NCBI GenBank assembly: GCA_041491005.1
Contig: JBGPUE010000005.1
Location: forward strand, 1,165 to 65,164
DNA: 64,000 bases
Origin: Candidatus Binataceae bacterium
GTDB lineage: Bacteria; Desulfobacterota; Binatia; Binatales; Binataceae
Direction of reading: 5' to 3'
Both the position numbers and the translations under genes were made by a program. Under the pieces are notes generated by a model. That model had not been told where the DNA came from and did not search any database. It saw only the letters and a list, made by a program, of their open reading frames with translations. Of the stretch, positions 1 to 64,000 are shown piece after piece (positions within the stretch are counted from its first letter, which is position 1; every line of letters begins with the position of its first letter).

Positions 1-107
1 TAAAGCTAAATTAGATGGAAATCAACGACGATAGCTGATCTTTGCCATCGACGGTGACGCGCCCGGCGATGCGTTCGCGGCGGCGATCACGCGCGGCTGA
101 AAGTGAA

Positions 108-139
108 AGGGCCCCGGATGCATCGTGCATCCGGGGCCC
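108..139. terminator. Perfect 14-bp palindromic hairpin (GGGCCCCGGATGCA-tcg-TGCATCCGGGGCCC) with a T-rich flank; candidate intrinsic terminator just downstream of the minus-strand collagen-like gene
   Basis: Read directly: gggccccggatgcatcgtgcatccggggccc. On the minus strand it is followed by CCCTTTCACTTTCAG; on the plus strand by tgtgtttcgag. Confidence 0.4.
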
Positions 140-178
140 TGTGTTTCGAGTTGCCTCCCTCCTGCGGAGGCTAGTTGG

Positions 179-2295
179 TTACGGAGCTGACGGTGTGAAC
201 CTCAGCGACCAGCCCGCGACATGCGCGGTCCCGCCAGTATTCGCGGATTCCACCGACACCAAGTCGCCGTCGCTGAAAGTCAGCGAATCGATCGGGTCGG
301 TGCAGGTCGGGTCCGTCGTACCCGTTACAGTGCAGGTCAAGGTGCTGCTCGAACACGCGGTAGTCGCCGTGCCTTTGCAGACCGTGAACACGTACTGCTT
401 GGGGGCCGTTCCTGCAGTGCCGTTCATGAACACTCGGAAATGGTCTGCACTACCGGCGGGCATAGGGGCGCCCACTAATGCGGTTCCGGTCGTAACGGTT
501 GATTGATTCACGACTACACCGTTACCGGGGCCCATCCAGTCAATCTTTGTGCCCGCGCCGCTCGACAGCACCACGCCGTTCGAACCGCCGTGCAGGTACG
601 TCACACCCGCTCCCGCAGGACCCGTAGCGCCAGTGGCGCCCGTGGTGCCCGTCGTGCCGGGATTGCCTTGGAGACCCTGGATACCCTGCGCGCCCGCAGC
701 GCCCGTCGCGCCCGTCGTGCCAGTCGTACCGGTATCGCCCTTCAGACCCTGCGCTCCGGCGGCGCCCGTCGCGCCAGCGGCACCGACAGCACCGGTCGCA
801 CCCGTCGCGCCTGCGGCACCGACAGCACCGGTCGCACCGGCGTCGCCCTTGTCACCCTTCGCGCCTACCGCACCATCGGCGCCAGCAGGACCAGTCGCTC
901 CCGCCGCGCCCACGGCGCCAGTCGCGCCAGCATCACCCTTCGCACCGGCTGCTCCGGCAGGACCTTCAGCACCCGCCGCGCCTACTGCGCCAGTCGCGCC
1001 AGTATCACCCTTCGCACCGGCAGGACCTTCGGCACCCGCCGCGCCGGTATCGCCTTTAGCACCAGCTGCTCCGGCAGGACCTTCCGCACCGGCTGCGCCA
1101 GTGTCGCCCTTTGCACCGGCTGCTCCGGCAGGACCTTCCGCACCGGCTGCGCCAGTATCGCCCTTTGCACCGGCTGCTCCGGCAAGACCTTCCGCACCGG
1201 CTGCGCCAGTATCACCCTTCGCACCGGCGGGACCTTCGGCACCGGCCGCGCCAGTATCGCCTTTAGCACCAGCTGCTCCGGCAGGACCTTCGGCACCCGC
1301 CGCGCCAGTGTCGCCCTTTGCACCGGCTGCTCCGGCAGGACCTTCCGCACCGGCTGCGCCAGTATCACCTTTCGCACCGGCTGCTCCGGCAAGACCTTCC
1401 GCACCGGCTGCGCCAGTATCACCTTTCGCACCGGTTGCTCCGGCAGAACCTTCGGCTCCGGCAGGTCCGGCAGGGCCTTCAGCACCAGTCGCGCCTACAG
1501 CGCCACTCGCGCCGGTATCGCCTTTCGCACCGGTTGCTCCGGCAGGACCTTCGGTACCCGCCGCGCCACTATCGCCCTTCGCACCGGCTGCACCGGCAGG
1601 ACCTTCAGCTCCGGCAGGCCCGGCAGGGCCTTCGGCGCCAGTTGCGCCAGCCGCGCCGTTATCACCTTTCGAACCCGCAGGTCCGGCAGGACCCTCGGCT
1701 CCGGCGACTCCGGCAGGACCCGTCGCGCCAGCAGCGCCAGCTGCGCCGTTATCGCCCTTGGCACCGGCCGCGCCATCAGCGCCAGCAGGTCCGGCGGCAC
1801 CAGCCGGTCCAGTCAACCCAATCGGCCCGGTTGCGCCAGCGGATCCCTCAGGACCAGCGGCGCCCGTAGGCCCGGCAGATCCGGTGAGCCCGATTGGCCC
1901 TGTTGCACCGGCGGACCCAGTCGGCCCTGCGGTGCCCGCGTCACCCTTCGGTCCCGCAGTCCCGGCAGGTCCGGTAGATCCTGCTGGTCCCGTCGCGCCG
2001 GATGGCCCTTGGGCTCCCATCGGACCCGACGGTCCGCTCAGACCGAGCAGGCCCTGCAACCCTTGGGGTCCATTAGGCCCCATAGGTCCGCCAGGGCCCA
2101 TCGGACCCATGGGCCCGAGAATGTCCCAGCTCATCTTTGTTTCTGTGTTCTTACAGATCGTGGTCGCCGAAACGATGCGGTCGGCACCCGTCGTCTTGAC
2201 AACGCAAGCGTAGACGGTGTTCGAAGCAGCGGAAGCCGCCTTCGACGTTAACCCCATGCTTGCGGCGATCGCGAAGGCCAACAGCCATCGCATCG
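179..2295 (-). CDS. Secreted collagen-like triple-helix repeat protein: signal peptide, ~165 Gly-X-Y triplets, C-terminal ~200-aa non-collagenous globular domain
   Basis: The 179..2377 ORF translates to uninterrupted GxY repeats ([22 protein letters not shown]..., [19 protein letters not shown] units). An internal Met ([23 protein letters not shown]) gives a signal peptide, so the start is placed at 2295. The three long plus-strand ORFs over the same DNA are antisense artefacts of the GC-rich repeat. Confidence 0.75.
930..1490. repeat. Tandem ~54-nt (18-aa) repeat array inside the collagen-like gene
   Basis: About ten near-identical [18 protein letters not shown] units are visible at protein and nucleotide level (e.g. 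ggcaccggctgctccggcaggaccttccgcaccggctgcgccagt...). Confidence 0.6.
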
Positions 2296-2377
2296 AATTG
2301 CTCACAGTTGATCGCACTTTCGTATCCTCCCCGAGGCTCAAAGGCCCCAAATCTGTTCGCTGAGCGTGCTGTCTCAT

Positions 2378-2667
2378 AGCTAATCTAAGCTAAACTAAAT
2401 TAAGCTAGTATTCACAAGAGAAGGTTGAGTCAAGTTGATTAGAGATAGAAAAGAATAATAAAAGATGTCATTTCAAGATTACACCTGTTGAATCAGGTCG
2501 TAAGCTATCTCAACATCTAATGACACCAGTCAGGATGGATGAACGGTCGGTCTCTGCGGGATCCGCCGAAATGGTCGAAATAACTGAGGTTTTTCGCCTT
2601 ACGGCTGCGGCGGGCTTGAGGTGCGCAGCGCGATCTGATTCAAAGCAATCGCCTTCAGGGGCGGCGT
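2378..2667. promoter_or_regulatory. AT-rich divergent intergenic region between the collagen-like gene (-) and the MBOAT gene (+); it carries AGCTAA-type motifs also seen in the other AT-rich islands
   Basis: There is a sharp GC drop (tagctaatctaagctaaactaaattaagctagtattcac...aaagaataataaaag), and it sits upstream of both divergent genes. No specific promoter hexamers are confidently assigned. Confidence 0.3.
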
Positions 2668-4074
2668 TTGCTCTTCAACTCGTATCCCTTCGTCTTTGGC
2701 TTCCTGCCGATCCTGATAGCGGGTTACGCGATCCTCTCCGCGACCCGGATGCGCAAAGTGGTGCCGCTGTTGCTGGTCGCGGCATCGCTCGCCTTTTACG
2801 CGTGGTGGAACTGGCGCTATCTGTTGCTGTTCTTCTGCTCGATCGTCTTCAACTACGCATGGGGGTCGCTGATCCGCGGACCGTCACCGGAGCGCGACGA
2901 GCGGATGCAGCGGCGGATCGTCGGGATCGGCGTCGCCGTCAATCTCGCGATCCTGGGCTACTTCAAGTACCGCAACTTCTTCATCGAAGATGTCGGCGGC
3001 CTATTCGGGCTGGGTGTCACGATGGCGCCGCTGGTGCTGCCGCTGGCGATCTCGTTTTTCACCTTCGAGCAGATCACCTACCTGGTGGGCATCTATCGCG
3101 GCGAAGCGGGCGAGCGCGATTTTCTTACCTACGCGCTGTTCATCACGTTTTTCCCGCATCTGATCGCCGGTCCGATCGTGCGCTATCACGAGATCGCGCC
3201 GCAGCTTAACCGGCATAGCCGCTTTCAGCTTAATGCGGACAATCTGTCGCTGGGGCTGATGATCTTCGCCTTCGGGCTATTCAAGAAAGTGGTGCTGGCC
3301 GACACGGTGCGGTCGTGGGTAGGGCCGATCTACGACGGTAGCGGAGCAGTCTTGTTCGGCGACGCGTGGGGCGCGACGATCGCCTTCACGCTGCAGATCT
3401 ACTTCGATTTTTCCGGTTACTCGGACATGGCGATCGGGCTGGCGCGGATCTTCAACGTGCGCTTCCCGGAGAATTTCGACTCACCCTATCAGTCGGGCAG
3501 CATCATCGAGTTCTGGCGCCGCTGGCACATCACGCTCTCGTTCTTTCTGCGCGACTATCTCTACATCCCGCTGGGCGGCAACCGTCATGGCGAGCTGCGG
3601 CGCTATCTGAATATGTTCGCGACGATGTTGCTGGGAGGGCTGTGGCATGGCGCCAACTGGACGTTCGTGGTGTGGGGCGCTATCCACGGCGGATGTCTCG
3701 CGATCAACCATGTCTGGCGCCGGCTGAACATCCGCACGCCGGTACTCGCCGGCTGGCTGATAACCTTCATGACGGTCGTGATCGGATGGGTTTTCTTCCG
3801 GGCGCAAACCTTCCATCGCGCCGGCGAAATTCTCTCTGGGATGGCCGGCGTCAACGGCTTCTCGCCGATCAGCCCCACGCGGCTGTTCGGCGGATCGACG
3901 CGCGCGAAGCTGTTGATCGGGCTGGCGCTGGTGCTGATCTGCCCCAACCGGCAGACGATCCTGGCTTGGGAATGGAACAACGATTACATCTACGCGACGG
4001 TGTTCGCGATGCTGGCGGGCGTCAGCCTGCTGATGCTGGCCGATCCGCCGCCCTTCATCTACTTCCAGTTCTGA
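2668..4074 (+). CDS. MBOAT-family membrane-bound O-acyltransferase (AlgI/DltB/PatA-like)
   Basis: The N-terminus MLFNSYPFVFGFLPILIAGY is typical of AlgI/DltB. It is multi-TM and carries the conserved His motif region (RRWHITLSFFLRDYLYIPLGGNRHG). It has a TTG start. Confidence 0.85.
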   Translation: MLFNSYPFVFGFLPILIAGYAILSATRMRKVVPLLLVAASLAFYAWWNWRYLLLFFCSIVFNYAWGSLIRGPSPERDERMQRRIVGIGVAVNLAILGYFKYRNFFIEDVGGLFGLGVTMAPLVLPLAISFFTFEQITYLVGIYRGEAGERDFLTYALFITFFPHLIAGPIVRYHEIAPQLNRHSRFQLNADNLSLGLMIFAFGLFKKVVLADTVRSWVGPIYDGSGAVLFGDAWGATIAFTLQIYFDFSGYSDMAIGLARIFNVRFPENFDSPYQSGSIIEFWRRWHITLSFFLRDYLYIPLGGNRHGELRRYLNMFATMLLGGLWHGANWTFVVWGAIHGGCLAINHVWRRLNIRTPVLAGWLITFMTVVIGWVFFRAQTFHRAGEILSGMAGVNGFSPISPTRLFGGSTRAKLLIGLALVLICPNRQTILAWEWNNDYIYATVFAMLAGVSLLMLADPPPFIYFQF

Positions 4075-4087
4075 AGACTATTGTGCG

Positions 4088-5290
4088 ATGAGCCTGGCGC
4101 GCCGAGTCGCATTGATGTTCGCCGCCTTGCTGGCCTTCAACGCGATGGTCGCGAGCTTCAACTTCCTGGTGAATCCATACGGCGCATGGCGCGTGCGGCT
4201 GATCAGCGACCTCTACCGCAGCGTCCATCAGGAACGCGTCGAGACGCCGTACATGATCCGCATGGCAGCGCCCAGCACATTGCTGCTGGGCAGCTCGCGG
4301 ATGCTGGACGGGATACCGATCGAGCAGGGCTGCCGCGACGGGATCGAGAACGCGGGGCTGTCGGGAGCGACGCTGGAGGAAATCGGCAAGCTGGCGGCGA
4401 TCGGGCTTCGCAACCCGCGCTTGCGGCGAATCATCTGGAGCCTCGATTTCTACGCCTTCACGGAGGATTTCAGCCGCTGCGATCCGGCGACCTGCGCCCG
4501 CCTCGAAGGCGACTTCTGGGCGCTGGTATCCGACACGTTGCTTAGCGCGGAAACCTTCGATCGCAGTCGCCGGGAGCTGGGACGCGCGATCGCAGGACGG
4601 AGCCGGCTGCTGCCACAACAGATCGCTTCAGTGCCATGGCCGCCTGAAATGGTGAAACTTGGGTTCGAGAAGCGCGCGGAAAGAGGGCTGGCATCGGCAT
4701 CGTCCGCCGACGTCAAATACCAGCTCATGCATAACCTGCCGGACTACACGCGATTCCATTTGGACCACGGCCAGATGAAGCTCTTTCGCCACATCGTAGA
4801 CGACGTCCGGGCGCATGGCGTCGAACTCGTGATCTTCATCCCGCCGCTGAGCGAGTACGAACTCGAGCTGATCCGGCAGAGCGGAGGCTGGGCGGCTTTT
4901 CAGGATTGGAAGCGCGAGCTGGCATCGATCAGCCCGTACTGGGACTTCTCCGGCTACAATGAAGTGGCGCGCACGGACCGGATGTTCGAGCATCTGAAGC
5001 ACTTCAAGCCGGCAGTTGGATACACGATCCTGCGACGGCTGTCAGGTTTGGGCTGCGAGGGATGTGGTCCCGACGCGCGCGTCGTCGATGAGGCGGCGAT
5101 GCGTGTCGACGAATCGACCATCGAGGAGGCGTTGAAAGCGCAGCAGCAGATGATGGTCGCGGCTACGCGCGTGCCGTCGCGCTATTCCAGCCTGGTCGCC
5201 CAAGTGCTCGCGGAGCGTCGCGGCCCGGCAGGCCCGGCTTTGGCGCGCGATCAGCACCAAACGGTGAGGTTAACTACGAGCGGCCATTGA
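4088..5290 (+). CDS. Putative periplasmic partner of the MBOAT acyltransferase (DltD/AlgJ-like, N-terminal TM anchor)
   Basis: It lies immediately downstream of and co-oriented with the MBOAT gene. It has a single N-terminal hydrophobic segment (VALMFAALLAFNAMVASF) followed by a soluble domain. Family assignment is by gene context only. Confidence 0.4.
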   Translation: MSLARRVALMFAALLAFNAMVASFNFLVNPYGAWRVRLISDLYRSVHQERVETPYMIRMAAPSTLLLGSSRMLDGIPIEQGCRDGIENAGLSGATLEEIGKLAAIGLRNPRLRRIIWSLDFYAFTEDFSRCDPATCARLEGDFWALVSDTLLSAETFDRSRRELGRAIAGRSRLLPQQIASVPWPPEMVKLGFEKRAERGLASASSADVKYQLMHNLPDYTRFHLDHGQMKLFRHIVDDVRAHGVELVIFIPPLSEYELELIRQSGGWAAFQDWKRELASISPYWDFSGYNEVARTDRMFEHLKHFKPAVGYTILRRLSGLGCEGCGPDARVVDEAAMRVDESTIEEALKAQQQMMVAATRVPSRYSSLVAQVLAERRGPAGPALARDQHQTVRLTTSGH

Positions 5291-6460
5291 TGGATTGCGC
5301 GGCAGCAGAATTGCGGCGAACCCCGCGAGCCCTGCGCCCATCGAGAAGGCGACGACCGGCCCGGCATGCTGATAGACCACGCCGAAAATCACGCTCGCGG
5401 GCAAGGCGGCCATGCCGACAGCGGCATGGTATGCGCCCAATGCTCGTCCCCGCCATGATTCATCGACCAAGTCGACCACCAGCGCCGTCTCGGCGCCTTC
5501 AGTGAGCCCGAAGAATATTCCATAAGCGGCGAACAGCGCCCACATCTGCCACGGCGCGTTCGCCAGGGCAAAGCCCAGGTATGCGAGCGCGTAGATCGCC
5601 CATCCGGCGAGAATCGGCGCGCGCCGCCCCGCGCGATCGCTCAGCGCGCCACCCCACGTCGAGCTGGACGCCTTCACCACATGCAGGACGATCCAGAGCA
5701 ATGGCGCGTATACCGCCGCGATTCCGATCTCGTTCGCCCGCCACAGCAAAAACGTGTCCGAGGAGCATCCCAGCGTGAACACGAAGACCGAAAGCAGGTA
5801 GCGCCGGAAAATCGGGGACGGCGGTAGTCTGATCGACGGCGGGGGCCCGGCGTCGATCTTCACAGGCCCTGGCGCTCGCCGCACTGATACTGCGAGGATC
5901 AACACGGCGATCAATCCCGGCAGCGCCGTCCATGCGAACACCTCGCGCAGGCCGAGTCCGCCCGCGAGCATCAGATAGGCTGCCAACGGCCCCGCGATCG
6001 CGCCGGCATTGTCGAGTGCGCGATGAAAACCGTAAGCGCGGCCTCGAATTTCAGCTGGGGCCGACGCCGCCAGCAGCGCATCGCGGGGCGGGGTGCGCAA
6101 TCCCTTGCCGACTCGATCGATGAAACGGATCCCGAGCACTTGCGGCCACACACTCACCGCCGACAGCAGTGGCCGGATCAGGCTCGGAATCGCGTACCCG
6201 AACAGCGTCAACCCCTTGAGACGCCCGATCCGATCCGCCATATAGCCCGAGGCGAGCTGCGACAGGCTTGCAGTCGCATCCGCAACCCCCTCGATCGCGC
6301 CGAGCGCCTGCGGACCGCCGCCGAGCATCGCGACGAATCGCGGCAGCAGCGGAATCACCATGTCGCTGGAGGTGTCGTTGAAGAAGGAGACGATACCAAG
6401 CGCGACGACCGTCGCGGGAAGCTGCGGGCGTTTCGCCGCCGCCGCGGCGGATGACTTCAC
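5270..6460 (-). CDS. MFS transporter
   Basis: Hydropathy shows about 12 TM segments with the typical MFS loop motifs (GRLKGLTLFGYAIPSL, DRAGRRAPILAGWAIYAL). Confidence 0.6.
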   Translation of the reverse strand: MKSSAAAAAKRPQLPATVVALGIVSFFNDTSSDMVIPLLPRFVAMLGGGPQALGAIEGVADATASLSQLASGYMADRIGRLKGLTLFGYAIPSLIRPLLSAVSVWPQVLGIRFIDRVGKGLRTPPRDALLAASAPAEIRGRAYGFHRALDNAGAIAGPLAAYLMLAGGLGLREVFAWTALPGLIAVLILAVSVRRAPGPVKIDAGPPPSIRLPPSPIFRRYLLSVFVFTLGCSSDTFLLWRANEIGIAAVYAPLLWIVLHVVKASSSTWGGALSDRAGRRAPILAGWAIYALAYLGFALANAPWQMWALFAAYGIFFGLTEGAETALVVDLVDESWRGRALGAYHAAVGMAALPASVIFGVVYQHAGPVVAFSMGAGLAGFAAILLPRNPSMAARS

Positions 6461-6957
6461 TTGCCCAAGCGGCGTAATTGACGCGGCGTCAGCATCCAGC
6501 TCAGTGTCGCCCCGCCGCGCGGCGAGATCGACGAGAGCTCCAGCGCGATGCAGCCGCCCTTTTTAAGCGTGATGACGGGTGCGTCGGCCGAGCCCGTCAT
6601 CAGCAGCGCCGCTATGTGGCTCAGTCCGGGCTCGTGTCCCACGATCATTACCGAGGCATGGCGCGCATAGGGCGCCAGCGCAGCCACAGACTGGGCCGGC
6701 GAGACTCCGGTAGCGAGCGCCTCGAGCTCTTTCGGCTTTGGCCCGCCGGGAAAGGCCGCGGCGACGATCTCGGCCGTCTCGGCCGCCCGCACCAGCGGGC
6801 TGGTGAGCAGCGATTCGTACTCGACGCCGGCCGCACGTAGTCCGCGCGCAGCCTGGATCATCTTTTGCCGCCCCCCTTCGGTCAGCCGCCGCGCGCCGTC
6901 GTCGCCGTCAGATGCATCGTTCTCGGCCACCGCATGTCGGAGGATATAGAGGATCAT
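6457..6957 (-). CDS. sixA: Phosphohistidine phosphatase SixA-like (histidine phosphatase superfamily)
   Basis: The internal start MILYILRHAVAENDAS carries the RH(A/G) catalytic motif; SPLVRAAETAEIV and GHEPGLSHI match the SixA pattern. The 4-bp ATGA overlap with the upstream CHAD gene supports this start over the longer ORF. Confidence 0.7.
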   Translation of the reverse strand: MILYILRHAVAENDASDGDDGARRLTEGGRQKMIQAARGLRAAGVEYESLLTSPLVRAAETAEIVAAAFPGGPKPKELEALATGVSPAQSVAALAPYARHASVMIVGHEPGLSHIAALLMTGSADAPVITLKKGGCIALELSSISPRGGATLSWMLTPRQLRRLGK

Positions 6958-7928
6958 GAAGCGCTCGCCCTGATAAGCGTCAGCTTTCGCGCCGGCGCGC
7001 TTTGCCCGTGCCTGGTAATGTCGGCCAGCAGCTTGTGCTGAATCGATTTGCAGTCCAGAGCCTTCCACGCTGCTGGTAGGCGGCCGCGCATCTTGCGCAT
7101 CCGTTTTTCCAGGGAATGGATGAGCGCGCCTGCCGCGAGCAGGGTCGTAGCGGGTGTGTTCGAGGTCTCCGCAAAGGTGCGCAGCCACACCACGGTCATC
7201 ACCGCGTCCTGATGATTGCCGAGCACAAGCTGTAACTTGGTCAACCGGTCGAGCGCCCTGCCGACCGTCTTACCGCTGTAGCCCTGCAGGATTTCCAACG
7301 CATAGCGCAACCGTTTGGTGCGCACGCGCAATCTGTGGAGGGCCTGAGCCGGCGAGTCGCGATCGATTTTGCGGCCCGCCCGCAATACCGATCGGAGCAA
7401 CGGTGCGATCAGTTCGGGAGCGACCAGACCCAATGTGGACTCGCGCCCGGCGGCGCCGAAGGCGCCGTCCAACCGACTGACCAGCGCGCGCTGGCGGGGG
7501 GAGCCTGACAGCTCGGCAAGCGCCGCGAGCGCGGCGGCGCGCCGTTCACGAATCGCATGCTCGATCGGACGCAGCGCCGCCTTCATGTGCGGATCCAGCC
7601 GCGGCGCGCGATTGGCGATCACGCCCGCAATCACGTCGAGGTCGCGAACCGCGCCGATCGCCCGTCCCAGCCATGCGAGCTCATGGCGGAGGGCGTCATA
7701 AGCGGCCGGCGGCATCAGCGACGAGAACAGCCGCAGGGCGGCTCGCATCCGCCGCGTCGCCACGCGCATTTCGTGCAGCGGCTCGGTCTCGCCGCCAAAT
7801 GCGTTCTGCTGTTCGCGCCTCAAGGCCTGCAGATGAAAGCCAATCACGGCGCGGGCCGCTGCTGCGAGATTGTCGTTTGGCGGCAGCGCCAGCGTGCGAG
7901 GACGGACGACCCGAGCCAGCGCGCTCAC
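6954..7928 (-). CDS. CHAD-domain protein (polyphosphate-granule-associated conserved histidine alpha-helical domain)
   Basis: It carries the HEMRVATRRMRAALRLF signature and further helical repeats with HRLRVRTKRLRYALE, both typical of CHAD. It overlaps both neighbouring genes by 4 bp. Confidence 0.75.
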   Translation of the reverse strand: MSALARVVRPRTLALPPNDNLAAAARAVIGFHLQALRREQQNAFGGETEPLHEMRVATRRMRAALRLFSSLMPPAAYDALRHELAWLGRAIGAVRDLDVIAGVIANRAPRLDPHMKAALRPIEHAIRERRAAALAALAELSGSPRQRALVSRLDGAFGAAGRESTLGLVAPELIAPLLRSVLRAGRKIDRDSPAQALHRLRVRTKRLRYALEILQGYSGKTVGRALDRLTKLQLVLGNHQDAVMTVVWLRTFAETSNTPATTLLAAGALIHSLEKRMRKMRGRLPAAWKALDCKSIQHKLLADITRHGQSAPARKLTLIRASAS

Positions 7929-8692
7929 TGACTATCCTTGCGCTCGGCAGGCGGCGCTTGTTCGCCGGAATCGGCTCCGGACAGATGAGCGACGCCCCTG
8001 AGATACGACCTGATCCGGGAGCGCAGATCCTTCTGAATCCGCGCAATCGGGCGGCGCGCGTCGACGACGACGAAACCGAACTCGTCCGCCAGCTGGTCGT
8101 ACTGCTCGATTAGCCGATGTTGATAGTTGAGGAACGAATCGAAGATGTCGGTGCCGAGCGCCAGATGCATCCCTGATTCCCAGTAGTCCATGCCCTTGCC
8201 GCCCAGCACCAGCGGCAGGAGATGTTCGACGTCGGTTTGCAGGTACAGAACGAGATCGGGGATCAGCGCCATCCCGAACAGGTCGCGGCTCCATTGCGGA
8301 TCGGCGCCCGCCACGCGATTGCGCGCAAACGCCGTATACATGTAGCGGTCGGCGAGCACGATGAATCCCGCGCGCAGCGCCGGAATGATCTCGTGTTCGA
8401 GGCGATCGGCAAAGTCGGCGGCGTATAGCAGGCTGGAGGTAGTGACGGTCAGCTCGTGGCCGGACTTGGCTTCGCTGATCGTCTCGGACAGCAACGGTGA
8501 CCGCGTCCATCCGGTGCTCGTCACCGCATGTCCTTCGAGTTCAAGCCACGGGCGCAGCAGGTCGATCTGCGTCGAGCGGCCGACGCCGTCGGTACCCTCC
8601 AAGACTATCAGATGGCCGGGCAGCGGCTTGTGATTCTCGAGGTAGGGCAGGCCATGGCCGTACCAGCTCTTGCCGGGCTTATCGTTTGCCAT
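7925..8692 (-). CDS. Thymidylate-kinase-like P-loop nucleotide kinase, paralogue 1
   Basis: It has a Walker A LIVLEGTDGVGRSTQ, a DRY motif (LADRYMYTAFA) and a lid-like region, i.e. the Tmk fold. It also has a ~25-aa N-terminal extension (HKPLPGH) not typical of canonical Tmk. Confidence 0.6.
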   Translation of the reverse strand: MANDKPGKSWYGHGLPYLENHKPLPGHLIVLEGTDGVGRSTQIDLLRPWLELEGHAVTSTGWTRSPLLSETISEAKSGHELTVTTSSLLYAADFADRLEHEIIPALRAGFIVLADRYMYTAFARNRVAGADPQWSRDLFGMALIPDLVLYLQTDVEHLLPLVLGGKGMDYWESGMHLALGTDIFDSFLNYQHRLIEQYDQLADEFGFVVVDARRPIARIQKDLRSRIRSYLRGVAHLSGADSGEQAPPAERKDSQ

Positions 8693-9509
8693 TGAGGTTC
8701 AACCAGGGTCCCGTCCTTTCAGCATGTTCCAGCATTCCCAACGTCATGCTGCGTACGAGCTTCTGTTGGGAAGGAATCGAACCGGTCGCATCGACTACGC
8801 GCAGATCGAACTCCTTGGTGATTTCATCGTAGATTCGCAGCACCCGGCCCTGGAAGAGGCGGAAACTCTCCGCCGGATCTGCCGCCAGCCCGAGATCCAT
8901 CCCCGCTTCGTGATACTTGAGATCGGTGCGGCCTGCGAGCAGGCGCTCCAGAGAGACGTCAATCGGCACGCGGAAGTAAAGCGTCAGATCGGGCCGCGGC
9001 GCGAAGCTGTAGACCGCGCGCACCCAATCGGGATGAACTCCGCGGGCGACATCGCGGCCAAAGGCGGTGAACACATAGCGGTCGGCCAGCACGATCATCC
9101 CGCCCTTGAGCGGCGGCAGAATCTGATAGGCGAGCCGGTCGGCGAAATCGACTGCATGCAGCAGGCTGAAGGTGGTCGGCGTCAGCAGGTCCTTGCGCTT
9201 GCCGCGCTTCATCGAGCGGCGCACCAGCCGCGATGAATTCCACTCCGTGAGATGGACCGGATAGCCGCGCGAGCGCAGCCATCGCTCGAGCAGTAGCAGT
9301 TGCGTGGACTTTCCCGACCCGTCGATGCCCTCGACCGCGATCAGCCGGCCGGGATACGGATGCGGATGGGTCAGCTGGCTGCGGCGCGCCGCGGCCGATG
9401 GCTGGCGGCGCTCGCCTTCACCCGCCCCGCCGCTGTCACTGACGGGCGCAGGATGATCTTGCGATCCAGCAATCGTGACAGTAGATCCGTCCTTCGTTCC
9501 GCTGCCCAT
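8679..9509 (-). CDS. Thymidylate-kinase-like P-loop nucleotide kinase, paralogue 2 (start uncertain; the ORF overlaps the ppx 3' end)
   Basis: It has a Walker A LIAVEGIDGSGKSTQ and DRY (LADRYVFTAFG). Its N-terminal extension HPHPYPGR parallels paralogue 1. The true start is probably an internal alternative start near 9360-9400. Confidence 0.6.
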   Translation of the reverse strand: MGSGTKDGSTVTIAGSQDHPAPVSDSGGAGEGERRQPSAAARRSQLTHPHPYPGRLIAVEGIDGSGKSTQLLLLERWLRSRGYPVHLTEWNSSRLVRRSMKRGKRKDLLTPTTFSLLHAVDFADRLAYQILPPLKGGMIVLADRYVFTAFGRDVARGVHPDWVRAVYSFAPRPDLTLYFRVPIDVSLERLLAGRTDLKYHEAGMDLGLAADPAESFRLFQGRVLRIYDEITKEFDLRVVDATGSIPSQQKLVRSMTLGMLEHAERTGPWLNLNGKR

Positions 9510-10960
9510 AGCTCGAGGTCGGCGCTCTCTTCCCCGCTATCCGCTTCCAGGATGAGCCGGCCGGGTGCGTAGCTGACTCCGAAATCCTTAACCACACTGA
9601 AGTGGCTGCGGTCTACCGCGTCGGCCACGCGCAGGATCGCGGCCAGTCCGCGCACCTGGCGGCGGCGGGGCGGCGTCAGCGACTGCATCTCGGGCGAAGA
9701 CAGCTTGGGCGCCTGCTTGCGATGGCCGCGCGCGGCCTGCGCGATGATTTCGATCTCGGCCGGATCGAAGCCGAGCAATTCGGCATTTTGAATCAGGTAG
9801 TAGCTGTGGTGATTGTGGCGGTCGTGGTCGACCGCATGGCCGACATCATGCAGCAGCGCCGCGTACTCCAGCAGCTCGCGCGACCGGGCGGGCAGGCCGA
9901 GCGCGGGCGCGGTTACATCGAACAGCTTCAGGGCGAGACGCGCGACTTGGCGGCCATGCTCGTTGGTTTCGCTGAAGCGGGCCGCCAGTGCTTCTACTGA
10001 ACGCCGCCGGACCTCGGCGGTGGTCTCGGCGCGCTCGCCGCTGATCTCGGCAAGGTTGAGCAGGACGCCTTCGCGCAGCGCCCAGGTGCATGCGACCAGT
10101 TCGGGCGCGCCCGCGCGGCTCATGATGAAATCGACCAGCACCGCTGCCGCCGGCATCAGGTCGATCCGCTTCGCATCTATTCCGGGGATATCGGCGCGCC
10201 CCGCCGCGTCCTCCGACAATAGTCGCTTGCGCAACCGCGCGATCTCGCTGGCGCTGGCGCTGGCGCCATGCAGCCGGTTCAGCTCCAGGCCCTGCGCTGC
10301 GCGCGCCATCACGATCAGCGCGTTGGCCGTGCCCGAGGTCCCGATCGCGCGTACGACTCCACAATGGCGCACGCGGTCGAGCAGCTCGCCAAGCTCGCGC
10401 TCCAGATGGCGTTCGAGCGCCGCGATATGGCTTGGGCGCGGCGGGTCGGACCTGAGAAATCGCTCGGTCAGGCGCACGACTCCGAGCGGCGCGCTGCGCA
10501 GCAACATCGGATGGCCGTCCTGCACCAGCACCAGTTCGGCGCTGCCGCCGCCGACATCGACCAGCAAATGCGGACCGCCGTCGAGGCCCATCGCATGCCG
10601 CGCCGCGCGCAGAATCAGGCGCGCTTCCTCGGCGCCCGACACGACCTGGACGGCGAGGCCGGTCTCACGCCGCAGCCGCTTGATGAAGATGTCGCGATTG
10701 CGCGCCTCGCGCACCGCGCTGGTAGCGACCGCGCGCACGCGATCGACCTGCCGCACCCGAGCCAGACGCACGAAGTTCTTGAGCGCGCGGACCGCGAGGT
10801 CCATCGCCTCAGGAGTGAGCTTGCCAGTGGTGAATGACCGGCTACCGAGCCGGACCATTTCTTTGACGCGGTCGACGACTTCGAGATGGCCCTCAGGGCT
10901 GACGTCGGCGATCACCATGTGAACCGAGTTCGAGCCGACGTCTATTGCGGCAAGGCGCAC
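9371..10960 (-). CDS. ppx: Exopolyphosphatase / guanosine pentaphosphate phosphohydrolase (Ppx/GppA) with C-terminal HD domain
   Basis: The N-terminus MRLAAIDVGSNSVHMVIADV is the actin-like ATPase fold signature, with DVGGGSAELV. The C-terminal HD motif is LLHDVGHAVDHDRHNHHSYYLI. Confidence 0.85.
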   Translation of the reverse strand: MRLAAIDVGSNSVHMVIADVSPEGHLEVVDRVKEMVRLGSRSFTTGKLTPEAMDLAVRALKNFVRLARVRQVDRVRAVATSAVREARNRDIFIKRLRRETGLAVQVVSGAEEARLILRAARHAMGLDGGPHLLVDVGGGSAELVLVQDGHPMLLRSAPLGVVRLTERFLRSDPPRPSHIAALERHLERELGELLDRVRHCGVVRAIGTSGTANALIVMARAAQGLELNRLHGASASASEIARLRKRLLSEDAAGRADIPGIDAKRIDLMPAAAVLVDFIMSRAGAPELVACTWALREGVLLNLAEISGERAETTAEVRRRSVEALAARFSETNEHGRQVARLALKLFDVTAPALGLPARSRELLEYAALLHDVGHAVDHDRHNHHSYYLIQNAELLGFDPAEIEIIAQAARGHRKQAPKLSSPEMQSLTPPRRRQVRGLAAILRVADAVDRSHFSVVKDFGVSYAPGRLILEADSGEESADLELWAAERRTDLLSRLLDRKIILRPSVTAAGRVKASAASHRPRRAAAS

Positions 10961-11048
10961 CAGCTGATCTTACGCTCCGGCCAAAGGCAAGTCATGCTTT
11001 CGGCTTTTGTGATTGCGTCGAGCAACGCGGCCTTAACAGCGCTGTTTA

Positions 11049-11588
11049 CTAGTCAGTCATCGATTCGAGTGCGCGCTGGAATACTTCGAGCGCTGATTCA
11101 TCGAATAGTACGATCTCGACTCGTTTGATTGAGGTTGGGCCGCTCAAGTGCGCGCGGATCTCGCCAAGCATCAGCGCCGCACAGCGATCCATCGGGAAGC
11201 CCGCGATGCCGGTGCCGATCGCGGGAAACGCGATCGACTCAAGGCCGCGCTCGGCGGCGCGGCGCATCGAGTTGCGGCTCGAATCGCGGATGCTGGCTTC
11301 GGTGGCCGCCGCGCCCAGATGCATCCCGGCGGCATGGATTACGAAGCGCACTTTCAGATCGCCCCCGCCGGTGGTTGCGGCCTCGCCGAGCGGGATGGAT
11401 CCGATCGTGTCACATTCGCGCTGAATCGCAGGTCCGCCCTTGCGCCGAATCGCCCCGGCGACACCGCCGCCGAGCTGCAGTTCGGTATTGGCCGCATTGA
11501 CGATCGCGTCAGCGCTGGTTTCCGTCAGATCGCCGCGCCTCAGTACCAGCCGCTCCCGCCACGATTGCTTGATCGGGTCGTTGGTCAT
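11049..11588 (-). CDS. Macro-domain protein (ADP-ribose / O-acetyl-ADP-ribose processing, YmdB-like)
   Basis: It carries ADAIVNAANTELQLGGGVAGAI and FVIHAAGMHLG plus AFPAIGTGIAGFP, the canonical macro-domain motifs. Confidence 0.8.
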   Translation of the reverse strand: MTNDPIKQSWRERLVLRRGDLTETSADAIVNAANTELQLGGGVAGAIRRKGGPAIQRECDTIGSIPLGEAATTGGGDLKVRFVIHAAGMHLGAAATEASIRDSSRNSMRRAAERGLESIAFPAIGTGIAGFPMDRCAALMLGEIRAHLSGPTSIKRVEIVLFDESALEVFQRALESMTD

Positions 11589-11642
11589 TTTTCACTCCTG
11601 TGCAATATGCGCCGCGTTCATCTGCTAAAATCCCGCCGCGGT

Positions 11643-13256
11643 ATGAGCAGCGCGTCACGAGGCGGACGGAACCCGCCGCATGCCGTCGGATGGACACCGC
11701 GGCCGCGAATCATCGTCGCATCGCTGTGCTTCCTCGCTGTCGCTGCCGCGTGCACTCGCACGCCATCACTCGTCACGCCGCCGGGCTACCTGCGAGTGGA
11801 TATCGAGACCTCGCCGCTGTCATTTGATCCGCGTTTCGCCACCGATGCGATCTCCTCCCGTATCGATGAGCTCATCTTCGACTCGCTGGTCAAGTTGGAC
11901 GCCCGCGGCGCTTTCATCGGCGACCTCGCCGAGAGCATCGAGCGCCCCACGCCCACCCAACTGGTCTTCCATTTGCGGCGCGGCGCGCGCTTCAGCGATG
12001 GGCGCCAGCTGACGGCGCGCGACGTCAAGTATACCTACGACTCGGTGCTCGATGCGGTCACGATCTCGCCAAAGCGCGCGGGATTGGAGCCGCTGGCCGC
12101 GATCGATGCGCCCGACGACTATACCGTCCGCATGACAACGCGCGGGCCTTACGCGCCTGCGCTCGAGATGGCGATGCTCGGGATCGTGCCGGAGGGCACT
12201 CCGGCGCAAGCCGCGCCGAACAGCTACCCGGTCGGAACGGGATTCTTCCGGCTCGCGGGCTTTGTGCGCGATGAGGCGGCCGTCCTCGAGCGCAATCGTT
12301 TCAGGCCGGCGCCCGGCCCGGGCATCCCGGGAGTGATCTTCAGAATCGTGCCCGACCCGACGGTCCGCGCGCTCGAACTCGCCAAAGGAACCGCCGATTT
12401 CGCCGAGAACAACATCCAGCCGGATCTGCTCGGCTACCTGGGCCGCTGGCAGCATCTGCGCGTCGCACGAAACCCCGGCACCGCCTACCAATACCTCGCC
12501 TTCAATTTCAGAGATTCGCGCTTGCGCGATCGGCGCGTGCGCCAGGCAATCGCATTCGCAATCGACCGCGAGGCGATCGTAGCGGCGATGCTTCGCGGGA
12601 CGGCGCGAGTCGCAACCGGAATGCTGACGCCAGAGAACTGGGCATATGAGGGCGAGGTGCGCCGTTATCCCTACGATCCGGCGCAGGCGCGCCGGTTGCT
12701 GGAAGAGGCGGGCTTTGCCGATCCCGGCGGCGGCAAGCCGCGGATGGCGCTCACCTACAAGACCACGCCCGAGGGCCGCCGGCTGGGCGAGGTCTGCCAG
12801 GCGATGCTGGCGAAGGTCGGTATCAAGCTGGATGTTCGCAGCAATGAATGGGCGACTTTCTATGGCGATATCCAGCACGGCAACTTCGAGTTGACCTCGC
12901 TGGCGTGGGTCGGGATCAACGATCCCCATCACTACTATATGGTCTTCGATTCCACGATGACTCCGCCGCGCGGACTCAATCGCGGCGCATACTCGAACGC
13001 CGAGATGGATCGGCTGCTCGAAGCTGGCGAGGTTGCGCTTGAGAGCGGGCAGCGGCGGGCCATCTATGCTGCGGCGCAGAAACTCGCCGCCCAAGAGCTG
13101 CCGTACCTGTCGCTATGGTGGCAGGACAACGTCACGGTGATGAACCGCGACATCGCGGGCTTCGTCCCGTACCCCAACGGGAGTCTGCGCTCGTTGGCCA
13201 CGATCAGCTTCGATACGCGCGCGATCGCGGTCCGCCACCAACGTGTCCAACCCTGA
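11643..13256 (+). CDS. ABC transporter substrate-binding lipoprotein, family 5 (peptide/nickel, DppA/OppA-like)
   Basis: The internal start MSSASRGG... gives a signal peptide with lipobox LAVAAAC, and there is family-5 SBP-like sequence throughout. The upstream part of the long ORF overlaps the macro gene on the other strand and is rejected. Confidence 0.8.
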   Translation: MSSASRGGRNPPHAVGWTPRPRIIVASLCFLAVAAACTRTPSLVTPPGYLRVDIETSPLSFDPRFATDAISSRIDELIFDSLVKLDARGAFIGDLAESIERPTPTQLVFHLRRGARFSDGRQLTARDVKYTYDSVLDAVTISPKRAGLEPLAAIDAPDDYTVRMTTRGPYAPALEMAMLGIVPEGTPAQAAPNSYPVGTGFFRLAGFVRDEAAVLERNRFRPAPGPGIPGVIFRIVPDPTVRALELAKGTADFAENNIQPDLLGYLGRWQHLRVARNPGTAYQYLAFNFRDSRLRDRRVRQAIAFAIDREAIVAAMLRGTARVATGMLTPENWAYEGEVRRYPYDPAQARRLLEEAGFADPGGGKPRMALTYKTTPEGRRLGEVCQAMLAKVGIKLDVRSNEWATFYGDIQHGNFELTSLAWVGINDPHHYYMVFDSTMTPPRGLNRGAYSNAEMDRLLEAGEVALESGQRRAIYAAAQKLAAQELPYLSLWWQDNVTVMNRDIAGFVPYPNGSLRSLATISFDTRAIAVRHQRVQP

Positions 13257-13426
13257 TTGGGCCCGGCCCTAGAACGAGTCTCAGATCGGAGCACTGCGAG
13301 ACCACCGCGGCGCGGCCTGAACCACGTCCGCGGCAACAAGTAGAGCGCCGAGCGGGCGCAGCGGGCCGCGACGAACCGCGATCGTTAAGTCAGAGTCTGT
13401 CCCGCCGGGGCATCGGCTTCGCTCCG

Positions 13427-14066
13427 CTACGGCGCTCGCGCTGCCGTGACGACGGCACTCGCTCCTGCGCCCGCCCGTACCGCCGATCCCAGCGGCGTCA
13501 GCGCGCCGGAGGAAAAGTTGATCGCGAAAGCGGAGACGTCGCCGGAACTGGCATTCGCCACATAGACGAAGCGTCCAGCCGAATCGATCGCCACCGACAT
13601 CGGTTGCGATCCGGCGCGCATGCCCCGCGCCGATCTGCGTCAGCGCGCCGGTGGCGGAGTTGATCGCGAAGATACTCACGCTGTCGGCATTGAAGTTGGT
13701 CACATAGGCGAAGCGTCCCGAAGGCGCGACCCGCACCGAAAGCGGGCCATGGCCGTGGGTCGCGAACGGTGAGCCTGCCACCGGTGCGAGCGCGCCAGTA
13801 GCGCTATTGATCGCGAAGGCCGAGACATTGTTGGAGTCGAAGTTCGCTGTGTACGCGAACCTACCTGGCGGATCCACAACAATCGAGACCGGATTCGCGC
13901 CGGAATCAGCTGCGGCACCCGCTTGCATTTGCCCGCTGGTCGCATTAACCGGCGGCGCCAACGTGATCGTCGGTGTGGCGCGCGCTGCGGCTGCCGGGAC
14001 GATGAGCGACCCAAACAGAAGCAGCCGCAGCGTCGCGCGCCTGAAGCGCTCGGACACGGCCCGCAA
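13427..14066 (-). pseudogene. Secreted YVTN-family beta-propeller repeat protein (lactonase-like 7-bladed propeller), interrupted by a 1-bp frameshift near 13611-13618
   Basis: Repeats GRFAYTANFDSNNVSAFAINSATGAL / GRFAYVTNFNADSVSIFAINSATGAL continue in a +1 frame (ORF 13427..13621: SVAIDSAGRFVYVANASSGDVSAFAINFSSGAL). An extra C in the run ccggcgcg explains the shift. This could be a sequencing error or a genuine pseudogene. Confidence 0.5.
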
Positions 14067-14332
14067 TCCCCCCTTTTTGATACGGCACGACCCGGCGCGA
14101 ATCGCACCGGCCTCGGCTGTATCAAGCTCATTCGGGCGAGCCCGATCATGCTACTTCTGGGTGCGCTGTCAATACGTAAAGTAGCGTATTTTGTCATTTT
14201 GGCGGATCAGGTAAATGCCGGTGACCACGCATCCTCTAAGAGCGAGTTAGACGACATTTGCGCGCATTGGATTGAACGCTGTGCTGGTCTCGGAGTCGGC
14301 TTGGCCATGCTGGGCCGCCTTGTTACCCTCCA

Positions 14333-15346
14333 GTGCGGGTTGAATTCTTCGATGTCGGCAAAATCGGTGGTCTGCGCCGCAAGCCCGGCTTCGCAGCCGC
14401 GCCCTGTAGTCTCGGGTCGCCGGCCTTGATTGCCTACCTGACGCGTCGCGTATTCGCCCTGATCCCGGTCGCGCTCGCCGTCGCGACGCTGACCTTCGCG
14501 CTGATTCATCTGGTGCCCGGCGATCCGGTGGTGGCGATGCTGGGCGAGAGTGCCGCGCCTGCCGATGTCGAAGGGATGCGCCATCAGCTCGGACTGGATC
14601 GGCCGCTCGCCGCACAATATACCGGCTTCCTGATCGGCCTCGCACGCGGTGATTTCGGCGAATCGATCTCGTATCGCATCCCGGTCTCAAACCTGATCGT
14701 CGAGCGTTTCCCCGCCACGCTCGAGCTTGCGGCGGCCGGGATGCTGGTCGCGATCGCACTGGCGGTTCCGCTGGGAATGGTTGCGGGGACGCGTCCAGGC
14801 AGCGTGTACGACATCGGTGCGATGGGTTTCGCGGTCCTCGGCATCTCGGTCCCGCATCTCTATCTCGGCCCGCTGCTGATGATCGTCTTCGCGCTCGATC
14901 TCGGATGGCTGCCGCTGACCGGCCGGGGCGGCGTTGCGCATCTCGTCCTGCCGGCGATTACGCTGGGCACTGCGATGGCGGCGATTCTCGCCCGGATGCT
15001 GCGCCAGAGTCTGGTCGAGGTGCGCAATGCCGATTTCATGCGCACGGCGCGCGGCAAGGGACTGAGCGACGCGGCGGCGATGGCTCGGCATGGCCTGCGC
15101 AATGCGCTCACGCCGGTGGTCACGGTGCTCGGCCTTCAAGCGGGCGCACTGCTGACCGGCTCGATCATCACTGAAATGATCTTCTCGTGGCCGGGGATGG
15201 GCCGACTGATGATCGGAGCGATCAACGCGCGCGACTATCCACTGGTGCAGGGATGCGTGCTGGTGTTCGCGTTCAGCTACGTGCTGGTCAACATGCTGAC
15301 CGACATCGTCTACGGTTTCATCGATCCAAGGATCCGGCTGGCGTGA
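14333..15346 (+). CDS. ABC transporter permease (DppB/OppB-like)
   Basis: It has 6 TM and the EAA-like region AMARHGLRNALTPV. The N-terminus LIAYLTRRVFALIP is typical, so an alternative TTG start at 14426 is more likely than 14333. Confidence 0.8.
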   Translation: MRVEFFDVGKIGGLRRKPGFAAAPCSLGSPALIAYLTRRVFALIPVALAVATLTFALIHLVPGDPVVAMLGESAAPADVEGMRHQLGLDRPLAAQYTGFLIGLARGDFGESISYRIPVSNLIVERFPATLELAAAGMLVAIALAVPLGMVAGTRPGSVYDIGAMGFAVLGISVPHLYLGPLLMIVFALDLGWLPLTGRGGVAHLVLPAITLGTAMAAILARMLRQSLVEVRNADFMRTARGKGLSDAAAMARHGLRNALTPVVTVLGLQAGALLTGSIITEMIFSWPGMGRLMIGAINARDYPLVQGCVLVFAFSYVLVNMLTDIVYGFIDPRIRLA

Positions 15347-16170
15347 AGCACGTCGCGTCGTGGGGATCCGGCCGCAATCCCGCGTTGCTGGGCGGAGCCG
15401 CGATCGTCGTATCGATCGCTGGATTGGCGCTAGTCGCGCCGCTGTTCATCGCCGCCGACCCGTTCCAGATCGACTTGCGCCTGATCCTCGCCGGCCCCTC
15501 GGGTGGCCATCCGCTCGGATGCGACGCGCTGGGGCGCGACGTGCTGGCCCGGGTACTGTGGGGCGCGCGGCTCTCGCTCGGCGTATCGGCGGTCGTAATC
15601 GCCGTTTCACTGTCAGTCGGCAGCGTGATCGGTGGAGCCGCGGCGCTGGCCGGCGGTCGAATCGATCAGCTCCTGATGCGCGGTGTCGACGTGCTGCTTG
15701 CCTTTCCCGGAATCCTGCTGGCGATCGCGCTGGCCGCGATCCTCGGCCCCGGCATCATCGATCTCATAATCGCGCTGGCCGCGATCGGATGGACCGGCTA
15801 CGCGCGGCTGGTGCGGGGTGAAGTGCTATCGCTGCGCGAACGCGATTACGTCATCGCTGCGGGAGCGCTGGGCGCCTCGCCGTCACGCCTGCTTTTCCGC
15901 CACTTGCTGCCCGGATTGGCCGGACCGGTGGCGGTACAGGCGACCTTCGGAATCGGCGGGATCATCGTGGCCGAAGCGGCACTATCCTTTCTCGGGTTGG
16001 GCGCGCGACCGCCCGCGCCGACCTGGGGCAACATGCTCGATGAGGGCCGCGCGTTTCTGCTCGTCGCGCCGCATCTGACCACCGCGCCCGGCGTTGCGAT
16101 CGGCCTCGCGGTGCTCGGCTTCAACTTCCTCGGCGACGGCCTCGCACAATTCTTCGCGGGGCGTGATTGA
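15343..16170 (+). CDS. ABC transporter permease (DppC/OppC-like)
   Basis: A GTG start at 15343 overlaps the upstream stop (GTGA). It carries the DppC-like motifs VDVLLAFPGILLAIAL and GLGARPPAPTWG. Confidence 0.8.
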   Translation: MKHVASWGSGRNPALLGGAAIVVSIAGLALVAPLFIAADPFQIDLRLILAGPSGGHPLGCDALGRDVLARVLWGARLSLGVSAVVIAVSLSVGSVIGGAAALAGGRIDQLLMRGVDVLLAFPGILLAIALAAILGPGIIDLIIALAAIGWTGYARLVRGEVLSLRERDYVIAAGALGASPSRLLFRHLLPGLAGPVAVQATFGIGGIIVAEAALSFLGLGARPPAPTWGNMLDEGRAFLLVAPHLTTAPGVAIGLAVLGFNFLGDGLAQFFAGRD

Positions 16171-16259
16171 TAGAGGCAACGCCAACACCTGCGAGCATCG
16201 GCTGGCCGCTAGCAGTCATACGCAGAGATTTCCGGGATGGTGCCGCCGGAGCGACGGCG

Positions 16260-17288
16260 CTAGTTCTTCAGCGCGGCGAGGCTCCGATCGTAGGGCGGAT
16301 AGGCGATGCCGCGCTCGGTAACAATCGCCGTGACGAGCTCAGCGGGAGTCACGTCGAAGGCCGGATTGTAGATCGATACGCCGGCCGGCGTGATTTTACG
16401 TCCCGCGAATTCTGTCAACTCGCGGGCCGCGCGTTCCTCGATCGGAATCTCAGCGCCGCTGCGGCAGCACAGATCGACCGATGACAAGGGCGCCGCGACG
16501 TAGAAGGGTACCCCATGGCGGCGGGCCAGCACGGCGAGCGGATAAGTACCGATCTTGTTGGCGACGTCGCCATTGGCCGCGGTCCGATCGGTGCCGACGA
16601 TCACGCAGCTCACGCGGCCGCTCGCAAGCACCGAACCCGCCATGCTATCGGCGATCACGGTGACCGGGATGCCGTCCTTGTGCAGTTCCCACGCGGTCAG
16701 GCGCGCGCCCTGCAGGAACGGGCGAGTCTCGTCAGCGAATACGTCGACGCGCTTGCCCGCTTCGCGAGCCGCACGCACGATACCCAGCGCGGTGCCATAG
16801 CCGGCGGTGGCAAGCGCACCTGCGTTGCAATGCGTGAGTATCGTCGCTGGGTCGGCGATCAGCTCCGCGCCGACGCGTCCGAGCGCGCGATTGGATGCGA
16901 GGTCTTCCTCGTAGATCAGAACCGCCTCGTCGCGCATGCGGCGGAACAACCTGGGGGCGTCGAGATCGAGATTGTGTTCGAGCACCGCGGCCATCCGATC
17001 GAGCGCCCAGGTTAGATTGACGGCGGTCGGCCGGGTCGCCCTGAGCGCATCTGCCACCTGCTCGAAACGCTTGCGTGCGCGCTCACCGCTGTACCCGCGC
17101 ATCCCAAGCGCCGCACCCATCGCGGCTGCGACTCCGATCGCCGGCGCGCCGCGGATCACCATGGTGCGGATCGCTCCGGCGACACCCCGATAGTCGCGGT
17201 AGGTGCGGATCGCTTCGCGGCCGGGCAGCAGCCGCTGATCGATCATCCGCACGGTGTCGGCGCGCCACTGGATGGTCTTGATGCTCAC
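16260..17288 (-). CDS. mtnA: S-methyl-5-thioribose-1-phosphate isomerase (eIF-2B alpha/beta/delta family)
   Basis: The N-terminus MSIKTIQWRADTVRMIDQRLLPGRE, IRGAPAIGVAAAMG and VGTDRTAANGDVANKIGTY are hallmark MtnA segments. Confidence 0.85.
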   Translation of the reverse strand: MSIKTIQWRADTVRMIDQRLLPGREAIRTYRDYRGVAGAIRTMVIRGAPAIGVAAAMGAALGMRGYSGERARKRFEQVADALRATRPTAVNLTWALDRMAAVLEHNLDLDAPRLFRRMRDEAVLIYEEDLASNRALGRVGAELIADPATILTHCNAGALATAGYGTALGIVRAAREAGKRVDVFADETRPFLQGARLTAWELHKDGIPVTVIADSMAGSVLASGRVSCVIVGTDRTAANGDVANKIGTYPLAVLARRHGVPFYVAAPLSSVDLCCRSGAEIPIEERAARELTEFAGRKITPAGVSIYNPAFDVTPAELVTAIVTERGIAYPPYDRSLAALKN

Positions 17289-17404
17289 GTGCGAGATCTT
17301 CCATCCACAGTATTCGCTTCAGGGCGCGCGAGAATCAACGCGGCGCCAGGCGCGATCGCAAAGCGCGGTGTGGCAAACCGATGAAGCTATATTCGCGCGA
17401 GTCG

Positions 17405-17785
17405 CTAGGCGACGCGTTCGTACAGGCCGCGCGCTTTGCGCTTGACCGAGCCCGCGTCCATCCAGCGCGTGATCGCCGCAAAAATCTCAGATGGCCGCTT
17501 GCCGCGCAACCCGCGAACCTGGCGAATATGCGAGGCCTTGAACTGTTTGGGCAGTTGAGTGAGTACCGTGCGCCAGTTGATCCGTCCACCGCGTCTACGG
17601 CCGGCCGGCCGGCCGGCCGGAGCACCGACCCGCCCGGTCAGAACGCTGAGTTTCGACTCCTCGTCCTTCAACCGCTTGAGCTCGGCTTCCTTGGCGCGAA
17701 TCTCATTGCGAAGGTTGTTCACAATGGCGCGTGCTTGCTGCTGAACGTGTCGAAATGCCGTAGCTGCGTTCCTGCGTCGAGGCAT
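17405..17785 (-). CDS. Hypothetical basic coiled-coil protein (possible DNA-binding); contains a (GGCC)n tetranucleotide run
   Basis: It has a charged helical N-terminus, a Pro/Arg/Gly-rich spacer (GAPAGRPAGRRRGGR) encoded by ggccggccggccggccggccgg, and a basic C-terminal region. The antisense ORF 17381..17815 looks less protein-like. No family was recognised. Confidence 0.3.
   Translation of the reverse strand: MPRRRNAATAFRHVQQQARAIVNNLRNEIRAKEAELKRLKDEESKLSVLTGRVGAPAGRPAGRRRGGRINWRTVLTQLPKQFKASHIRQVRGLRGKRPSEIFAAITRWMDAGSVKRKARGLYERVA
17599..17620. repeat. (GGCC)5.5 tetranucleotide microsatellite inside the 17405..17785 ORF
   Basis: Read directly at 17599-17620: ggccggccggccggccggccgg. 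Confidence 0.7.
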
Positions 17786-17949
17786 GTAGTTATTTCTCCC
17801 TCTCCAGTGAGATAACGATGACGCCGCGTAAGTTACAAGCGATCAAGGAATTTCACAAGTGAAAGTGGCATCGTCTTTTGATTATCAAGTGCGATAACCT
17901 GTCGATAATTTGGACGCGGCCATCGACCAGCGTTCGGCGCCCGTGATGT

Positions 17950-18708
17950 CTACGGCACGACTACGGAGCCGCCGCTGATGCTGACGACCTCGCCGGTGAT
18001 GTACGAAGACATGTCGCTGGCCAGGAATAGCGCGAGGTTCGCGACATCCAGGGGCTCGCCGAGCCGGCCCATCGGATTGCGGCGCTTGGCCGCCTCGAAC
18101 ATCTGAGGCGGATAGATGCGCTCGAGGAACTCGTTGTAGATCACACTGGGCGCGATCGCGTTGACGCGGATGCCCTTGCCGGCGACTTCCGCAGCGGCCG
18201 CGCGCGTAAGTCCCATCACGCCCGCCTTGGCCGCGCTATACGGTGCTTCGCCATCCGATGCGGCGATCCATCCGGCCGCCGAGGCCATATTGACGATTGC
18301 GCCTTTGCCCTGACGAATCATGTGAGGCAGCACGGCGCGCATCGTCCAGAACGTTCCGCGCAAGCAGACGTTCATCACCAGATCCCAAGTTTCATCCTTG
18401 CACTCCCAGATCGGTTCCAGCTTGTTGATGCCGGCGTTGTTGAACAGGATATCGACCCGCCCGAACTTCGCTACCGCACGCGATACCGCGTCCTCGACCT
18501 GCGAGCGCTGCGTGACATCGACCGGAATGCCGAGTACTTCGCGGCCGAATCTCTTGCCCAGTTCGGCGGCCGTATCAAGCGTGCGGCGCGGATGAGCATC
18601 GGTCACGACGACTTGAGCGCCCTCTTCGAGAAAGCGCGTCGCGACCGCGCGTCCGATTCCAGCGCCCGCTCCAGCAGTGACGATCGCCACACGATCCTTC
18701 AGCAGCAT
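17950..18708 (-). CDS. SDR-family short-chain dehydrogenase/reductase
   Basis: It has the TGAGAGIG cofactor-binding motif, an NNAG motif and YSAAKAG catalytic Tyr/Lys. The start is placed at MLLKDRVAIVT. Confidence 0.85.
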   Translation of the reverse strand: MLLKDRVAIVTAGAGAGIGRAVATRFLEEGAQVVVTDAHPRRTLDTAAELGKRFGREVLGIPVDVTQRSQVEDAVSRAVAKFGRVDILFNNAGINKLEPIWECKDETWDLVMNVCLRGTFWTMRAVLPHMIRQGKGAIVNMASAAGWIAASDGEAPYSAAKAGVMGLTRAAAAEVAGKGIRVNAIAPSVIYNEFLERIYPPQMFEAAKRRNPMGRLGEPLDVANLALFLASDMSSYITGEVVSISGGSVVVP

Positions 18709-19185
18709 TGGGTCTGTCTCCTCGTTGCGCCGGTCGCCTTCGCGCCGCAACCGCCCTGACGCTGCAAGTTATCGATCGGATATGCGTTACGGATCAAGGG
18801 GCGTGAACTGAGAATGCCGGGCATGAACGGGAATATTCGCAAGCAAACGAGTCTTGAATGAAACCGGTCTCACGCCTTGCAGCGAGGCCTGCGGCTCATC
18901 GGAATTTTCGCAGCAGACAATGCGATGGCAGTCGGAACGCGGCTAGACGTGTCTATTCACGCAGGCGGCTCTCATAGATGCAGACCTGAGTCCGATCGGC
19001 CCCCAAAATGTCTATGCATCGAGCATAACTGGTGCTATATACGACATTAGCGCTGTGCCGCTTGCAACGTCGCCAGTCCCACCTTGCCGCCAGATTCTAC
19101 GCATCTGAGATCTGATTCGCTGCTTGGGGGAATGGTAAATTGCCGTGCGGCGATTTCCGTTTCGGGAGCGCAAGGAGAGAGTTGA

Positions 19186-19476
19186 ATGGCTCGCAGACTG
19201 TACGTTGGGAATCTGGCTTGGGGCGTAACCGATCAGGACTTGCGGGATCTGTTCGCTGAGGCCGGCAATGTCGAGAGCTGCCAGGTGATCATCGATCGCG
19301 AAACCAACCGCTCGCGCGGATTCGGTTTCGTCGAGATGGCATCGGATGATTCGGCCGATGCGGCGATCAAGAAGTTCAATGGCAGGGACGTGAAGGGACG
19401 CGCCATCCGCGTGAACGAGGCCCAAAGCCGCGGTGCCGGTGGCGGGCGCGACGCCGGTGGCGGGCGCGACCGCTAG
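19186..19476 (+). CDS. RRM-type RNA-binding protein (RNP-1/RNP-2; glycine-rich C-terminus)
   Basis: It carries RNP-2 LYVGNL, RNP-1 RGFGFVEM and a C-terminal GAGGGRDAGGGRDR. An RBS aaggagag lies 6 nt upstream of the ATG. Confidence 0.9.
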   Translation: MARRLYVGNLAWGVTDQDLRDLFAEAGNVESCQVIIDRETNRSRGFGFVEMASDDSADAAIKKFNGRDVKGRAIRVNEAQSRGAGGGRDAGGGRDR

Positions 19477-19632
19477 CCGATTCCCCCAAATCAACCAGGA
19501 TACGGGCAAGGGGATGAGCCCCTTGCCGGTGTCCTTGCCTGCGCGATGGCAACATCGCTTGCAGACTCCCGCGATCCGCCCGAGCAGCGGCTCCGCCCGC
19601 CCGCGGCGGCGTCGTCCTGACGGAGGCGGCGG

Positions 19633-20565
19633 ATGGAAGTAATCGCGCTTGCCGCGCAAGGCGAAGAAGCCTGCTTGGTCCCCGCGCTGGGATGCCAATG
19701 CCTTCAGTACCGCGTTGGCGCACTGGAAGTGCTTGCGGGTCCGGTGAGCCTCGATGCGCTGCGCGCCGATCCGTGGGCCTGCGGGATGCCGGTGCTCTAT
19801 CCATGGCCCGGGCGAATCGCCGGCGCGCGCTTCACATGGAGCGCGCGCGAGCACCAATTGCCGGTCAACGAACAGACGCGCGGTCATGCGCTGCACGGGC
19901 TCGTCTACGATCGGCCGTTCAACGTCCTCCGCCAGGGCCCGGATTACCTGCAATGCGAACTAAATTGGGGCGAAAGCGCTGCCGAACGAGTCGCATGGCC
20001 GTATCCGTCGCGGTTGCGGCTCGACTACGAAATCGGTAACGGGCTCAGGATACACGCGACGGTCACGAACACCGGCGATCGCACTATGCCGTTCGGGCTC
20101 GGGCTTCATCCATACTTTCGCGCGCCGCTGGGCGCCAACGGGACGCGTGCTGCAATGCGTTTGCGCTTGGACGCCGCCAATCGCTGGCCGCTCGATGAGC
20201 GGCTGGTTCCTGCCGGCCGGCCGGTGCCCGTCACCGGCAAGTACGATCTGCGTTCAGGCCGCGAGCTGGGCGAGGAGTCCTACGACGACGCCTTCACCGC
20301 TATCGCGCCTGACTCCGATGGCGCGATCCGCGCGCTGCTGATCGATCCCGCGCTCCGAGTTGCAGTCGAGGTCGTTTCGGATTCAGGCTTCGCACACTGG
20401 ATGATCTACGCGCCCGGCGATCGCGGCGTGGTCTCGATCGAGCCGTACACCTGCGCCCCTGACGCCTTCAATCTCGCGGCGCGCGGGATGCGATCGGGTC
20501 ATGGCGAACTTCAGCCGGGCCAATCGTGGCAAGGCCGCGTCGAGATTCGGATCGCGCCGGCCTGA
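19633..20565 (+). CDS. Aldose 1-epimerase family protein
   Basis: It carries YPWPGRI, GHALHGLVYDRPF, GLGLHPYFRAP and EPYTCAPDAF, motifs typical of the PF01263 mutarotase-like fold. Confidence 0.75.
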   Translation: MEVIALAAQGEEACLVPALGCQCLQYRVGALEVLAGPVSLDALRADPWACGMPVLYPWPGRIAGARFTWSAREHQLPVNEQTRGHALHGLVYDRPFNVLRQGPDYLQCELNWGESAAERVAWPYPSRLRLDYEIGNGLRIHATVTNTGDRTMPFGLGLHPYFRAPLGANGTRAAMRLRLDAANRWPLDERLVPAGRPVPVTGKYDLRSGRELGEESYDDAFTAIAPDSDGAIRALLIDPALRVAVEVVSDSGFAHWMIYAPGDRGVVSIEPYTCAPDAFNLAARGMRSGHGELQPGQSWQGRVEIRIAPA

Positions 20566-20572
20566 CGAATCA

Positions 20573-20702
20573 GCGGCCTTTGAACTTCGGATCGCGTCGC
20601 TGCGCCAGCGCGCGGACGCCCTCGATAAAGTCCTCGGTCCCGAGCAGCGAACTTTGGGCGAGCGCCTCGAGCTCCATGAAGGTCATTTTGTCCAGCCTGG
20701 AT
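20573..20702. repeat. Diverged (~90% identical) duplicate of the last ~43 codons of the enoyl-CoA hydratase gene (direct repeat partner of 22098..22228)
   Basis: I aligned 20573-20702 and 22098-22228 by eye; they differ only by scattered substitutions (e.g. stop TGA vs TAG). The translated copy is GLDKMTFMELEALAQSSLLGTEDFIEGVRALAQRRDPKFKGR. Confidence 0.8.
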
Positions 20703-20716
20703 CACGGCCTCCCGAA

Positions 20717-21469
20717 TTAGAAAACGTTTCGGACTGCCTTCCCAATGAACAATGGAAGGCCGGCTGGGACAAATTCACCGCCTGGCGCTGAGAATGGGCC
20801 GATGAGGTTGCCGATGGTGGGCTCCGGAGCGGTTGGCGAGAGTGCCTTGATGAACAACTCGAAGTCCCTACTGTTGCGCTCAAGGTTTTCCTTCGTACAG
20901 GACGGGCCGCAGAACTCCAAAACGACGAAGACTGCCGCAGCTGCTGCATGTTCTGCTGCAAAAATCAGGGACGCGGCTGTCCCGTGCAGCAACTGATAGC
21001 GCAGGTTGTTGATCCCCGGACCTGCATCGCCGAGCACGGCCTTGGCAAGAGTCGCGATTCTCTTCGGGACGTTCGACTTCGCAGAAGCCGCTGTCAGCGT
21101 CTCACCGATGGTGCCGCCGAACGATTCGTCTGCCTTGGCCTCAATCGTCACGGCGACCTTTCCGATGCTGCTCTCTCCGATAGCCGCCAAGTCCGCGTTT
21201 CTTGTCTCGCCTGGAAATCGGTCGAGGGCGATCTTGTGTTCAGGAAAGGCAGCCGTGAGGTCGACCGTCCCGAGTCCCCGATGCGATGAGAGGAGGGCGC
21301 GGAGCTCGGGCGGCACGGCGGGAACGCCACTCTCAAGAAAGATTTTTGCGAGCTCCTTGGCACTTCGACCGCCGACCCATTGGCGACGTCCCTCCTTCGG
21401 AGGAGCGAACTGAAACCATTCGTCGACGGTGGTTATCTCGTGGCCGTCTTTCTGAATCCGAAGATCCAT
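20717..21469 (-). CDS. Hypothetical protein, islet cargo; possible PD-(D/E)xK-type nuclease motif
   Basis: It is a 250-aa ORF in a lower-GC segment. It has a D...(V/I)EAK arrangement (ADLAAIGESSIGKVAVTIEAKADESFG) reminiscent of restriction-endonuclease-like folds. No family was recognised with certainty. Confidence 0.45.
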   Translation of the reverse strand: MDLRIQKDGHEITTVDEWFQFAPPKEGRRQWVGGRSAKELAKIFLESGVPAVPPELRALLSSHRGLGTVDLTAAFPEHKIALDRFPGETRNADLAAIGESSIGKVAVTIEAKADESFGGTIGETLTAASAKSNVPKRIATLAKAVLGDAGPGINNLRYQLLHGTAASLIFAAEHAAAAAVFVVLEFCGPSCTKENLERNSRDFELFIKALSPTAPEPTIGNLIGPFSAPGGEFVPAGLPLFIGKAVRNVF

Positions 21470-21772
21470 GCGCGCCTCATCATTTGTTCGGGATTCCTAC
21501 GCTTGGGGAACTTCCAGAGCTAGCCCTAGCTCCAAGATTTCGATGTTCCGGATCGATGCGGCGGCTTGTCCGCCCTTGGTCCAGTTCGCTTTAACTTCGA
21601 TTACTGGGATTCTGAGCTGGGCCGCCGCTTCTCGCGCCAAACGTGTCCCACTCCTCTCGCTCCGCCTTCACCCAAGGTTAGAGGAGCAAGGAACCCGCTC
21701 CAAGATTGCTATTGCCCGCTTGATGGGCTCCTTGTCTGACCAGTTCCGGTCCCCGGCAATCAGAAGCTTCAT
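21470..21772 (-). pseudogene. Frameshifted/truncated remnant of a DUF2493 / YpsA-like SLOG-domain gene
   Basis: On the minus strand MKLLIAGDRNWSDKEPIKRAIAILERV then hits a stop. A second frame continues AAAQLRIPVIEVKANWTKGGQAAASIRNIEIL, which matches the C-terminal ...W.k.G.aAg.iRN... pattern of DUF2493 proteins. This is from memory of the family consensus. Confidence 0.35.
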
Positions 21773-21785
21773 GGTTGATTCTGTA

Positions 21786-22019
21786 TCACCCGTATAGCCG
21801 TATCGCATTATCCCGGGTCCACATGTTCGACTCGCCGGCGATGTCGTACCCGCAGTTGCGGATCATTATGGGTATGAGTGCGCAGGATGACGCTTTTCCC
21901 GCGTCGCATTCGGTTTTGAACTTCGCTATGAGCTCAGTGGCCTGCCTCCCGCTCTCGCGTTGGGCTGCGGTTGCACAACCTGTGGTCAGGATCAGGAAGA
22001 CAAGGATTAGGCTTGTCAT
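21786..22019 (-). CDS. Small putative secreted/lipoprotein (77 aa, Cys-containing)
   Basis: An internal start gives MTSLILVFLILTTGCATAAQRE (signal peptide plus Cys). It lies in the low-GC islet, and its coding status is uncertain. Confidence 0.3.
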   Translation of the reverse strand: MTSLILVFLILTTGCATAAQRESGRQATELIAKFKTECDAGKASSCALIPIMIRNCGYDIAGESNMWTRDNAIRLYG

Positions 22020-22097
22020 TTGCTCGTCTCCTTCCGATTTTTCCCCCTTGCTCAGGATGACGGACATAGTTCCCGAAGTCATTTGCGAGGCACCACG

Positions 22098-22904
22098 CTA
22101 GCGGCCCTTGAACTTCGGATCGCGGCGCTGCGCAAGCGCGCGGGCGCCCTCGATGAAGTCCTCGGTTCCGAGCAATGAGCTCTGCGCGAGCGCCTCGAGC
22201 TCCATGAAGGTCATTTTGTCCAGCCCATAGCCGCGGTCGATGAGTTTTTTAGCGAGCCCGACGGCGAGCGGCGCATTGCGCGCCATCTCGCGCGCGAGTT
22301 CCTCGGCGGCCGCGATATGCTCACCAGCAGCGACCACGCGATTGACCAACCCGATGCGCGCAGCCTCGTCGGCGTCGATCAAGCGCGCCGTCATGATCAG
22401 CTCCTTGGCGCGCGCGTAGCCCACTGTTCGCGTCAGCCGCGTGCTGCCGCCGACATCGGGGACCAGACCGAGCCGCACCTCCGGCATCCCCAGCCGCGTG
22501 CCGGCGGCTGCGATGCGTGCATCACAAGCGAGCGCCAGCTCCAGCCCGAGCCCCCCGGCGTAGCCGTGAATCGCGCCGATCACCGGCTTTTCAAGCGCCT
22601 CGATGCGGTTGAGCACGGCCTGCGATGCGGCCACGGATTGGCGAAAGCGGGCGAGGTTTGGCCGCCCGCCACCTTCGGAGCCCCCGCCGTCAGAGGAGAT
22701 CGATGTAAAGTCGAGGCCCGCCGAAAAGACCGCGCCCTCGCCGAATACAATAATCGCGCGCACGTCGGGTTGGTCGGCCTTCGTAAGCGCCTCGTCCAGC
22801 GCCCGCATCACGGCAGCGCTGATCGCATTGCGCTTCTCGGGCCGATTGAGCGCCACGTATGCCAGTTCGCCTTCGATGCGGACCTTGACCATCTCTTCAG
22901 TCAT
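22098..22904 (-). CDS. Enoyl-CoA hydratase/isomerase (crotonase family)
   Basis: The start MTEEMVKVRIEGELAYVALNRPEKRNAIS, the oxyanion-hole region VFGEGAVFSAGLD and GAIHGYAGGLGLELALACD identify it. Its last ~130 bp are duplicated at 20573-20702. Confidence 0.85.
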   Translation of the reverse strand: MTEEMVKVRIEGELAYVALNRPEKRNAISAAVMRALDEALTKADQPDVRAIIVFGEGAVFSAGLDFTSISSDGGGSEGGGRPNLARFRQSVAASQAVLNRIEALEKPVIGAIHGYAGGLGLELALACDARIAAAGTRLGMPEVRLGLVPDVGGSTRLTRTVGYARAKELIMTARLIDADEAARIGLVNRVVAAGEHIAAAEELAREMARNAPLAVGLAKKLIDRGYGLDKMTFMELEALAQSSLLGTEDFIEGARALAQRRDPKFKGR

Positions 22905-23053
22905 CGCGGGAACCTCTCTGGATGAATTGAGGACGAACCGATTGCTGCCGGCCAAGTCTAGCCGACTGCGACGCGATTGCCACCCGCCGACGGGAGATTT
23001 GCGATACGCGCGAGCCGCGTGTTATGCAGGAAAACCTCCGGGAGGACGTGCGA

Positions 23054-23518
23054 ATGATTCAGAACCTGAAGAAAATTCTCGCCCCGATCGATTTCTCCGA
23101 GTATTCATTCGAGGCGATGCGCGGAGCATGGGAGCTGGCGCGCGACGTTGGCGCGGAGTTGCATCTGCTGCATGTGGTCGTGCCGCATCACAGCTACATC
23201 CCCATGTTCGGCGCGGAGCAGCCTGCCGAAGCCGCGCGCGAGACCGCGATGGCCGAGCAGGCGGAAGAAGAAATGACGCGGATCAAGAAAGATCAGATGG
23301 GTAACTCGGGCAAGGTGATCATCCTCGCCTTGGTCGGAAATCCGATTGCCAAGGTCGCCGAATATGCCGCGCAAAACGACATCGATTTGATCCTGCTGGC
23401 CACCCATGGGCGGTCCGGCCTCGAGCATATTTTGATCGGCAGCGTGGCGGAGAAGCTCGCACGCGTCGCGCCGTGCTCCGTGATGATCATGCGGCGCAAG
23501 GGCGCCGCTGCATCCTGA
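23054..23518 (+). CDS. Universal stress protein (UspA family)
   Basis: It has the N-terminus MIQNLKKILAPIDFSEYS and the ATP-binding-like C-terminus LILLATHGRSGLEHILIGSVAEKLARVAPCSVMIM. Confidence 0.8.
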   Translation: MIQNLKKILAPIDFSEYSFEAMRGAWELARDVGAELHLLHVVVPHHSYIPMFGAEQPAEAARETAMAEQAEEEMTRIKKDQMGNSGKVIILALVGNPIAKVAEYAAQNDIDLILLATHGRSGLEHILIGSVAEKLARVAPCSVMIMRRKGAAAS

Positions 23519-23548
23519 AATTCATCGAATTGGCCGGGAGGATTCGTC

Positions 23549-23947
23549 ATGACAACCGCTGAGCAGAAAGAACGCGCGCTGGGTTTCCTGCGCGCCCTGG
23601 AGAAGGCTGACTCGAAGGCGATGGGCGAAGTCCTCGCCGATGACTTCGAATTCGAGATGATGGGAAAGTTACCCGGCATCTCACCGGTGCGCGGCAAGCA
23701 GGCCTTTGTCGAAAACATCGGCAAGACCATTCGGGGGATGTTCCCTAACGGACTGAACATGACGTTCTCGACCGTCATCGCCGACGGCCCGCATGTCGCG
23801 ATTCAGGCCGCGTCAGACACGGTCGCCGGCAACGGCAAGAAGTACGCGAATCGCTATCACTTCTATTTCCTGTTCAAGGGCGACAAGATCGCACAGGTGC
23901 GCGAGTACAACGACGTCAACCACGTCCGCGAAGTCTTCATGAGCTAG
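23549..23947 (+). CDS. SnoaL-like / NTF2-fold protein
   Basis: It is 132 aa with an NTF2-like pattern (LRALEKADSKAMGEVLADDFEFEM ... YHFYFLFKGDKIAQVREY). Confidence 0.65.
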   Translation: MTTAEQKERALGFLRALEKADSKAMGEVLADDFEFEMMGKLPGISPVRGKQAFVENIGKTIRGMFPNGLNMTFSTVIADGPHVAIQAASDTVAGNGKKYANRYHFYFLFKGDKIAQVREYNDVNHVREVFMS

Positions 23948-24002
23948 CGATGCGGGCATCGCGCAGACATTCGAGCTGACCCGGGGTTGCTTCGGAGACG
24001 GC

Positions 24003-24060
24003 ACCCTCACCCTGACCCTCGCCCGCTCTTTTGCGGGAGAGGGACAGGGTGAGGGTTCTG
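24003..24060. repeat. REP-like palindromic element (ACCCTCACCCTGACCCTCGCCCGC-tcttttg-CGGGAGAGGGACAGGGTGAGGGT)
   Basis: The hairpin was read directly. It shares the GGGAGAGGG..GGGTGAGGG module with the repeats at 29409-29452 and 29689-29735. Confidence 0.55.
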
Positions 24061-24371
24061 GCGGCTAGGCGGACACGATGAAGCGCCCGCCAGCGCGCTT
24101 GCGCGCGGGCCAGCGGATGTGCGTTTGACACTCCATCAAACGAGCAAAGGGCCGAAAGGATTGCTCCATTCGACCCCCTGGCCAGCCGGAAAAAGGGGGG
24201 CAAATCCCGGCCAGCATCTACAATTGTGCTCGCGCGGCGCGGCCACCGCAATCTTTGCGATGACGCCGACGAACACTTTGATACCTCATCGCTGCCAAAT
24301 TCTACCGACGCTGGGCGGCTCTCCACACCCTCTGAAACGGTCGTTGCATCAAGTATTGCAGCCAACGCGAG

Positions 24372-24641
24372 TCAGGGCGCGCCACCGCTTAACGCGGGCA
24401 CGAAATGAACCTCACTGTCGTCACGGACGCGTTCGCGCACTCCGTTGGTGCCGAATTCCCCGTCGATCGATACGGCGATCGATGCCTTCAGGTCGCCATC
24501 CTCGATCAGATGATTGCGCAGGCCGGGGAACCGGTGTTCGAGATCTTCGATCAGCTGGCCGACGGTGCTCCCCGCGGCAGTAGTGCGATCGACGCCGCCA
24601 GTCAGCTTGCGCATCGAGGCTGGAATGATGACGGTGGCCAT
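24372..24641 (-). CDS. MoaD/ThiS-family ubiquitin-like sulfur-carrier protein (ends ...SGGAP, not the canonical terminal GG)
   Basis: It is ~90 aa, starts at MATVIIPASMRKLTGG, and has a beta-grasp-like pattern with ...HFVPALSGG near the C-terminus. It lies adjacent to the molybdoenzyme operon. Confidence 0.5.
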   Translation of the reverse strand: MATVIIPASMRKLTGGVDRTTAAGSTVGQLIEDLEHRFPGLRNHLIEDGDLKASIAVSIDGEFGTNGVRERVRDDSEVHFVPALSGGAP

Positions 24642-24699
24642 AAACTCACGAGGCGGGCCTTCAAGCCCGCCTCGTCTCAATCGAACTTGAGCTGCCTCG

Positions 24700-26961
24700 C
24701 TACTTCTTGTTGTGGATCGCCTTCAGCAAGCGCGGCGGCGACATCGGCGTTTGCGTCATCCGCACTCCCACCGCGCGATAGATCGCGTTGGCCACCGCTG
24801 CCACTGGCGGAACGATCGACACTTCGCCGACGCCGCGGATGCCCAGCGGATGGCCCGGGTTGGCTACCTCGACGATCACGGTTTCGATCGGCGGCAGGTC
24901 CAGGCAGGTCGGCATCCGATAATCGAGGAAGCCGGCATTACGGAGCTGTCCCTTGGCGTCGTAGAAATATTCCTCGTTGAGCGCCCAGCCGATTCCCTGC
25001 ACCGTTCCGCCCTGCATCTGACCCTCGACGTACGACGGATGAACCGCTTTGCCGGCGTCCTGTGCGCACGTCACGCGCAGGATCTGCACCTTGCCGGTCT
25101 CCGGATCCACTTCGACATCGACGCAGGTGGTGGCGAAGGCCGGCCCGACGCCGCGCGCATTGACATTGGCGCGGCCGGTGATCGGGCCGCCAGTGCGGCC
25201 GAGCTTGCCCGCGATCTCCTTGAGGCTCAGCGGCGGGACGCCGTTGTTCTTCGAGCTCACCTTGCCGTCGTGGAACTCGATTTCGTCGAACTTGCGCTCC
25301 CACAGCCGCGCCGCGCGCTCCTTGAGCTGGCGCACGACGTCATTGGCGGCTTCGTAGACGGCAAGTCCGGTGGCGAAAGTAACGCGGCTGCCGCCCGTGA
25401 CGTCGGTATGGCCGATCGAATCGGTGTCGGCCACCAGCGGGCGCACGTCATTGAAATCCAGCCCCAGCACTTCGGCCGCGATCATCGCCATCGAGGCGCG
25501 TGAACCGCCGATGTCGGGTGAGCCAGTGACGACGCTGGCGGTGCCGTCCGCGTGAAGATGGACATCGGCTGACGATTGGAACCCGACGTTGAACCAGAAT
25601 CCGGTCGCGACGCCGCGCCCCCGATTGGGTCCGGTCAGCTTCGATTTGTAATGCGGGCTGTTCTTGATCGCCTCGCAGGTCTCGATCATGCCGATGCGCT
25701 TGTAGGGGCCCATCGGACCGGGCACGCCTTCGCGAGCGCCATTGCGGATACGGAAATCGAGCGGATCGATTCCGCATTTCTCAGCCAGCTCATCGATCAC
25801 GGTTTCGGCTGCGAACGCGGCATTGGTGGCGCCCGGCGCGCGATAAGCGGCGGTCTTCGGCCGGTTGACGACCACGTCGAACGCATCGATTTGCGCGTGC
25901 TCGATATTGTACGGCGCGAGGATCGTCAACATGCCAGCGCCGACCGGCGAACCCGGAAACGCGCCTGCCTCGTATGCCATCCAGACTTTGGCGCCCGTGA
26001 TGGTGCCGTCCTTGGTGCAACCCATCTTCACACGAATCGTCGAGCCCGAAGTCGGGCCGGTGGCGCGCAGGACCTCGCCGCGCGTCATCACCATCTTCAC
26101 CGGATGACCGGTCTCCTTGGCCAGCATCACGGCCACCGGTTCGAGGTAGATCGTGGTCTTGCCGCCGAAGCCGCCGCCGATCTCGGCCGGCACGACGCGG
26201 ATCTTGCCGGCTTCCATGCCCAGCACCTGCGCGCTCAGCGCGCGAACTTCGAATGGTCCCTGCGTCGAGCAATAGATGGTCGCGTGGCCATCGGCGGTGT
26301 AAGTCGCGACCGCGTTGTGCGGCTCGATGTATCCCTGATGGACCATCGCGGTGCGGAATTCGCGCTCGACCACGAAGTCGGCGGACTTGAAGGCGGCTTC
26401 AACGTCGCCGCGCTTAATCGGGATATGGCTGGCTATGTTGGTCGGCTTGTCGGGCGCATCCTTGCTGCGCAGCTCGGGCAGCAGGATCGGAGCATTGGGC
26501 GCCATCGCGTCCTCGACCGTCATCGCAGGCGGCAGCACTTCGTATTCAACCTCGATCAGCCCAAGGGCCTCCTCGGCGATATGCGGGTTGGTCGCGGCGA
26601 CGGCGGCGATCGCATGTCCGTCGTACAGCACTTTGCCCCGCGCCAGGATGTTGAGCGACAGGTAATGCGGGTTCATCGGTTGCTCGCCCATCGCGATAGT
26701 CTCGTTCTTCAGGTTGGGCAGATGCTCGCCGGTGACGACCGCCTTGACGCCCGGCAGCTTGCGCGCTTTCTCGATGTTGATCGATTTGATCCGCGCATGC
26801 GCATGCGGGCTGCGCAGCACCTTGCCGAAGAGCATCCCGGGGAACGAATAGTCGGCGCCGTAGCGGGCGCGCCCGATTACTTTGTCGATCCCGTCAGGCC
26901 GGATCGGCCGCGTGCCAATGACCCTAAACTGCTTAGCGCCTTCTTTGGGTGAAGCTGCCAT
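24700..26961 (-). CDS. Xanthine dehydrogenase-family molybdopterin-binding large subunit (CoxL-like)
   Basis: It is 753 aa. The N-terminus FRVIGTRPIRPDGIDKVIGRARYGADY, the AAYRAPGATN region and overall length fit the aldehyde oxidase/XDH large subunit. Confidence 0.85.
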   Translation of the reverse strand: MAASPKEGAKQFRVIGTRPIRPDGIDKVIGRARYGADYSFPGMLFGKVLRSPHAHARIKSINIEKARKLPGVKAVVTGEHLPNLKNETIAMGEQPMNPHYLSLNILARGKVLYDGHAIAAVAATNPHIAEEALGLIEVEYEVLPPAMTVEDAMAPNAPILLPELRSKDAPDKPTNIASHIPIKRGDVEAAFKSADFVVEREFRTAMVHQGYIEPHNAVATYTADGHATIYCSTQGPFEVRALSAQVLGMEAGKIRVVPAEIGGGFGGKTTIYLEPVAVMLAKETGHPVKMVMTRGEVLRATGPTSGSTIRVKMGCTKDGTITGAKVWMAYEAGAFPGSPVGAGMLTILAPYNIEHAQIDAFDVVVNRPKTAAYRAPGATNAAFAAETVIDELAEKCGIDPLDFRIRNGAREGVPGPMGPYKRIGMIETCEAIKNSPHYKSKLTGPNRGRGVATGFWFNVGFQSSADVHLHADGTASVVTGSPDIGGSRASMAMIAAEVLGLDFNDVRPLVADTDSIGHTDVTGGSRVTFATGLAVYEAANDVVRQLKERAARLWERKFDEIEFHDGKVSSKNNGVPPLSLKEIAGKLGRTGGPITGRANVNARGVGPAFATTCVDVEVDPETGKVQILRVTCAQDAGKAVHPSYVEGQMQGGTVQGIGWALNEEYFYDAKGQLRNAGFLDYRMPTCLDLPPIETVIVEVANPGHPLGIRGVGEVSIVPPVAAVANAIYRAVGVRMTQTPMSPPRLLKAIHNKK

Positions 26962-27025
26962 TGAGATGACCTCTCTTGATGCCGGTCCGGTATTGCTGAA
27001 GCTTGTTCCGGGTTGAAGGCGCGGC

Positions 27026-27499
27026 CTAGCGCATCTCTTTGGCCGCGTCCATCACCGCCCGCACTATCTTATCGTATCCGGTGCATCGGCACAGGTTGCC
27101 AGCCAGGGCGTAACGCACATCGGCCTCGCTGGGGTTGCGATTGCGATCGAGCAGCGCCTTGGCGGCGATCAGGAATCCCGGCGTGCAGATTCCGCATTGC
27201 AGGCTCGCATGCTCGAGGAACTTCTGCTGCAGCGGATGCAGCGTCGTACCCGTGGCGAGGCCCTCGACGGTCGTGATCTGCTTGCCCTGCGCCTCGGGAC
27301 CGAGCATCAAGCACGAGCAGGCTACGCGTCCGTCGACGATCACGCTGCATGCGCCGCAGTCGCCGGTAAGGCAGCCCTCTTTGCTGCCGGTCAGCCCGAG
27401 CACGTCGCGCAGCACTTCGAGCAGGCTCTGGCGCGGTTCGCAGATGAACTCGGTCGGTTCGCCATTGATGGTGGTTTCTACGATTTTGCGTGTCGACAT
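27026..27499 (-). CDS. (2Fe-2S)-binding small subunit (CoxS-like)
   Basis: Two Cys clusters are present: GCLTGDCGACSV and CGICTPGFL...CRCTGY. Confidence 0.85.
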   Translation of the reverse strand: MSTRKIVETTINGEPTEFICEPRQSLLEVLRDVLGLTGSKEGCLTGDCGACSVIVDGRVACSCLMLGPEAQGKQITTVEGLATGTTLHPLQQKFLEHASLQCGICTPGFLIAAKALLDRNRNPSEADVRYALAGNLCRCTGYDKIVRAVMDAAKEMR

Positions 27500-27524
27500 T
27501 ATCTGGTGTTTCCCGTTGTGCGGT

Positions 27525-28409
27525 TCAGGCCTTGCGCGCGCGCTCGGCCGCGATCTTGAGCGTGCGGCGCGTCAGCACCGCGGTGATCTCGCTGCGATAC
27601 TCGGCAGTCCCGCGCATGTCGTCGATCGGCGAGGCAGCAGCGGCTGCGAGCTTGCCCGCGGCTTCGATCGCGGCGTCGTCGAGCTTCTTTCCCACCAGCG
27701 ACTGAGCCGCCTTGGTGGCGACAATCGGTGTCGGACCGACCGCGCCCAGCGCGATGCGAGCTGCCGTGCATTTGTCCCCGTCTAGCGTGATTGCCGCGCC
27801 GACGCCGACCACCGCTATATCCATCTCGTTGCGCGGGATGAATCGGAGATAGGCGTCGCTCGAATGCGCTGGCGGAGCGGGAATGCGCAACTCGACCAGC
27901 AATTCGCCCGGCTCCAGTACCGTGCGGCCCGGCGAGAGCACGAACTTCTCGACCGGCACGTCGCGTTCGCCCTTGGCGCCAACGATGTGCGCGACGGCGC
28001 CGAGCGCAATCAGCGCAGGCGTGGTATCGGCAGCGGGCGAGCCATTGCACAAATTCCCGCCGACCGACGCGCGGCTCTGGATCTGGACCGATCCGATCAG
28101 ATGAGCCGCCTCAGCCAATCCCGGATAGTGCTGATGCACCGCCTGGTTCTCGTAGATCTCGATGCAGGGGACGGCTGCGCCGAGCTTGAGCCCGCTCTTG
28201 GCATCGAAGCTGATTCGCCGCAGTTCCGCGATCGCCTTGACGTCAACCAGCTGCTCGGGTTTGCGGACTCCCGCCCGCATCTGGATCAGGATGTCGGTGC
28301 CGCCGCATAACACGCGGGCCTTGTCGCCCTTGGCCGCGAGCAGCTTGACCGCCTGATCAACCGTACTTGGAGCTTCATAAGTAATCGCGTGCAATGGAAC
28401 ACCCTCCAC
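27525..28409 (-). CDS. FAD-binding medium subunit (CoxM-like, molybdopterin dehydrogenase FAD-binding)
   Basis: It carries LCGGTDILIQMRAG and VGGNLCNGSPAAD, which are characteristic. The gene order M-S-L matches CO-dehydrogenase-type operons. Confidence 0.8.
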   Translation of the reverse strand: MEGVPLHAITYEAPSTVDQAVKLLAAKGDKARVLCGGTDILIQMRAGVRKPEQLVDVKAIAELRRISFDAKSGLKLGAAVPCIEIYENQAVHQHYPGLAEAAHLIGSVQIQSRASVGGNLCNGSPAADTTPALIALGAVAHIVGAKGERDVPVEKFVLSPGRTVLEPGELLVELRIPAPPAHSSDAYLRFIPRNEMDIAVVGVGAAITLDGDKCTAARIALGAVGPTPIVATKAAQSLVGKKLDDAAIEAAGKLAAAAASPIDDMRGTAEYRSEITAVLTRRTLKIAAERARKA

Positions 28410-28546
28410 GCTGAGACCGCGCCAGAGTTAGATAGCGCAAGTACCGGCCTCGCGGAAAGCCCACGCCGGGACCGATGGACGCGCAACCCCCTCGAAGCGG
28501 GCTCTGCTATAGTCGCGCCGGCTATCGTTATCGGAGGTGCCAAGCC

Positions 28547-29368
28547 ATGACGGATTACAGCAGCTACGAATGCATCAGGATCGAAAAGTCCAACAAGCTC
28601 GCGACCGTGACGCTCAATCGCCCCGACTCGCTCAACGCGGTCAACGGCCAGCTCCATCACGAGCTCGAGCACATCTGGTTGGACCTCGCCGACGATCGCG
28701 AGGTCAACGCGATCCTGCTGACGGGCGCGGGCAAGGCATTTTGCGCAGGCGGCGACGTCAAGGGGATGGCATCGCGCTCGGGCGGGGGCTCCAGCGGCGG
28801 CGGAGACGGGCGTTTGGGCACGCTTGCGACCCCGGCGGCGGGACGGCGCATGATACAAAACATGCTCGAAGTCGAGCAGCCGATCATCGGCGCGATCAAT
28901 GGCGACGCGGTCGGACTGGGCGCGACGATCGCGCTGCTGTGCGATGTGATCGTCGCATCGGAGACCGCGCGCTTCGGCGACACTCACGTCAAGGTGGGAA
29001 TCGTGGCGGGCGACGGTGGCGCGGTGATCTGGCCGCTGCTGATCGGGCCGGCGCGGGCCAAGGAATTCCTGATGCGCGGGAATCTTATCAATGGCGCGGA
29101 GGGCGCAAAGATCGGCCTCGTGAACTACGCGGTGCCGCGCGAGCAGGTGATGGCGAAGGCGACCGAGATCGCGCGCGAGCTGGCCGACGGTGCGACCTGG
29201 GCGATCCGATGGACCAAGCTATCGGTCAACAAGTGGCTCAAGCAGCAGGTCAACCTGATCCTCGATGCGTCGCTCGGCTATGAGATGGTGACGTTCAACA
29301 CCGAGGACCATCGCGAGGCCGCGCGAGCATTCGTGGAGAAGCGCAAGCCCAACTTCCAGGGCCGCTAG
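28547..29368 (+). CDS. Enoyl-CoA hydratase/isomerase family protein
   Basis: The start MTDYSSYECIRIEKSNKLATVTLNRPDSLNAVNG is preceded by RBS ggaggtg. It also has AFCAGGDVKGM and GAINGDAVGLGATIALLCD. Confidence 0.8.
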   Translation: MTDYSSYECIRIEKSNKLATVTLNRPDSLNAVNGQLHHELEHIWLDLADDREVNAILLTGAGKAFCAGGDVKGMASRSGGGSSGGGDGRLGTLATPAAGRRMIQNMLEVEQPIIGAINGDAVGLGATIALLCDVIVASETARFGDTHVKVGIVAGDGGAVIWPLLIGPARAKEFLMRGNLINGAEGAKIGLVNYAVPREQVMAKATEIARELADGATWAIRWTKLSVNKWLKQQVNLILDASLGYEMVTFNTEDHREAARAFVEKRKPNFQGR

Positions 29369-29404
29369 CCAGAGTTTCCCCGGCACTGCGCTTTCAGGGG
29401 AGGC

Positions 29405-29735
29405 TGTTCTTACCCCCTCTCCCTGATCAGGGAGAGGATTGGAGTGAGGATGAGACGACTCAGGTCGCCGGGATTCCTCGCTGCGCCGACTCCGCTCGGA
29501 ATGACAGCAATGCTGGATGGGCCGCCCGTGTCATTGCGCGCGGCTCAGCTCGGCATCACAGCAGTACTGGACCACTCAGCGATGTCATTCCGAGCGGAGT
29601 CGGCGCAGCGAGGAATCCCGGTCTGAATTCACCTACTCAGCGAGCAATCCCCGATCAGTGCTGAGCGACCGCGGGCCTCTCCTACCCCTCTCCCTGACCG
29701 GGGAGAGGGTTGGGGTGAGGGTTCCTAGTCCCGAA
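29405..29735. repeat. Composite repeat: two direct copies of the REP-like module (29409-29452, 29689-29735) flanking a foldback element with perfect 36-40 bp inverted repeats (arms 29467-29506 and 29583-29622, 76-bp spacer); MITE-like
   Basis: IR-L ggattcctcgctgcgccgactccgctcggaatgaca and IR-R tgtcattccgagcggagtcggcgcagcgaggaatcc are exact reverse complements. The flanking direct repeats are ccctctccctgatcagggagaggattggagtgagga and ccctctccctgaccggggagagggttggggtgagggt. Confidence 0.55.
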
Positions 29736-30825
29736 ATCCGAGCGGGGTGGCGGAGCGTGCGGCCGCGGATGCCAGCGCCGGCGCCTGATCACCCATCGTC
29801 GCGAAGCGTGGATCGTTGGTCTGTCCACGCACGTACCGCACGTAGATCTGCTCGACCACGGTGGCGTTCTTCCAATGCGCCCATGCGCGATAGAACGCGA
29901 TCGCGCTGATGTCGCGGCCGGTGCGCTTCGCGTAACGCTGGGCGAGTTCGTCGCGCGTCAGGAATCCCGGCCGCAGCGTGTGCGCCTCGCCCTGGCTCAA
30001 TGCGAGCAGCTCGGGCGGATCGGTGCGATCACGCCAGTAGCCGAGCGACGTGCCGAGATCGATCATCGGATCGCCGACCGTGGACATCTCCCAATCGAAG
30101 ACGCCAACCACATTACCCGGGTCATCCTCGCCGAGCATGATGTTGTGCAGGTAGAAGTCGTTGTGAAGCAGCGTGGGCGCCTGCGGCTTTGGCATGTTGG
30201 CCAAAAACCATGCGCCGAGCTTGTTCATCAGCGGTACTTCGCGCGTCTTGGCCCGCTCCCATCGCCCCATCCATCCCGTGATCTGGCGCTCGACGAAGCC
30301 CACCGGCTTGCCGAGGCCGCCCAGCCCGACGTTTTCGTAATCGACCGAATGGAGGTCGGCGAGCGTATCGATGAAGCCCTCCGACACGCTCCTGAACGTC
30401 TCGGGCTCGATTCCGAGCTCGGGCGGTAGCGGCTGGCGCATCTTGATCAGGATTCCCTTGCGGCGCTCCATGACGAAGAACTTCGCACCGATGATCGAGG
30501 GGTCTTCGCATAGCAGTATCGAGCGCGGCGCGGGCTTGAAGGCCCGCCACAATCGCGACAGAACGCGATGCTCGCGGCTCATGTCATGGGCCGACGGTGC
30601 GACCGGCCCGAACGGCGGCCGGCGCATCACCCATTCCTGCTCACCGAAGCGCAGCAGGTATGTGAGATTGGAATGGCCGCCGCGGAACTGCAGCACCTCC
30701 ATCGGGCGATCAGCGCCGGGCAACTTGTCGAGCAGGTAAGCCTGAAGCTTGGCCCGGTCGAATTCTTCCTCGGGCCGGACCTCGCTGTATTCGGGAACCA
30801 GTTCGGGTTCTTCAGCCATCGTCAA
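29725..30825 (-). CDS. Phosphotransferase-family protein (APH/choline-kinase-like; ACAD10/11-type kinase partner)
   Basis: It has the Brenner motif LHNDFYLHNIML and VFDWEMSTVGDPMIDLG. It lies adjacent to and co-oriented with an acyl-CoA dehydrogenase gene. Confidence 0.75.
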   Translation of the reverse strand: MTMAEEPELVPEYSEVRPEEEFDRAKLQAYLLDKLPGADRPMEVLQFRGGHSNLTYLLRFGEQEWVMRRPPFGPVAPSAHDMSREHRVLSRLWRAFKPAPRSILLCEDPSIIGAKFFVMERRKGILIKMRQPLPPELGIEPETFRSVSEGFIDTLADLHSVDYENVGLGGLGKPVGFVERQITGWMGRWERAKTREVPLMNKLGAWFLANMPKPQAPTLLHNDFYLHNIMLGEDDPGNVVGVFDWEMSTVGDPMIDLGTSLGYWRDRTDPPELLALSQGEAHTLRPGFLTRDELAQRYAKRTGRDISAIAFYRAWAHWKNATVVEQIYVRYVRGQTNDPRFATMGDQAPALASAAARSATPLGFRD

Positions 30826-30894
30826 CGATAAAACAGGGCGGGCATTCGCGCCCGCCCCGGCTGGATCATGACAGCGCAGCCGCGATGACGGCCG

Positions 30895-32094
<1,200 letters not shown>

Positions 32095-32323
32095 CCTGTA
32101 TCCTCGCTTGGATTGAAGTAACTCGCTTCTCTTAACTCACATCAGGGCCGAAAGAGAAGCCCGCGCAACCGCTTCACGCATCGCGATCAAACCAGCGCAT
32201 TCGGTTTGGCGCAACATGCCCGTTTCGGCTTCGCGGGATGCTCGACGGAGCCCGGCCCGCACTGGTTGCACTCGCCCCGGTAGCGATCGGATGCGCGACC
32301 GGCCCTCAGCATCCCACTATTTC

Positions 32324-33061
32324 ATGCTAACCTCGGCTGTGATGGACCTCGCCAAGCCCTGCATCGACGTCGGGCTCTTCACCAATCGGCTCGATGAAAT
32401 GCGCACCTTCTACGCCGAGCGGATCGGACTGCCGTTCGAGGAGATGCTGCCGGTGGGCGGCGGCGTGCGACAGTATCGCTTCGGACTGCGCGGCTCGGTG
32501 CTGAAGATCAACCATGCGCGCGACCCGCTCCCAGAGCGGCAGCCGGGCGGATACGCTCGGCTGATCATCGCGGATCGGCGGCTGCCGATGCGGATGGGGA
32601 TGCGCGATCCGGACGGCAACGAGCTCGAACTGCTGCCGCCCGGCCATTTCGACATTCAGCAGATCGAAGTCCATCTCCGCGTCCGCGACGAGGCCGCCTT
32701 CGATCATTTCTACGGCCAGGCGCTTGGATGCGAGCGTATAGGGCCGCATCGCTTCCGGCTCGGCGAGACTATCGTGAGCTTCGAGGGCGATGCTGCGCTG
32801 CCGCGCGCCGAGGCGCGGGCTGCGGTCGGGGCGGCCGAGGCGATCGCCTCGATGCGCGCGGTCGGATTTCGCTACATCACGATCCAGGTCCGCGATTGTG
32901 ATGCAGAGCATCGCCGCCTGCTTGCGATGGGCGTGAGCGAGGGGTCGCCGCCGGTCACGCTAGGCGCGGTCGCGCGCATCTCGTTCGTGCGCGATCCAGA
33001 CGGTAACTGGATCGAGATTTCCCAGCGCGCATCGCTGACCGGTTCGAGCGCACCAGACTAG
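32324..33061 (+). CDS. VOC-family (glyoxalase/bleomycin-resistance/dioxygenase-like) two-module protein
   Basis: Two beta-alpha-beta-beta-beta-like modules are visible (IDVGLFTNRLDEMRTFYAERIGL... and QQIEVHLRVRDEAAFDHFYGQALG...). The start is placed at an internal Met (MLTSAVMDLAK). Confidence 0.6.
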   Translation: MLTSAVMDLAKPCIDVGLFTNRLDEMRTFYAERIGLPFEEMLPVGGGVRQYRFGLRGSVLKINHARDPLPERQPGGYARLIIADRRLPMRMGMRDPDGNELELLPPGHFDIQQIEVHLRVRDEAAFDHFYGQALGCERIGPHRFRLGETIVSFEGDAALPRAEARAAVGAAEAIASMRAVGFRYITIQVRDCDAEHRRLLAMGVSEGSPPVTLGAVARISFVRDPDGNWIEISQRASLTGSSAPD

Positions 33062-33129
33062 GGCCGTCGCCAACCTCTCCCGCCCGACGACATACTGGGC
33101 AAATCCCGATCGGGCGTTCTTCTCCCACG

Positions 33130-33611
33130 GGGCCTTCAACCGCGATGATTCTAGCGCGCTTGAACGTGGCTTCATTTGTCGGCGCTTCCTAAAAGCGGCA
33201 GCGGCCATCTTAGCTTAGACACGTTCTTTCAACTTTTCGTATTTAAACTGTGATTTACTTGACTTGTTGTACGATTGTTTACTATTACTTATGCGGTCTT
33301 TAGAGAACTTGGCCTAAATCGGAGCTAATCGATGGCGCATCAAGTCTTCATGCCTCTGTACCTCCTTACGCTAACTGCATTTTGCTGCTGGCTGATCGCA
33401 GCTGCGGCACAAGCCGGAAGCCGATTGGCGGCCTTGGCATGGGGTCGGCGGTTGGCAGCGGTCAAAGGTGACAAGGCTCTACGTCGCTCTGTTTCGAGCG
33501 GTTTAACTGGTGAGGGATAAGGGCAAATCGCCAGGTTTTGCTTGACATTAACTAGCATTACTTATTATTGCCTACAGTGTTTTTACAAGTCTTGCGTTTA
33601 CTGGAGATCTG
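33130..33611. promoter_or_regulatory. AT-rich upstream region of the exopolysaccharide locus with candidate sigma70-like promoter elements
   Basis: There is a strong GC drop. It contains ttgacttgttgtacgattgtttactattactta and, nearer the Wza start, gcttgacattaactagcattacttattattg. The hexamer assignments are tentative. Confidence 0.3.
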
Positions 33612-34373
33612 ATGCCCTTCACTGCCAGATATGGGGCCGCCAAAGCCCTGTTGTGCGCCATCGGTCTGCTCGCATTTGCGGGCTGCTCGAACAGCGCGAA
33701 CAGCAGTGACGACGTGGCGCGTGCGAGCGTCAGCGGTGGGGGAGTCGAGCAATGCGCGGGCATGATGTCGGCCGCAATGACGGTCGAAGAGGATGAATCG
33801 AATTATCGGATCAAACCCGGCGACGACTTGGCGGTCAATTTTTATCTGAACACCGAGTTCAACGATGAGGTGACGGTGCGTCCGGACGGCAAGATCAGCT
33901 TGCGCCTGGTTGGCGAGATCAACGCCCGCGATTTGACGCCGGCGCAGCTCGCGGCAAACATCGACAAGGCCTACGCCGACGAACTTCGCGATCCTGGCGC
34001 GACCGTTCACGTCAAGGGCAGCCCGAGCCGGCGGATCTATGTGCACGGCGAAGTGGTAAAGCCGGGCGCTCTTCCGCTTCAACCCCGGATGACCGCCGTG
34101 CAGGCAGTGGCGGAGTCGGGCGGATTGACGCCTGATGCCGGCGCCGATCGCGCCATCCTGATGCGCCGTGACGCCTGTGGCCAGCCTTACGGGATCCCGT
34201 TCAATCTCGACCACGCCGCACACGAGGGCAGTTCCCACGATGACTTGGTGCTGCTGCCCGGTGACGTGATCGTGGTGCCGCGTTCGAAGGTCGCCGACAT
34301 CGGGTTATTCGTGAAGCACTACTTCAAGGACCTGCTCCCGGTTAACCCCTACATACCGCTGGTGCCTTTCTAG
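33612..34373 (+). CDS. Outer-membrane polysaccharide export lipoprotein (Wza/GumB/EpsE-like; PES domain plus SLBB)
   Basis: It has the lipobox LAFAGC and the YRIKPGDDLAVNFYLNTEFNDEVTVRPDGKISLRLVGEINARDLTPAQL signature of the Poly_export domain. Confidence 0.8.
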   Translation: MPFTARYGAAKALLCAIGLLAFAGCSNSANSSDDVARASVSGGGVEQCAGMMSAAMTVEEDESNYRIKPGDDLAVNFYLNTEFNDEVTVRPDGKISLRLVGEINARDLTPAQLAANIDKAYADELRDPGATVHVKGSPSRRIYVHGEVVKPGALPLQPRMTAVQAVAESGGLTPDAGADRAILMRRDACGQPYGIPFNLDHAAHEGSSHDDLVLLPGDVIVVPRSKVADIGLFVKHYFKDLLPVNPYIPLVPF

Positions 34374-34393
34374 GGCGAGGAAGGGAGCAGCAG

Positions 34394-35908
34394 ATGACGG
34401 TCCAGCAAATATTCGAATCCTGGCTTGAACTGGCCTTCAGGCGGCGCACCACTGTTTCGCGCGTCGCGGTGGCGGTGTTCGGCACGGTGTTCGTGCTGAC
34501 GATGCTGTGGCCGCCGCTGTACCAGTCCAGCAGCAAAATCATGATCCAGATCAATCGCGCCAACCTGTTGGTTTCACCCGGACTGGAGACCGGTGCGGCC
34601 AATCCAGCCAACGTGATTGCCGCTCCGGTCGACGAGCAGGACTTGAACTCCGAAATCGAACTGCTCACCAGCCGTCAGCTCGTCGAGCACGCCCTGGAGG
34701 GCCTGACCGACAGCAAACATCAGAGCTTCATGGGCCGCATGGTTTCGATGATCAAGAGCGTGATCGACCTGCCGGGATCGGTGTACGGCGTGCTGCACAG
34801 CTCGCCGGAGATGACGCCGCGCCAGCAATGGGCCAGCGAGCTGGCTGCACGGTTATCGTCCTCGGTGATCAAGCGTTCGAATGTCATCGAAGTGGACTTC
34901 CGCGCGCACGATCCGCAGTGGGCCGAAACCTTCCTGCGGCGGCTGCTCGATCAGTACATGGAGTTCCACGCGCGGATCTCGCAAGACCCGCAGACCGAGA
35001 GGTTCTTCCAGCAACAGTCAGAGATTTTGCAGGAAAGGCTGCGCCGCTCCGAAGAGAAGCTCAAAGCACTCGAGCTGCAGACCGGCATCACTTCGCTGGC
35101 CGAGCAGAAGCAGGCGCTGGTCACGCAGCTGTCTTCCTTCGAAGCCGAATACCGCAGGAACAAGGCGCTGCTGGCGGCCACCCAGCAGCAGGTTGTCTCG
35201 CTGGGTGTCGAACTGGGCAAGAGCCCTGAGAAGAGCACGCGCGAGTCCAAGGTCGTCCAGAACAACGCTCTGCAACAGCTCAAGCCCCAAGTGATGGCGA
35301 TGGAGGCGGAGCGCGCCGAGCTGCTCAGCCGCTACACGCCGACCAGCGCGCGCATTCGTGAAATCGACGCCAAGCTGGACGCCGCCCGCAAGATCCTCCA
35401 CCGCGAGAATCAGAGCGAGGTTCAAGAGACCAACATCGGCGTCAACCCGATATGGGAACAACTCAGCGGCAAGCTTGCAGAGGCGCGCGTCGCGGTCGCC
35501 TCGATCGGTTCCAACCAGGAAGCGCTTCAACAGCAGATTGAGGAGTATCGCGAACAGCTCAAGGCGCTCGCCACCGATGGCATCGAAGTCGAGCGGCTGC
35601 AGCGCCAGGTCGAAACCGACAAGGAAGCCTACCTGTCATACACCCGCAAGGGCGAAGAAGCGCGCGCGGCCCAGGCCCTGAACCAAAGCAAGATTCTTAA
35701 CGTCACCATCGTCGAAGCGCCGACCCAGCCGTTGCATCCGGTTTCGCCGCGTCTGGAAGTCAACCTTGCGGCGGGGCTCGTATTCGCGATCGCACTGGCG
35801 CTCGGCATCGCATGGTGGGAAGAACGCCGCGACCCGCGCATTTACTCGGAGGCCACCATCGCGGAAGTAACCGGGCTCAAAACCATCGCCGCTCTGCCGC
35901 AATCCTGA
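34394..35908 (+). CDS. Polysaccharide chain-length determinant protein (PCP-2/GumC/ExoP N-terminal type, no kinase domain)
   Basis: It has an N-terminal TM, a long periplasmic coiled-coil region and a C-terminal TM (LAAGLVFAIALALGIAWW), the typical Wzz/Wzc N-domain layout. Confidence 0.75.
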   Translation: MTVQQIFESWLELAFRRRTTVSRVAVAVFGTVFVLTMLWPPLYQSSSKIMIQINRANLLVSPGLETGAANPANVIAAPVDEQDLNSEIELLTSRQLVEHALEGLTDSKHQSFMGRMVSMIKSVIDLPGSVYGVLHSSPEMTPRQQWASELAARLSSSVIKRSNVIEVDFRAHDPQWAETFLRRLLDQYMEFHARISQDPQTERFFQQQSEILQERLRRSEEKLKALELQTGITSLAEQKQALVTQLSSFEAEYRRNKALLAATQQQVVSLGVELGKSPEKSTRESKVVQNNALQQLKPQVMAMEAERAELLSRYTPTSARIREIDAKLDAARKILHRENQSEVQETNIGVNPIWEQLSGKLAEARVAVASIGSNQEALQQQIEEYREQLKALATDGIEVERLQRQVETDKEAYLSYTRKGEEARAAQALNQSKILNVTIVEAPTQPLHPVSPRLEVNLAAGLVFAIALALGIAWWEERRDPRIYSEATIAEVTGLKTIAALPQS

Positions 35909-35923
35909 TGGTGCTGAAAAAAG

Positions 35924-37393
35924 ATGTACTACCAGCACTTCGGACTTAGCGGCCATCCCTTCCTGCTGACGCCTGACCCTGCGCTGCTCTACATGAGCTC
36001 GGCGCATCGTGAGGCGCTGGCGGCGCTGGAATGGGGACTCAGCGAGCCCAGCGGCCTGACGCTGATGGTGGGCGAGGTGGGCACGGGCAAGACCACGCTC
36101 ATCCACTCACTGTTGCTGCGCCATCATGAGGGCGTCCGGCCGGTCGTCATCAGCCAGCCGACGCTCGCCTTCGAGGAGATGCTACGCCTGATTCTCGCCC
36201 AACTGGGCATCAAGCCGGCGGCGGCAGCGACCCGCTTCGAGATGATCCAGGCGCTGAGCAATTCGCTGGCTGCACTGAAATCCAGCGAACGGATCGCATT
36301 GATCATCGATGAATCGCAGGCGCTCAGCGATGCGACGCTGGAGGAGTTGCGCCTGCTCTCCAATCTTTCGATCGGCGACCACGCACCACTTCAGATCGTA
36401 CTGGTCGGCCAGATCGACCTGCTGCGGCGGCTCAATACGCCGACGCTGCGCCAGCTCAACCAGCGCATCGGCGCCCGCGCGCTGCTGCTGTCGCTGAACT
36501 ACTCGGAGGCGTATGGCTATGTCGAGCACCGCCTCCAGCTCAAGGGACGCAGTTCGGACGAAGTGTTTACCCGCGGCGCCTTGCGCCGCATCGTGTACCA
36601 CGGCCGCGGCATTCCGCGGCGCATCAACGTACTCGGCCACAATTCGATGACGCTGGCGTACGCGGCGGGCGCCAGCCGCGTCAGCGCCGCGATGGCGCAG
36701 GCGGCCGCCGCGGAGTACGACGACCTGCTCAAAGCGAACCGGCCGAGCCTGGCCTTGGTCTGGCAGTCGCTGGCGCGCTTCATCCTGCGGCCTGCCGCGT
36801 CCGGCCGCCGCGGCCCCAGGCCGCTTCAGGTCGTGCTTGCGCTGCTGGCGATCGGGGCAATTCTCAGCCCGGTGGTGAGCCGCTGGAACCGAATCGACGC
36901 CACGCTTGCCCATCTGAAGTCTCGCGCCGAGCACGAGCTCGGCTCTTCGATGAACGATACGCGACGCGCGGCGGCGGTCGCTGAGGAGCAGTTGCGCACT
37001 GCAAGCACGAGCCTGGTCTCGGGCGGCGGCGACGAACCGCAACTCACAGCCAATCCGGCCCCGGTTCGCGCTCCAGTTAGCGCGCCGCAGAGCGACCAGC
37101 ACGCCGCGGGCACGGCAGAGCTGTTTGCCCACGTGGCCCAAACGGCCTCGGCTCCCGGCGCTAGCACGGCGCAGCCGGCCGCCGAAGACGGCCAGAGTGC
37201 CGATGAACTAAATGTCGTGGTCCGGCCGGGCGACACCCTGAGCGGCATCGCGCTGACGCATCTTGGGTCAAACCGGACTTCGCTGGTTGCCAAACTCCTT
37301 GAAGCCAACCCGCAGATCAGCAACGCGGACGTGATCCATCCCGGCCAGCGCCTCAATCTGCCGTCCGTCAACCAGCCGTCGGTACGGGAGTAG
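35924..37393 (+). CDS. ExeA/GspA-like AAA ATPase with C-terminal LysM domain (resembles the PEP-CTERM-locus secretion ATPase)
   Basis: It has Walker A GEVGTGKTT in the N-terminal ATPase module (MYYQHFGLSGHPF...) and a C-terminal LysM (VVRPGDTLSGIALTHLGSNRTSLVAKLLEANPQISNADVIHPGQRLNLP). Confidence 0.75.
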   Translation: MYYQHFGLSGHPFLLTPDPALLYMSSAHREALAALEWGLSEPSGLTLMVGEVGTGKTTLIHSLLLRHHEGVRPVVISQPTLAFEEMLRLILAQLGIKPAAAATRFEMIQALSNSLAALKSSERIALIIDESQALSDATLEELRLLSNLSIGDHAPLQIVLVGQIDLLRRLNTPTLRQLNQRIGARALLLSLNYSEAYGYVEHRLQLKGRSSDEVFTRGALRRIVYHGRGIPRRINVLGHNSMTLAYAAGASRVSAAMAQAAAAEYDDLLKANRPSLALVWQSLARFILRPAASGRRGPRPLQVVLALLAIGAILSPVVSRWNRIDATLAHLKSRAEHELGSSMNDTRRAAAVAEEQLRTASTSLVSGGGDEPQLTANPAPVRAPVSAPQSDQHAAGTAELFAHVAQTASAPGASTAQPAAEDGQSADELNVVVRPGDTLSGIALTHLGSNRTSLVAKLLEANPQISNADVIHPGQRLNLPSVNQPSVRE

Positions 37394-37398
37394 AAGCA

Positions 37399-38169
37399 TT
37401 GGCCAAATTTTTCGAAGCGCTGAAACGTTACGAAGCCGAGCAGGCGCTCGAGCACACCCCGGTGCCCGAGACCCGGCCGGTCCGCAATCTAAGCGCCGTC
37501 GAGATGCCGGCGTTGCTGACCCCGGTGCCGGTTGGACCCGCCGTGCCGGGGCATCTCGCGCGTGCCGACGGGATACGCCATCTGACCGAAAAAATAGCGC
37601 CGCTGGCGTGCCTCAACAGCGCCATCCGGCTGGGCATCAGCGGCTGCCGTCCCGGCGACGGGGCGTCGAGCGTCGCCGCAAGTATCGCGATCGATTTGAG
37701 CCAGCGTCTGGCGCTGAGAATCCTGCTGCTCGACGCGCATCTGCGCCACCCGAGCCTGTTCCGGATGTTCTCGATCAGCGACCCGATGATCGCGGAGGCG
37801 ACGCCGAGCACGCGAGTGCTGATTCGACCCACGCGCTGGCCGCGGCTGGATGTGGCGAGCTGTATGCCGCCGGCCGAGCGCGAGCATCAGCAACGGTTTT
37901 TCGAGGATACCGAGCAGCTTATCAACCGCTATCCGATCGTCGTCATCGATCTCGGCGTGCTGCGGCTTGACGCGCGCATGCTGCCGCTGGCGCGCGCCAC
38001 CGATCCGATCCTGCTGATCGTGCGCTACGGCTACACCGAGCGGCGCGAGCTGGCCACCACCGCGACCGCGCTGGCGGCCGCCAATCGACAAATCGGCGGC
38101 GTGGTACTCAACGCCCGGCGCAGACCGGCCCCGGCTTTCGTTGATCGCATTTTCGGCACAGGAGCCTGA
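37399..38169 (+). CDS. BY-kinase/MinD-like P-loop protein with degenerate Walker A (Lys replaced by Ala); putative pseudo-kinase
   Basis: The region GISGCRPGDGASSVAASIAIDL aligns to the BY-kinase Walker A xxSxxPGEGKSTxxxNLA but has GAS in place of GKS. The Walker A'-like VVIDLG and the B-like DPILLIVRYGYT are retained. It has a TTG start and lies immediately after the ATPase gene. Confidence 0.55.
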   Translation: MAKFFEALKRYEAEQALEHTPVPETRPVRNLSAVEMPALLTPVPVGPAVPGHLARADGIRHLTEKIAPLACLNSAIRLGISGCRPGDGASSVAASIAIDLSQRLALRILLLDAHLRHPSLFRMFSISDPMIAEATPSTRVLIRPTRWPRLDVASCMPPAEREHQQRFFEDTEQLINRYPIVVIDLGVLRLDARMLPLARATDPILLIVRYGYTERRELATTATALAAANRQIGGVVLNARRRPAPAFVDRIFGTGA

Positions 38170-38171
38170 TA

Positions 38172-39272
38172 ATGAGTTTACAATCCACTCTTCCCGCCGC
38201 CCGCCCCGCCGCCGGCGACAAGCGCCCGGCAGCCGAACCGCGCCTGCGCGGTATGGCGGTCGTCGGCCTGGGTTATTGGGGACCCAACTGGGTGCGCAAT
38301 CTGTCGCAGACGCGCAGTGCCCGGCGCCTGATCGCTTGCGATCTCTCCGAGGAGCGCCGCGAGCATATCAGCCGGCTTTACCCCAGCGTCGAAGTGACCT
38401 CGAGCTTCGACGACGTCTTGGAGGACTCCGACATCGAGGGCGTCATCGTCGCCACTCCGGTCAAGACGCACTACGAGATGGCGCGCAAATGCCTGCTGGC
38501 TGACAAGTCGGTGCTGGTCGAGAAGCCGCTGGCGACCTCGAGCGCCGAAGCCGCCGCGCTGGTGCACATCGCACGCGAGCGTGGCCGCGCACTGATGGTC
38601 GGACACACCTTCGAGTACAGCGCGCCGGTACTCAAGACTCGCGAGATCATCAATTCGGGCGAGCTTGGCGATGTCTTCTACATCAGTTCGATTCGCGCCA
38701 ACCTCGGCCTGTTCCAGCGCGACATCAACGTGGCGTGGGATCTCGCCACCCATGACATCTCGATCATCCTGATGCTGCTGGGGCGGCTGCCGGAAGCGGT
38801 TAGCTGCCAGGGCCAGAGCCATTACAATCCGGCGGTTGAAGACGTCGCGCTGCTGACCCTGCATTTCTCCCGCAACGTGATGGCCTTCATCCACGTCAGC
38901 TGGCTGGATCCCAACAAGATCCGGCGCACCACCATCGTGGGGTCCAAGAAGATGCTGGTGTACGACGATACCGCTCCGCAGGAAAAGATCCGCGTCTACG
39001 ACAAGGGCGTGGCGGTCAGCCGCTACTACGACACCTTCGGCGACTTTCAGTTCTCCTATCGCTACGGCGACATTTACATTCCCCGCATCGAGGAGTCTGA
39101 GCCGCTTAAGTTGGAGTGCGAACACTTCGTCGATTGCATCAAGACCGGGGCCACGCCGAACACCGACGGGCTCAATGGCCTGCGCGTGGTGAGCGTGCTC
39201 GAAGCGGCCGGCGCCTCGCTGCGCAACGGCGGCGGGCCGGTGCCGATCAACAGCATGGCGAGGATGGACTGA
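38172..39272 (+). CDS. Gfo/Idh/MocA-family NAD-dependent sugar oxidoreductase (WbpB/WlbA-like UDP-sugar 3-dehydrogenase)
   Basis: It has a Rossmann N-terminus GMAVVGLGYWGPNWVRN and an EKP motif (LVEKPLA), consistent with the GFO_IDH_MocA family. Confidence 0.8.
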   Translation: MSLQSTLPAARPAAGDKRPAAEPRLRGMAVVGLGYWGPNWVRNLSQTRSARRLIACDLSEERREHISRLYPSVEVTSSFDDVLEDSDIEGVIVATPVKTHYEMARKCLLADKSVLVEKPLATSSAEAAALVHIARERGRALMVGHTFEYSAPVLKTREIINSGELGDVFYISSIRANLGLFQRDINVAWDLATHDISIILMLLGRLPEAVSCQGQSHYNPAVEDVALLTLHFSRNVMAFIHVSWLDPNKIRRTTIVGSKKMLVYDDTAPQEKIRVYDKGVAVSRYYDTFGDFQFSYRYGDIYIPRIEESEPLKLECEHFVDCIKTGATPNTDGLNGLRVVSVLEAAGASLRNGGGPVPINSMARMD

Positions 39273-39273
39273 G

Positions 39274-39789
39274 ATGGCCAAGCGCGAGCTTCCGCCCAAC
39301 GTCTGCGTCGCCGACGACGTCCGGCTCGGCGAGCGAGTCCGGCTGGCCGCGTTCGTAAATCTATACGGATGCGAAATCGGCGACGATTCGCGCGTCGGCG
39401 CATTCGTCGAGGTACAGCGCGGCGCGCGCATTGGCAGCCGCTGCAAGATTTCGAGCCATACCTTCATCTGCTCGGGCGTCGAAATCGAGGACGAAGTTTT
39501 CATTGGTCACGGCGTGGTCTTCATTAACGATCGCCGCCCGCGCGCTACCCGTCCCGACGGTGCGGCGCAGACCGAGAGCGATTGGGCGATGGAGCGCACC
39601 ATGGTGCGCCGGCGCGCGTCGATCGGCTCGGGCGCGATCGTCATGTGCGGCGTTGAAATCGGTGAAGGAGCGCTCGTCGGCGCGGGTGCGCTCGTCACGC
39701 GCGACGTGCCGCCCTACAGCGTGGTGGTCGGCTCGCCGGCCCGCGTCCGCGAACGACTCAAACTAACCACTAGTCAGGAGCTTCAATGA
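39274..39789 (+). CDS. Hexapeptide-repeat (left-handed beta-helix) N-acetyltransferase (WbpD/WlbB-like)
   Basis: Tandem [LIV]-G-x-x-x-x hexapeptides are present throughout (IGDDSRVGAFVEVQRGARIGSRCKISSHTFI...). Its size of 171 aa fits. Confidence 0.8.
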   Translation: MAKRELPPNVCVADDVRLGERVRLAAFVNLYGCEIGDDSRVGAFVEVQRGARIGSRCKISSHTFICSGVEIEDEVFIGHGVVFINDRRPRATRPDGAAQTESDWAMERTMVRRRASIGSGAIVMCGVEIGEGALVGAGALVTRDVPPYSVVVGSPARVRERLKLTTSQELQ

Positions 39790-40934
39790 TCAAGTTCGTA
39801 GATCTGGCGGCCCAAAACCTGGAAATCCGTGAGCGCGTCGAACGCGAGTTCGCCGCGATCCACGAAAAGACCGCCTATATTGGCGGACCTCAGGTCGCCT
39901 CCTTCGAGCACGAGTTCGCCGACTTTCTCGGCGCGCGCCGGGTGGTGGGCGTGGGTAGCGGCACCGACGCGCTCAGGCTGGTGTTGCTCGCGATGGGCGT
40001 CGGCCCGGGCGATGAAGTGATCACGACGCCGATGACCTTTATCGCGACTGCGGAGGCGATCGTGCAGGTCGGCGCGCTTCCGGTCTTCGCCGACATCGAT
40101 CCGGTGAGCTACAACCTGAGCCCGGCCGCGGTGCAGAAGTATTTGAAGGCGCGCCGCTGGTCCGCCAAAAACGGCCCGCGCGTCCTGATGCCGGTGCATC
40201 TGTACGGCCTGCCCGCGGCGATGGACGCGATGCGCGAGATCGCCGCGGCGCATCATCTACGAATCGTCGAGGATGCATGCCAGGCGCACGGCGCGCGCCT
40301 GCGCACCGCGCAAGGCTGGGTCAAAGCTGGCACCGTCAGTGAGGCCGGATGCTTCAGCTTCTATCCGGGCAAGAACCTGGGCGCCTGGGGCGAAGCCGGC
40401 GCGGTCGCGACCAACGATGAAGACCTCGCCAATCGCGTCGCCGTGCTGCGCGACCACGGTCGCATGTCGCATTACGGGCACCGCGACTATGGCTACAACG
40501 CGCGTCTGGACGCCGTGCAGGCGGCGGTACTGCGCGCCAAGCTCGAACGCTTGGCGGACTGGAACGCGCGCCGGCGCACGATTGCGTCGATGTACCGCGA
40601 GCTGCTCGCGGACAGCGGCGTCGATGTCCCGATCGAGCCTGAGGGCTACGAGTCCTGCTACCACCTGTTCGTGATCCGCACACCCGGGCGCGACGTGATT
40701 CGCGAAGCGCTGACTAGGGCGGGCATCGAAAGCGGAGTGCATTACCCAGTGCCGCTTCATATGCAGCCAGCATGCGCCCAGCTTGGCTATCGGCCGGGCG
40801 ATTTCCCCAACGCTGAACGGCTGGCCGCGACCGCGCTTTCGCTCCCGATGCATCCGCATCTGAGCGATGAGCAGGTCGTCCAAATTGCCGCAGTCGTCCG
40901 CGAGGCCGCCAAAGAGGCGCGCGCCGCGGCTTGA
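39786..40934 (+). CDS. DegT/DnrJ/EryC1/StrS-family PLP-dependent sugar aminotransferase (WbpE/WlbC-like)
   Basis: It has GSGTDALRLVL, an FYPGKNLGAWGEAGAV region with the PLP lysine, and HYPVPLHMQPA. There is a 4-bp overlap with the upstream gene. Confidence 0.85.
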   Translation: MIKFVDLAAQNLEIRERVEREFAAIHEKTAYIGGPQVASFEHEFADFLGARRVVGVGSGTDALRLVLLAMGVGPGDEVITTPMTFIATAEAIVQVGALPVFADIDPVSYNLSPAAVQKYLKARRWSAKNGPRVLMPVHLYGLPAAMDAMREIAAAHHLRIVEDACQAHGARLRTAQGWVKAGTVSEAGCFSFYPGKNLGAWGEAGAVATNDEDLANRVAVLRDHGRMSHYGHRDYGYNARLDAVQAAVLRAKLERLADWNARRRTIASMYRELLADSGVDVPIEPEGYESCYHLFVIRTPGRDVIREALTRAGIESGVHYPVPLHMQPACAQLGYRPGDFPNAERLAATALSLPMHPHLSDEQVVQIAAVVREAAKEARAAA

Positions 40935-40947
40935 GCGGCGCCGAACG

Positions 40948-42384
40948 ATGTTTGCCGGAGAAATAAGAAAGCGCAAGGCGCTGTATGCCGTGGTGGACGC
41001 GCTCGCCCTGATGGTCGCGTTCGCGGGTGCGCTGGCGCTCCACGATCCCGAGGGCGCGCTGGTCAACCGGATGGCAGCCGCGAGTCCGCTATTGCTGCTG
41101 GTTGGCGCGATGGCGCTGGCATTTGCGTGGGTGCTGGTTTTTCACGCCTTCGATCTCTACCGCTTCCGCAACGGCGGTCTGGACGAGAACATCGCGGTGG
41201 CCAAGGCCTGCACCGTCGCCTTCGCGCTGTCGCTGGGATTGGAGTTCTTCGCCCATCTGGATCTATCGCGGCTGAGCCTTCTGAGCGGCTACCTGATGAG
41301 CGTGCCGTTCGTAATGATCGGACGGGCAGCGCTTCGCCGCGCAATCCGGCGCCTGTACGCGGATCCCAAGATCACCATCCCGCTGGTGATCGTCGGCTTC
41401 AATCCGATCGGGCAGTACTTGTGCGATCAGATTCTGGACGATCTCAACCAGTACGAGTTCCTGGGCTTTGTCGATGACGGTGAGCTCGATCGCGCCTACC
41501 GCGGTTATGGCGTGCTGGGCACAATTGATCAGCTGGGCGGCATCGCCGCAGAGCAACCGTCGGTTGAGGCAGCTATCGCGCTGCCCGACGCCCCCCTCGA
41601 ACGCCATCAGCAGGTGATCGCGCTGTGCGAGCAGCATCGCATCCAGTGGCGCCTGGTACCGTGGCTGTTCCGTTCGCTGTCAGCCGGCTTCAAGGTCGAC
41701 ATGGCGGGCATCATCCCCTTGATCGGGCCGCGCAGCTGCAACATCGAGGGACTCAACTACGTCATCAAACGCGGCTTCGATATCACGATCGCGTCGATGG
41801 TGCTGATCCTGGCGGCGCCCCTGATGCTGCTGGCAGCGTTGCTGATCTGGATCACGGATGGACGGCCGATCCTGTTCCGCCAGAAGCGGGTGGGGCTGCA
41901 TGGCCGCTCCTTCGAATTCCTGAAGTTTCGCACGATGCACAACGACGCCGGTGACCAGGTGCATCGCGAGTACGTCAAGGACTGGATCCAGAAGAACGGT
42001 TCATCCGCGCAAACTAACGGCAACGGCGAGAAGGTCTTCAAGCTCACTTGCGATCCGCGCATCACGCCGCTGGGCCGCTGGCTGCGCCGCTTCAGCATCG
42101 ACGAGCTGCCGCAGATCATCAACGTGCTGCGCGGCGAGATGAGCCTGATCGGTCCGCGCCCGGCGCTGCCCTACGAGCTGGAGCTCTATCGGGATTGGCA
42201 CCGGCGCCGGCTTGACGCCCCGCCGGGTATCACGGGCCTGTGGCAGGTCGGGGGCCGCAATCAGCTCGGCTTCGACGATATGGTCCGGCTCGATATCGAA
42301 TACCTCGAAGGATGGACGCTGGCAGGCGACCTGCGCATCCTCGCGCGGACTCTGCCCGCGCTCTTCCATGGAAGAGGCTATTGA
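40948..42384 (+). CDS. Undecaprenyl-phosphate sugar-1-phosphate transferase (WbaP/EpsB-like priming glycosyltransferase)
   Basis: It has N-terminal TMs, a central CoA-binding-like region and the C-terminal bacterial sugar transferase domain (KRGFDITIASMVLILAAPLMLLAALLIWITDGRPILFRQKRVGLHGRSFEFLKFRTM ... LIGPRPALPYE). Confidence 0.85.
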   Translation: MFAGEIRKRKALYAVVDALALMVAFAGALALHDPEGALVNRMAAASPLLLLVGAMALAFAWVLVFHAFDLYRFRNGGLDENIAVAKACTVAFALSLGLEFFAHLDLSRLSLLSGYLMSVPFVMIGRAALRRAIRRLYADPKITIPLVIVGFNPIGQYLCDQILDDLNQYEFLGFVDDGELDRAYRGYGVLGTIDQLGGIAAEQPSVEAAIALPDAPLERHQQVIALCEQHRIQWRLVPWLFRSLSAGFKVDMAGIIPLIGPRSCNIEGLNYVIKRGFDITIASMVLILAAPLMLLAALLIWITDGRPILFRQKRVGLHGRSFEFLKFRTMHNDAGDQVHREYVKDWIQKNGSSAQTNGNGEKVFKLTCDPRITPLGRWLRRFSIDELPQIINVLRGEMSLIGPRPALPYELELYRDWHRRRLDAPPGITGLWQVGGRNQLGFDDMVRLDIEYLEGWTLAGDLRILARTLPALFHGRGY

Positions 42385-42413
42385 ACACCGCGTCGAACAA
42401 TTCCACGCCCGGC

Positions 42414-43895
42414 ATGAAGGGCGAGCGTTCGCTGTGGTCGAGTTTCGCGCGCGGCGTACGCGACAACCTGCTGGCGGAATTCGGCGTCCAGGCCATCCGG
42501 CTGGGCGGATTCGTGCTGCTCGCGCGCGCGCTGGACCCGTCTGACTTCGGATTGTTCCGCGCGCTGCTCGCGGTCACTGCGATTTGGGCCTTGGCCAGCG
42601 AAGCAGGCATCCCCGATGCGCTCATCCAGCGCGAGGATCTGACTGAGCGCCACGAATCGACCGCCTGGTGGATGAGCATCGGCTTGGCCCTGTTTTCCGC
42701 GTCTACGCTCTACGCCTGCGCGCCGCTTGTCGCGCGGCTGATGCAGATGCCGTCGCTGACCTGGTCGCTGCGCCTGCTGAGTATCCCGCTCTTCATGGAA
42801 GGTACATCCGCCGTCGCCAATGGCCTGCTGAGGCGGCGGCTGGAGTTCGGCGCACTGGCGAAGGCGGATGTATTCGCCGAGATCGGATTCCTGGCTTGCG
42901 CGATGGCGCTGCTCGAATTCGGTATGCCGCGATGGGCGCTGCCGGCCGCACTGGCCTTACGCTTCACAATCCATGCGCTGGCTGTCTGGATCGCGGCGCG
43001 CTACGTGCCGCGCTCGGCGCCGCAACTGGCCGCGGCGCGCGATCTCGGCAACTTCTCGATGCGCGTGTTGGGCGGGCGCATCCTCGCCACCGCATCCGCC
43101 AACGCCGACTATCTAATGGTCGGGCGGCTGCTCGGCAGCCAGGCGCTGGGCTTTTACGGGATGGCCTGGGACCTGCTGCGCTTCATCCCGGATCGACTGC
43201 ACAAGGTCGCTGGCCGCGTGGCGCTGCCGGCCTTCTGCCGCATCGCGGATCGCAACGAAGAGCTGGCGCAGGCGTTTCGTGATTTCATCTCGTACATCAG
43301 CCGTATCGTGCTTCCAATCGTCGTATGCGCGGCGGTCGCGGCACCCGAAATTATCGGCGGGATCTACGGCCAGAAGTGGGTTGGCGCGGCGATGCCGCTG
43401 CGGCTGCTCTCAATCGGGCTCGCGCTAGGCGGACTTCGCTTCCCGATCGGCGCCATCTTCTATGCGAAGAACCGTCCGGAATTCGATATCTATCTGCACA
43501 GCATGCGGCTGGCCCTGATCGTTACGACGATCAGTCTGGTCGCGGGCGCCGGACTGTATGGCGTCAGCGCGGGCATGAGCGCGGTCGAGACGGTGGTCAG
43601 CTTCGGCGGATTCTGGCTGGCATGCGCCCCAATCGGGCTCGGCCTCCTGAGCCTCGCGGCCGCATGCATGCCGGGCCTCAACGTCGCGCTGTGGTGCGGG
43701 CTGGCGACTGCCATTGGACGCGCGATCGTGATGGCGGCGGGAATTAGCGGTGCGGCCGCACTGCCGGTGATCATAGCCCCACCCGCGCTGGTCTTCTGCT
43801 GGCTCCAGCTAGGCACCGCACGGCAACTGGCCACGATGGCCTTCAGGCCCAAGAGCATCGATCTGACCGCCAACGTGGCGGGAGGGCAGGCATAA
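42414..43895 (+). CDS. Wzx-like polysaccharide flippase (MOP superfamily)
   Basis: It has about 12-14 TM helices and a polysaccharide-biosynthesis-protein-like N-terminus (GVRDNLLAEFGVQAIRLGGFVLLARAL). The start is chosen at the first ATG after the upstream stop. Confidence 0.7.
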   Translation: MKGERSLWSSFARGVRDNLLAEFGVQAIRLGGFVLLARALDPSDFGLFRALLAVTAIWALASEAGIPDALIQREDLTERHESTAWWMSIGLALFSASTLYACAPLVARLMQMPSLTWSLRLLSIPLFMEGTSAVANGLLRRRLEFGALAKADVFAEIGFLACAMALLEFGMPRWALPAALALRFTIHALAVWIAARYVPRSAPQLAAARDLGNFSMRVLGGRILATASANADYLMVGRLLGSQALGFYGMAWDLLRFIPDRLHKVAGRVALPAFCRIADRNEELAQAFRDFISYISRIVLPIVVCAAVAAPEIIGGIYGQKWVGAAMPLRLLSIGLALGGLRFPIGAIFYAKNRPEFDIYLHSMRLALIVTTISLVAGAGLYGVSAGMSAVETVVSFGGFWLACAPIGLGLLSLAAACMPGLNVALWCGLATAIGRAIVMAAGISGAAALPVIIAPPALVFCWLQLGTARQLATMAFRPKSIDLTANVAGGQA

Positions 43896-43897
43896 TT

Positions 43898-44962
43898 ATG
43901 GGCGCCCCCGCGCATAACATCGCCCACGTGGACGCAGCTGAGATGGAGCTTCAGTTCCGGCCCTATAGCGAAGCGCGCGAGTCATGGCGGGAACTGGCCG
44001 CGAGTACGCGCGGCGCGACGCTGTTCCATCGCGAACCCTGGCTTGAACTGCTGAGCGAGACTCAGGGCGTAAAGCTGTTCGTCGCCTCCGTAGGTCAGGG
44101 CGATCATCAAGCCGCGTGTCTGTTCGGCCGCTCTCATTCGCGCTTCTCGCGCCGGTTGGTGGCTTTACCATCGTCGGATTCATGCGAGCCGCTGGCGACC
44201 GATGCCGAGGCCGCGGCGGCGCTGCTCGACGCGCTGGTGCGAAGCGAATACGCCCGCGACGGGCTGGAGATCCGCGGCGTGGCGGCGCCGGCGCCATGGC
44301 GGCTGGTGGAATGCTTTGCGGACTGGTCAATCGACTTCACGCGCCCATACTCGATGATCGAGCGCGATACCGCAGAGAACTACCGTCGCCAGCTCAAGCG
44401 GGCGCGGCGAGCGGGCTTCAGCATCGATTGCGGTCGCAGCATCGACTACCTCGAGCGGTTCTATTCACTGCAGCTGCAAACGCGCCGCCGGCTGGGTGTA
44501 CCGCCGCAGCCGCTGGAGTTCTACCGGCAGGTTCACCGGGTGTTCCGGGCCCATGGTGCGATCGAGATTTGGATCGCGTCGCAGGGCGGCCGCGATGAGG
44601 CGGCGCTGGTACTGCTGCGCGACGGCTACGAGCTGCATTACAAATGGGGCGCGCGCCGCGATGACATGAGTCAGGGCGCCAACCACGTTCTCTTCGCCAG
44701 CGTCTTCGAGCATTACGCGGGCAAAATCTGCCGGCTCAACCTTGGCCGTGCCGACACGCGCAACCAGGGCCTGAGCCGCTTTAAGCGCGAACTGGGCGGC
44801 CGCTCGCGCTCGATCCCTTACGCCTTCTATCCCAAGGCACCGGCCAACATTAGCGCCGAAGTGCTCAGCGGCCCGCGCAAGATGGTCTCGCAGCTATGGT
44901 GTCATTTGCCGCTGGGCGCCACGCGCGTGCTCGGCGCGATCGCATACCGGTTGCTGGCATGA
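43898..44962 (+). CDS. FemAB-like / BioF2-like acyltransferase (resembles the PEP-CTERM-system-associated FemAB family)
   Basis: It is 354 aa with the layout FHREPWLELL...LFVASVGQGDHQAACLFGRSH ... LHYKWGARRDDMSQGANHVLFASVFEHYAGKICRLNLG, consistent with the GNAT-like Acetyltransf_6 fold of FemAB relatives. Confidence 0.55.
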   Translation: MGAPAHNIAHVDAAEMELQFRPYSEARESWRELAASTRGATLFHREPWLELLSETQGVKLFVASVGQGDHQAACLFGRSHSRFSRRLVALPSSDSCEPLATDAEAAAALLDALVRSEYARDGLEIRGVAAPAPWRLVECFADWSIDFTRPYSMIERDTAENYRRQLKRARRAGFSIDCGRSIDYLERFYSLQLQTRRRLGVPPQPLEFYRQVHRVFRAHGAIEIWIASQGGRDEAALVLLRDGYELHYKWGARRDDMSQGANHVLFASVFEHYAGKICRLNLGRADTRNQGLSRFKRELGGRSRSIPYAFYPKAPANISAEVLSGPRKMVSQLWCHLPLGATRVLGAIAYRLLA

Positions 44963-45816
44963 GGAAGTATCTCGCCATCACACCGGCCCGCGATGAGCAG
45001 GCGCTGCTGCCCAACCTGATCGCCTGCATGGTGAGTCAGACGGTGCGGCCCGAGCGCTGGATTGTCATCGACGATGGGTCGGGCGACGCCACCGGCGAGA
45101 TCATCGATCAGGCCGCCGCCCAGCATCCCTGGATCGAGGCGCATCACGTTCCACGCGGCAAGCCGCGCGCCCCAGGCGGCGAGTCGGTTTTGATGAACTA
45201 TCTGCCCGCCGAGCTGTGGGGACGGTTCGACTTCATCCTGCGGCTCGACGCGGACCTCACCTTTGGCCCCGAGTATGTCGATCATCTGATGCGGGAGTTC
45301 GCGCGCGATCCCAAACTCGGTATCACGGGCGGAACGCTCTTCGAGCCGGCCGGCAATCATTGGCGCGAGGTGCGCCAGCCGGCTTTTCACGTACGCGGCG
45401 CGACCAAGATGTACTCGCGTGCCTGTTTCGGCGCGATCGGAGGACTGGAAGCGGCGCTGGGCTGGGACACTATCGATGAAGCTCGCGCGATGATGCTCGG
45501 CTTTCGCAGCCGCAGCTTCCGGCATATTCGCGCTTTTCATCACCGGCCTGCGGGCAGCGCGGCCGGCCGATGGCGCGGTCATCTGGCGGCCGGCCGGGCC
45601 GCATTTTACGCTGGCTACTCGCCGGTCTACATGATGGCGCGTGCACTCAAGCGAGCGACGGAGCCGCCGTGGGTAACTAGCGGTGTGTTGCTGCTGGTGG
45701 GGTACTTCGAAGGATATTTGCGCCGGCGGCAGATGGTGGACGACCCGAAGTTGGTGAAATTCGTGCGGCGGCAGCAACTGCGCCGGCTGGCCAAGATGGA
45801 CTCGGTATGGCGCTAG
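44959..45816 (+). CDS. Family 2 glycosyltransferase
   Basis: It has the N-terminus LAITPARDEQALLPNLIACMVSQTVRPERWIVIDDGSGDATGEII (GT-A fold with DxD-like DDGS) and a 4-bp ATGA overlap with the upstream gene. Confidence 0.75.
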   Translation: MRKYLAITPARDEQALLPNLIACMVSQTVRPERWIVIDDGSGDATGEIIDQAAAQHPWIEAHHVPRGKPRAPGGESVLMNYLPAELWGRFDFILRLDADLTFGPEYVDHLMREFARDPKLGITGGTLFEPAGNHWREVRQPAFHVRGATKMYSRACFGAIGGLEAALGWDTIDEARAMMLGFRSRSFRHIRAFHHRPAGSAAGRWRGHLAAGRAAFYAGYSPVYMMARALKRATEPPWVTSGVLLLVGYFEGYLRRRQMVDDPKLVKFVRRQQLRRLAKMDSVWR

Positions 45817-47027
45817 CCGCAACCAACTCCATGGCAAGCAGGCCGCAGCCTGCAGGCTCCAATCCGGACTGGAGCAACGACGCATTTACGTTCTGGAAGT
45901 TGCCCACCCACTCCCGGGAGGCGCTCGAGCCATCGATCGTGGCCTCGGTGGCGATCGCTGAATGGCACATGTTCGAACGCTATCTGCCCGAGCGCGATCG
46001 CCATCAGCACTCGGTGCTGCGCGCCTACTACCTGCTCAAACGCTTCGTGCCGCTATGGCTGCGGCATGCGGGCAACTCTCTGATGGCTCGTTCGCGCCGC
46101 GTCGATTTTCCGGCTTGGCCACGGGAAACCTCGCTGATGGATTTCTGGACCGAATGGTTGGAGCAGAGCCTGATCGCGATGAAAGTCACCGAAGGCTGGC
46201 ACATCGGGTTCTGGCCCGAGGGCCGCGACTGCTGTATCGCGCTCACCCACGACGTCGAGAGTCCGTCCGGATTCGCCCGCATGGAGCGGATGGCCGAGAT
46301 GGAAGCGCATTACGGTTTCCGTTCGGCTTGGAACCTGCCGCTGGATCAGTACCCGATCGACTGGAAGATCGTCGAGCGTCTGCGTGCGCGTGGGTTCGAA
46401 TTCGGCGCGCATGGGCTCAACCACGACGGGCGCCTGTTCCGCTCGCGCGAGGACTTCCAGGAGCTGGCGCCGCGCGTGGAGCGGCTTGCGCGCGAGCACG
46501 GGTTGCGCGGCTTCCGCTCGCCCTCGACGCTGCGCAACGTCGAGTGGATACCGACGATGGATTTCGACTACGACGGCAGCTTTTCGGACACCGATCCGTA
46601 CGAGCCTCAGCCGGGCGGCACCTGCAGCATCTTCCCGTTCTTCCTGGGCGCGATGGTCGAGCTGCCCTACACGCTGGCGCAGGATCATACCCTGACGACC
46701 CTGCTCCATCGCTGCGCGATCGACGTGTGGCGCGCAAAGGCCGACTGGATCGCTTCGCTGGGCGGGATGATCCTGACGCTGGTGCATCCCGACTACTCAG
46801 GCGCGGGCGCCGGCCTGCGCGAATACGAGGACCTACTCAAGCATCTGAGCCGCATCCGCTCGGCGTGGCGCGCCTTGCCAGGCGAAGTCGCGGCATGGTG
46901 GCGGCGGCGGGCGCTGATGGAACTCAGCATCGAGGCCGGGCGTCCGGTGATAACAGGCCCCGATATCGCCGGAGGTGTCGCCCGGCGATTGGCGAGCGAA
47001 CCGCTGGCTCATCGCAGGTCGACGTAG
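45807..47027 (+). CDS. Polysaccharide deacetylase-like protein (CE4-related, D-V-E variant motif)
   Basis: The segment CIALTHDVESPSGF is followed by GFEFGAHGLNHD, consistent with NodB-homology motifs where DVE replaces DD. The assignment is from motif recall, so moderate. Confidence 0.5.
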   Translation: MALAATNSMASRPQPAGSNPDWSNDAFTFWKLPTHSREALEPSIVASVAIAEWHMFERYLPERDRHQHSVLRAYYLLKRFVPLWLRHAGNSLMARSRRVDFPAWPRETSLMDFWTEWLEQSLIAMKVTEGWHIGFWPEGRDCCIALTHDVESPSGFARMERMAEMEAHYGFRSAWNLPLDQYPIDWKIVERLRARGFEFGAHGLNHDGRLFRSREDFQELAPRVERLAREHGLRGFRSPSTLRNVEWIPTMDFDYDGSFSDTDPYEPQPGGTCSIFPFFLGAMVELPYTLAQDHTLTTLLHRCAIDVWRAKADWIASLGGMILTLVHPDYSGAGAGLREYEDLLKHLSRIRSAWRALPGEVAAWWRRRALMELSIEAGRPVITGPDIAGGVARRLASEPLAHRRST

Positions 47028-47029
47028 CT

Positions 47030-48199
47030 ATGGCGCGCTTCCTGATTGTCGCCTACACGCACTTCTACCGTGACGGGCGCGTCAAGCGTCACGCCGAAGC
47101 GCTCGCGCGCCGCGGCGACTCGGTCGACGTCATTTGCCTGGCGAGCGAGCTGCGTGGCGAGACGCTTCCAGGCGTCAATGTAATCGGGCTCGGCATCAAG
47201 CGTTACCGTGGCGGCAGCCGCCGCGCCTACATGAGCAGCTACGTGGGATTCTTCGCGAGCGCCGCAGCTCGCGCGACCCTCCTCTCGCTCAAGCATCGCT
47301 ACGATGTCGTGATCGTCTGCACGATGCCCGATGCCGCAGTGATCACCTCGATTGTGCCGCGTCTGATGGGCAGCAAGGTCGTGCTCGACGTGCATGACAC
47401 CATGCCTGAATTGTACCAGGACAAGTTCGGGGGAACGCGTGGCGCCGTCGGTGCGCGGCTGCTGATGTGGGAAGAGCGCGCTAGCGCCCTGCTGGCTCAT
47501 CGCGTGGTGGCAGTTCACGATCTGCACAAGCAGCGCCTCATCGAGGCTGGTATTCCAGCGGACAAGATCCGGGTCGTGATGAACCTGCCCGACGCGCGCA
47601 TCTTCAAACCATCATGCAATGGCGGGCCGCCGATCGAGGGGCCCTTCCAGCTGGTGTGCCACGGCACCATCGCCTACCGATTGGGGATCGATGTCGCGAT
47701 CCAGGCGATGGACCTGCTGCGTGAGCGGATTCCAAACGCCTGTCTCAAGATCATCGGCGATGGTGACTATCTGCCGCAGGCGAAAGAACTGGCGAATCGG
47801 CTGAAGCTGGGTTCGCGCGTTGAGTTCCAGCGTCCGGTGCCGGTGGAGGAGTTGCCCGCGATTCTTAAGGAGGCCTCGCTCGGCTTGGCGCCGAATCGGG
47901 CCAGCAGCGCGACGCATCTGATGTTGCCAGTCAAGGCAATGGAGTACGCCGTACTGGGAATTCCGGTCGTTGCCTCGCGGCTGCGAACGATAGAACATTA
48001 TTTCGGTAGTGCGGTCCGATACTTCACGCCGGGTGATGCGCGTGAACTCGCCGACGCGATCGAGGATCTGTATCGGCATCCCGAGGAACGTTCGCTGCTG
48101 GCTCGCCGCGCGAGCCTGATCGTGAGGGATTACGACTCGCAGGCGCGGCGCGAAGAGCATCTGAAGGCGATCGACCCTTTGATGAACGAGGAGGCATGA
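47030..48199 (+). CDS. Family 4 (GT-B, group 1) glycosyltransferase
   Basis: The N-terminal domain is MARFLIVAYTHFYRDGRVKRHAEALARRGDSVDVI. The C-terminal EX7E-type region is VVASRLRTIEHYFGSAVRYFTPGDARELADAIEDL. Confidence 0.8.
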   Translation: MARFLIVAYTHFYRDGRVKRHAEALARRGDSVDVICLASELRGETLPGVNVIGLGIKRYRGGSRRAYMSSYVGFFASAAARATLLSLKHRYDVVIVCTMPDAAVITSIVPRLMGSKVVLDVHDTMPELYQDKFGGTRGAVGARLLMWEERASALLAHRVVAVHDLHKQRLIEAGIPADKIRVVMNLPDARIFKPSCNGGPPIEGPFQLVCHGTIAYRLGIDVAIQAMDLLRERIPNACLKIIGDGDYLPQAKELANRLKLGSRVEFQRPVPVEELPAILKEASLGLAPNRASSATHLMLPVKAMEYAVLGIPVVASRLRTIEHYFGSAVRYFTPGDARELADAIEDLYRHPEERSLLARRASLIVRDYDSQARREEHLKAIDPLMNEEA

Positions 48200-48963
48200 C
48201 AGTGGAAGAGGGCGTGACTCTGGTGGTCGGATTAGGGGAAGTCGGTGGTGCGCTGGCTGAAATCCTGGAGCGCAAGGGACCAGTCGCACGCCACGATATC
48301 CAGCCGGTCCAGATTCCAGGGCCGATCAACGTGATGCACATCTGCTTCCCATTTAAGGATGTACGCCAATTCGAGAGTCTGTCGCTCTCCTACATCCGCC
48401 GTTTCAATCCCTCGCTGGTGATCATCAACAGCACAGTGACGCCGGGCACGACGCGCGCGATCGCGCGATCCAGCGGCGCCGCGGTCGCGTACTCGCCGGT
48501 ACGCGGCAAGCACGTCAAGATGGTCGAAGATCTTTTGCATTACGATAAATTCGTCGCGGCGCCTGACGCCGAGACGGCGCGGCGCGCTGAAGAGCATCTC
48601 CGGGCGCATGGGCTCAAGACCCGCCACGTCGCGAAGCCCGAGACGCTGGAACTGGCCAAGCTCGCCGAGACTACCTATTTCGGCGTGCTGATCGCCTATG
48701 CGCAGGAGCTCAACCGGTATTGCGAGCAGGTTGGCGCTGACTATTCCGAAGCGATCAAGTTCTTCGAAGAGGTGCAATTCTTCCCGCGCTCGGAGTACTT
48801 TCCGGGCTTCATCGGCGGGCATTGCGTGATGCCCAACATCGAGATCCTGCTCAAGATCCTGCCGGCGCCGTTGCTCAATGCCGTGGTCGATTCCAACCAA
48901 CGGCGTAGCGCGGAGCTCGAGGCCCAGTCACCGCCCAGGAAGGTTTCCAACGCCAAGCCGTGA
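48196..48963 (+). CDS. Short UDP-glucose/GDP-mannose dehydrogenase-family protein (NAD-binding plus central domain only; no C-terminal UDP-binding domain)
   Basis: It has a Rossmann N-terminus LVVGLGEVGGALAEIL, a central-domain helix ETLELAKLAETTYFGVLIAYAQELNRYCEQVGADYSEAIKFFEE and FIGGHCVMPNIEIL (cf. the GGSC catalytic-Cys motif). It ends at 255 aa. Confidence 0.4.
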   Translation: MTVEEGVTLVVGLGEVGGALAEILERKGPVARHDIQPVQIPGPINVMHICFPFKDVRQFESLSLSYIRRFNPSLVIINSTVTPGTTRAIARSSGAAVAYSPVRGKHVKMVEDLLHYDKFVAAPDAETARRAEEHLRAHGLKTRHVAKPETLELAKLAETTYFGVLIAYAQELNRYCEQVGADYSEAIKFFEEVQFFPRSEYFPGFIGGHCVMPNIEILLKILPAPLLNAVVDSNQRRSAELEAQSPPRKVSNAKP

Positions 48964-50360
48964 CCTACCTAACCAAGGGTGACGCCTGGCTGCTGAGCGA
49001 TCGGCGGCAGGGGAGTTCGTCATCCGCCGCATACCAATTCGCCCGGCTACGTGGGCTGGCCACGCATGAAGTCGATCTTGCGGCAGGCGGGGTTCCCTGT
49101 CTTCAAGGGGGACGGCGAACGCTCGTCGCGCTGGGCCTGGAATTGCTGTCGCATCTTCCACCCGCCCATCTGCAGATTCTAAACAGCGCAGTCCGCGACG
49201 GCGCCACGCTTTACCTCCGTGGAGGGCAGCCCGGCCATCGCGTGTCGCTCGAGCCGTTTTGCAAAACGAATCTGGAGCTCGTCGATGGCCGTGGCACACG
49301 GGATTTTCGCCTCGCCGCGCATCGGCTGGTGCCAAGGGCGCTAGCCGAGGAACGCTTCACCGGCGTGGTCGGCCTGATCAGCGCCGCGGCGTCCCCACCG
49401 GAGCTCGAGCCGCTCGCCTTCGTGATCGATCCGGACGGACGCGAGCGCCCGTTCCTGTTCGCCCTCGAGCTGGGCAGCGGCGCCGTGATCGTTGATTTGA
49501 TGCCGAATCGCGCGGCGGGCGATCCCCGGATGCCAATTGAGTGGCGGATGGCCGACTCAGCCTTGCTCGCATACGACCTTGGCGCGCTAATCGCCGTTGA
49601 TCGCGCCGCCGGCCGCGACCAGGCGCATTTGCCACCGATGAATGTGGTTATCGATGATCGCCCGATCAGTTACGACTACGGTAACGCTGGCCGGCTCCGC
49701 CGATGGCTGGAGCACATGAAGCGGATTTGTCCGGCGGTGCATGTCGACTTCGCGTGGATCCCGGATCAACTCCATCCCAGCCGCAGCTATGTCCAAACGC
49801 TGAAAGATTTCGACGCAGGCTTCATCTGGCACGGACTGCGCCGCCATGTGGACCATCGCACGCTCACCGAATTCGATCGCGAGCTCGCGCAAGGCGAAAC
49901 GATGGTGCGCCGGATCAGCAAAAGCTTCGGCGTGAAAATTCAGCGCGTGATGGTGTTCCCGTTCGAGCGGGCCAACTATCGCGCGCTCAAGGCGCTCAAG
50001 GACGGCAGCTTCAAGACATGCCTGGAGAGTTCCGATCCTTGTCCGCGGCTTGAGGGCTGCGCGATGCTGGGTTTCATGCGCGATTCTACGGCGCTCCACG
50101 ATTCATACGCCGGGGTCTTTCCGATGCTGCGACGCTATTCGGGAAAATCGCTGACCCGTCGGTGGATGCTGGCGAAGACGGCGCTGGGCCTGCCGCTAAT
50201 CGTCGCCGGCCATCCGCATGATATCGGTCTGCGCCGGTTGTCGGCGCTGCGCAATGGCGGATCGCCGGGCTACTTCGATTCGACGCTGCAATTCGCGGCG
50301 GAGAAGGGGATGCAGGGGCGGCCGCTCGAGGCTATTGCCGACGAGTACATAAGAGAATGA
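48960..50360 (+). CDS. Hypothetical protein of the EPS locus (466 aa, no signal peptide recognised)
   Basis: The ORF is long and clean, with a 4-bp overlap with the upstream gene. No family was recognised; it may be a deacetylase-like fold (PMNVVIDDRPISYDYGN ... VDFAWIPDQ). This is speculative. Confidence 0.4.
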   Translation: MTYLTKGDAWLLSDRRQGSSSSAAYQFARLRGLATHEVDLAAGGVPCLQGGRRTLVALGLELLSHLPPAHLQILNSAVRDGATLYLRGGQPGHRVSLEPFCKTNLELVDGRGTRDFRLAAHRLVPRALAEERFTGVVGLISAAASPPELEPLAFVIDPDGRERPFLFALELGSGAVIVDLMPNRAAGDPRMPIEWRMADSALLAYDLGALIAVDRAAGRDQAHLPPMNVVIDDRPISYDYGNAGRLRRWLEHMKRICPAVHVDFAWIPDQLHPSRSYVQTLKDFDAGFIWHGLRRHVDHRTLTEFDRELAQGETMVRRISKSFGVKIQRVMVFPFERANYRALKALKDGSFKTCLESSDPCPRLEGCAMLGFMRDSTALHDSYAGVFPMLRRYSGKSLTRRWMLAKTALGLPLIVAGHPHDIGLRRLSALRNGGSPGYFDSTLQFAAEKGMQGRPLEAIADEYIRE

Positions 50361-50408
50361 ACCCGCGCCTCGACTTGGATTCAAGCGCAAAGCGAATGGA
50401 GATCTCCG

Positions 50409-51866
50409 GTGTTCGCTGCTGAAGAGCGCCTCAACCAGCGCAGCCCCACGATGGGCATCATGCCGATCGTGGGGATCGCGGTGGTCATGTTCGCGATGCT
50501 CGTCGCGAGCACCTCGCCGCGTTCGGCGCTGATCATTGTCGTCCCCGTGGGCGCGGCCACGCTCCTGTGGCTGGTACGCTACACGGCCCTTAATCGGCAA
50601 TGGCTGATCACGGCGTTGCTGCTTAACGAAATGCTGTTGTCCAGTGGCCTGCTGCCGATCGCTGAGGATCAGCGCCCGATGCTGCGCTATCCGCTGACTT
50701 TCATGTTCTGCCTGCCCATTCTCATCCCGGTATTGCGATCCGGCGTCCTCCTCAAGGGTGGGTTCAAGTACTATGCGCTTTATCTCGCGTGGTGTTTCGT
50801 GAGCGTCGGCTATTCGCTCCTGCCGGTCTATTCCGCCGGCCGCGCTATCGGATCGACGCTCCTGTTTATGGCATGCGCATCGATGGTCGTGGAGGTTGAG
50901 GATCGCGATAGCGGGCAGCGGCTGATCCGGAACTATTTCATCGGCGGCGCCATCGTGATGGCGCTCACCGCGGCTGTTTTCGTCTGGCTGCCACGCACCA
51001 TGACCTGGTCGCAGCCTCAGCTGTGGGACGATACGCGCTCCTTCCTGTCGCGTTTCCAGGGAATCTTCGGCACCCCCAATCAGATGGGTGAGGCGATGCT
51101 GGCCACGGTTGGCGCTGGATTGGCTTTCTGGCCTTCGGCCAATCGCAACTGGCGCCGCGTAATCGGCGTTACGGTTGCAGCAGCATTCGTCTTCGAAGGA
51201 TTGGCCGACTCACGCTCCTCGTTCCTCGCGATCATGATGGGCATCGTGACCTACCTGGTATGGCGCTACCGGGCGCGCGGCCTGCTTATCTGCATGGGAC
51301 TGGGTGCGATGCTCGCGCTGGCCGCCACCATGATCGATCCGGACTACATCACACGCGGCGACATCGGCACGCTTACCGGCCGCTCGGAGGTCTGGGACTT
51401 TTCCATCCGCAGCATCAAGGATCACCCTATACTCGGCTTCGGCTACGAGGTCGAAGGTCAAATCCTGAAGAGCAAGTACTTCTCCTCTTGGGCGTTGCTG
51501 TGGGACGAGGGACCGCGCTCCTCACTACACAACGGCTATATCGCGCGTATGGTCGGTGTCGGGGTGCCAGCCTTCCTGTTCTGGTGCTGGCTGTTCTTTC
51601 GCTCATGGATCTGGCTATTCAGGCAGCAGGAAGATCCTTGGAACCTCAAGCCGATTGCTTTGCTGATTATGATCCCGCTGGTGATCCTCAACATGAGCGA
51701 GAGCACAGCGATGGATGGGCGCGCCTCGGTCGGCCTGTTGGGCCTGCTGATCTGGTGCCTGATCGAGAAATATCGTGTTGCCGCCACTGAGGCGGAGGCG
51801 ATTCGCCGGATCGCTGAACCGGCCTACAGACCGCCAGTGATCGCGGCGCTTCGCGGCGCTTCCTGA
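50409..51866 (+). CDS. O-antigen ligase/polymerase-family membrane protein (Wzy-like)
   Basis: It has about 10-12 TM helices, a large loop with LADSRSSFLAIMMGI, and a downstream HNGYIARMVGVG, the conserved Arg and His-Asn motifs of the Wzy_C domain. Confidence 0.65.
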   Translation: MFAAEERLNQRSPTMGIMPIVGIAVVMFAMLVASTSPRSALIIVVPVGAATLLWLVRYTALNRQWLITALLLNEMLLSSGLLPIAEDQRPMLRYPLTFMFCLPILIPVLRSGVLLKGGFKYYALYLAWCFVSVGYSLLPVYSAGRAIGSTLLFMACASMVVEVEDRDSGQRLIRNYFIGGAIVMALTAAVFVWLPRTMTWSQPQLWDDTRSFLSRFQGIFGTPNQMGEAMLATVGAGLAFWPSANRNWRRVIGVTVAAAFVFEGLADSRSSFLAIMMGIVTYLVWRYRARGLLICMGLGAMLALAATMIDPDYITRGDIGTLTGRSEVWDFSIRSIKDHPILGFGYEVEGQILKSKYFSSWALLWDEGPRSSLHNGYIARMVGVGVPAFLFWCWLFFRSWIWLFRQQEDPWNLKPIALLIMIPLVILNMSESTAMDGRASVGLLGLLIWCLIEKYRVAATEAEAIRRIAEPAYRPPVIAALRGAS

Positions 51867-51877
51867 CACGACGGACA

Positions 51878-53371
51878 ATGCCGGCCCTCTTTCGTATCGT
51901 TGCCTTCGCATCGCTGGCCGAGCTTGCCGCAGTGGTTATCGCAGGGCGCGGCATCGGAGCGGGAGGGTTCGTCTCAGTCGCTTCCAGAGCCAGCGCCGCG
52001 CAAATTGACGGGCGCAGCATCTTCGTCGATCCGGCCGGAGACGATTCCAACGACGGCGCCAGCCCCGCCCATCCGTGGCGAACGATCGCGAAGGTCAACG
52101 CCGCTGCATTGGGCGCCGGTGACACGATCCGGTTCAAGCGCGGCGGACTGTGGCGCGAGACCCTGGAGCCGCATGGCAGCGGCGCGCCCGGCCGTCCGAT
52201 AACCTTCACCGTCTATGGCAGCGGACGGGCACCAATCATCTCGGGCGCTGACGCGGTCACCGGATGGACCGCATTCAGAGACGGCGCCCGGTTTTCGGCT
52301 GCGCTGGCCAAGCAGCCCAACAACGTCTACCTCGATGATTTGCTCGATTGGGGGCTCGGCCCAGCCGCTTCGCCGGACGCGATGCAACCCGGAAGCTGGT
52401 GCTGGCAGGCGGGCACTCTTTATGCGCGGCTCGCCGACGGGTCCAATCCCGCAGCGCATTTGATCGAAGCCGCCGTGCGCCCGTACGGCACACATACGGT
52501 CGACAAGAGCTACATCGTATTCGATGGGCTGTGGGTGCGGCGTACCGCCGGATGGGGAGTCTTCTTCTATTCGGACACCTCGCCCGAACAGAGCACCGAC
52601 ATCGTGATTCGCAATTGCATCGTCACCCAGACCGGTACCGGGACGCTCGATGACGGGCGCTACTACAACGCGATTCACGTTTCGCGCGCCGCGGCGCCCC
52701 GCTACGAGAACAACACGATCTCGTACTCGGGCGGGCATGGCAACGCGATCAATTCGCAACTCGCTGACGGCGCGGTGATCGCCGGCAATCGCGCCGACCA
52801 CTTCAACCATCACGGCTTCGATGTCAAGAATTCGCAGTCGGTGCTGGTGCGCGGCAACATCGCGCACGATTCGAATGAGGCCAACGGCATCTACTGCGAA
52901 CACACGCGCGCGATGCGGGTCGAAAACAACATCGTCTACAACCTCACCGCGTCGGCCAGCGGCCGCGGCTCGGGCGTGCAGATAGATGACGGCTCCTCTG
53001 ATGCGCGCATCTTCAACAACTCCGTTTTCAACGTATTGACCGGGATCTACCTGACCGTGGCCGGCACGGTGGCGATGAACAACGCGATCAGCCAGGCCCG
53101 CTACGCGCTCAGAACCAGCGCAGGCGGCATCTTCGACTACAACGATTGGGGCGCGGGAGCGCGCATCTACTTCAACGGCACTGAATACAATCTCGGCCAG
53201 TGGCGCGCCCTCGCCGGTCACGATCACGACATCGGAGCCGATCCGATGTGGGCCGGGCCACAAACCGGCGATTTCCGGCTGCTGCCGGGCTCCCCCTGTA
53301 TCGGAGCAGCTACCAACACCGGCACCCCGTTCAAGAGCGGTTCGCATGATCTGGGCGCGAAATCGCCCTAG
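51878..53371 (+). CDS. Secreted right-handed parallel beta-helix repeat protein (pectin-lyase fold; possible polysaccharide lyase/hydrolase)
   Basis: It has an N-terminal hydrophobic segment and repeated NxxIxxN / HGxxxNS-type coils (IRNCIVTQTG, NNTISYSGGHGNAINS, GNIAHDSNEANGIYCE, NNIVYNL, NNSVFNV). Confidence 0.7.
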   Translation: MPALFRIVAFASLAELAAVVIAGRGIGAGGFVSVASRASAAQIDGRSIFVDPAGDDSNDGASPAHPWRTIAKVNAAALGAGDTIRFKRGGLWRETLEPHGSGAPGRPITFTVYGSGRAPIISGADAVTGWTAFRDGARFSAALAKQPNNVYLDDLLDWGLGPAASPDAMQPGSWCWQAGTLYARLADGSNPAAHLIEAAVRPYGTHTVDKSYIVFDGLWVRRTAGWGVFFYSDTSPEQSTDIVIRNCIVTQTGTGTLDDGRYYNAIHVSRAAAPRYENNTISYSGGHGNAINSQLADGAVIAGNRADHFNHHGFDVKNSQSVLVRGNIAHDSNEANGIYCEHTRAMRVENNIVYNLTASASGRGSGVQIDDGSSDARIFNNSVFNVLTGIYLTVAGTVAMNNAISQARYALRTSAGGIFDYNDWGAGARIYFNGTEYNLGQWRALAGHDHDIGADPMWAGPQTGDFRLLPGSPCIGAATNTGTPFKSGSHDLGAKSP

Positions 53372-53379
53372 CATTCCCC

Positions 53380-53567
53380 TGATTCGCGAAGCTGTCGACT
53401 TTGATACGTTTTTCCGTTGTAAGGCGGGCAGTTCTACGCTAAGCTCTACAAGACTTAGCTAAAATCAACTAAACAGAGACGAAATGACCACAATTGAGAC
53501 GAGACCTCCGACAGTAGTTGCTGTCTAGCCTGCAATAAGAAAGACCTCCAGGGAGTTTTAAAGCACT
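53380..53567. promoter_or_regulatory. AT-rich upstream island of the large secreted-protein gene carrying AGCTAA-type motifs
   Basis: It reads ttgatacgtttttccgttgtaagg ... ctacgctaagctctacaagacttagctaaaatcaactaaacagagacgaaatgacc. There is a GC drop relative to the flanks. Confidence 0.3.
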
Positions 53568-56500
53568 GTGACGGCGAGCCGAATCGGAACCACGCGAACA
53601 GTCGGAGCATTGCTGTTTACATTTCTGCTCGCTATGGCCTTCGTCGCGGGCGAAGCGCTGCGCGCAGTCTCAGCGCAGAACCCCACCCAGATTGAGAATG
53701 CGCGCCCCGGGACGACGGACTGGGATCTTGGCAATGCCGCCACCAATAAGGAGATTTCAGGCTACGCGTCGCTGGCCAGCGTCAATCGCGGCGGGCAGAT
53801 CAAGCTCTACGTCCGCACGACCGCTCCCAGCTACACGATCGATATCTTTCGCGCCGGTTGGTATGCGGGTCTTGGCGGCCGTCATGTCTTCGGTCCCATC
53901 GCAAAGACCAGCGTAACCCAGATCATCCCGACTCCGGATCCGACCACCGGATACCTCGAATGCAATTGGTCCGATCCGTACGTCTTGACCACCACCAATC
54001 CGAGCGATTCGACTGACTGGCCCAGCGGAATCTATCTGGCCAAGCTCACCGCCTCGACCGGGAAGCAGAGCTACATCGTGTTCGTCGTGCGCGACGACTC
54101 GCGCACTTCCGACGTCCTGTTTCAGTCGAGCGTCAGCACATACCAAGCATACAACGCGTGGGGCGGAAAGTCGCTCTACGATTACAACAGCAACGGCGGC
54201 GTCCCGGCGATCAAAGTCTCCTACAATCGTCCCTACGACGACGGCAATGGCTCTGGCCAGTTCCTGAGCTACGAGTTCAATACTCTCGGCTTTCTCGAGC
54301 AGCAGGGTTACGACGTCAGCTACACGACCAACATCGAGACCCACAACAACGTGCTGTCTCTGTTCGGCCACAAGGCGTTCCTATCCACCGGGCACGATGA
54401 GTACTACTCCTACGAGATGCGCACGAATGTCACGTTCGCGCGTGACTCCGGAATCCCCATCGCGTTCCTCGGCGCAAATGTCTGCTACTGGCAAATTCGG
54501 CTCGAGGCGAGCCCGCTAACCGGCGACCTCTACCGTACCGAGGTCTGCTACAAGGACCTGTGGCCGCAGGACCCGATGGCGGCCAATCCGTCGACCTACT
54601 ACCTGATCACGGGGCGCTGGCGCGACACTCATCTCACCCGAGCTGGTCAGCCCGAAGACGCGCTGGTCGGCGTGATGTACAACGAGTTTCAGCCGGTCGA
54701 CGCCGACCTCGTGATCGCAAACGCTTCGCATTGGCTCTTCAACGGCACCGGACTTACCAACGGCTCGCACCTGACCAAACTACTCGGCTACGAGGCGGAC
54801 CGGATCTACGGCAACGCGCCGTCCAATATCGTCGACCTTGCGCATTCCACCTATCAGCTCAGCGGAACTCAGGTCTCCGACATGACCATCTACACCGCGC
54901 CCAGCGGTGCATTGGTGTTCGCGACCGGATCGCATGAATGGGCCGACGGGCTCAGCAACGTCAGTCCATGGAGCGCGAGTCCATCGCGTGTGAACGCGGC
55001 GGCTCAGCAGGTCACGCGCAATCTGCTGAACCAGTTCCTGAGCACGTCGGCGACACCGACAGCTTCGGCGAGCACCACGGCTACGCCGAGCGCGACGGCG
55101 ACCGCAACCGCTACATCCACCGCTACCGCAAGCGTTACTGCGACAGCGACCGCTACGCCCACCGCAACATCGACGGCTACAGCGACAGCCACCGCCACCG
55201 GCTCGGCGGTTGCGACGCCGACACCTACCGCGACGCTTACGGCGACTGCGACCGCAACAGCCACCGCGACCGCTACGCCTACTTCGACGCCTGGGCCGCC
55301 CGGCGTTATCGCGCTGCGCGGCATAGGCACCGGTAGCACTTCAACTGGCAGTGACCACGTGACGATTACGGTGCCAACCGGAGTGCAGGCAGGTGACGTC
55401 ATGATCGCCCAAGTCGCGGTGCGCGGCGGGACCAGCACCACGATCACGCTCCCTGCAGGATGGGCTCTGGTACGGCGCGACAACTCCGCGGGTACGATCG
55501 CACAGGGCGTCTACCAGCATCTGGTGCCGGCGTCTCCAGCCGAGCCCGCTTCGTACACGTTCAACTTCACCTCGGGCAATGACGCCGCCGGTGGTATCGC
55601 GGCCTACAGCGGCGTCGATACGGTGGTGATCGTCGATGCCAGTGGCGGACAAGGCAACGCCAGCTCGACGGCGGTCACCGCGCCTTCGATCACTGTGCCG
55701 GCCGGACACAACGCTGACCGGGTGCTCGGGTTGTTCACGGTGCCCAACGGCAACACGATCACTGTCCCTGCGGGGACCACGCAGCGCTGGAGTTTCCGCG
55801 CGATCGGGTTCGGGATCGGAATCGCGATGTCGGATGTTGCGCTGAGTAGCAGCGGTCCGACCGGCAATCTGGTTGCGACGGCGGCCACTGCAGGAGCGAA
55901 TATCGGCCAACAGGTTGCGTTGGTGCCGGCGGCGGCCGCGAGTACGTCTACCCCAACGTCGACCTCGACGCCTACGGCGACTCCGACCAATACGCCGACT
56001 GCCACGGCTACCGCGACAGCGACGCCGACGGCTACCGCGACGGCGACTCCGACCAGTACGCCGACTGCCACGGCTACCGCTACCGCCACAGCGACGCCGA
56101 CGGCAACATCAACGGCGACGGCAACGGCCTCCCCGACGGCGACATCGACCGTCACGCCGACGGCGACACCGACCGTCACGCCGACTGCGACGGCCACCGC
56201 CACTGTGACGCCAACCGCTACCGCGACGGCGACACCCACCGCGACGGCAACTGCAACCGCTACCGCGACGGCGACACCCACCGCGACGGCAACTGCAACG
56301 CTTACCGCAACTGCTACCGCGACGCCGACGGTAGTGCCAACTCCGACCGCGACGCCAACGGCGACCCTAACCGTGACGCCGACTGCTACAACCACGCCGA
56401 CACCGTCAGCGACTCCGACCGCTGGCGCCATCACATTGCGCAACGTAGGCACGGGCAGCACGTCCGCGGTGAGTGATCACGTGACCGTCAACGTGCCAGC

Positions 56501-57056
56501 CGGCGTGCAGCCCGGCGACGCAATGATTGCGCAGATCGCCGTGCGCGGTGGAACCGGCACGACCATCACGACGCCGGCGGGATGGACCCTTGTGCTTCGA
56601 ACAGACAGAGCGGGCAACATCGGGCAGGCTGTCTACCGGCGCATAGTGCCGGCGTCACCAGCCGAGCCTGCGACCTATACATGGAACTTTACCGCGGGTA
56701 ACGATGCCGCGGGTGGTATCGCAGCCTACAGCGGCGTCAGCCAAGTCACGCCTGTCGACGCCAGCGGCGGCCAGGGGAACGCGAGCTCAACCAGCATCAC
56801 GTCGCCGTCCATCACGGTCCCGGCGGGCCATACGGCCGATAAGCTGCTGGGATTGTTCACCGTGACGACCAACGCCATCACCGTTCCGGCGGGCACGACG
56901 CAGCGATGGAGTTTCCATGCGGTCGGCTTCGGAATTACGGTCGCGATGTCTGACAAGCCGCTGACTGTGGCTGGCGCGACGGGGACACTGGTCGCGGTCG
57001 CGGGAACAACTGGCGCGAACGTCGGTCAGCAAGTCGCGCTAACCCCGGGTCCATAG
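53568..57056 (+). CDS. Large secreted protein (1162 aa): N-terminal ~470-aa globular domain (possibly DmfA2-like), then two tandem copies of a ~215-aa domain each preceded by a Thr/Ala/Pro-rich linker
   Basis: It has a GTG start with a signal peptide ([26 protein letters not shown]). The N-domain has [16 protein letters not shown] and [13 protein letters not shown]. Copy 1 ([43 protein letters not shown]...) and copy 2 ([43 protein letters not shown]...) are ~75% identical. Confidence 0.7.
55055..55305. repeat. Low-complexity (ACN GCN)-type tandem repeats encoding Thr/Ala/Pro linker 1
   Basis: It encodes [52 protein letters not shown]... The nucleotide-level periodicity is visible (acggcgaccgcaaccgctaca...). 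Confidence 0.6.
55925..56430. repeat. Low-complexity tandem repeats encoding Thr/Ala/Pro linker 2 (~170 aa)
   Basis: It encodes [93 protein letters not shown]... There are many near-identical 6-18 nt units. Confidence 0.6.
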
Positions 57057-57075
57057 CGCGGCGAAGATTCGATCA

Positions 57076-57115
57076 ACGCTGAAGCGGCGCGCTGGAGCAT
57101 CCGGCGCGCCGCTTT
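57076..57115 (+). terminator. Intrinsic terminator candidate after the large secreted-protein gene
   Basis: It is a GC stem of 9-10 bp with a loop, followed by tttcgtgttc (aagcggcgcgctggagcatccggcgcgccgctttcgtgttc). Confidence 0.5.
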
Positions 57116-57149
57116 CGTGTTCTCCGAGACCGTCGATTCCGATCGCTTG

Positions 57150-57210
57150 AAAAAACAACAGCCCGGCCGCGAGAGCATCGCGTGCCGGGCTGCGTCGGGA
57201 AATGTTTGGG
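57150..57210 (-). terminator. Intrinsic terminator candidate for the minus-strand HTH gene
   Basis: On the minus strand: cagcccggcacgcgatgctctcgcggccgggctg followed by TTGTTTTTTCA. Confidence 0.5.
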
Positions 57211-57217
57211 CTAGTTC

Positions 57218-57454
57218 CTAGTTGCCCTGTTCGGCTGGCTCGCTGCTGCCGTTAACCCGGCAGCGCTCCAAGAAGCCCTCGATATCGTTGCGCCGAAAGC
57301 GCATCGCCCGCCCAATGGAATGGCACGTGAGTTCGCCCCTGCGCACCATCCGATAGACGGTCATTTGAGTGATCTGGAGCAGACTGGCGAGTTGCTTGAC
57401 GGTATAAAACTCATGCCCACCCATCCCACTCACATCTTCAGAAATGCTTCCCAT
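57218..57454 (-). CDS. Small helix-turn-helix DNA-binding protein (excisionase/MerR-like HTH family)
   Basis: It carries YTVKQLASLLQITQMTVYRMVRRGELTCHSIGRAMRFRRNDIEGFL, which matches the excisionase-family HTH pattern. A strong RBS GAGGAGG lies 5 nt upstream of the ATG chosen (MGSISED...). Confidence 0.55.
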   Translation of the reverse strand: MGSISEDVSGMGGHEFYTVKQLASLLQITQMTVYRMVRRGELTCHSIGRAMRFRRNDIEGFLERCRVNGSSEPAEQGN

Positions 57455-57982
57455 CTGACCTCCTCCTCTCAGCATGGAGTTACCTATCAACAAGAACAAA
57501 GCGCCGCAGGTGTGGAAAAGTCAATGGCAGTGTCAACCGCGCGGGAGCTGTTCTGCACAGGAACGATCACGATGCAATAGCGTCGCCGGCGATTGGTCCA
57601 TCGACACGAAGCGCTACTGATGGCGGCTTCTGCGGTTGAGTCAACCGCAATACGCGTCGGTCATAAGCGATTGCTTGCGGTCCGGTGCGCCTATGCGGGA
57701 TGCGGGAAATCGACTCGAAGATTCCTTAGCGCACACGTAACATCCAATACGATCAGGAGGATCAGGTCGTGACTTACGCCCGCTCTGCGGCGCGAACGAC
57801 TTCAGTGCGCGGTGCGCCGTTCGGCGATATCAGCGATCAGTTCGCACCACTGTCGCCCCGCCTTTGGGTATCGCCGGAGTCCGTCACGGCTTGTGGATAA
57901 ATGATCACGCATGTCGATACGGTGGGCGGCTCGTCGCACGCATCGTTCTTGGCGGAGTCGATCGGACCGCGCCAAGGAGGAG

Positions 57983-59128
57983 TCACGCGCGGGTTTCCGG
58001 CTCCGCGAGTTGCGTCCGCATCTGCACCAGGCGCGCGATACCCGAGCGTGTGATGAGTCCGACCAGCCGGTCCTGCTCGATCACGAGCAGGCGCCCGGCA
58101 TCGGCGTCGGCCATCTGGCGCAGCGCGTCGGCGATGGTTGCTTCCGGCGTGATTTCGACCGCGCGATCCAGTGGATGCATCACCTCGCGCACGCGCCGTT
58201 GCAGCCGCTCGCTGGCGGTGCAATGGCGAACCTCGGCTAGCGAGAGAACGCCCTTTGCGCGGCCGTCGCTGATCACCGGGAAGCCGCCGAAGCCGAGCTT
58301 GAGAAAATAATTCTCGACCGCCTCGGCGACCGATAGTTCGGCCTCGATTGTGACCGGTTCGCGCACCATGATATCGCGCACCCGCGCATGGCTCAGCATG
58401 TCGTCGACCAGCATCGTCTGGTAGCTTCCGGTCGCGGCGTTGCGCACGAACAGCCCGATGAAGATCAGCCACATCCCGCCGACCAGCGAACCCGCAAAAA
58501 CCTGTAGCGCGCCAAGACCCATCAGCCCGTAGCCGAGGCCGCGGCCCCAGTCGGCCGCACGCGCGGTGGCTTTGCGCAGATCGCCCGAGCGCCACCACAG
58601 GATCGCGCGGAACAGCCGGCCGCCATCGAGGGGAAATCCCGGCAGCAGATTGAACAGCGCCAGCGCGACGTTGATGAACGCCAGGTAGCTGACTACCGCA
58701 TCCCAAAGCACCCAGGATTGCGGCAACGCGATGTGTACGAGCCAGAATGCGGCCGCGAGCATCAGGCTCATCAGCGGCCCGGCGAGCGCTATCTTGAACT
58801 CGTCGCCGGCGCTGCGTGGCTCGTGCGACAGATGCGCCATGCCGCCGAAGATGAAGAGCGTGATGCGCCTGACGTCCTCGCCCAAGCGGTTGCCGACGGT
58901 GGCATGCGACAGTTCATGCGTCAGGACGGAGGCGAAGAACAGCAATGTCGCGGCGAGCCCGACGATCCAGTAGGCGGCCCAGCCGTAGCCGGGATACCGA
59001 TGGGGGAAGTAACCGGCCGAAAGACTCCAGAGCACCAGCCCGAAAACGATCAGCCAGGAGTAATCGAGTGCGATCTCGATTCCCGCGATCTTGCCCAGCT
59101 CGATCGAGCCTCGGCGTTCAGACGGCAT
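57983..59128 (-). CDS. Site-2 protease-family (M50) zinc metalloprotease with tandem CBS domains
   Basis: It has HExxH in a TM helix (LTHELSHATVGNR), multiple TM segments, and a C-terminal CBS pair (VRDIMVREPVTIEAELSVAEAVENYF ... VREVMHPLDRAVEITPEATIADALRQMADADAGRLLVIE). Confidence 0.8.
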   Translation of the reverse strand: MPSERRGSIELGKIAGIEIALDYSWLIVFGLVLWSLSAGYFPHRYPGYGWAAYWIVGLAATLLFFASVLTHELSHATVGNRLGEDVRRITLFIFGGMAHLSHEPRSAGDEFKIALAGPLMSLMLAAAFWLVHIALPQSWVLWDAVVSYLAFINVALALFNLLPGFPLDGGRLFRAILWWRSGDLRKATARAADWGRGLGYGLMGLGALQVFAGSLVGGMWLIFIGLFVRNAATGSYQTMLVDDMLSHARVRDIMVREPVTIEAELSVAEAVENYFLKLGFGGFPVISDGRAKGVLSLAEVRHCTASERLQRRVREVMHPLDRAVEITPEATIADALRQMADADAGRLLVIEQDRLVGLITRSGIARLVQMRTQLAEPETRA

Positions 59129-59164
59129 GAGGATGCCTTCGAGCTACGCGCGCGGCGTGCGAAA

Positions 59165-59851
59165 TCAGCGCTTGACGGTGACGGGCGGGGTGGTCTCGCT
59201 CATCGTGGTCCAGACTTCATCGTCCGTCATCTCATATGCGCTCTTGCGGCCCGGCGGATATTGCATCAGTGGCTTGCTCGGATCGGGCTTGGGTTGCGCG
59301 ACGCGCCCGGCCTGCGACTGGAACTCCGGCGGATTCTTGTAGCGATCGAGATCTTGCGGACCGATGCCACATCGGCGGACCACTTCCGGATCGATCCAGG
59401 CCTCGGCGTCGATCGGTTTGCCCTCCGATGTCGAGAACTCGAGCATGATGCCTTCGGGCGCGGCGAGGTAGATCGATTTGCAGAAGCCATGATCGATCGG
59501 CCCCATGATCCAATGCCCATGTGCGCGCACGCGATCGCGAATCGCGAGCAGGTCATCGAAGGTGTCCACGTTGAGCGCCAGATGCTGCATCACGCCCGCG
59601 GCGACCGGGGCCGCCGTCCAGGGCGCATGCGACACGCCGGGCATGGGCTGGATCTCGCCAACTTCCGGTCCCTCGACGAACGCGATCGATCCGCCACCCA
59701 TCTTGAGGAAGCCGTGATAGGTGTTCTTCACCCCATGCATCCAGTAGAGCGCGACCAGTTGCATCCCGACGACCTGCGAGAAGAACTCGACCTGCGCCTT
59801 CATATCCTTGGTGCAGATGGCGATGTGATGGACCCCGTTTGGCAGACCCAT
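59165..59851 (-). CDS. VOC-family (glyoxalase/extradiol dioxygenase-like) protein
   Basis: It has MGLPNGVHHIAICTKDMKAQVEFFSQVVGMQLV and a second module with HLALNVDTFDDLLAIRDRVRAHG. Confidence 0.7.
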   Translation of the reverse strand: MGLPNGVHHIAICTKDMKAQVEFFSQVVGMQLVALYWMHGVKNTYHGFLKMGGGSIAFVEGPEVGEIQPMPGVSHAPWTAAPVAAGVMQHLALNVDTFDDLLAIRDRVRAHGHWIMGPIDHGFCKSIYLAAPEGIMLEFSTSEGKPIDAEAWIDPEVVRRCGIGPQDLDRYKNPPEFQSQAGRVAQPKPDPSKPLMQYPPGRKSAYEMTDDEVWTTMSETTPPVTVKR

Positions 59852-60007
59852 GGGAGACCTCCTTGGCCGGCGCCCCGACCGCGTATGCGATCAGTGCCAC
59901 GATCGCACCCTATTCATCAAGAGATCGAAGCCGCGCAGGACGCAAAACCGTGGGCGCTTATGCGGCGAGTTTGGCTGTGCTAGAAGCGGTTTTCGAGGGA
60001 GCTCGAA

Positions 60008-60940
60008 ATGCGCAGGATTCTGAGGATTGCGGTCAGGATACTTGCGGTTCTTGCCATCGTGGTCGTCGTTGCCGCGGTCTTCCTGTTGGGCTCGCCGGGC
60101 ATCCCCGATCATTCCGACTACCAGCTCGACATCAGCAAGCTTCGCCGACTGGCTGGTGAGCCGCAGGGGCCGCGCCCGCTTCGGCTCAATGCGGCGGTCG
60201 TGGCGGAAGCGATGGTCCCGGCGGCGATCTTTCTCGGCGGACTCCGCCTCGATCGCCATCATGCCGCCTTCCCCGCCTACCAGGTGCTCTATCCCGTTGG
60301 GATGGTGATCATCGACGCGCCGCCCGGCCGCGGGTATTTTGCGAATTCGTTTCCGGGCAAATTCAACGATGATCAGTTCGCGGCGGTGCAGCGGGCGCTC
60401 AGCCAAGCGCGCGCGATCGTGATCACGCATGAGCACGCCGACCATCTCGGCGGCATCGCCCAATCAAGCGAGCTGCCGAACTTCGCAGCGCATCTGATGC
60501 TCACTCGCGAGCAGCGCGACGATCGCCGCTGGCTCAGCGATGCCAAATTTCCCGAGAACGTGCGGACGGCGCTGCATCCGGTCGAATACGATCATTACTA
60601 TGCGCTGGCTCCGGGCGTTGTACTCATCAAGGCGCCCGGCCATACGCCCGGCAGTCAGATGGTCTACGTGCGGCTCGCCGACAATTCCGAATACCTGCTG
60701 CTCGGAGACGTGGCATGGGCGATGGAGCAGGTGAGTATTCCGAAATGCCGTCCGCGGCTGCCCGAACTGATGATGGGTGAGAACAGCGCGCAGGTGACTT
60801 CCGAGCTGCGTGCGCTGCATGACTTCGCAGCCGCCAACCCGGCCGTGCATCTGGTGGTATCGCACGACGCGCAGCAGCTATCGGACTATGAGGATGCAGG
60901 CCTGATCGGAAAGAGCTTCGCCGCGCCGTCAGGCTCGTAA
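60008..60940 (+). CDS. MBL-fold metallo-hydrolase with N-terminal membrane anchor
   Basis: The N-terminal TM is ILAVLAIVVVVAAVFLL. It has the His motif VITHEHADHLGG and a downstream HTPGS. Confidence 0.75.
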   Translation: MRRILRIAVRILAVLAIVVVVAAVFLLGSPGIPDHSDYQLDISKLRRLAGEPQGPRPLRLNAAVVAEAMVPAAIFLGGLRLDRHHAAFPAYQVLYPVGMVIIDAPPGRGYFANSFPGKFNDDQFAAVQRALSQARAIVITHEHADHLGGIAQSSELPNFAAHLMLTREQRDDRRWLSDAKFPENVRTALHPVEYDHYYALAPGVVLIKAPGHTPGSQMVYVRLADNSEYLLLGDVAWAMEQVSIPKCRPRLPELMMGENSAQVTSELRALHDFAAANPAVHLVVSHDAQQLSDYEDAGLIGKSFAAPSGS

Positions 60941-61192
60941 AGATCGCACCACGAGCAGGTACCGAAAGAGTTTCTAGCCTTCGTCGACGTGCTCGGCTGG
61001 CCGCCTGAAGCATCGCGCATTTACGGTGAGATAAGAGCCCGACTCGAGGCGAGAGGGCGTCCAATCGGCGCGATGGATCTGCTCATTGCAGCTCATGCGC
61101 TCCATGAGCGCGCCACGCTGGTGACCCGCAACCGCCGCGAGTTCGCGAGGATTGAGGGGCTTAGAGTCGAAAGCTGGGAGTCCGCTTCTTAG
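60941..61192 (+). pseudogene. Truncated VapC-like PIN-domain toxin (C-terminal half only)
   Basis: The in-frame translation from just after the upstream stop gives ...IYGEIRARLEARGRPIGAMDLLIAAHALHERATLVTRNRREFARIEGLRVESW, the C-terminal VapC pattern. The N-terminal catalytic half is absent and no antitoxin ORF is adjacent. Confidence 0.5.
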
Positions 61193-61253
61193 TCGGCTAC
61201 TCCCCCGCGTAACTCAGTCGATCACGGGAGCGCCCTTTGGCCCCACAACGATT

Positions 61254-61276
61254 CTGGTGGAGGCGGGGGGAATTGA
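61254..61276. repeat. 23-bp direct repeat copy A (tggtggaggcggggggaattgac), candidate att-like site
   Basis: It is an exact match of 22-23 nt to 62127-62149, read directly. Confidence 0.6.
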
Positions 61277-61392
61277 CCTATCGAGAGCTACGCGATCCTT
61301 TAAGTATTTGGATTTTCGAACCTCTCAAATCGCTCAAAACTGCGGAAACGCGGCCATTTAGCACAAAACCGACACACGGGTCTCGAGTCCTA

Positions 61393-61821
61393 CTACTTGT
61401 TTAGATCAAGATACTTTGTGAACTTATCCGCGGCCACTCTGTACTGCGCAAGAAACCATCCTATTTCCATCTCGTGAGCTTCCACGATCTTCGGCCTTTC
61501 ATCCGCTGGCGGCATTTCCCTCAATTGTTCCCTTGTAAGCCAGAGTTTTCGCCCGTGGTCAAAGACTTCACCCGCATACGCCGGGATTTCAGGACCGAAT
61601 AACCAACGCGCCTCATGGGTGGCGCCTTTGAATCGAAGAAGGTCTCCTTGGTCAACCTTGCCGTCAAACTGCACGCGGTCAAAGAGCCGTGTAAACTCGT
61701 GGTATTTGCTCAAATACCGGTCATGATTTTCAACGCGCAGCATACGACTCTTCGCGCGCCTACCAGCAAGCCACCCAGCAAGAAACGAGACCAACCATTC
61801 TCCGAACTGAATCACCACCAT
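61393..61821 (-). CDS. Hypothetical protein (low-GC islet cargo)
   Basis: The ORF sits in a ~50% GC segment. It has an N-terminal hydrophobic stretch WLVSFLAGWLAG. No family was recognised, and the start is placed at MVVIQFGEW. Confidence 0.3.
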   Translation of the reverse strand: MVVIQFGEWLVSFLAGWLAGRRAKSRMLRVENHDRYLSKYHEFTRLFDRVQFDGKVDQGDLLRFKGATHEARWLFGPEIPAYAGEVFDHGRKLWLTREQLREMPPADERPKIVEAHEMEIGWFLAQYRVAADKFTKYLDLNK

Positions 61822-61879
61822 GACTTCACCTCCACATAAACGGAGCAGGTACGTAGCTGGCAAACGGGGTTCCCACGGT

Positions 61880-62071
61880 TCACGATGAAACCTCACCGCT
61901 ACATTTCGGACACGTATAGTGCGACGGAGGATTGCGCCTCGTCTCCCCGATAAACTTCTCAGGCACATTGACCTCACCCGAGCCGTCACACATGTCGCAC
62001 TTCAGTTCCAATTTGTAGACGGCGTCCTGAGCCGCATCCACGACTAACGTCTCTTTCAAAATTCGGCTCAT
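61880..62071 (-). CDS. Small zinc-ribbon-like protein (two CxxC pairs)
   Basis: It is 63 aa with CDMC...CPKC. It lies in the low-GC islet, and its coding status is uncertain. Confidence 0.3.
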   Translation of the reverse strand: MSRILKETLVVDAAQDAVYKLELKCDMCDGSGEVNVPEKFIGETRRNPPSHYTCPKCSGEVSS

Positions 62072-62126
62072 TTCCCAGTCTCCGCTTATCTCAATCCCAC
62101 GCCTTCAATAGGCTAGTCCCGAAAAG

Positions 62127-62149
62127 TGGTGGAGGCGGGGGGAATTGAA
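62127..62149. repeat. 23-bp direct repeat copy B, embedded in a tRNA/tmRNA-like 3'-end signature on the minus strand
   Basis: The minus-strand reading of 62127-62160 is AGCAAGCGGGAUUCAAUUCCCCCCGCCUCCACCA, a T-loop-like UUCAAUU followed by an acceptor-like stem and CCA. Confidence 0.5.
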
Positions 62150-62662
62150 TCCCGCTTGCTCGGAGGTCCGAGGAGGAAAAGGTAATGTCCTCGGGCTCTT
62201 TTCGAATACTCACTTACCGCGATCTACCGATTTCTACCGCCTACTGTCCCCGTGGGGACGCTTCCAAAAGGAAAGCCCCGCTCAAAGAAGCAGGGCTCAC
62301 TAATCCGACTTTTTTCGGGGGCACCGGGAAGGGTGCTGACCGGCCGAAAGGCCGGGGGGAGCTGGCAGAGCAGCGGCCGCCGGCGGAACTTACGGGACGT
62401 CCCGGAGGGACCCCGGCCGCAGGCGCTTATCAGGATCCGCCAGCTCCCGCACTTCCCGTACGCCCGCCGTCTCAGGAGTCGTCAACCTGAGGATGGCCGG
62501 TGTGAAGCGTGGACAGCGTATGGACCGTGCAGACCTACGGTCTTTAGGAGGTGTCGAATGGTCACCCGCCGTGCTTGTACGCGTGTGGAGGCGGCATCGC
62601 GAAGAGTTTCCGCCTGGTCCAAGAGTGCTGCCTTCAGTGTAGGTAAACCCTACAGAGTGTCA

Positions 62663-63982
62663 ATGCTTGGCGCCGCTAGCGCGATTCTCCTCCTGGTGCT
62701 GATGGCGACCGTGCTCGCGCGACCGGCTCATGCGGCGGATGAGACATATCTTTCGGCCGAGGCGCTCTCGGTGGATATCTCGGGGCGTGAGACGTTCAGC
62801 ACCGTGGCGCTCGATCCCGACTACTATTACCACGCGATCGTTACAGGCGTGGTGCACATTGTTGAGCACTCGTTGTTTGCGTCTGACCAACTGACGTCGG
62901 GTGACCCTCTGTACCTGACCGATGCCGTCGGCAATTTCACGCGGCGTGAAGAGGATAGAGTCAGGTTCAGTGCGCGTTCCAGGTTGATCACCGAGGACCG
63001 TGTGAAACACCGGTACGTATTCCGCCTCACCGGTAACGGCGAACGGTTGTCAATCAGTTTCCCGTTGGCGTGGGCCCCTCCCGACGTTGACCGGGAGAGG
63101 TTGGACGCGTTGCACGTTGTGCTTATGCGTTCCGGTCGGCTGACGTTTTGGGAGCGGTTTTCGGGCGAAGAGGTAGGGACTTCGCTGAAGTCTGCGCTCG
63201 GCTGGGTTCTGCTCGCGCTCGTGATCGTGACCCCGGTCATCCTGCTGATACTGCACGAAATTAGGTCCGCTAGGCGGCGAAGCGTGGATGGCGAAGCGCG
63301 GGAGAAGGCGCATAGGCAGGGTCAAAGAATCGGACGAATAAGAGAGGCGCGGAAGGCCCGCGAGCTGGCGGATGAAAAAGGGCGGAAGGTCCAGGCCGCG
63401 CGCGCAGAGGAGGAGCGGCGGATGCGGGAGCGCCTCGCTCAGCAAGAGAAGGAAATTCGCGAACGCTTCACGAGGCTCTGCCACAAATACGAAAAGCTGG
63501 AGCACTACGGGGATCCCAAGTTTCTCGAGGATCACGCCCGCAAGTACCGCCAGAAGCTGATCGCTGACCGGGATCAAATAATCAAAGAGTACCTGGAGTT
63601 GAAAGCTGATGAACCAATGATTGCCATGCTCGAGAAGGAAGCGCCGCACATCTTCGGGCGTGCGATCTGGCGGATCGAAGCGCTCGCTTGGGCGGAAAAG
63701 CTGGATGTCTCAGAACCACCGGCGCGCAAGAAGAAGAGCCCGGAAGAGTTTCGCGCGATCAAGACGACATTCGAGCTTCACAGGGCGCGCGACAAGATCG
63801 AGAGCGCGAAGACCAAACTCGAGAGCCTGCGCGATATGAAGGAAATGCTCGACCAGTTCGAGCCCATGGATCCCGAAGATCGCGAGCGATTGGAGCGGGA
63901 GTTGAAGGAGCAGATCTTGAGCGAGAGAGAAGAACAAAACGAGAATCAGGGCAAGATTCTCGGTTCACCGAACGGCCGCTAG
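62663..63982 (+). CDS. Single-pass membrane protein: signal peptide, ~190-aa extracytoplasmic domain, TM helix, long Lys/Glu/Arg-rich coiled-coil cytoplasmic tail
   Basis: It has the signal peptide MLGAASAILLLVLMATVLARPAHA, the TM LGWVLLALVIVTPVILLILHEI, then a highly charged helical tail (REKAHRQGQRIGRIREARKARELADEKGRKVQAARAEEERRMRERLAQQEKEIRER...). An alternative upstream ATG at 62558 has a strong RBS (aggagg). Confidence 0.5.
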   Translation: MLGAASAILLLVLMATVLARPAHAADETYLSAEALSVDISGRETFSTVALDPDYYYHAIVTGVVHIVEHSLFASDQLTSGDPLYLTDAVGNFTRREEDRVRFSARSRLITEDRVKHRYVFRLTGNGERLSISFPLAWAPPDVDRERLDALHVVLMRSGRLTFWERFSGEEVGTSLKSALGWVLLALVIVTPVILLILHEIRSARRRSVDGEAREKAHRQGQRIGRIREARKARELADEKGRKVQAARAEEERRMRERLAQQEKEIRERFTRLCHKYEKLEHYGDPKFLEDHARKYRQKLIADRDQIIKEYLELKADEPMIAMLEKEAPHIFGRAIWRIEALAWAEKLDVSEPPARKKKSPEEFRAIKTTFELHRARDKIESAKTKLESLRDMKEMLDQFEPMDPEDRERLERELKEQILSEREEQNENQGKILGSPNGR

Positions 63983-64000
63983 GCGGGAGGGAAGGGCACA

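Follow-up and report, generated by a model that had tools for sequence, protein, structure and literature searches.

A Wzx/Wzy-type heteropolysaccharide locus of Binataceae-like bacteria with an export module akin to that of exosortase loci

The stretch of DNA analysed here (64,000 nucleotides, hereafter the window) belongs to an uncultured soil bacterium affiliated with Candidatus Binataceae and carries a polysaccharide locus whose front end recalls exosortase (XrtA) loci. The initial annotation left two possibilities for the missing exosortase and PEP-CTERM genes, namely that they lie outside the window or that the locus represents an exosortase-independent relative of the XrtA system. Which of the two is the better description is the question addressed here. 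Taken as a whole, we consider it reasonably probable that this is a Wzx/Wzy heteropolysaccharide operon with an XrtA-sister export module, a kinase-dead G4 and a LysM-anchored G3, and with no exosortase in or adjoining it.

Organisation and conservation of the locus

The locus extends over positions 33612-53371 of the plus strand, which are, as first delimited, the exact bounds of a run of co-directional ORFs. It contains 17 closely spaced genes (G1-G17) instead of the 20 originally announced, and the gene list that accompanied that figure also sums to 17. Because the intergenic gaps measure only -10 to +48 nt, the arrangement appears operon-like; third-position GC across the genes is 0.73-0.84. 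The functions listed at the outset, in the order stated, each find Pfam, NCBIfam or PDB support. Judging by its sequence, the locus is a real operon that would synthesise and export a surface heteropolysaccharide by the Wzx/Wzy-dependent pathway. Its features are as follows (scores in bits, the cut-off given after "against").

33612..34373, +, G1: OPX lipoprotein of Class 3, 253 aa (Poly_export and SLBB domains, no Wza_C helix; PF02563 71.5, SLBB 38.9)
34394..35908, +, G2: polysaccharide co-polymerase/chain-length determinant, 504 aa (best match TIGR03007 pepcterm_ChnLen, 128.8 against 278.85)
35924..37393, +, G3: ExeA/GspA-like AAA+ ATPase (TIGR03015 pepcterm_ATPase, 204 against 324.5; AAA_22 79; LysM 37)
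37399..38169, +, G4: stand-alone BY-kinase-like pseudokinase, 256 aa (weak TIGR01007, 43 against 108, and TIGR03018, 37 against 231)
38172..39272, +, G5: Gfo/Idh/MocA nucleotide-sugar 3-dehydrogenase, WbpB-like (best match NF040723 UDP-GlcNAc 3-dehydrogenase, 168.8 against 450; Pfam GFO_IDH_MocA)
39274..39789, +, G6: hexapeptide-repeat N-acetyltransferase, WlbB/WbpD-like (best match PDB 3mqg, a lipopolysaccharide biosynthesis acetyltransferase, E 5e-24; Pfam Hexapep)
39786..40934, +, G7: DegT-family sugar 3-aminotransferase, WbpE/QdtB-like (PF01041 366.7; WbpE 3nu7 E 1e-75; QdtB E 1e-80)
40948..42384, +, G8: priming polyprenyl-phosphate glycosylphosphotransferase (TIGR03025 361 against 295.6, passed; Bac_transf 210; longest ORF starts at 40867)
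42414..43895, +, G9: Wzx-type MOP flippase (Polysacc_synt_3 205; NF007773 181.8 against 273; 10 predicted TM helices; longest ORF starts at 42240)
43898..44962, +, G10: FemAB-like/Acetyltransf_6 protein (TIGR03019 pepcterm_femAB 61.7 against 260; PF13480 53)
44959..45816, +, G11: GT2 glycosyltransferase (PF00535 43)
45807..47027, +, G12: divergent CE4-type (DVE...HGxxH) deacetylase-like protein, 406 aa (PDB 3rxz polysaccharide deacetylase, E 1.9e-7)
47030..48199, +, G13: GT4 glycosyltransferase (Glyco_trans_1_4 71; Glyco_transf_4 55)
48196..48963, +, G14: truncated UDP-sugar dehydrogenase-family protein, 255 aa (TIGR03026 83.7 against 189.8; PF00984 45)
48960..50360, +, G15: two-domain NDST1/Agd3-like putative metal-dependent polysaccharide N-deacetylase, 466 aa (AF2 fold match)
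50409..51866, +, G16: Wzy-type polymerase of the Wzy_C/O-antigen-ligase superfamily, at least 9 TM helices (PF04932 59 against 31.7)
51878..53371, +, G17: secreted right-handed beta-helix protein (PF13229 51; NosD 28; N-terminal hydrophobic signal)
57218..57454, -, small excisionase-family HTH (HTH_17) protein (TIGR01764 49; Pfam HTH_17)

The source names of the homologues read Candidatus Binataceae, and synteny is kept at six further independent loci on Binataceae-type contigs (L004, L006/L176, L008, L094, L096 and L177). The order common to these six loci and the window is OPX, co-polymerase, ATPase with LysM, pseudokinase, Gfo-type dehydrogenase, hexapeptide acetyltransferase, DegT aminotransferase, priming transferase, Wzx, a variable stretch, GT4, short UGDH-family protein, (G15) and Wzy.

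An export module related to that of XrtA loci

The families used as reference were TIGR03027, TIGR03007, TIGR03015, TIGR03018, TIGR03019, TIGR03006 and TIGR03013, with XrtA itself represented by TIGR03109 (Methylobacillus eps/methanolan and zooglan-type loci). Like such loci, the Binataceae locus is of Wzx/Wzy type and headed by a short OPX protein, a kinase-less co-polymerase, a P-loop ATPase resembling ExeA and a BY-kinase-family protein encoded on its own, and it likewise contains a FemAB-like protein and a relative of the DVE-type deacetylase. The resemblance to the XrtA marker set that had first been proposed is borne out by the ranking of the models and not by their thresholds: XrtA/PEP-CTERM models are the top NCBIfam matches for G1 (TIGR03027 pepcterm_export, 121 against 180 bits, followed by EpsY with 96 bits), G2, G3 and G10, and G12 is a remote relative of the XrtA deacetylase, with all scores lying far under the curated cut-offs, at approximately 25-65% of them. 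A genuine XrtA locus included as a control (Undibacterium, L075) clears every cut-off. Generic models score better than XrtA models for G4 and G8; G8, first called an EpsB-like transferase, reaches 150 against 393 bits on the XrtA-type EpsB_2 model (TIGR03013) and passes only the generic TIGR03025. However, since an acidobacterial locus with an adjoining exosortase also falls under the XrtA cut-offs, sub-threshold scores alone are no proof of independence. As far as these sequence comparisons go, the G1-G4 export module is a sister, specific to this lineage, of its counterpart in exosortase loci.

G1 begins with a signal peptide and an LLAFAGC lipobox and belongs to the OPX proteins defined as Class 3 (PMC9603273), which require a separate porin (PMC9603273, PMC12819527). 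It shares with the Class-3 OPX systems of Myxococcus xanthus (WzaX/S/B, the WzpX/S/B porins and WzcX/S/B; PMC9603273, PMC12819527) the form of a short lipoprotein with Poly_export and SLBB domains and no pore helix, a length close to the class median (253 versus 256 aa) and a place in a Wzx/Wzy pathway with a co-polymerase. In contrast to M. xanthus, no gene for an 18-stranded beta-barrel porin adjoins the G1 gene, and the myxobacterial pathways lack the ExeA-like ATPase and the pseudokinase that the Binataceae locus has. G2 carries no kinase fused to it; TM helices are predicted at residues 24-42 and 456-474, and its periplasmic domain is a long coiled coil. It passes Pfam GNVR (28.2 against 27.7 bits) and also matches the generic TIGR01005 and the EpsF models. 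Together, G2 and G1 would take the polymer through the periplasm. No outer-membrane porin candidate was found within the 64-kb window or conserved beside the syntenic loci, and the pore would come from a porin gene at another genomic site.

The ATPase domain of G3 (residues 1-265), in which both Walker motifs are intact (A, GEVGTGKT; B, LIIDESQ), is followed by a TM helix (301-319) and then, after a low-complexity linker, by LysM at the C-terminus (432-480). By analogy with ExeA/GspA, the AAA+ domain would be cytoplasmic and the LysM domain periplasmic, on either side of the single helix. ExeA of the type II secretion system (Aeromonas ExeAB) has the same plan of N-terminal P-loop ATPase, single TM helix and periplasmic peptidoglycan-binding domain, and it binds peptidoglycan and helps in secretin assembly (PMC4098917); the role proposed for G3 is likewise to help an outer-membrane multimer to assemble across the cell wall. 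The differences are that the binding module of G3 is LysM and not the ExeA-type domain, that GspB/ExeB and a secretin are missing, and that the context is a polysaccharide locus. Domain content and precedent suggest that the most likely task of G3 is to tether the co-polymerase/OPX complex to peptidoglycan or to aid its assembly through that layer.

The description of G4 as a BY-kinase homologue holds for its family and not for functional kinase motifs. Its Walker A motif reads GCRPGDGASS, with Ala in place of Lys, and the C-terminal Tyr cluster is absent; Walker A' (DAHLR) is retained. The degenerate GDGAS[ST] form without a tyrosine tail is common to all clade members. Judged by these motifs, G4 is a catalytically dead kinase, which would act as a scaffold incapable of a tyrosine-phosphorylation cycle. 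Compared with XrtA loci, the Binataceae ATPase has gained a TM helix and LysM, and the kinase has lost its Walker A lysine and Tyr tail.

Exosortase linkage and other origins of the locus

The reported absence of exosortase and PEP-CTERM proteins from the 64 kb was confirmed by NCBIfam models run on the flanking genes, a purpose-built exosortase HMM applied to six-frame ORFs of at least 70 aa and a C-terminal-tail scan, all of which came back empty; the tail scan recovered true tails in control loci. Neither an exosortase nor a PEP-CTERM tail was detected in ~6 kb upstream and ~7 kb downstream of the window (~13 kb, or ~77 kb in total with the window), no exosortase was found at the six further syntenic loci, and none of the Binataceae-type sequences retrieved has a PEP-CTERM tail. 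NCBIfam searches of the locus and of its flanking genes in the window yielded no PrsK/PrsR/PrsT, EpsI, TIGR03097 or TIGR03016-type match, a further difference from XrtA loci. Among other OPX+ATPase loci, 20 of 44 have an exosortase within 10 kb, and the difference from the clade gives a Fisher p of 0.034, a weak test given uneven flank lengths. The LysM domain of the ATPase is restricted to the Binataceae-type clade among ~170 related loci; exosortase-linked ATPases are 300-360 aa long (435-654 aa in a few longer ORF calls) and lack it. In a rough neighbour-joining distance tree without support values, the LysM clade branches apart from both exosortase-linked clades.

These results bear on the possibility that this is an ordinary exosortase-dependent, XrtA-like locus, in which the genes for exosortase, EpsI and PEP-CTERM cargo lie at other sites of the genome and the sorted proteins still have the polymer as their matrix or as a partner in glycosylation. 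The first rank of XrtA models for four proteins and the sub-threshold scores of the exosortase-linked acidobacterial locus agree with such a linkage, as does the fact that an exosortase stands nearby at only about half of the other loci, and PEP-CTERM genes are known to be scattered, although EpsH is nearly always among EPS genes (Haft 2006). However, the empty searches over ~77 kb and at the syntenic loci, the lack of PEP-CTERM tails and accessory families, and the separate and differently built ATPase make this reading rather unlikely. We therefore favour an exosortase-independent relative over an exosortase lying merely outside the window, on the evidence of the window, its ~13-kb flanks, the six syntenic loci and the separate ATPase clade. 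The locus would then function without an exosortase encoded inside or adjoining it, and an exosortase and PEP-CTERM proteins may still be present elsewhere in the genome.

Another reading, which we regard as improbable, takes the locus for a generic one of the group-1-like capsule or O-antigen type (Wza-Wzb-Wzc) and its XrtA likeness for background OPX/PCP homology. G4 does match TIGR01007 best, G8 passes only a generic model, G2 matches TIGR01005 and EpsF, and genomes without PEP-CTERM are stated to contain strong homologues of the accessory families (Haft 2006). Nevertheless, the C-terminal pore helix of Wza is absent from G1, which scores 48 against 333 bits on the Wza-type model, no Wzb phosphatase was found by NCBIfam in the locus and its flanking genes in the window, the kinase is separate and dead, and the ExeA-like ATPase lies between co-polymerase and kinase, an arrangement that XrtA loci share and group-1 loci do not. 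Generic models are also outranked by XrtA models for G1, G2, G3 and G10, and the proteins, though below the PEP-CTERM-locus cut-offs, do not fall back on group-1 families. It is very improbable that G3 is an ATPase for the assembly of pili or of a type II secretion system (MshM/GspA-like) placed here fortuitously: homologues are named ExeA, GspA or MshM in JGI annotations and many related ATPases occur in GTDB loci without an OPX or PCP neighbour, but G3 starts 15 nt past G2 and ends 5 nt ahead of G4, keeps this position in all seven syntenic loci, and the window holds no secretin, GspB or pilus genes.

Sugar precursor, polymer assembly and deacetylation

By homology, G5, G7 and G6 (dehydrogenase, aminotransferase and N-acetyltransferase) would provide a precursor of the UDP-2,3-diacetamido-2,3-dideoxy-hexose type. 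They resemble WbpB, WbpE and WbpD/WlbB of the Pseudomonas/Bordetella Wbp/Wlb pathways for UDP-2,3-diacetamido-2,3-dideoxy-uronic acids, which differ in having a full-length WbpA 6-dehydrogenase, where the present locus has only the truncated 255-aa G14, and a WbpI 2-epimerase, which it lacks. The best match of G5 being UDP-GlcNAc 3-dehydrogenase, a sugar other than a uronic acid may be formed. G8 would prime undecaprenyl phosphate, and the repeat unit would be lengthened by G11 and G13, flipped by G9 and polymerised by G16, whose Wzy_C match alone fits a polymerase or a ligase; the XrtA-linked TIGR03097 ligase model gives no match to it.

G12 was initially called deacetylase-like, and only remote CE4 kinship upholds this: neither Pfam nor NCBIfam matches it, and besides 3rxz it aligns with TIGR03006-type proteins of XrtA loci (hhalign 93%, E 2.7e-7), from which this 406-aa protein is distant. 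It is conserved in L004, L006 and L177. G14, conserved in L008, L094, L176 and L177, retains the central and NAD-binding domains and lacks the C-terminal UDP-binding domain, and its PDB matches to enzymes of 420 aa stop near their residue 320; the GGHC motif of G14 is, going by UGDH-family analogy, the putative site of the catalytic Cys.

G15, previously a 466-aa hypothetical, matches nothing in Pfam, NCBIfam or PDB sequences. Its AF2 model (pLDDT 91, pTM 0.92) best fits human NDST1 (9f6z_B, E 4.6e-13, TMq 0.60), with 3rxz also matched, and superposes on the N-terminal and deacetylase domains of NDST1. The Asp-Asp and His...His set shared with NDST1/Agd3 (CE18) is kept, with D232, D233, H291, H296 and H299 invariant, compared with D319/D320/H389/H393 in NDST1 (PMC10864358), and the His spacing is HxxxxH versus HxxxH. 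In contrast to NDST1/Agd3, G15 has no sulfotransferase domain and no signal peptide, and is thus presumably cytoplasmic; identity is ~12%. The model points to a putative polysaccharide N-deacetylase.

Going by folds and motifs, the cytoplasmic CE4-like G12 and the NDST1/Agd3-like G15 would strip N-acetyl groups off the lipid-linked unit, and G14 may be the partner of G15. A G14-like protein is fused to G15 in P0187, a single case that may stem from a frameshift or from faulty assembly. The freed amine would be re-acylated by the FemAB-like G10 where present; this accessory gene occurs in the window locus, L004, L096 and L177 and is absent from L006, L008 and L094. G17 is a candidate polysaccharide-modifying or -degrading enzyme, which would trim or modify the secreted polymer. 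Orthologues of the small HTH_17 protein encoded downstream flank the syntenic locus in L008, L094 and L177 and share a conserved EFYTVxQLAxLLQxTxMTxYRMV...CHxIGRxxRFRR motif, making it a candidate regulator of the locus.

Gene content and proposed pathway

The plus-strand open reading frames at 33612-53371 form a block bounded exactly by these coordinates and comprising 17 genes (G1-G17), not the twenty stated in the initial annotation, whose own gene list also sums to 17. The intergenic gaps are, in order, 20, 15, 5, 2, 1, -4, 13, 29, 2, -4, -10, 2, -4, -4, 48 and 11 nt, a gap of 550 nt lies upstream of G1, 196 nt separate G17 from the next gene, and the third-position GC of the locus ORFs, which were chosen by a gene-picking script, is 0.73-0.84. 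The locus is real and operon-like. A search of the whole window against Rfam at gathering thresholds found no RNA family and no riboswitch 5' of the operon, and scans for sigma-70 promoters and terminators in the 550-nt upstream gap and at the 3' end gave nothing beyond shuffled expectation. The sigma-54 -24/-12 consensus had no match in the window, which hence gives no indication of RpoN/PrsR-type control as known in systems with the exosortase XrtA. The gene functions previously proposed were correct in substance, being backed by matches in Pfam, NCBIfam or PDB.

Genes of the locus at 33612-53371 (+), in order, with the basis of each assignment
G1: 253-aa lipoprotein exporter (OPX) with Poly_export and SLBB domains; Pfam (Poly_export 71.5 vs 28)
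G2: co-polymerase (PCP) with two TM helices and a coiled-coil periplasmic domain, without a kinase domain; GNVR 28.2 vs 27.7
G3: ExeA-like AAA_22 ATPase with intact Walker A/B, a TM helix at 301-319 and a C-terminal LysM; Pfam, TM prediction
G4: BY-kinase-like protein, 256 aa; NCBIfam
G5: Gfo/Idh/MocA oxidoreductase; nearest model UDP-GlcNAc 3-dehydrogenase
G6: hexapeptide acetyltransferase; top PDB match WlbB-type 3mqg (E 5e-24)
G7: DegT aminotransferase; WbpE (E 1e-75)
G8: priming glycosylphosphotransferase; TIGR03025 passed (361.1 vs 295.55)
G9: Wzx flippase; Polysacc_synt_3 (205 bits)
G10: FemAB-like protein, Acetyltransf_6; Pfam and NCBIfam
G11: GT2 glycosyltransferase; Pfam
G12: 406-aa protein without a Pfam or NCBIfam match; PDB polysaccharide deacetylase 3rxz (E 1.9e-7)
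G13: GT4 glycosyltransferase; Pfam
G14: 255-aa UDP-sugar dehydrogenase relative; GGHC motif retained, C-terminal UDP-binding domain missing
G15: 466-aa protein; no match at sequence level (Pfam, NCBIfam, PDB)
G16: Wzy_C polymerase; Wzy_C 59 vs 31.7
G17: secreted beta-helix protein; Pfam

A priming transferase, Wzx, Wzy, PCP and OPX are all encoded together, and by homology the locus is shown to specify a Wzx/Wzy pathway with a 3-amino/3-acetamido sugar branch. In the proposed scheme, the repeat unit would be assembled on undecaprenyl phosphate by G8, G11 and G13; G12 and G15 would remove some of its N-acetyl groups, with a possible re-acylation by G10; G9 would then flip it and G16 polymerise it, and the polymer would pass via G2 and G1 to a separate porin and be processed extracellularly by G17. 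By analogy with ExeA (PMC4098917), G3 may tie the complex to peptidoglycan or aid its assembly through the wall, and G4 may be a non-catalytic partner of G2. The locus would work in the same way as other Wzx/Wzy exopolysaccharide and capsule systems, and its front end finds its closest likeness in the XrtA-associated module. The practical impact of the locus is modest. Its host has not been cultured, and pathways of this general type are well known. Most worth following are the pairing of a LysM-ATPase with a pseudokinase and the NDST-like deacetylase.

The Pfam domains of G1 stop at residue 222 of 253 and no further domain follows, so that the protein consists of Poly_export and SLBB without a Wza_C helix, which is the architecture of the Class-3 OPX proteins defined by Saidi et al. 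2022 (PMC9603273). Such exporters need a separate beta-barrel porin (PMC9603273, PMC12819527). The domain-family matches of the locus and its flanks include no porin-like family, and across the syntenic loci no unannotated gene recurs next to the operon as a porin candidate.

Relation to XrtA/PEP-CTERM systems

The front end of the locus had been likened to the XrtA/PEP-CTERM-associated gene set, and HMM searches with the models of that set supported the likeness in part: an XrtA/PEP-CTERM-system model was the top NCBIfam match for G1, G2, G3 and G10, but every score was far under its curated cut-off.

Scores of locus proteins on NCBIfam models
G1: TIGR03027, 121.1 vs cut-off 180, below
G2: TIGR03007, 128.8 vs cut-off 278.85, below
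G3: TIGR03015, 204 vs cut-off 324.5, below
G4: TIGR03018, 36.8 vs cut-off 230.65, below
G4: TIGR01007 (generic kinase), 43 vs cut-off 108, below, yet better than TIGR03018
G8: TIGR03013 (EpsB_2), 150.2 vs cut-off 393.35, below; only the generic TIGR03025 passed
G10: TIGR03019, 61.7 vs cut-off 260.35, below

The description of G8 as an EpsB-like transferase was not sustained by these scores. That of G12 as a DVE-type deacetylase holds at the superfamily level only; neither G12 nor G15 has any NCBIfam match, and thus none to the TIGR03006 deacetylase model (cut-off 276.2). In the positive control, a bona fide XrtA locus of Undibacterium (exosortase A 355 vs 208), all five proteins pass (OPX 237.7, chain-length protein 580.3, ATPase 417.6, deacetylase 464.8 and FemAB 538.7). 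An acidobacterial locus adjoining a different exosortase gives scores of 151, 232 and 281 (ATPase 280.7), under the XrtA cut-offs and above the window proteins, which, judged by model scores, are the most distant of these three grades. Sub-threshold scores alone are no proof of exosortase independence. The locus fell short on every mark of XrtA-system membership tested, and also on those of group-1 Wza-Wzb-Wzc systems: the Wza-type model gives G1 47.8 vs 333, G4 reaches approximately 19-20 bits on the Wzc models, and no Wzb phosphatase is present among the NCBIfam matches of the locus and flank proteins.

The initial annotation had seen no exosortase, EpsI or PEP-CTERM protein in the 64 kb, and three kinds of search agree. 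In the NCBIfam scan, no locus or flank protein matched the exosortase models TIGR02602 and TIGR03109, and no flanking gene matched EpsI or PrsKRT. An exosortase HMM that we built from 12 exosortases in the fetched comparison loci, two of them verified by NCBIfam, matches 14/80 loci from GTDB and 8/80 from metagenomes, and it found nothing in the six-frame ORFs of the window or of the syntenic loci. Neither the window nor any Binataceae-type locus yielded a PEP-CTERM C-terminal tail in a scan that recovers genuine ones (VPEP...RRRK) in the control loci L026 and L079.

It had also been proposed that an exosortase might lie outside the window. Metagenome contigs that match the window identically add approximately 6 kb upstream and 7 kb downstream, and the Pfam gene tables of these extensions contain no exosortase. 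In canonical loci, the exosortase is located 4-9 kb downstream of the ATPase, a stretch that is fully covered in the syntenic loci. The gene order of the window recurs in at least six further independent loci, none of which has an exosortase in its 10-kb flanks. The common order is OPX, PCP, ATPase-LysM, kinase-like protein of approximately 250 aa, Gfo, hexapeptide, DegT, PGT, Wzx, (FemAB-like), (GT2), (405-aa G12), GT4, short UGDH, (G15), Wzy.

Further loci with the gene order of the window
L004: 289-kb contig
L006/L176: 764-kb contig (ENA ERZ27279688 k141_2873558)
L008: 3.85-Mb contig (ENA ERZ25039468 contig_9436)
L094: 1.97-Mb contig (ENA ERZ25039590 contig_22845)
L096: metagenome contig, the one syntenic locus added among the metagenome matches listed
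L177: GCA_037025185.1

An exosortase within 10 kb was thus found in 0/7 syntenic loci vs 20/44 of the other loci having an OPX and a G3-like ATPase (Fisher p = 0.034). Among the matches listed, the G3 and G15 homologues with a named source belong to Candidatus Binataceae, except for one Verrucomicrobiae-labelled G3 homologue (P0063), and the window proteins are also present in soil metagenomes (JGI 3300053057). Other carriers of the locus are GCA_041483395.1 and the JGI 3300053057 contigs Ga0534150_0000125 and _0000167. Elsewhere, at 9130-13366 of L095, a LysM-ATPase homologue (P0038) adjoins a split PCP gene and two transposases and has no sugar genes downstream; the arrangement resembles a decayed locus copy.

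Haft et al. observed that genomes without PEP-CTERM proteins can carry strong homologues of the accessory families, though not of EpsH, and an exosortase-less relative is therefore unsurprising in principle. We found no paper linking Binatia/Binatota to exosortases or describing such a locus. The marker gene set of XrtA/PEP-CTERM sorting would have a conserved sister lineage in which neither the locus nor the flanks sampled contain an exosortase, suggesting that the export module, ATPase included, can function independently of protein sorting. For annotation pipelines, the case is a caution that exosortase systems should not be inferred from accessory genes.

The LysM-ATPase, the kinase relative and the putative deacetylases

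Exosortase-linked ATPases are mostly 300-360 aa in length and none has a LysM, four ORF calls being longer (435-654 aa). The TM and LysM extension of G3 is confined to the window clade among the GTDB and context loci, and it is found in nearly all of the best 120 database matches. A distance tree built on the ATPase domain sets the LysM clade, together with one Thermoanaerobaculia sequence, apart from both exosortase-linked clades. The layout of ExeA/GspA, a cytoplasmic P-loop ATPase followed by a single TM helix and a periplasmic peptidoglycan-binding domain, is matched by G3 with LysM as the module; no GspB or secretin is present among the NCBIfam and Pfam matches in the window. The LysM on G3 suggests that the XrtA-type ATPase family may act by cell-wall anchoring or assembly, like ExeA.

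In G4 and all its syntenic homologues, the Walker A motif reads GC(R)PGDGAS[ST] (GDGASS in G4) and has no lysine, whereas neighbouring real kinases carry GxGK[ST]. G4 keeps Walker A', its Walker B is reduced to VVIDLG, and it has no C-terminal tyrosine cluster, with no tyrosine in its last 25 residues; all clade members show this pattern, Walker A' included. The full set of BY-kinase motifs (GxxxxGK[ST], A', B and a Tyr cluster) is thus not found in this protein. The G4 family is small, with 32 members at E <= 1e-30 among 1.84 billion representatives before a sharp fall to ordinary kinases, and the Walker A lysine is missing in every member with a readable motif. A conserved kinase-dead partner of this kind would let one ask, as a natural experiment, whether PCP/OPX export can do without tyrosine phosphorylation. 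Outside the G4 clade, seven BY-kinase-like proteins (P0269, P0275, P0303, P0304, P0312, P0317 and P0325) also lack the Walker A lysine, with variants such as GEGVST, GDGSST and GEGAST, and some of them carry a fused PCP domain; BY-kinase relatives that are kinase-dead may occur more widely than at the window locus.

A further reading, which we consider unlikely, is that G1-G4 represent a fourth, so far uncharacterised way of controlling Wzx/Wzy export, independent of exosortase, in which the peptidoglycan-anchored G3 replaces the BY-kinase phosphorylation cycle. G4 would then survive solely as a nucleotide-dead scaffold, and G3 would drive or gate assembly of the conduit formed by the co-polymerase and the Class-3 OPX. 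If this were true, the XrtA 'ATPase + kinase' module and G1-G4 would both descend, as separate branches, from an older export machine that did not depend on an exosortase.

With regard to the putative deacetylases, a profile built from homologues of G12 can be aligned across the HGxxH region with the TIGR03006-type deacetylases (DVEDYF...HGYGH) that XrtA loci encode (hhalign 93%, E 2.7e-7), and by this match and the PDB one G12 is a remote CE4 relative. The G15 family has 74 members in 5.8 billion proteins, all labelled 'hypothetical'. An AlphaFold2 model of G15 made from 58 sequences (pLDDT 91, pTM 0.92) has its best PDB fold match in human heparan-sulfate N-deacetylase/N-sulfotransferase 1 (NDST1; 9f6z_B, E 4.6e-13, TMq 0.60), and below it rank weaker matches to 3rxz, a polysaccharide deacetylase from M. 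smegmatis, to an acetylxylan esterase and to ThuA/GATase1-like domains. D232, D233, H291, H296 and H299 are invariant in the family. NDST1, a homologue of fungal Agd3, has a Rossmann-like N-domain and a (beta/alpha)7 deacetylase domain, with D319/D320 and H389/H393 as base and metal ligands (PMC10864358). The two-domain fold and Asp-His-His metal triad of NDST/Agd3 appear in the modelled G15 at the level of fold and motif only. Given the fold match and the invariant Asp and His residues, we read G15 as a putative NDST/Agd3-like N-deacetylase, which, lacking a signal peptide, presumably acts in the cytoplasm; the 466-aa hypothetical protein thereby gains a plausible role as a bacterial relative of NDST1 and Agd3.

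G14 and G15 (48196-50360) overlap by 4 nt, and in a metagenomic homologue of 719 aa (P0187) a G14-like part (61% identity) is fused to a G15-like part (37%). This fusion hints at a functional pair; it is a single example and could be an assembly artefact. That G15 might be the missing UDP-binding domain of G14 was also considered; the fold search instead gives an NDST/Agd3-type deacetylase with a GATase1/ThuA-like N-domain, and the idea is left as a loose possibility owing to the single fusion.

Neighbouring genes

The flanks of the locus carry ordinary metabolism and transport genes, including MBOAT, MFS, CHAD/Ppx, a peptide ABC transporter, MtnA, SDR, crotonases, a molybdenum hydroxylase, acyl-CoA dehydrogenase, a site-2 protease and glyoxalases. 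The approximately 6 kb upstream of the window contain an RND pump, MerR, a 757-aa protein of unknown type and collagen-like proteins. Downstream of the window (L089 11000-20933, equivalent to approximately 64000-71000) are TrwB/T4SS coupling-protein-like ATPases, a Replic_Relax relaxase, HicAB, an RHH protein and ParA, a block whose gene content appears mobile-element-like.

Features beside the locus
53568-57056 (+): 1162-aa secreted protein directly 3' of the operon and co-directional with it
57218-57454 (-): excisionase-family HTH_17 protein, 78 aa
2668-5290 (+): MBOAT (DltB/AlgI-like, 160 bits) followed by a 400-aa protein without a Pfam match, 28 kb from the locus
982-1800 (-): ORF with PVRKVLPEQ-like repeats

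In the 1162-aa protein, a DMFA2_C domain (369 bits) at the N-terminus is followed by long linkers rich in Thr, Ala and Pro, with two copies of an unannotated domain of approximately 200 aa (GxxTLRxxGTGSTS...AAYSGV). A contig from a second metagenome sample with the same HTH, protease and glyoxalase genes opens with a 206-aa ORF in the place of this gene (L090 1-1400), which is probably an assembly break in a repeat-rich gene. HTH_17 proteins of 72-81 aa occur in 4/7 loci in varying positions and orientations (besides the window, L008 6363-6608, L094 5875-6093 and L177 13709-13945), and a dedicated locus regulator is possible. The MBOAT gene and its 400-aa neighbour may form a polysaccharide O-acylation pair. 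ORFs with the PVRKVLPEQ-like repeats, which also occur at L092 6092-6826, lie beside a protein with Pfam Collagen repeats just upstream of the window.

Follow-up and report, generated by a model that had tools for sequence, protein, structure and literature searches.

A lysine-less BY-kinase homologue in a conserved Candidatus Binataceae exopolysaccharide operon is a likely scaffold pseudokinase of a kinase-less PCP-2 protein

BY pseudokinases were experimentally defined only recently, with EcpK in 2025, and have been proposed to be widespread (PMC12004946). EcpK with EpsV, and HfsB with HfsA, are described as pairs of a BY pseudokinase and a PCP-2 protein that act as scaffolds (PMC12004946). 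In Myxococcus xanthus, EcpK (MXAN_7447) is a stand-alone protein with a BY-kinase fold that reportedly has none of the three Walker motifs and lacks several secondary-structure elements (Blocher et al. 2025, PMC12004946). HfsB of the Caulobacter crescentus holdfast is likewise described there as stand-alone and BY-kinase-like, devoid of catalytic residues and of a Tyr tail, and is required together with, and stabilises, the kinase-less PCP-2 HfsA (PMC12004946). GumC has also been termed a pseudo-BY-kinase (PMC9800525).

Loss of the Walker A lysine is known from engineered variants of canonical BY-kinases as well. Wzc K540M and CapB K55M lack this lysine and are catalytically dead but still fold (PDB titles; PMC9800525), and Wzc K540M assembles octamers (PDB titles; PMC9800525). 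Structures of Wzc K540M with ADP or MgADP bound are listed among PDB entry titles, and the variant moves to the closed state with ATP-Mg (review PMC9800525). Since E. coli K-12 carrying Wzc K540M does not make EPS (PMC9800525), a canonical system does not necessarily function in a lysine-less state. The XrtA/PEP-CTERM (TIGR03027/03007/03018/03015) and promonan modules resemble the locus described here in combining an OPX, a PCP, a BY-kinase-like protein and an AAA+ ATPase, although the kinase of the promonan module, PrmD-E-F-G of Sphingomonas LM7, is described as bona fide (PMC11340318), unlike that of the present locus.

The locus lies within a 64,000-nt stretch of contig JBGPUE010000005.1 from a Candidatus Binataceae bacterium, referred to as the window, and comprises the following features.

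33612..34373, plus strand: short OPX (Wza-like) lipoprotein, 253 aa, with Poly_export and one SLBB domain and the lipobox LAFAGC
34394..35908, plus strand: PCP-2 type chain-length protein, 504 aa, without kinase domain, with a GNVR domain and TIGR03007-like and TIGR01005 matches
35924..37393, plus strand: ExeA/GspA-like AAA+ ATPase, 489 aa, with AAA_22 and LysM matches and a TIGR03015-like match of 204 bits, below cut-off
37399..38169, plus strand: BY-kinase-like putative pseudokinase, from the ORF and its translation, sub-threshold BY-kinase model matches, PDB matches, AF2 and Foldseek
37642..37671, plus strand: degenerate Walker A loop G82-C-R-P-G-D-G-A89-S-S91, from alignments to VpsO, CapB, Wzc and BceF and from column counts
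37723..37752 (residues 109-118), plus strand: Walker A'-like segment I109-L-L-L-D112-A-H114-L-R116-H-P118, from alignment and family columns
37936..37971, plus strand: Walker B-like segment I180-V-V-I-D184-L-G186-V-L-R189-L-D191, from alignment and family columns
38172..43895, plus strand: GFO/IDH/MocA dehydrogenase, hexapeptide acetyltransferase, DegT aminotransferase, polyprenyl glycosylphosphotransferase and Wzx-type flippase genes, from domain matches

The OPX gene is the first of a conserved operon, and the pepcterm_export-like and EpsY-like matches of its product are sub-threshold. Hydropathy places the transmembrane segments of the PCP-2 protein at residues ~19-43 and 453-476; the C-terminal tail behind them (EERRDPRIYSEATIAEVTGLKTIAALPQS) is cytoplasmic, 29 aa long and conserved from locus to locus. 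TIGR01005, a model of fused PCP-2a proteins with 754 positions, is covered by the two products in succession, the PCP-2 protein matching positions 10-478 and the putative pseudokinase positions 551-717. The AAA+ ATPase has an intact Walker A motif (GEVGTGKTT), crosses the membrane once (299-321) and carries a LysM domain at its C-terminus (432-480). The order OPX, PCP, pseudokinase is conserved in 71 genome loci as well as in the loci L001 and L003, and in 66 of the 71 the PCP gene is separated from the pseudokinase gene by that of the ATPase, with no copy within 8 kb in the other 5. The gene order of the downstream block at 38172..43895 recurs in L001, L003 and ~70 genome loci. The module belongs to an exopolysaccharide operon of the Wzx/Wzy type that is conserved in Candidatus Binataceae-type MAGs, and the pseudokinase clade occupies at least 75 genome loci of Binataceae (phylum Binatota), often with two paralogous copies per genome. 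Neither a phosphotyrosine phosphatase, a second BY-kinase nor an exosortase was detected by Pfam or NCBIfam among the 46 ORFs of the window that were scanned, a set that covers all but roughly twelve ORFs, these lying within its first 11 kb, and all matches of the window to the XrtA/PEP-CTERM models are far below the curated cut-offs. A FemAB-like gene is also present in the window (TIGR03019-like, far below its curated cut-off).

The ORF at 37399-38169 encodes a 256-aa protein, the translation of which includes ...RLGISGCRPGDGASSVAASIAIDL.... Two observations favour TTG at 37399 as the start codon: a Shine-Dalgarno-like GGGAG 8 nt upstream, and a motif at the N-terminus, M-[SA]-K-[YF]-[YF]-E-A, that the protein has in common with its homologues. 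The frame is intact, with a third-position GC content of 0.81 that is typical of the local coding sequence, and the protein collection lists an identical protein (P0001) from 2 contigs. The protein consists of an N-terminal helix (residues 2-17), a disordered linker (residues 24-44) and a P-loop core (residues 48-240), and ends in a short, basic, helical tail (residues 246-252) without a Tyr cluster. Pairwise identity within the family is 45-50%, and many residues are nonetheless invariant.

Homology to BY-kinases is apparent from both sequence and predicted structure. The PDB sequence matches found by phmmer are VpsO, CapB, Wzc, BceF and Etk, the best being BY-kinase domains (E 2.7e-7 to 8e-4), and the sole match outside this class, the Fe-S assembly factor CFD1, is marginal (E 0.035). 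The BY-kinase models TIGR01007, TIGR03029 and TIGR03018 match weakly and below threshold; for TIGR03018, the XrtA/PEP-CTERM tyrosine autokinase, the score is 36.8 bits against a cut-off of 230.65. The AF2 model has a pLDDT of 80, exceeding 90 in the core, and when used as a Foldseek query its top 49 matches were all BY-kinase structures, the first non-BY-kinase appearing at rank 50; the leading matches, BceF, Wzc, CapAB, Etk and VpsO, had a probability of 1.0 and a TM of ~0.58. By these matches the protein has the SIMIBI-type P-loop kinase-domain fold of catalytic BY-kinases, the same fold as CapA/CapB of S. aureus, VpsO, Wzc, Etk and BceF, which are its best sequence and structure matches. 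In databases, members of the family are named 'Mrp family chromosome partitioning ATPase' or 'tyrosine-protein kinase family protein'. An identity as MinD/ParA/Mrp, as in the JGI annotation, was dropped because the corresponding scores are sub-threshold (PF10609, 18 bits against 27.1; MrpORP, 16.5 against 450) while the BY-kinase sequence and structure matches are consistently better; both lysines of the deviant Walker A motif KGGxGK[ST] are missing from the protein. Neither database name suits the features tested here, a point of relevance to annotation.

The original prediction was that the invariant P-loop lysine has been replaced by alanine, and the alignments bear this out. In phmmer alignments the segment GCRPGDGASS falls on the Walker A motif of VpsO (6u1q, CLPGEGKTT), CapB (4jlv, KPGAGKST) and BceF (6z0p, TPGIGKSF), and on the corresponding segment of Wzc (3la6, SPSIGMTF, the K540M mutant), with Ala89 at the lysine position in all four. 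A search of the protein for an intact GK[ST], or for an alternative alignment that restores the lysine, yielded none. The replacement is shared across the family: lysine is found in 0 of the 170 family sequences with this column aligned, which instead carry A (133), T (21), V (8), C (4) or S (4), whilst G82, G86, G88 and S90 are nearly invariant. Ala89 is encoded by GCG at 37663-37665, and since this codon differs from AAG by two substitutions a single-base error is excluded; together with the clade-wide loss, the two-base distance rules out a sequencing variant.

The loss extends beyond the lysine to other features on which BY-kinase activity and assembly depend. At the Walker A' motif (LLIDCDLRKP aligned by phmmer with LLLDAHLRHP here), the protein still has the first Asp as well as the Arg and the Pro, and the second, catalytic-base Asp is His, so the sequence departs from hhhhDxDxR with both Asp; column 114 holds H in 137 and N in 17 family members, compared with D in 47 and N in 27 of the out-group. 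In the Walker B motif (canonically hhhhDxxP) D184 is invariant, PP is replaced by G186-V, itself invariant in the family, and the family-specific invariant residues R189 and D191 follow. The O-motif ExxRxxR of the octameric ring reads D57-x-x-R60-x-x-T63. Across the family, position 57 varies, R or Q occupies position 60, and position 63 holds S, T or A but in no member R; the out-group has E, R and R at these positions. The family has thus lost the greater part of the O-motif, and because this motif is not conserved a ring of the Wzc/CapB octameric type is uncertain. The C-terminal tail (RRRPAPAFVDRIFGTGA) contains zero Tyr, and at least 2 Tyr occur in only 1 of 150 family tails. In the nearest out-group, at least 3 tail Tyr are present in 41 of 52 lysine-bearing proteins and in 2 of 25 lysine-less proteins, so that there, too, absence of the lysine accompanies absence of the Tyr tail.

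Against these losses stands a set of residues kept at 45-50% pairwise identity (G82, G86, G88, S90, D112, R116, P118, D184 and N238), among which the column counts identify S90, D112 and D184 as retained Mg ligands. A second set of charged residues, R55, E64, D99, R103, R149, R189, D191 and R230, is family-specific and strongly conserved. Because both this set and the P-loop remnant are strongly conserved the site does not reflect mere decay, and the conservation of the remnant means that it may serve in ligand binding or a residual enzymatic role. Judged from these columns, the lysine, the second Walker A' Asp and the Tyr cluster have been lost together, and the nucleotide-binding scaffold is under selection.

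The reading that best accounts for these features, and a likely one, is that the gene encodes a stand-alone BY pseudokinase that partners, on the cytoplasmic side, the kinase-less PCP-2 protein whose gene lies two positions upstream, the two forming a split, phosphorylation-independent PCP-2. The protein would have retained the BY-kinase P-loop fold and lost the ability to phosphorylate tyrosine, and the pair would act in the Wzx/Wzy-dependent exopolysaccharide pathway. The 29-aa tail of the PCP-2 protein is the presumed docking partner, a role suggested by gene neighbourhood and by analogy with the CapA tail, which docks on CapB, and with the EpsV tail, for which docking on EcpK has been modelled. 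Through binding and unbinding, rather than through cycles of Tyr phosphorylation, the pseudokinase would stabilise or organise PCP oligomers. The original suggestion of a pseudo-kinase or scaffold partner of the chain-length protein is upheld in this respect by the fold, the clade-wide loss of the lysine, the coupling to a PCP-2 and the published concept of BY pseudokinases (PMC12004946), and is strengthened by the further loss of the second Walker A' Asp, the O-motif arginine and the Tyr cluster.

Comparison with the described systems supports this assignment. Both defining traits of the EcpK/HfsB type are apparent here: sequence and model indicate a BY-kinase-like fold without catalytic residues or a Tyr-rich tail, and the gene is paired with that of a kinase-less PCP-2 predicted to have a short cytoplasmic C-terminal tail. 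Like EcpK, the Binatota protein stands alone, lacks the Walker A lysine and the Tyr-rich tail and has a short basic C-terminal helix in place of an unstructured tail; EpsV and the PCP-2 of the window share the absence of a kinase domain and the short cytoplasmic C-terminal tail, and both systems belong to a Wzx/Wzy pathway in which a short EpsY-like OPX occurs together with an EpsZ-like phosphoglycosyltransferase (weak NCBIfam matches). In contrast to EcpK, the Binatota proteins still have their P-loop glycines, the Mg-binding Ser/Thr, the Walker B Asp and, in Walker A', the first Asp and the Arg, and whereas ecpK is not adjacent to epsV, the genes of the window lie in one operon, usually with the AAA+ ATPase gene between them. 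HfsB/HfsA differs in lineage and in polysaccharide, and no AAA+/LysM gene is described in its module. The likeness to EcpK and HfsB is drawn from their published description, and no EcpK- or HfsB-specific Pfam or NCBIfam model matched the protein. With canonical split BY-kinases (PCP-2b type) the locus shares a membrane PCP with a cytoplasmic tail of ~29 residues and a soluble P-loop protein, and the Walker A, A' and B segments lie at the same positions as in canonical BY-kinases, from which the protein differs in being without the Walker A lysine, the second Walker A' Asp, the ExxRxxR O-motif and the C-terminal Tyr cluster. Wzc K540M and CapB K55M, in turn, were made in the laboratory and still have the Tyr tail and the O-motif; the natural family, by contrast, has evidently been preserved by selection.

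The lysine-less protein is probably an addition of a large conserved Binatota clade to the described class of BY pseudokinases and not a new kind of system. The locus supports the proposed wide occurrence of this class with a well-delimited example from the little-studied and largely uncultured Binataceae, and the family represents a state part-way from an active kinase to EcpK, which is without the motifs. This intermediate state bears on the question of whether nucleotide binding acts as a switch in the pseudokinase partners of PCP-2 proteins. Non-canonical nucleotide binding, also raised originally, may plausibly occur given that the other P-loop residues and the Mg ligands are conserved and that structures of Wzc K540M carry ADP or MgADP. 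That the pseudokinase may still bind Mg-nucleotide, as a conformational cofactor without turnover, is a tentative proposal drawn from the strong conservation of the P-loop glycines, Ser90, Asp112 and Asp184.

A related reading, which must be considered doubtful, takes the protein as a natural 'K540M-like' BY-kinase derivative that still binds Mg-nucleotide but has no catalysis left, and in which occupancy by nucleotide or Mg, rather than tyrosine phosphorylation, switches the PCP-2 complex between assembly and disassembly, with a new interface formed from invariant residues. Residues R55, E64, R103, R189, D191 and C83/C155 would then constitute a new oligomer or partner interface, possibly one that engages the adjacent membrane-anchored AAA+/LysM ATPase. 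If true, this switch would give Wzx/Wzy export machines a third kind of regulation, unlike phosphorylation cycling and unlike EcpK, a scaffold that has none of the motifs.

The ATPase itself was originally suggested as a possible source of energy in place of the kinase, and a version of this idea, in which the ExeA-like AAA+/LysM protein replaces the nucleotide cycle of the kinase and its hydrolysis drives assembly and disassembly of the PCP and the pseudokinase, was judged improbable. The position of its gene in 66 of 71 loci is suggestive, and PrmE, the AAA+ ATPase of the comparable Sphingomonas module, to which it is likened by module, is required for EPS (PMC11340318). However, the 5 loci without an ATPase gene within 8 kb keep OPX, PCP and pseudokinase, and PrmE coexists with a BY-kinase that its authors call bona fide (PMC11340318). 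At locus L082, a homologous ATPase (157 bits) is encoded directly upstream of P0228, a canonical, lysine-bearing BY-kinase with GDGKS and a YYAY tail. The transmembrane and LysM architecture, moreover, suggests a peptidoglycan-related envelope role, as ExeA/GspA have. From the ATPase-less loci, L082 and PrmE, the ATPase family is regarded as an independent accessory of the EPS module that is unlinked to the loss of the lysine. The AAA+/LysM ATPase is an accessory gene of the module and no kinase substitute; synteny and the context of the canonical relative do not support a role as energy surrogate, the part of the original suggestion that found no backing.

It is very unlikely that the protein is an active kinase or ATPase in which a conserved Arg (R84 within the P-loop, R103, or R189 shortly after Walker B) stands in for the lysine and the substrate is the PCP or another protein rather than its own tail. 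Eukaryotic WNK kinases, in which a displaced lysine takes the catalytic role, offer a model for such a relocation, and the residues concerned are well conserved (R84 in 153 of 170 sequences, R103 in 167 of 169, R189 in 159 of 163); the P-loop is clearly under purifying selection, and the Mg ligands S90, D112 and D184 are retained. The catalytic base, however, is now His or Asn, and the Tyr cluster is seen in no family member. More divergent members, themselves still lysine-less, have A, N, G, S, E or Q in place of R84, and because the C-R-P triplet also occurs in lysine-bearing relatives such as P0203, it is not a compensating change; the case for R84 as the compensating basic residue is weakened on both counts. 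To our knowledge, no P-loop NTPase of the BY-kinase class is active without the Walker A lysine. The BY-kinase mutants K540M and K589I are inactive (PMC9800525).

The chance that the alanine is a sequencing or assembly artefact, or that the gene is a decaying pseudogene, is negligible, as only the unusual motif itself speaks for it and the two substitutions separating GCG from AAG, the recording of the same protein (P0001) on 2 contigs, the absence of the lysine from all 170 homologues and the open frame with coding-typical third-position GC (0.81) and invariant residues at ~45-50% identity all speak against it.

Among the lysine-less proteins of the out-group, P0185 is encoded on a 1.8-kb contig on which an upstream ORF fragment matches the PCP of the window (L083).

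The ORF at 37399..38169 (+), taken from ORF listing and translation, encodes a 256-residue protein containing RLGISGCRPGDGASSVAASIAIDLSQRL. Its TTG start is credible, with GGGAG 8 nt upstream, immediately 5' of the stop codon of the preceding gene, and an N-terminus (M-A-K-F-F-E-A-L-K-R) that agrees with the conserved M-S-K-Y-Y-E-A-x-x-R of homologues. Third-position GC is 0.81, as is usual for genes in the window (64% GC). When the protein was compared with PDB sequences using phmmer, Ala89 was aligned with the Walker A lysine in all four printed alignments; residues opposite the P-loop were SCLPGEGKTT in VpsO, KPGAGKST in CapB and SPSIGMTF in the K540M form of Wzc. The Ala89 codon, GCG (37663-37665), lies two substitutions from a Lys codon, and a search of the whole protein for a second GK[ST] found none. 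The PDB matches were bacterial tyrosine kinase (BY-kinase) domains, namely VpsO 6u1q (E 2.7e-7), CapA1B1 4jlv, Wzc 3la6, BceF 6z0p, Etk 3cio and CapAB 2ved/3bfv, with one marginal exception, the Fe-S assembly factor CFD1 (E 0.035). The AF2 model is confident in the core, with a pLDDT of 80 overall and >90 over most of residues 50-240; outside the core it has a helix at the N-terminus, a disordered linker at 24-44 and a second, short helix near the C-terminus (246-252). Foldseek against the PDB placed BY-kinase chains at all of the first 49 ranks (probability 1.0, TM about 0.53-0.60).

A protein-database search returned 204 relatives. Of these, the best 120 (43-55% identity) mostly bear the label Candidatus Binataceae, and every one has the P-loop G/A-C-R-P-G/A-D-G-[A/T/V/C]-S-[T/S]. 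When 1.84 billion cluster representatives were searched with a profile, 16,340 BY-kinase-like matches were obtained at E <=0.001 but only 50 at E <=1e-30. Members aligned over both motif regions scored at least 168 bits, matches below ~170 bits were mostly fragments or partial, and canonical BY-kinases were first seen at ~85 bits. Counted over every family row, the residues at the lysine position are A 133, T 21, V 8, C 4, S 4 and K 0. The replacement of the Walker A lysine by alanine, on which the original prediction rested, holds in the alignments with BY-kinases, and loss of the lysine is common to the whole family. Scanning one genome per species gave 77 loci, 75 of them belonging to this Binatota family, almost all in MAGs labelled Binataceae, Binatus or 'delta proteobacterium' and two labelled Candidatus Acidiferrales.

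For column counts, the family and the out-group (the nearest BY-kinase-like proteins outside it) were aligned to one HMM. In Walker A', the second Asp, which serves BY-kinases as catalytic base, is replaced by His in 137 and by Asn in 17 family sequences; the out-group has Asp in 47 and Asn in 27. The ring-forming O-motif ExxRxxR reads E/R/R in the out-group, whereas in the family its positions are variable, R or Q, and S, T or A. After the Walker B Asp, prolines are exchanged for an invariant Gly-Val. The C-terminal tail lacks the tyrosine cluster, at least two Tyr being present in only 1 of 150 family tails. At least three tail tyrosines occur in 41 of 52 Lys-bearing but 2 of 25 Lys-less proteins of the nearest out-group, where loss of the lysine and of the Tyr tail go together. 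Retained in the family are G82, G86, G88, T/S91, D112, R116, P118, D184 and N238, as well as S90 at the Mg ligand position. Nearly invariant and family-specific are R55, E64, C83, D99, R103, W147, R149, C155, G186, R189, D191 and R230, the charged members of which may form a different interface. Cys is found at C83 (37645-37647), within the P-loop, in 169 of 170 family sequences, and at C155 (37861-37863), at a beta-strand end, in 134.

The pseudokinase gene is the fourth in a co-oriented operon:

33612-34373, + strand: short OPX (Wza-like export) lipoprotein with Poly_export and one SLBB domain; EpsY-like and pepcterm_export-like, sub-threshold
34394-35908, + strand: PCP-2 type chain-length protein (PCP); GNVR, TIGR03007-like
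35924-37393, + strand: AAA_22 ATPase with LysM domain; TIGR03015-like
37399-38169, + strand: pseudokinase
38172-40934, + strand: GFO/IDH/MocA dehydrogenase, hexapeptide acetyltransferase and DegT aminotransferase
40867-42384, + strand: polyprenyl glycosylphosphotransferase (PGT)
42240-43895, + strand: Wzx-type flippase
43898-53371, + strand: FemAB-like protein, glycosyltransferases, Wzy_C protein and beta-helix protein

The order OPX-PCP-ATPase-pseudokinase-GFO-hexapeptide-DegT-PGT-Wzx is repeated in the homologous loci L001 and L003 and across the genome loci. In the PCP, TM segments lie at ~19-43 and 453-476, and the protein ends in a 29-residue cytoplasmic tail, EERRDPRIYSEATIAEVTGLKTIAALPQS, that is conserved among loci (consensus WEExxDPxIYSxAxIxExSGLxTVAVL). 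Because the fused PCP-2a model TIGR01005 covers the PCP with positions 10-478 and the pseudokinase with 551-717, the two correspond to halves of one Wzc-like protein.

With the lysine, second Asp, O-motif and Tyr cluster lost and a PCP-2 in the operon, the proposed pseudokinase role is well supported. BY pseudokinases are already known: EcpK of Myxococcus xanthus and HfsB of Caulobacter crescentus are without catalytic residues and Tyr tail and were proposed as phosphorylation-independent PCP-2 scaffolds (PMC12004946), an article that cites Cuthbertson et al. for further candidates in many Gram-negative bacteria. GumC has likewise been termed a pseudo-BY-kinase (PMC9800525). By every feature tested, the Binatota protein belongs in this class. 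The novelty lies in a large clade, restricted to one phylum, whose nucleotide-binding site is partly preserved, and in an annotation problem, since databases list its members as 'Mrp family chromosome partitioning ATPase' or 'tyrosine-protein kinase family protein'. EcpK reportedly has none of the Walker motifs (PMC12004946), whereas the phosphate- and Mg-binding scaffold is conserved in the Binatota family. Engineered Wzc K540M has ADP or MgADP bound according to PDB entry titles, and goes to a closed, ring-competent state with ATP-Mg (reviewed in PMC9800525). Given this scaffold and the K540M precedents, it is plausible, if tentative, that the family may still bind Mg-nucleotide as a structural or switching cofactor. 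In the favoured model the pseudokinase would dock on the conserved cytoplasmic PCP tail, much as the tail of CapA does on CapB and that of EpsV is modelled to do on EcpK, and would organize the oligomers of the PCP without phosphorylation of tyrosine. In the absence of a conserved O-motif, assembly into an octameric ring like that of Wzc is uncertain.

The protein is unlikely to be an active enzyme in which a basic residue has been relocated (R84, R103 or R189): it lacks the catalytic Asp and any Tyr acceptor, and R84 varies among divergent Lys-less members and is found as well in Lys-bearing relatives. The suggestion that the upstream ATPase supplies energy in place of the kinase is not supported. 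The ATPase does have intact Walker A (GEVGTGKTT) and Walker B (IIDES) motifs, and its AAA+ domain, single TM (299-321) and C-terminal LysM domain form an ExeA/GspA-type architecture; the nearest family model is the XrtA/PEP-CTERM-associated TIGR03015 (204 bits, under the cut-off of 324.5). However, its gene is missing from 5 of the 71 loci having both PCP and pseudokinase (L014, L027, L047, L055 and L063), with PCP-pseudokinase spacing of 37-86 bp in four and overlapping called ORFs in L047. A homologue (157 bits; L082 772-2046) also lies immediately 5' of P0228, a stand-alone BY-kinase whose motifs are GDGKS, LLVDGDLRKP and VIDSPP and whose tail reads ...SRYYAY. PrmE of Sphingomonas LM7, an AAA+ ATPase needed for promonan production, is encoded in an EPS module of similar organization, where it adjoins the PCP PrmF and PrmG, a bona fide BY-kinase according to the authors (PMC11340318). 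These contexts speak against the surrogate role, and the ATPase looks like an independent accessory of such EPS modules. The LysM domain varies among orthologues, being present in L003 and absent in L001 (411 aa). A sequence-specific peculiarity, artefact or pseudogene is excluded, because the Lys loss and motif remnants are conserved across the family.

Many BY-kinase-like proteins outside the family carry, instead of the Tyr cluster, a C-terminal 14-residue motif, K-R-R-Y-x-I-P-x-x-[IL]-Y-x-R-[LIV]. Carriers are K-less (P0193, P0199, P0204, P0214, P0225, P0253, P0254) or, in a few cases, K-bearing (P0203, P0209), and some, among them P0204 and P0225, are fused PCP-2a forms. The motif resembles a conserved short helix at the terminus, and it may be the counterpart of the Binatota tail xxPVAKPLRRLL.

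The OPX is just 253 aa and weakly EpsY-like. Short OPX proteins of this type have a distinct outer-membrane beta-barrel, EpsX, as partner in M. xanthus; among the window ORFs scanned, none was recognized as a candidate for such a barrel. The dehydrogenase (best match UDP-GlcNAc 3-dehydrogenase), acetyltransferase and DegT genes form a WbpB/WbpD/WbpE-like trio, suggesting a 2,3-diacetamido sugar in the repeat unit. In one MAG (L002 / L012, contig_69495, 10765-13695) these three genes, lying 3' of the pseudokinase gene, are broken up into a number of short ORFs, whereas the OPX, PCP, ATPase and pseudokinase genes remain whole, which could reflect assembly frameshifts or true decay of sugar-modification genes. 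The FemAB/GNAT-like protein (43898-44962, +) weakly matches the XrtA/PEP-CTERM-associated FemAB TIGR03019 (61.7 bits, cut-off 260), and together with the OPX, PCP, ATPase and kinase-like matches links the locus to EPS clusters of the PEP-CTERM type; the window ORFs that were scanned yielded no exosortase. A 406-aa ORF (45807-47027, +) without Pfam or NCBIfam match, conserved in position in L001 and L003, overlaps a 745-aa ORF (45962-48199, +) whose GT4 domains begin at residue ~374, and the true glycosyltransferase start is probably near 47,000. Further on, a short nucleotide-sugar dehydrogenase-like ORF (48196-48963, +; 255 aa) covers only model positions 113-299 of 413; after it comes a 466-aa ORF (48960-50360) lacking any family match.

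Two copies are present in about ten Binatota MAG assemblies, either on one contig or on separate ones, and the duplicated unit is the whole nine-gene block from OPX to Wzx. The pairs are L053/L061 (CAWCDG010000004.1), L059/L068 (CAVOUW010000003.1), L045/L070, L046/L071, L016/L074, L042/L048, L044/L050, L036/L060, L019/L079 and L047/L067. The whole module seems to have been anciently duplicated inside the phylum; the copies are only ~35-45% identical to the window protein and differ from each other, and each includes a Lys-less pseudokinase.

Follow-up and report, generated by a model that had tools for sequence, protein, structure and literature searches.

An exported protein of the dimethylformamidase family with tandem beta-sandwich modules, encoded beside an exopolysaccharide cluster in a Candidatus Binataceae bacterium

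The window that we analysed, a 64,000-nucleotide stretch of contig JBGPUE010000005.1 from a Candidatus Binataceae bacterium, contains at 53568..57056 on the forward strand an open reading frame (GTG start, 1162 amino acids plus a stop codon) whose product is composed, in order, of a signal peptide, a catalytic domain of the dimethylformamidase (DMFase) family, an 84-residue Thr/Ala/Ser/Pro linker, a first copy of a repeated module, a 164-residue Thr/Ala/Pro linker and a second copy of the module. We tentatively favor an account in which this protein is an exported metallo-amidohydrolase, tethered by its tandem binding modules, that possibly de-N-acylates the amino-sugar polysaccharide of the adjacent exopolysaccharide (EPS) cluster; both the substrate and the ligand of the modules are what we infer rather than observe. 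A prior sequence-only reading had described a secreted 1162-residue protein with a duplicated domain and Thr/Ala/Pro linkers, and the reading frame, Pfam matches, copy-against-copy alignment and residue composition bear this description out.

The gene model is shared by an independent JGI call on a second contig (L083, 99.9% identical), reached through the neighboring M50 protease, which likewise gives 1162 residues; an exact-sequence look-up of the 1162-residue product with a methionine start returned no record. A Shine-Dalgarno-like AGGGAG, read directly in the sequence, lies 12 nt 5' of the GTG (53550..53555, forward strand). Inspection of the N-terminus suggests a Sec-type signal peptide at residues 1-36 (53568..53675, forward strand), with a basic n-region (R5 and R10), a 15-residue hydrophobic core at positions 13-27 and an AxA-like site in which AVSA precedes QN; cleavage is predicted after AVSA. 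Conservation among homologues starts only at about residue 37, with the motif NPxxxEN..PGTxDW, and the signal region itself is not conserved, appearing in an AF2 model as a lone helix (residues 8-32).

Downstream of the signal peptide, residues 37-493 (53676..55046, forward strand) form a DMFase-like catalytic region that consists of an Ig-like subdomain and a ThuA/GATase1-like alpha/beta/alpha domain. The DmfA2-type character that had been suggested for this region is borne out by a match of residues 90-463 to Pfam PF20254 (DMFA2_C) at E 4e-110 (369 bits, where the curated cut-off is 27). Profile matches to solved structures (E 1e-14 to 8e-16) bring the active-site residues into register, and the fold is that of the solved members, with an Ig-like domain I and a ThuA-like domain III. 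In DMFase, Tyr399, Tyr440 and Glu521 ligate the iron, His519 is essential and Asn547 binds a buried water (PMC7686228). HMMER aligns Tyr195 of the window protein (54150..54152) with Tyr399 and, within the triplet His276-Asp277-Glu278 (54393..54401), His276 with His519 and Glu278 with Glu521; Asn304 (54477..54479) is aligned with Asn547. The candidate equivalent of Tyr440 is Tyr204 (54177..54179; all of these codons are on the forward strand), proposed from spacing: its distance to R221-P222, the counterpart of DMFase R456-P457, is one residue off that between Tyr440 and Arg456, the segment falls outside the HMMER alignment, and a short-query alignment aimed at Tyr440 did not reach it.

Tyr195, Tyr204, His276 and Glu278 are invariant in 37 of 37 close homologues; among distant homologues from many phyla, each tyrosine is kept in 79 of 79 sequences and His276 and Glu278 each in 76 of 77, with the Asn304 position occupied by Asn in 64 of 77 and by Asp in the other 13. 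Judged by alignment for Tyr195, His276, Glu278 and Asn304, and by spacing for the candidate Tyr204, the domain retains the residues that serve Fe3+ binding (a two-tyrosine, one-carboxylate site) and water activation in DMFase, and it would be expected to act as a metal-dependent amidohydrolase. This conservation of the catalytic site had escaped the earlier reading.

The Pfam family name and the conserved active-site residues could be taken to mean that the protein is a genuine dimethylformamidase supporting growth on DMF, a reading that we consider most improbable. Relative to the DMFase large subunit (Paracoccus sp. DMF; PDB 6LVB), the window protein has the same fold at only 22% identity. 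It lacks the pentraxin-like domain II that is inserted in domain I at residues 74-337 of DMFase (PMC7686228), such that the stretches corresponding to DMFase residues 5-31 and 337-400 lie only ~40 residues apart, and, whereas DMFase has no signal peptide, it is exported and adds linkers and two binding modules. Moreover, the DMFase large subunit is inactive alone and requires a small subunit (PMC7686228), and none is evident beside the target gene, for which inspection of the adjoining reading frames showed a 497-residue beta-helix protein and a helix-turn-helix (HTH_17) gene with no small co-directional frame. The large subunit has homologues in 924 genomes, ~4% of the complete prokaryotic ones, as opposed to 41 for the small subunit. 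The lack of an evident partner, like the assignment of the third iron ligand by spacing only, also counts against the amidohydrolase account that we favor. The window protein clearly belongs to a large exported clade, with more than 2500 relatives at E<=1e-10; homologues occur in the cultivable genera Kribbella, Rubrivivax, Ideonella and Peribacillus.

Both solved PF20254-family enzymes hydrolyze small N-acyl amides, DMFase an N-formyl group and the Burkholderia N-acetyl-(R)-beta-phenylalanine acylase (PDB 8I5A, 8HUY), by its name, an N-acetyl group; the latter enzyme, which is ~770 residues long, extended at the N-terminus and active on a small N-acetyl amino acid, is also 22% identical to the window protein. 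The window protein might by analogy be a surface-tethered scavenging amidase that draws carbon and nitrogen from small soluble amides (formamides, N-acetyl amino acids or amino sugars), with modules that serve only to fix it to the envelope or capsule of its own cell and an incidental position next to the EPS cluster. We view this alternative as unlikely, even though most homologues sit in unrelated neighborhoods and look monocistronic and the target gene has a 197-bp upstream gap of its own. Tails of the Ig-like or beta-sandwich type (Big_7, PKD, ASH) are typical of the homologues, such tails being commoner on enzymes that work on polymers or surfaces, and the EPS gene set recurs around a homologue from another phylum (L030, discussed below), both of which argue against scavenging.

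The C-terminal part of the protein is dominated by the repeated module. Copy 1 (residues 578-787; 55299..55928, forward strand) and copy 2 (residues 952-1162, ending at the C-terminus; 56421..57053, forward strand) match a core HMM at E 6.7e-82 and 1.6e-77, respectively, and align with one another at 72% protein identity over 209 residues (E 5e-92), slightly below the ~75% first estimated. At the nucleotide level the copies are 68.9% identical, with dN 0.21 and dS 1.54 (dN/dS ~0.14), and they therefore represent an old duplication, far beyond chance, in which each copy has been under purifying selection. An AF2 model of copy 1 (pLDDT 95.4, pTM 0.92) contains 12 strands, and alignment of the N-terminal half of the module with its C-terminal half (hhalign probability 84.5%, E 6.9e-6) shows that the ~205-residue unit is itself an ancient duplication, a pseudo-dimer of two ~100-residue beta-sandwich halves. 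Neither this two-half nature nor the large tandem family described below had been noted in the earlier reading.

The repeated domain had been said to belong to no recognized family, and our searches agree: no Pfam or NCBIfam model matches it, no solved structure in the PDB has a close fold, and no known carbohydrate-binding, lectin or Ig-like family emerged from these three sources. Weak matches to GEVED, RicinB and T9SS-tail models (E>=0.02) fell short of the models' own thresholds and were set aside as noise. The best structural neighbor is the receptor-binding head domain of the lactococcal phage Tuc2009 (PDB 5E7F, 5E7T), for which the alignment covers just 80 of 212 residues, roughly one module half, at a score too low for a claim of homology. 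The module nevertheless has many relatives in sequence databases, with 3498 clusters (50% identity) at E<=1e-30 and from 3498 to 28943 depending on threshold, and 147 of its 149 best representatives carry two to six copies in tandem. These true homologues join the module to mutually unrelated partners: GH16, metallophosphoesterase, LCAT-like and GDSL lipase, RHS and DUF6701 (MshQ-like) domains, a TadE/G-like pilus protein, Big_9/cadherin-like domains, a beta-helix and a phage tail-like protein. Microbacterium phages likewise have it in a 'phosphoesterase' of the virion module, and it accompanies DMFA2_C, as in the window, in only two of the 149 (P0206 and P0250).

Tandem arrays on unrelated partners, occurrence in phage virions, a phage receptor-binding domain as best structural neighbor and purifying selection (dN/dS ~0.14) all point to an accessory role for the module. 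We suggest that the two copies are non-catalytic binding or anchoring units that would tether the enzyme to a polymer or to the cell envelope, with the long linkers adding reach. The module does conserve one glutamate (E82), one serine (S130) and an invariant tryptophan (W55), so a catalytic role of its own is conceivable.

Each copy is preceded by a low-complexity linker. Linker 1 (residues 494-577, 84 residues; 55047..55298, forward strand) is 42% Thr, 32% Ala, 11% Ser and 10% Pro, with degenerate 24- and 36-nt periodicity; linker 2 (residues 788-951, 164 residues; 55929..56420, forward strand), the length of which depends on the allele, is 48% Thr, 27% Ala and 14% Pro. These lengths fit the 80-170 residues given at the outset. 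PDB hits to circumsporozoite and antifreeze proteins, obtained with the whole sequence as query, proved to be low-complexity artefacts of the linkers. The linkers had also been thought to be hypervariable and slippage-prone products of short tandem nucleotide repeats. Tandem Repeats Finder does detect repeats, but mostly degenerate ones (periods of 12-42 nt, 65-76% match), because codons are mixed; the only near-perfect array is a 42-nt unit in linker 2 (56212..56308, forward strand; 2.3 copies, 96% match). Exact repeats reach at most 14 nt in linker 1, against 46 nt in linker 2. Length does vary, both among relatives of the same architecture, from ~8-18 residues (P0250) to ~250 (L002), and between alleles, with in-frame indels of 36 and 6 nt separating the window from L004 and one of 30 nt separating L004 from L005. 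Every indel observed is a multiple of three, however, and the window allele recurs in a second sample (L083) with no indel across the whole gene and with identical linkers. Variation in linker length thus stands, 'hypervariable' and 'slippage-prone' overstate it, and the repeat divergence, indel sizes and stable L083 allele speak against a simple-sequence contingency locus.

Comparison with the allele of L004 and L005 shows that divergence is localized, nucleotide identity being 93.1% in copy 2 and 83.6% in linker 2 as against 99.5-100% in the flanks. Such a pattern could arise if the protein were a variable surface recognition or adhesion protein whose modules perform the main function, by attaching to other cells, to surfaces or to ligands related to phages, and evolve fast under frequency-dependent selection, with the DMFase-like domain secondary. 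Consistent with this idea, several lineages have copies that are closer to their partner in the same protein than to any other copy (72% identity in the window, 96-99% in L003, 100% in P0206), and carriers of the module include RHS, MshQ-like, Tad pilus and phage virion proteins. It is undercut by dN/dS values of ~0.2 between alleles and ~0.14 between copies, which indicate purifying rather than diversifying selection, by the strict conservation of the N-domain catalytic residues, and by the sharing of the window allele with L083 over the whole gene and with a third sample (L085) at the 3' end of copy 2, which is unchanged there. The source samples for this region are JGI 3300052987, 3300052992 and 3300053057. 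On balance we judge the recognition or adhesion reading rather improbable. Gene conversion from copy 1 to copy 2 was considered as a source of the allelic divergence and left no clear signal: among the mismatched sites, L004 has the copy-1 base at 18, the window at 13 and neither at 13.

The overall design is a classical one. Cellulases and xylanases of Cellulomonas fimi combine a catalytic domain, Thr/Pro-rich linkers and tandem beta-sandwich modules, with linker length varying between relatives, and the window protein shares with such modular hydrolases its catalytic domain, low-complexity linkers and tandem accessory modules. The composition of its linkers, the confident separate models of the modules and the range of linker lengths among relatives (8 to ~250 residues) identify it as a modular secreted enzyme with Pro/Thr-type linkers. 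No new principle is involved.

Pfam scans place the gene, as first described, between an EPS locus and an excisionase-like helix-turn-helix gene. The locus is a Wzx/Wzy-type cluster of ~20 kb (33612..53371, forward strand), co-directional with the target gene and separated from it by 197 bp of AT-richer sequence, that encodes Poly_export, GNVR, AAA_22+LysM, GFO_IDH_MocA, DegT, Bac_transf, Wzx, Acetyltransf_6, GT2, GT4, UDPG dehydrogenase and Wzy_C proteins and a secreted beta-helix protein. A promoter scan gave no sigma-70-like site and a terminator scan no forward-strand terminator 3' of the gene; neither Rfam models nor tRNA genes gave a hit anywhere in the window. The neighboring beta-helix protein has only a weak repeat-level match (E 0.005) to the module carriers P0228 (NCBI: beta-helix) and P0261 and was not retained as their homologue.

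On the other side, the HTH_17 gene (excisionase/MerR-type; 57218..57499, reverse strand; PF12728, E 9.8e-15; 78 residues in L004 and L083) converges on the target. Its presence, together with DUF87/TrwB-like and Replic_Relax genes a few kilobases downstream and an integrase and HTH_17 that abut the homologue in L001, raises the prospect that the target is mobile-element cargo, traveling with HTH_17 and conjugation-type genes rather than belonging to the EPS locus. We hold this to be quite improbable: the L001 element truncates the homologue instead of carrying it, the target is transcribed in the same direction as the EPS cluster and toward HTH_17, and housekeeping-type genes (M50 protease, glyoxalase, MBL) intervene before the conjugation genes. 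In any case this reading bears on where the gene came from and would leave its function undecided.

The cluster also supplies a candidate substrate for the tethered amidohydrolase that we favor. Its predicted amino-sugar enzymes are a DegT aminotransferase, a GFO/MocA oxidoreductase and a FemAB-like acyltransferase, and since the target appears to be the last co-directional gene of a cluster encoding enzymes for N-acylated amino sugars, the cluster's own polysaccharide is the most likely substrate and may be de-N-acylated after export. A Ktedonobacterales homologue (L030) is embedded in a matching array of genes (Acetyltransf_6, Bac_transf, GFO, DegT), and relatives that share the architecture have Poly_export or GT4 genes as neighbors; with the adjacency of the cluster itself, these observations favor a role in EPS modification. 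The association is not general, however: of 73 genome loci only 5 have EPS homologues within 8 kb, and three further contexts proved unrelated. The AT-richer gap of 197 bp between cluster and target also tells against the link, and at L030 a CE4 deacetylase already adjoins the homologue, which might make another de-N-acylase superfluous at that locus.

PgaB, IcaB, PelA and Agd3 (CE4/CE18) are exported, cluster-encoded enzymes that remove N-acyl groups from a polymer after its export, and Agd3 carries a binding module. The role proposed here would be the same, but the fold and putative metal site of the window protein are unrelated, and it has no Pfam match to Polysacc_deac_1 (NodB homology) at E<=1; CE4 deacetylases are compared with it as functional analogues only. 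Literature searches found no paper on DMFA2_C and none linking dimethylformamidase to exopolysaccharide, the papers retrieved by DMFase terms dealing with DMFase structure or DMF degradation. A bolder, two-part proposition, unlikely to hold jointly, is that the module is the first instance of a large, so far undescribed family that binds glycans or the cell envelope and that the secreted DMFase-like clade constitutes a new class of non-CE4 exopolysaccharide de-N-acylases with a Tyr/Tyr/Glu metal site. Were it true, soil bacteria and actinobacteriophages would employ tandem modules as tethers for a wide range of extracellular enzymes, toxins and pilus proteins, and selection on the binding preferences of the cell surface would account for the divergence between alleles in this part of the protein.

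These findings bear on two protein families. DMFase large-subunit homologues are routinely read as 'DMF degraders', yet the small subunit is nearly absent from the genomes that encode them; the exported clade keeps the catalytic site, and a natural non-DMF substrate must therefore exist, for which the amino-sugar EPS context provides a concrete and testable candidate. The module, for its part, recurs very widely as a component of extracellular proteins and has no model in the domain databases searched; a formal definition would make it possible to annotate thousands of proteins now labeled 'hypothetical', with RHS, MshQ-like and phage virion proteins among them.

The gene at 53568..57056 (+) begins with a GTG codon, 12 nt downstream of an AGGGAG sequence, and encodes a protein of 1162 aa; L083, a JGI contig from another sample that is 99.9% identical across 13 kb, carries an independent gene call of the same length. 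By inspection, the first 36 residues form a Sec-type signal peptide (basic residues, a 15-residue hydrophobic core and an AVSA/QN junction). This element is followed by a globular N-terminal domain (aa 37-493), an 84-aa linker (aa 494-577; T 42%, A 32%, S 11%, P 10%), a first module copy (aa 578-787), a 164-aa linker (aa 788-951; T 48%, A 27%, P 14%) and a second module copy that reaches the C-terminus (aa 952-1162). Neither domain, nor any comparable linker, was found elsewhere in the window. Antisense ORFs at 55004-55483 (-) and 55604-56461 (-), which translate as VAVAVAV..., come from reading through the (ACN GCN)n codons of the linkers and are not genes.

The sequence-only reading had likened the N-terminal region to DmfA2-type proteins, a resemblance borne out by a Pfam DMFA2_C match (E 4e-110). 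A profile built from 37 homologues of the domain and searched against solved structures recovered N-acetyl-(R)-beta-phenylalanine acylase (8huy, 8i5a; E 8e-16) and the large subunit of Paracoccus N,N-dimethylformamidase (DMFase; 6lvb, E 1e-14). In DMFase, Fe3+ is coordinated by Tyr399, Tyr440 and Glu521, His519 is essential, and a buried water is held by Asn547 (PMC7686228). Alignment places Tyr195, His276, Glu278 and Asn304 of the target opposite Tyr399, His519, Glu521 and Asn547, respectively; the Tyr440 segment itself is unaligned, and we infer from the spacing to R221-P222 (R456-P457 in DMFase) that the invariant Tyr204 is its counterpart. The catalytic positions are invariant in 37/37 close homologues, and across many phyla Y195 and Y204 are each kept in 79/79 homologues and H276 and E278 each in 76/77, with position 304 occupied by N in 64 and by D in 13. 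Because the DMFase site residues are conserved in close and distant homologues alike, the N-terminal domain very probably functions as a metalloenzyme of the amide-hydrolysing kind.

Despite these shared residues, the protein is very unlikely to be a true DMFase. We rejected a canonical identity on the grounds that the target is only 22% identical to DMFase, is exported and lacks the 264-aa pentraxin-like domain II, and that no small-subunit gene is evident, the DMFase large subunit being inactive alone. Most members of the DMFase family must do something other than hydrolyse DMF. The clade to which the target belongs comprises more than 2583 relatives at E<=1e-10; among the matches listed, identities run from 50 to 59% and lengths from 466 to 860 aa, and the C-terminal tails consist of Ig-like domains that vary (e.g. 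Big_7, PKD, ASH). The nearest genome relatives are Candidatus Binataceae-type MAGs, Acidobacteriota and Nitrospira, and the window itself is Binataceae-like.

The two module copies share 72% aa identity over 209 aa (E 5e-92) and 68.9% identity in DNA (dN 0.21, dS 1.54); the duplication is old, and purifying selection keeps both copies. No Pfam family was found for either copy or for the module core of 53 homologues, and NCBIfam, scanned with copy 1 and with the full-length protein, returned no model for the module. Each module of ~205 aa consists in turn of two duplicated halves of ~100 aa (N-half against C-half by hhalign: probability 84.5%, E 6.9e-6), the first of which alone is matched by phrog_3329, a phage family of unknown function. 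A HMMER scan with a module profile over 1.84 billion cluster representatives matched 16388 proteins at E<=1e-10 and 3498 at E<=1e-30; the 28943 matches at E<=1e-3 are an upper bound, as the profile held some flanking columns. With a core-only HMM, full-length modules were found in 149/149 of the best representatives and 2-6 copies in 147/149.

The regions partnered with the module in these best representatives are mutually unrelated. They comprise Big_9 and cadherin-like Ig domains, DUF6701 (MshQ-like; 20 representatives), an RHS-type group (14 segments from ~8 representatives, the sole Pfam RHS match being weak), GH16, metallophosphoesterase, LCAT-like and GDSL lipases, a TadE/G-like pilus protein, DUF2341, a phage Gp58-like tail protein and a beta-helix protein; only two, P0206 and P0250, combine the module with DMFA2_C as in the window. 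Since the partners are so varied, and since tandem catalytic domains on such different enzymes would be unusual, the module is probably a promiscuous accessory unit for binding or anchoring. In Microbacterium phages it leads a 'phosphoesterase' whose gene lies between those of the major tail protein and of the head-to-tail adaptor, as in gp34 of phage Marcie (L082 6920-8479), a virion-module protein of Gillianvirus phages with the module N-terminal; hypothetical proteins of Mycobacterium and Gordonia phages match the N-half.

Copies within one protein are 72% identical in the window, 96-99% in L003, a contig encoding the same architecture with three modules, and 100% in P0206, while the closest copy from any other protein to a window copy is at <=63%. 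Because copies from the same protein are usually nearest relatives, this pattern indicates that module copies have probably undergone repeated lineage-specific duplication or homogenisation. The copies in L003 (three, 6114-8570) and P0206 (two, 562-1046) point to a very recent event of this kind, unless assembly collapsed repeats. Frame changes between modules in L001-L003, all contigs with related loci, look like long-read assembly errors.

The linkers had been proposed to be slippage-prone and hypervariable. Their lengths do differ between relatives of the same architecture: those of P0250 are ~18 and 8 aa and constant in six cluster members, and L002 has a linker of ~250 aa together with an additional divergent module. 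Near-identical strains carry two alleles of the target gene. The window allele is present in L083, where the whole gene shows 6 mismatches, 0 indels and one aa change, and in L085, where the 3' end of copy 2 is unchanged. In the second allele, from two other samples (L004 and L005), linker 2 shows in-frame indels of 36 and 6 nt relative to the window and shares 83.6% identity with it; identity is 93.1% in copy 2 (dN 0.037, dS 0.18), then 99.5% over the 3 kb that come after and 100% over a further 4 kb. L004 and L005 differ in linker 2 and copy 2 solely by one 30-nt in-frame linker indel. Thus the linkers can change in length, and divergence is locally concentrated in the 3' part of the gene. 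We reject a hypermutable slippage tract, as the linker repeats are degenerate (periods 12-42 nt, match 65-76%, with one exception, a 42-nt unit in 2.3 copies at 96% match) and the window allele recurs without indels. No signal of conversion by copy 1 was obtained as a source of the divergence, which may reflect recombination, faster evolution or strain-chimeric contig ends. A variable adhesion or recognition protein is the rival that such variation might suggest, to be weighed against the conserved catalytic site of the N-terminal domain.

The target gene closes a co-directional (+) cluster at 33612-53371 that encodes Poly_export (Wza-like) and GNVR chain-length proteins, an AAA_22+LysM ATPase (35924-37393; LysM C-terminal), a GFO/MocA oxidoreductase, a DegT aminotransferase, a Bac_transf priming transferase, a Wzx flippase, an Acetyltransf_6 (FemAB-like) protein, GT2 and GT4 glycosyltransferases, a UDP-glucose/GDP-mannose dehydrogenase-family protein (UDPG_MGDP_dh), a Wzy_C polymerase-like protein and a secreted right-handed beta-helix protein. 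The dehydrogenase ORF (48196-48963; 255 aa) matches by its central domain only, and may be a fragment or wrongly started. The ATPase resembles the ExeA-like ATPases of exosortase-type EPS loci; a PEP-CTERM signal is absent from the target protein. The GFO/MocA, DegT, acyltransferase and sugar-nucleotide dehydrogenase genes (38172-40934, 43898-44962, 48196-48963) as a set resemble the WbpA/B/E/D route to di-N-acetylated amino uronic acids. Pfam matches none of three ORFs in the cluster or close to it, at 37399-38169 (256 aa), 48960-50360 (466 aa) and 62252-63982 (576 aa). A gap of 197 bp precedes the target gene, and promoter and terminator calls do not decide operon membership.

Homologues of the window's EPS genes lie within 8 kb at 5/73 genome loci, and three further contexts are unrelated; the link is not general for the family, yet it recurs. 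In a Ktedonobacterales MAG (L030 1997-13028), Acetyltransf_6, Bac_transf, GFO_IDH_MocA, DegT, a CE4 polysaccharide deacetylase, the homologue (a 1357-aa DMFA2_C protein with ASH/Cep192-type Ig domains) and a methyltransferase lie on one strand, the amino-sugar gene set being that of the window. Relatives with the target's architecture have Poly_export or GT4 neighbours.

On its 3' side, the target gene is followed by a convergent HTH_17 gene, an M50-CBS protease, a glyoxalase, an MBL-fold gene and conjugation-type genes, so that cargo of a mobile element is a further rival to an EPS-linked enzyme. Mobile-element or conjugation-type genes lie a few kb 3' of the target (window 61393-64000; L004 5311-10973; L083 1-3571), among them a 635-aa DUF87/TrwB-like ATPase, a 474-aa protein without a family and Replic_Relax; here the window and L004 match at 100% identity, whereas the 3' part of the target diverges. 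L001 (3107-6730) and L002 (4094-7999) have downstream genes in common. In L001, a tyrosine integrase, HTH_17 and AAA_25 lie directly upstream of a homologue that starts at ~residue 202 of the N-domain, and an element looks to have inserted into the gene or next to it; in L002 the gene is intact, with Poly_export upstream.

The best-supported reading is that of a tethered exported amidohydrolase. The order of parts, the family and fold of the N-terminal domain, its conserved catalytic residues, the size and promiscuity of the module family, purifying selection on both copies and allelic differences in linker length are established; catalytic activity, binding by the modules and the substrate are predictions. 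The protein would be a metal-dependent enzyme held on polymer or envelope by two tandem binding modules on extended linkers, and its likeliest substrate would be the N-acylated amino-sugar polysaccharide of the adjacent cluster; a tethered scavenger of small amides, which would share the enzyme and its anchoring, is the rival on substrate, set against the recurring EPS neighbourhood. PgaB, IcaB, PelA and Agd3 parallel the target in this proposed role, not in fold. In its overall design the protein is a classical secreted enzyme. Two things are uncatalogued: what the exported DMFase-like clade does, and the tandem beta-sandwich module of two halves, a very common unit with no Pfam or NCBIfam model and no close solved structure, although a named structural relative may exist outside these collections. 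The finding, unsurprising in principle, is of use for annotation and provides a testable hypothesis.
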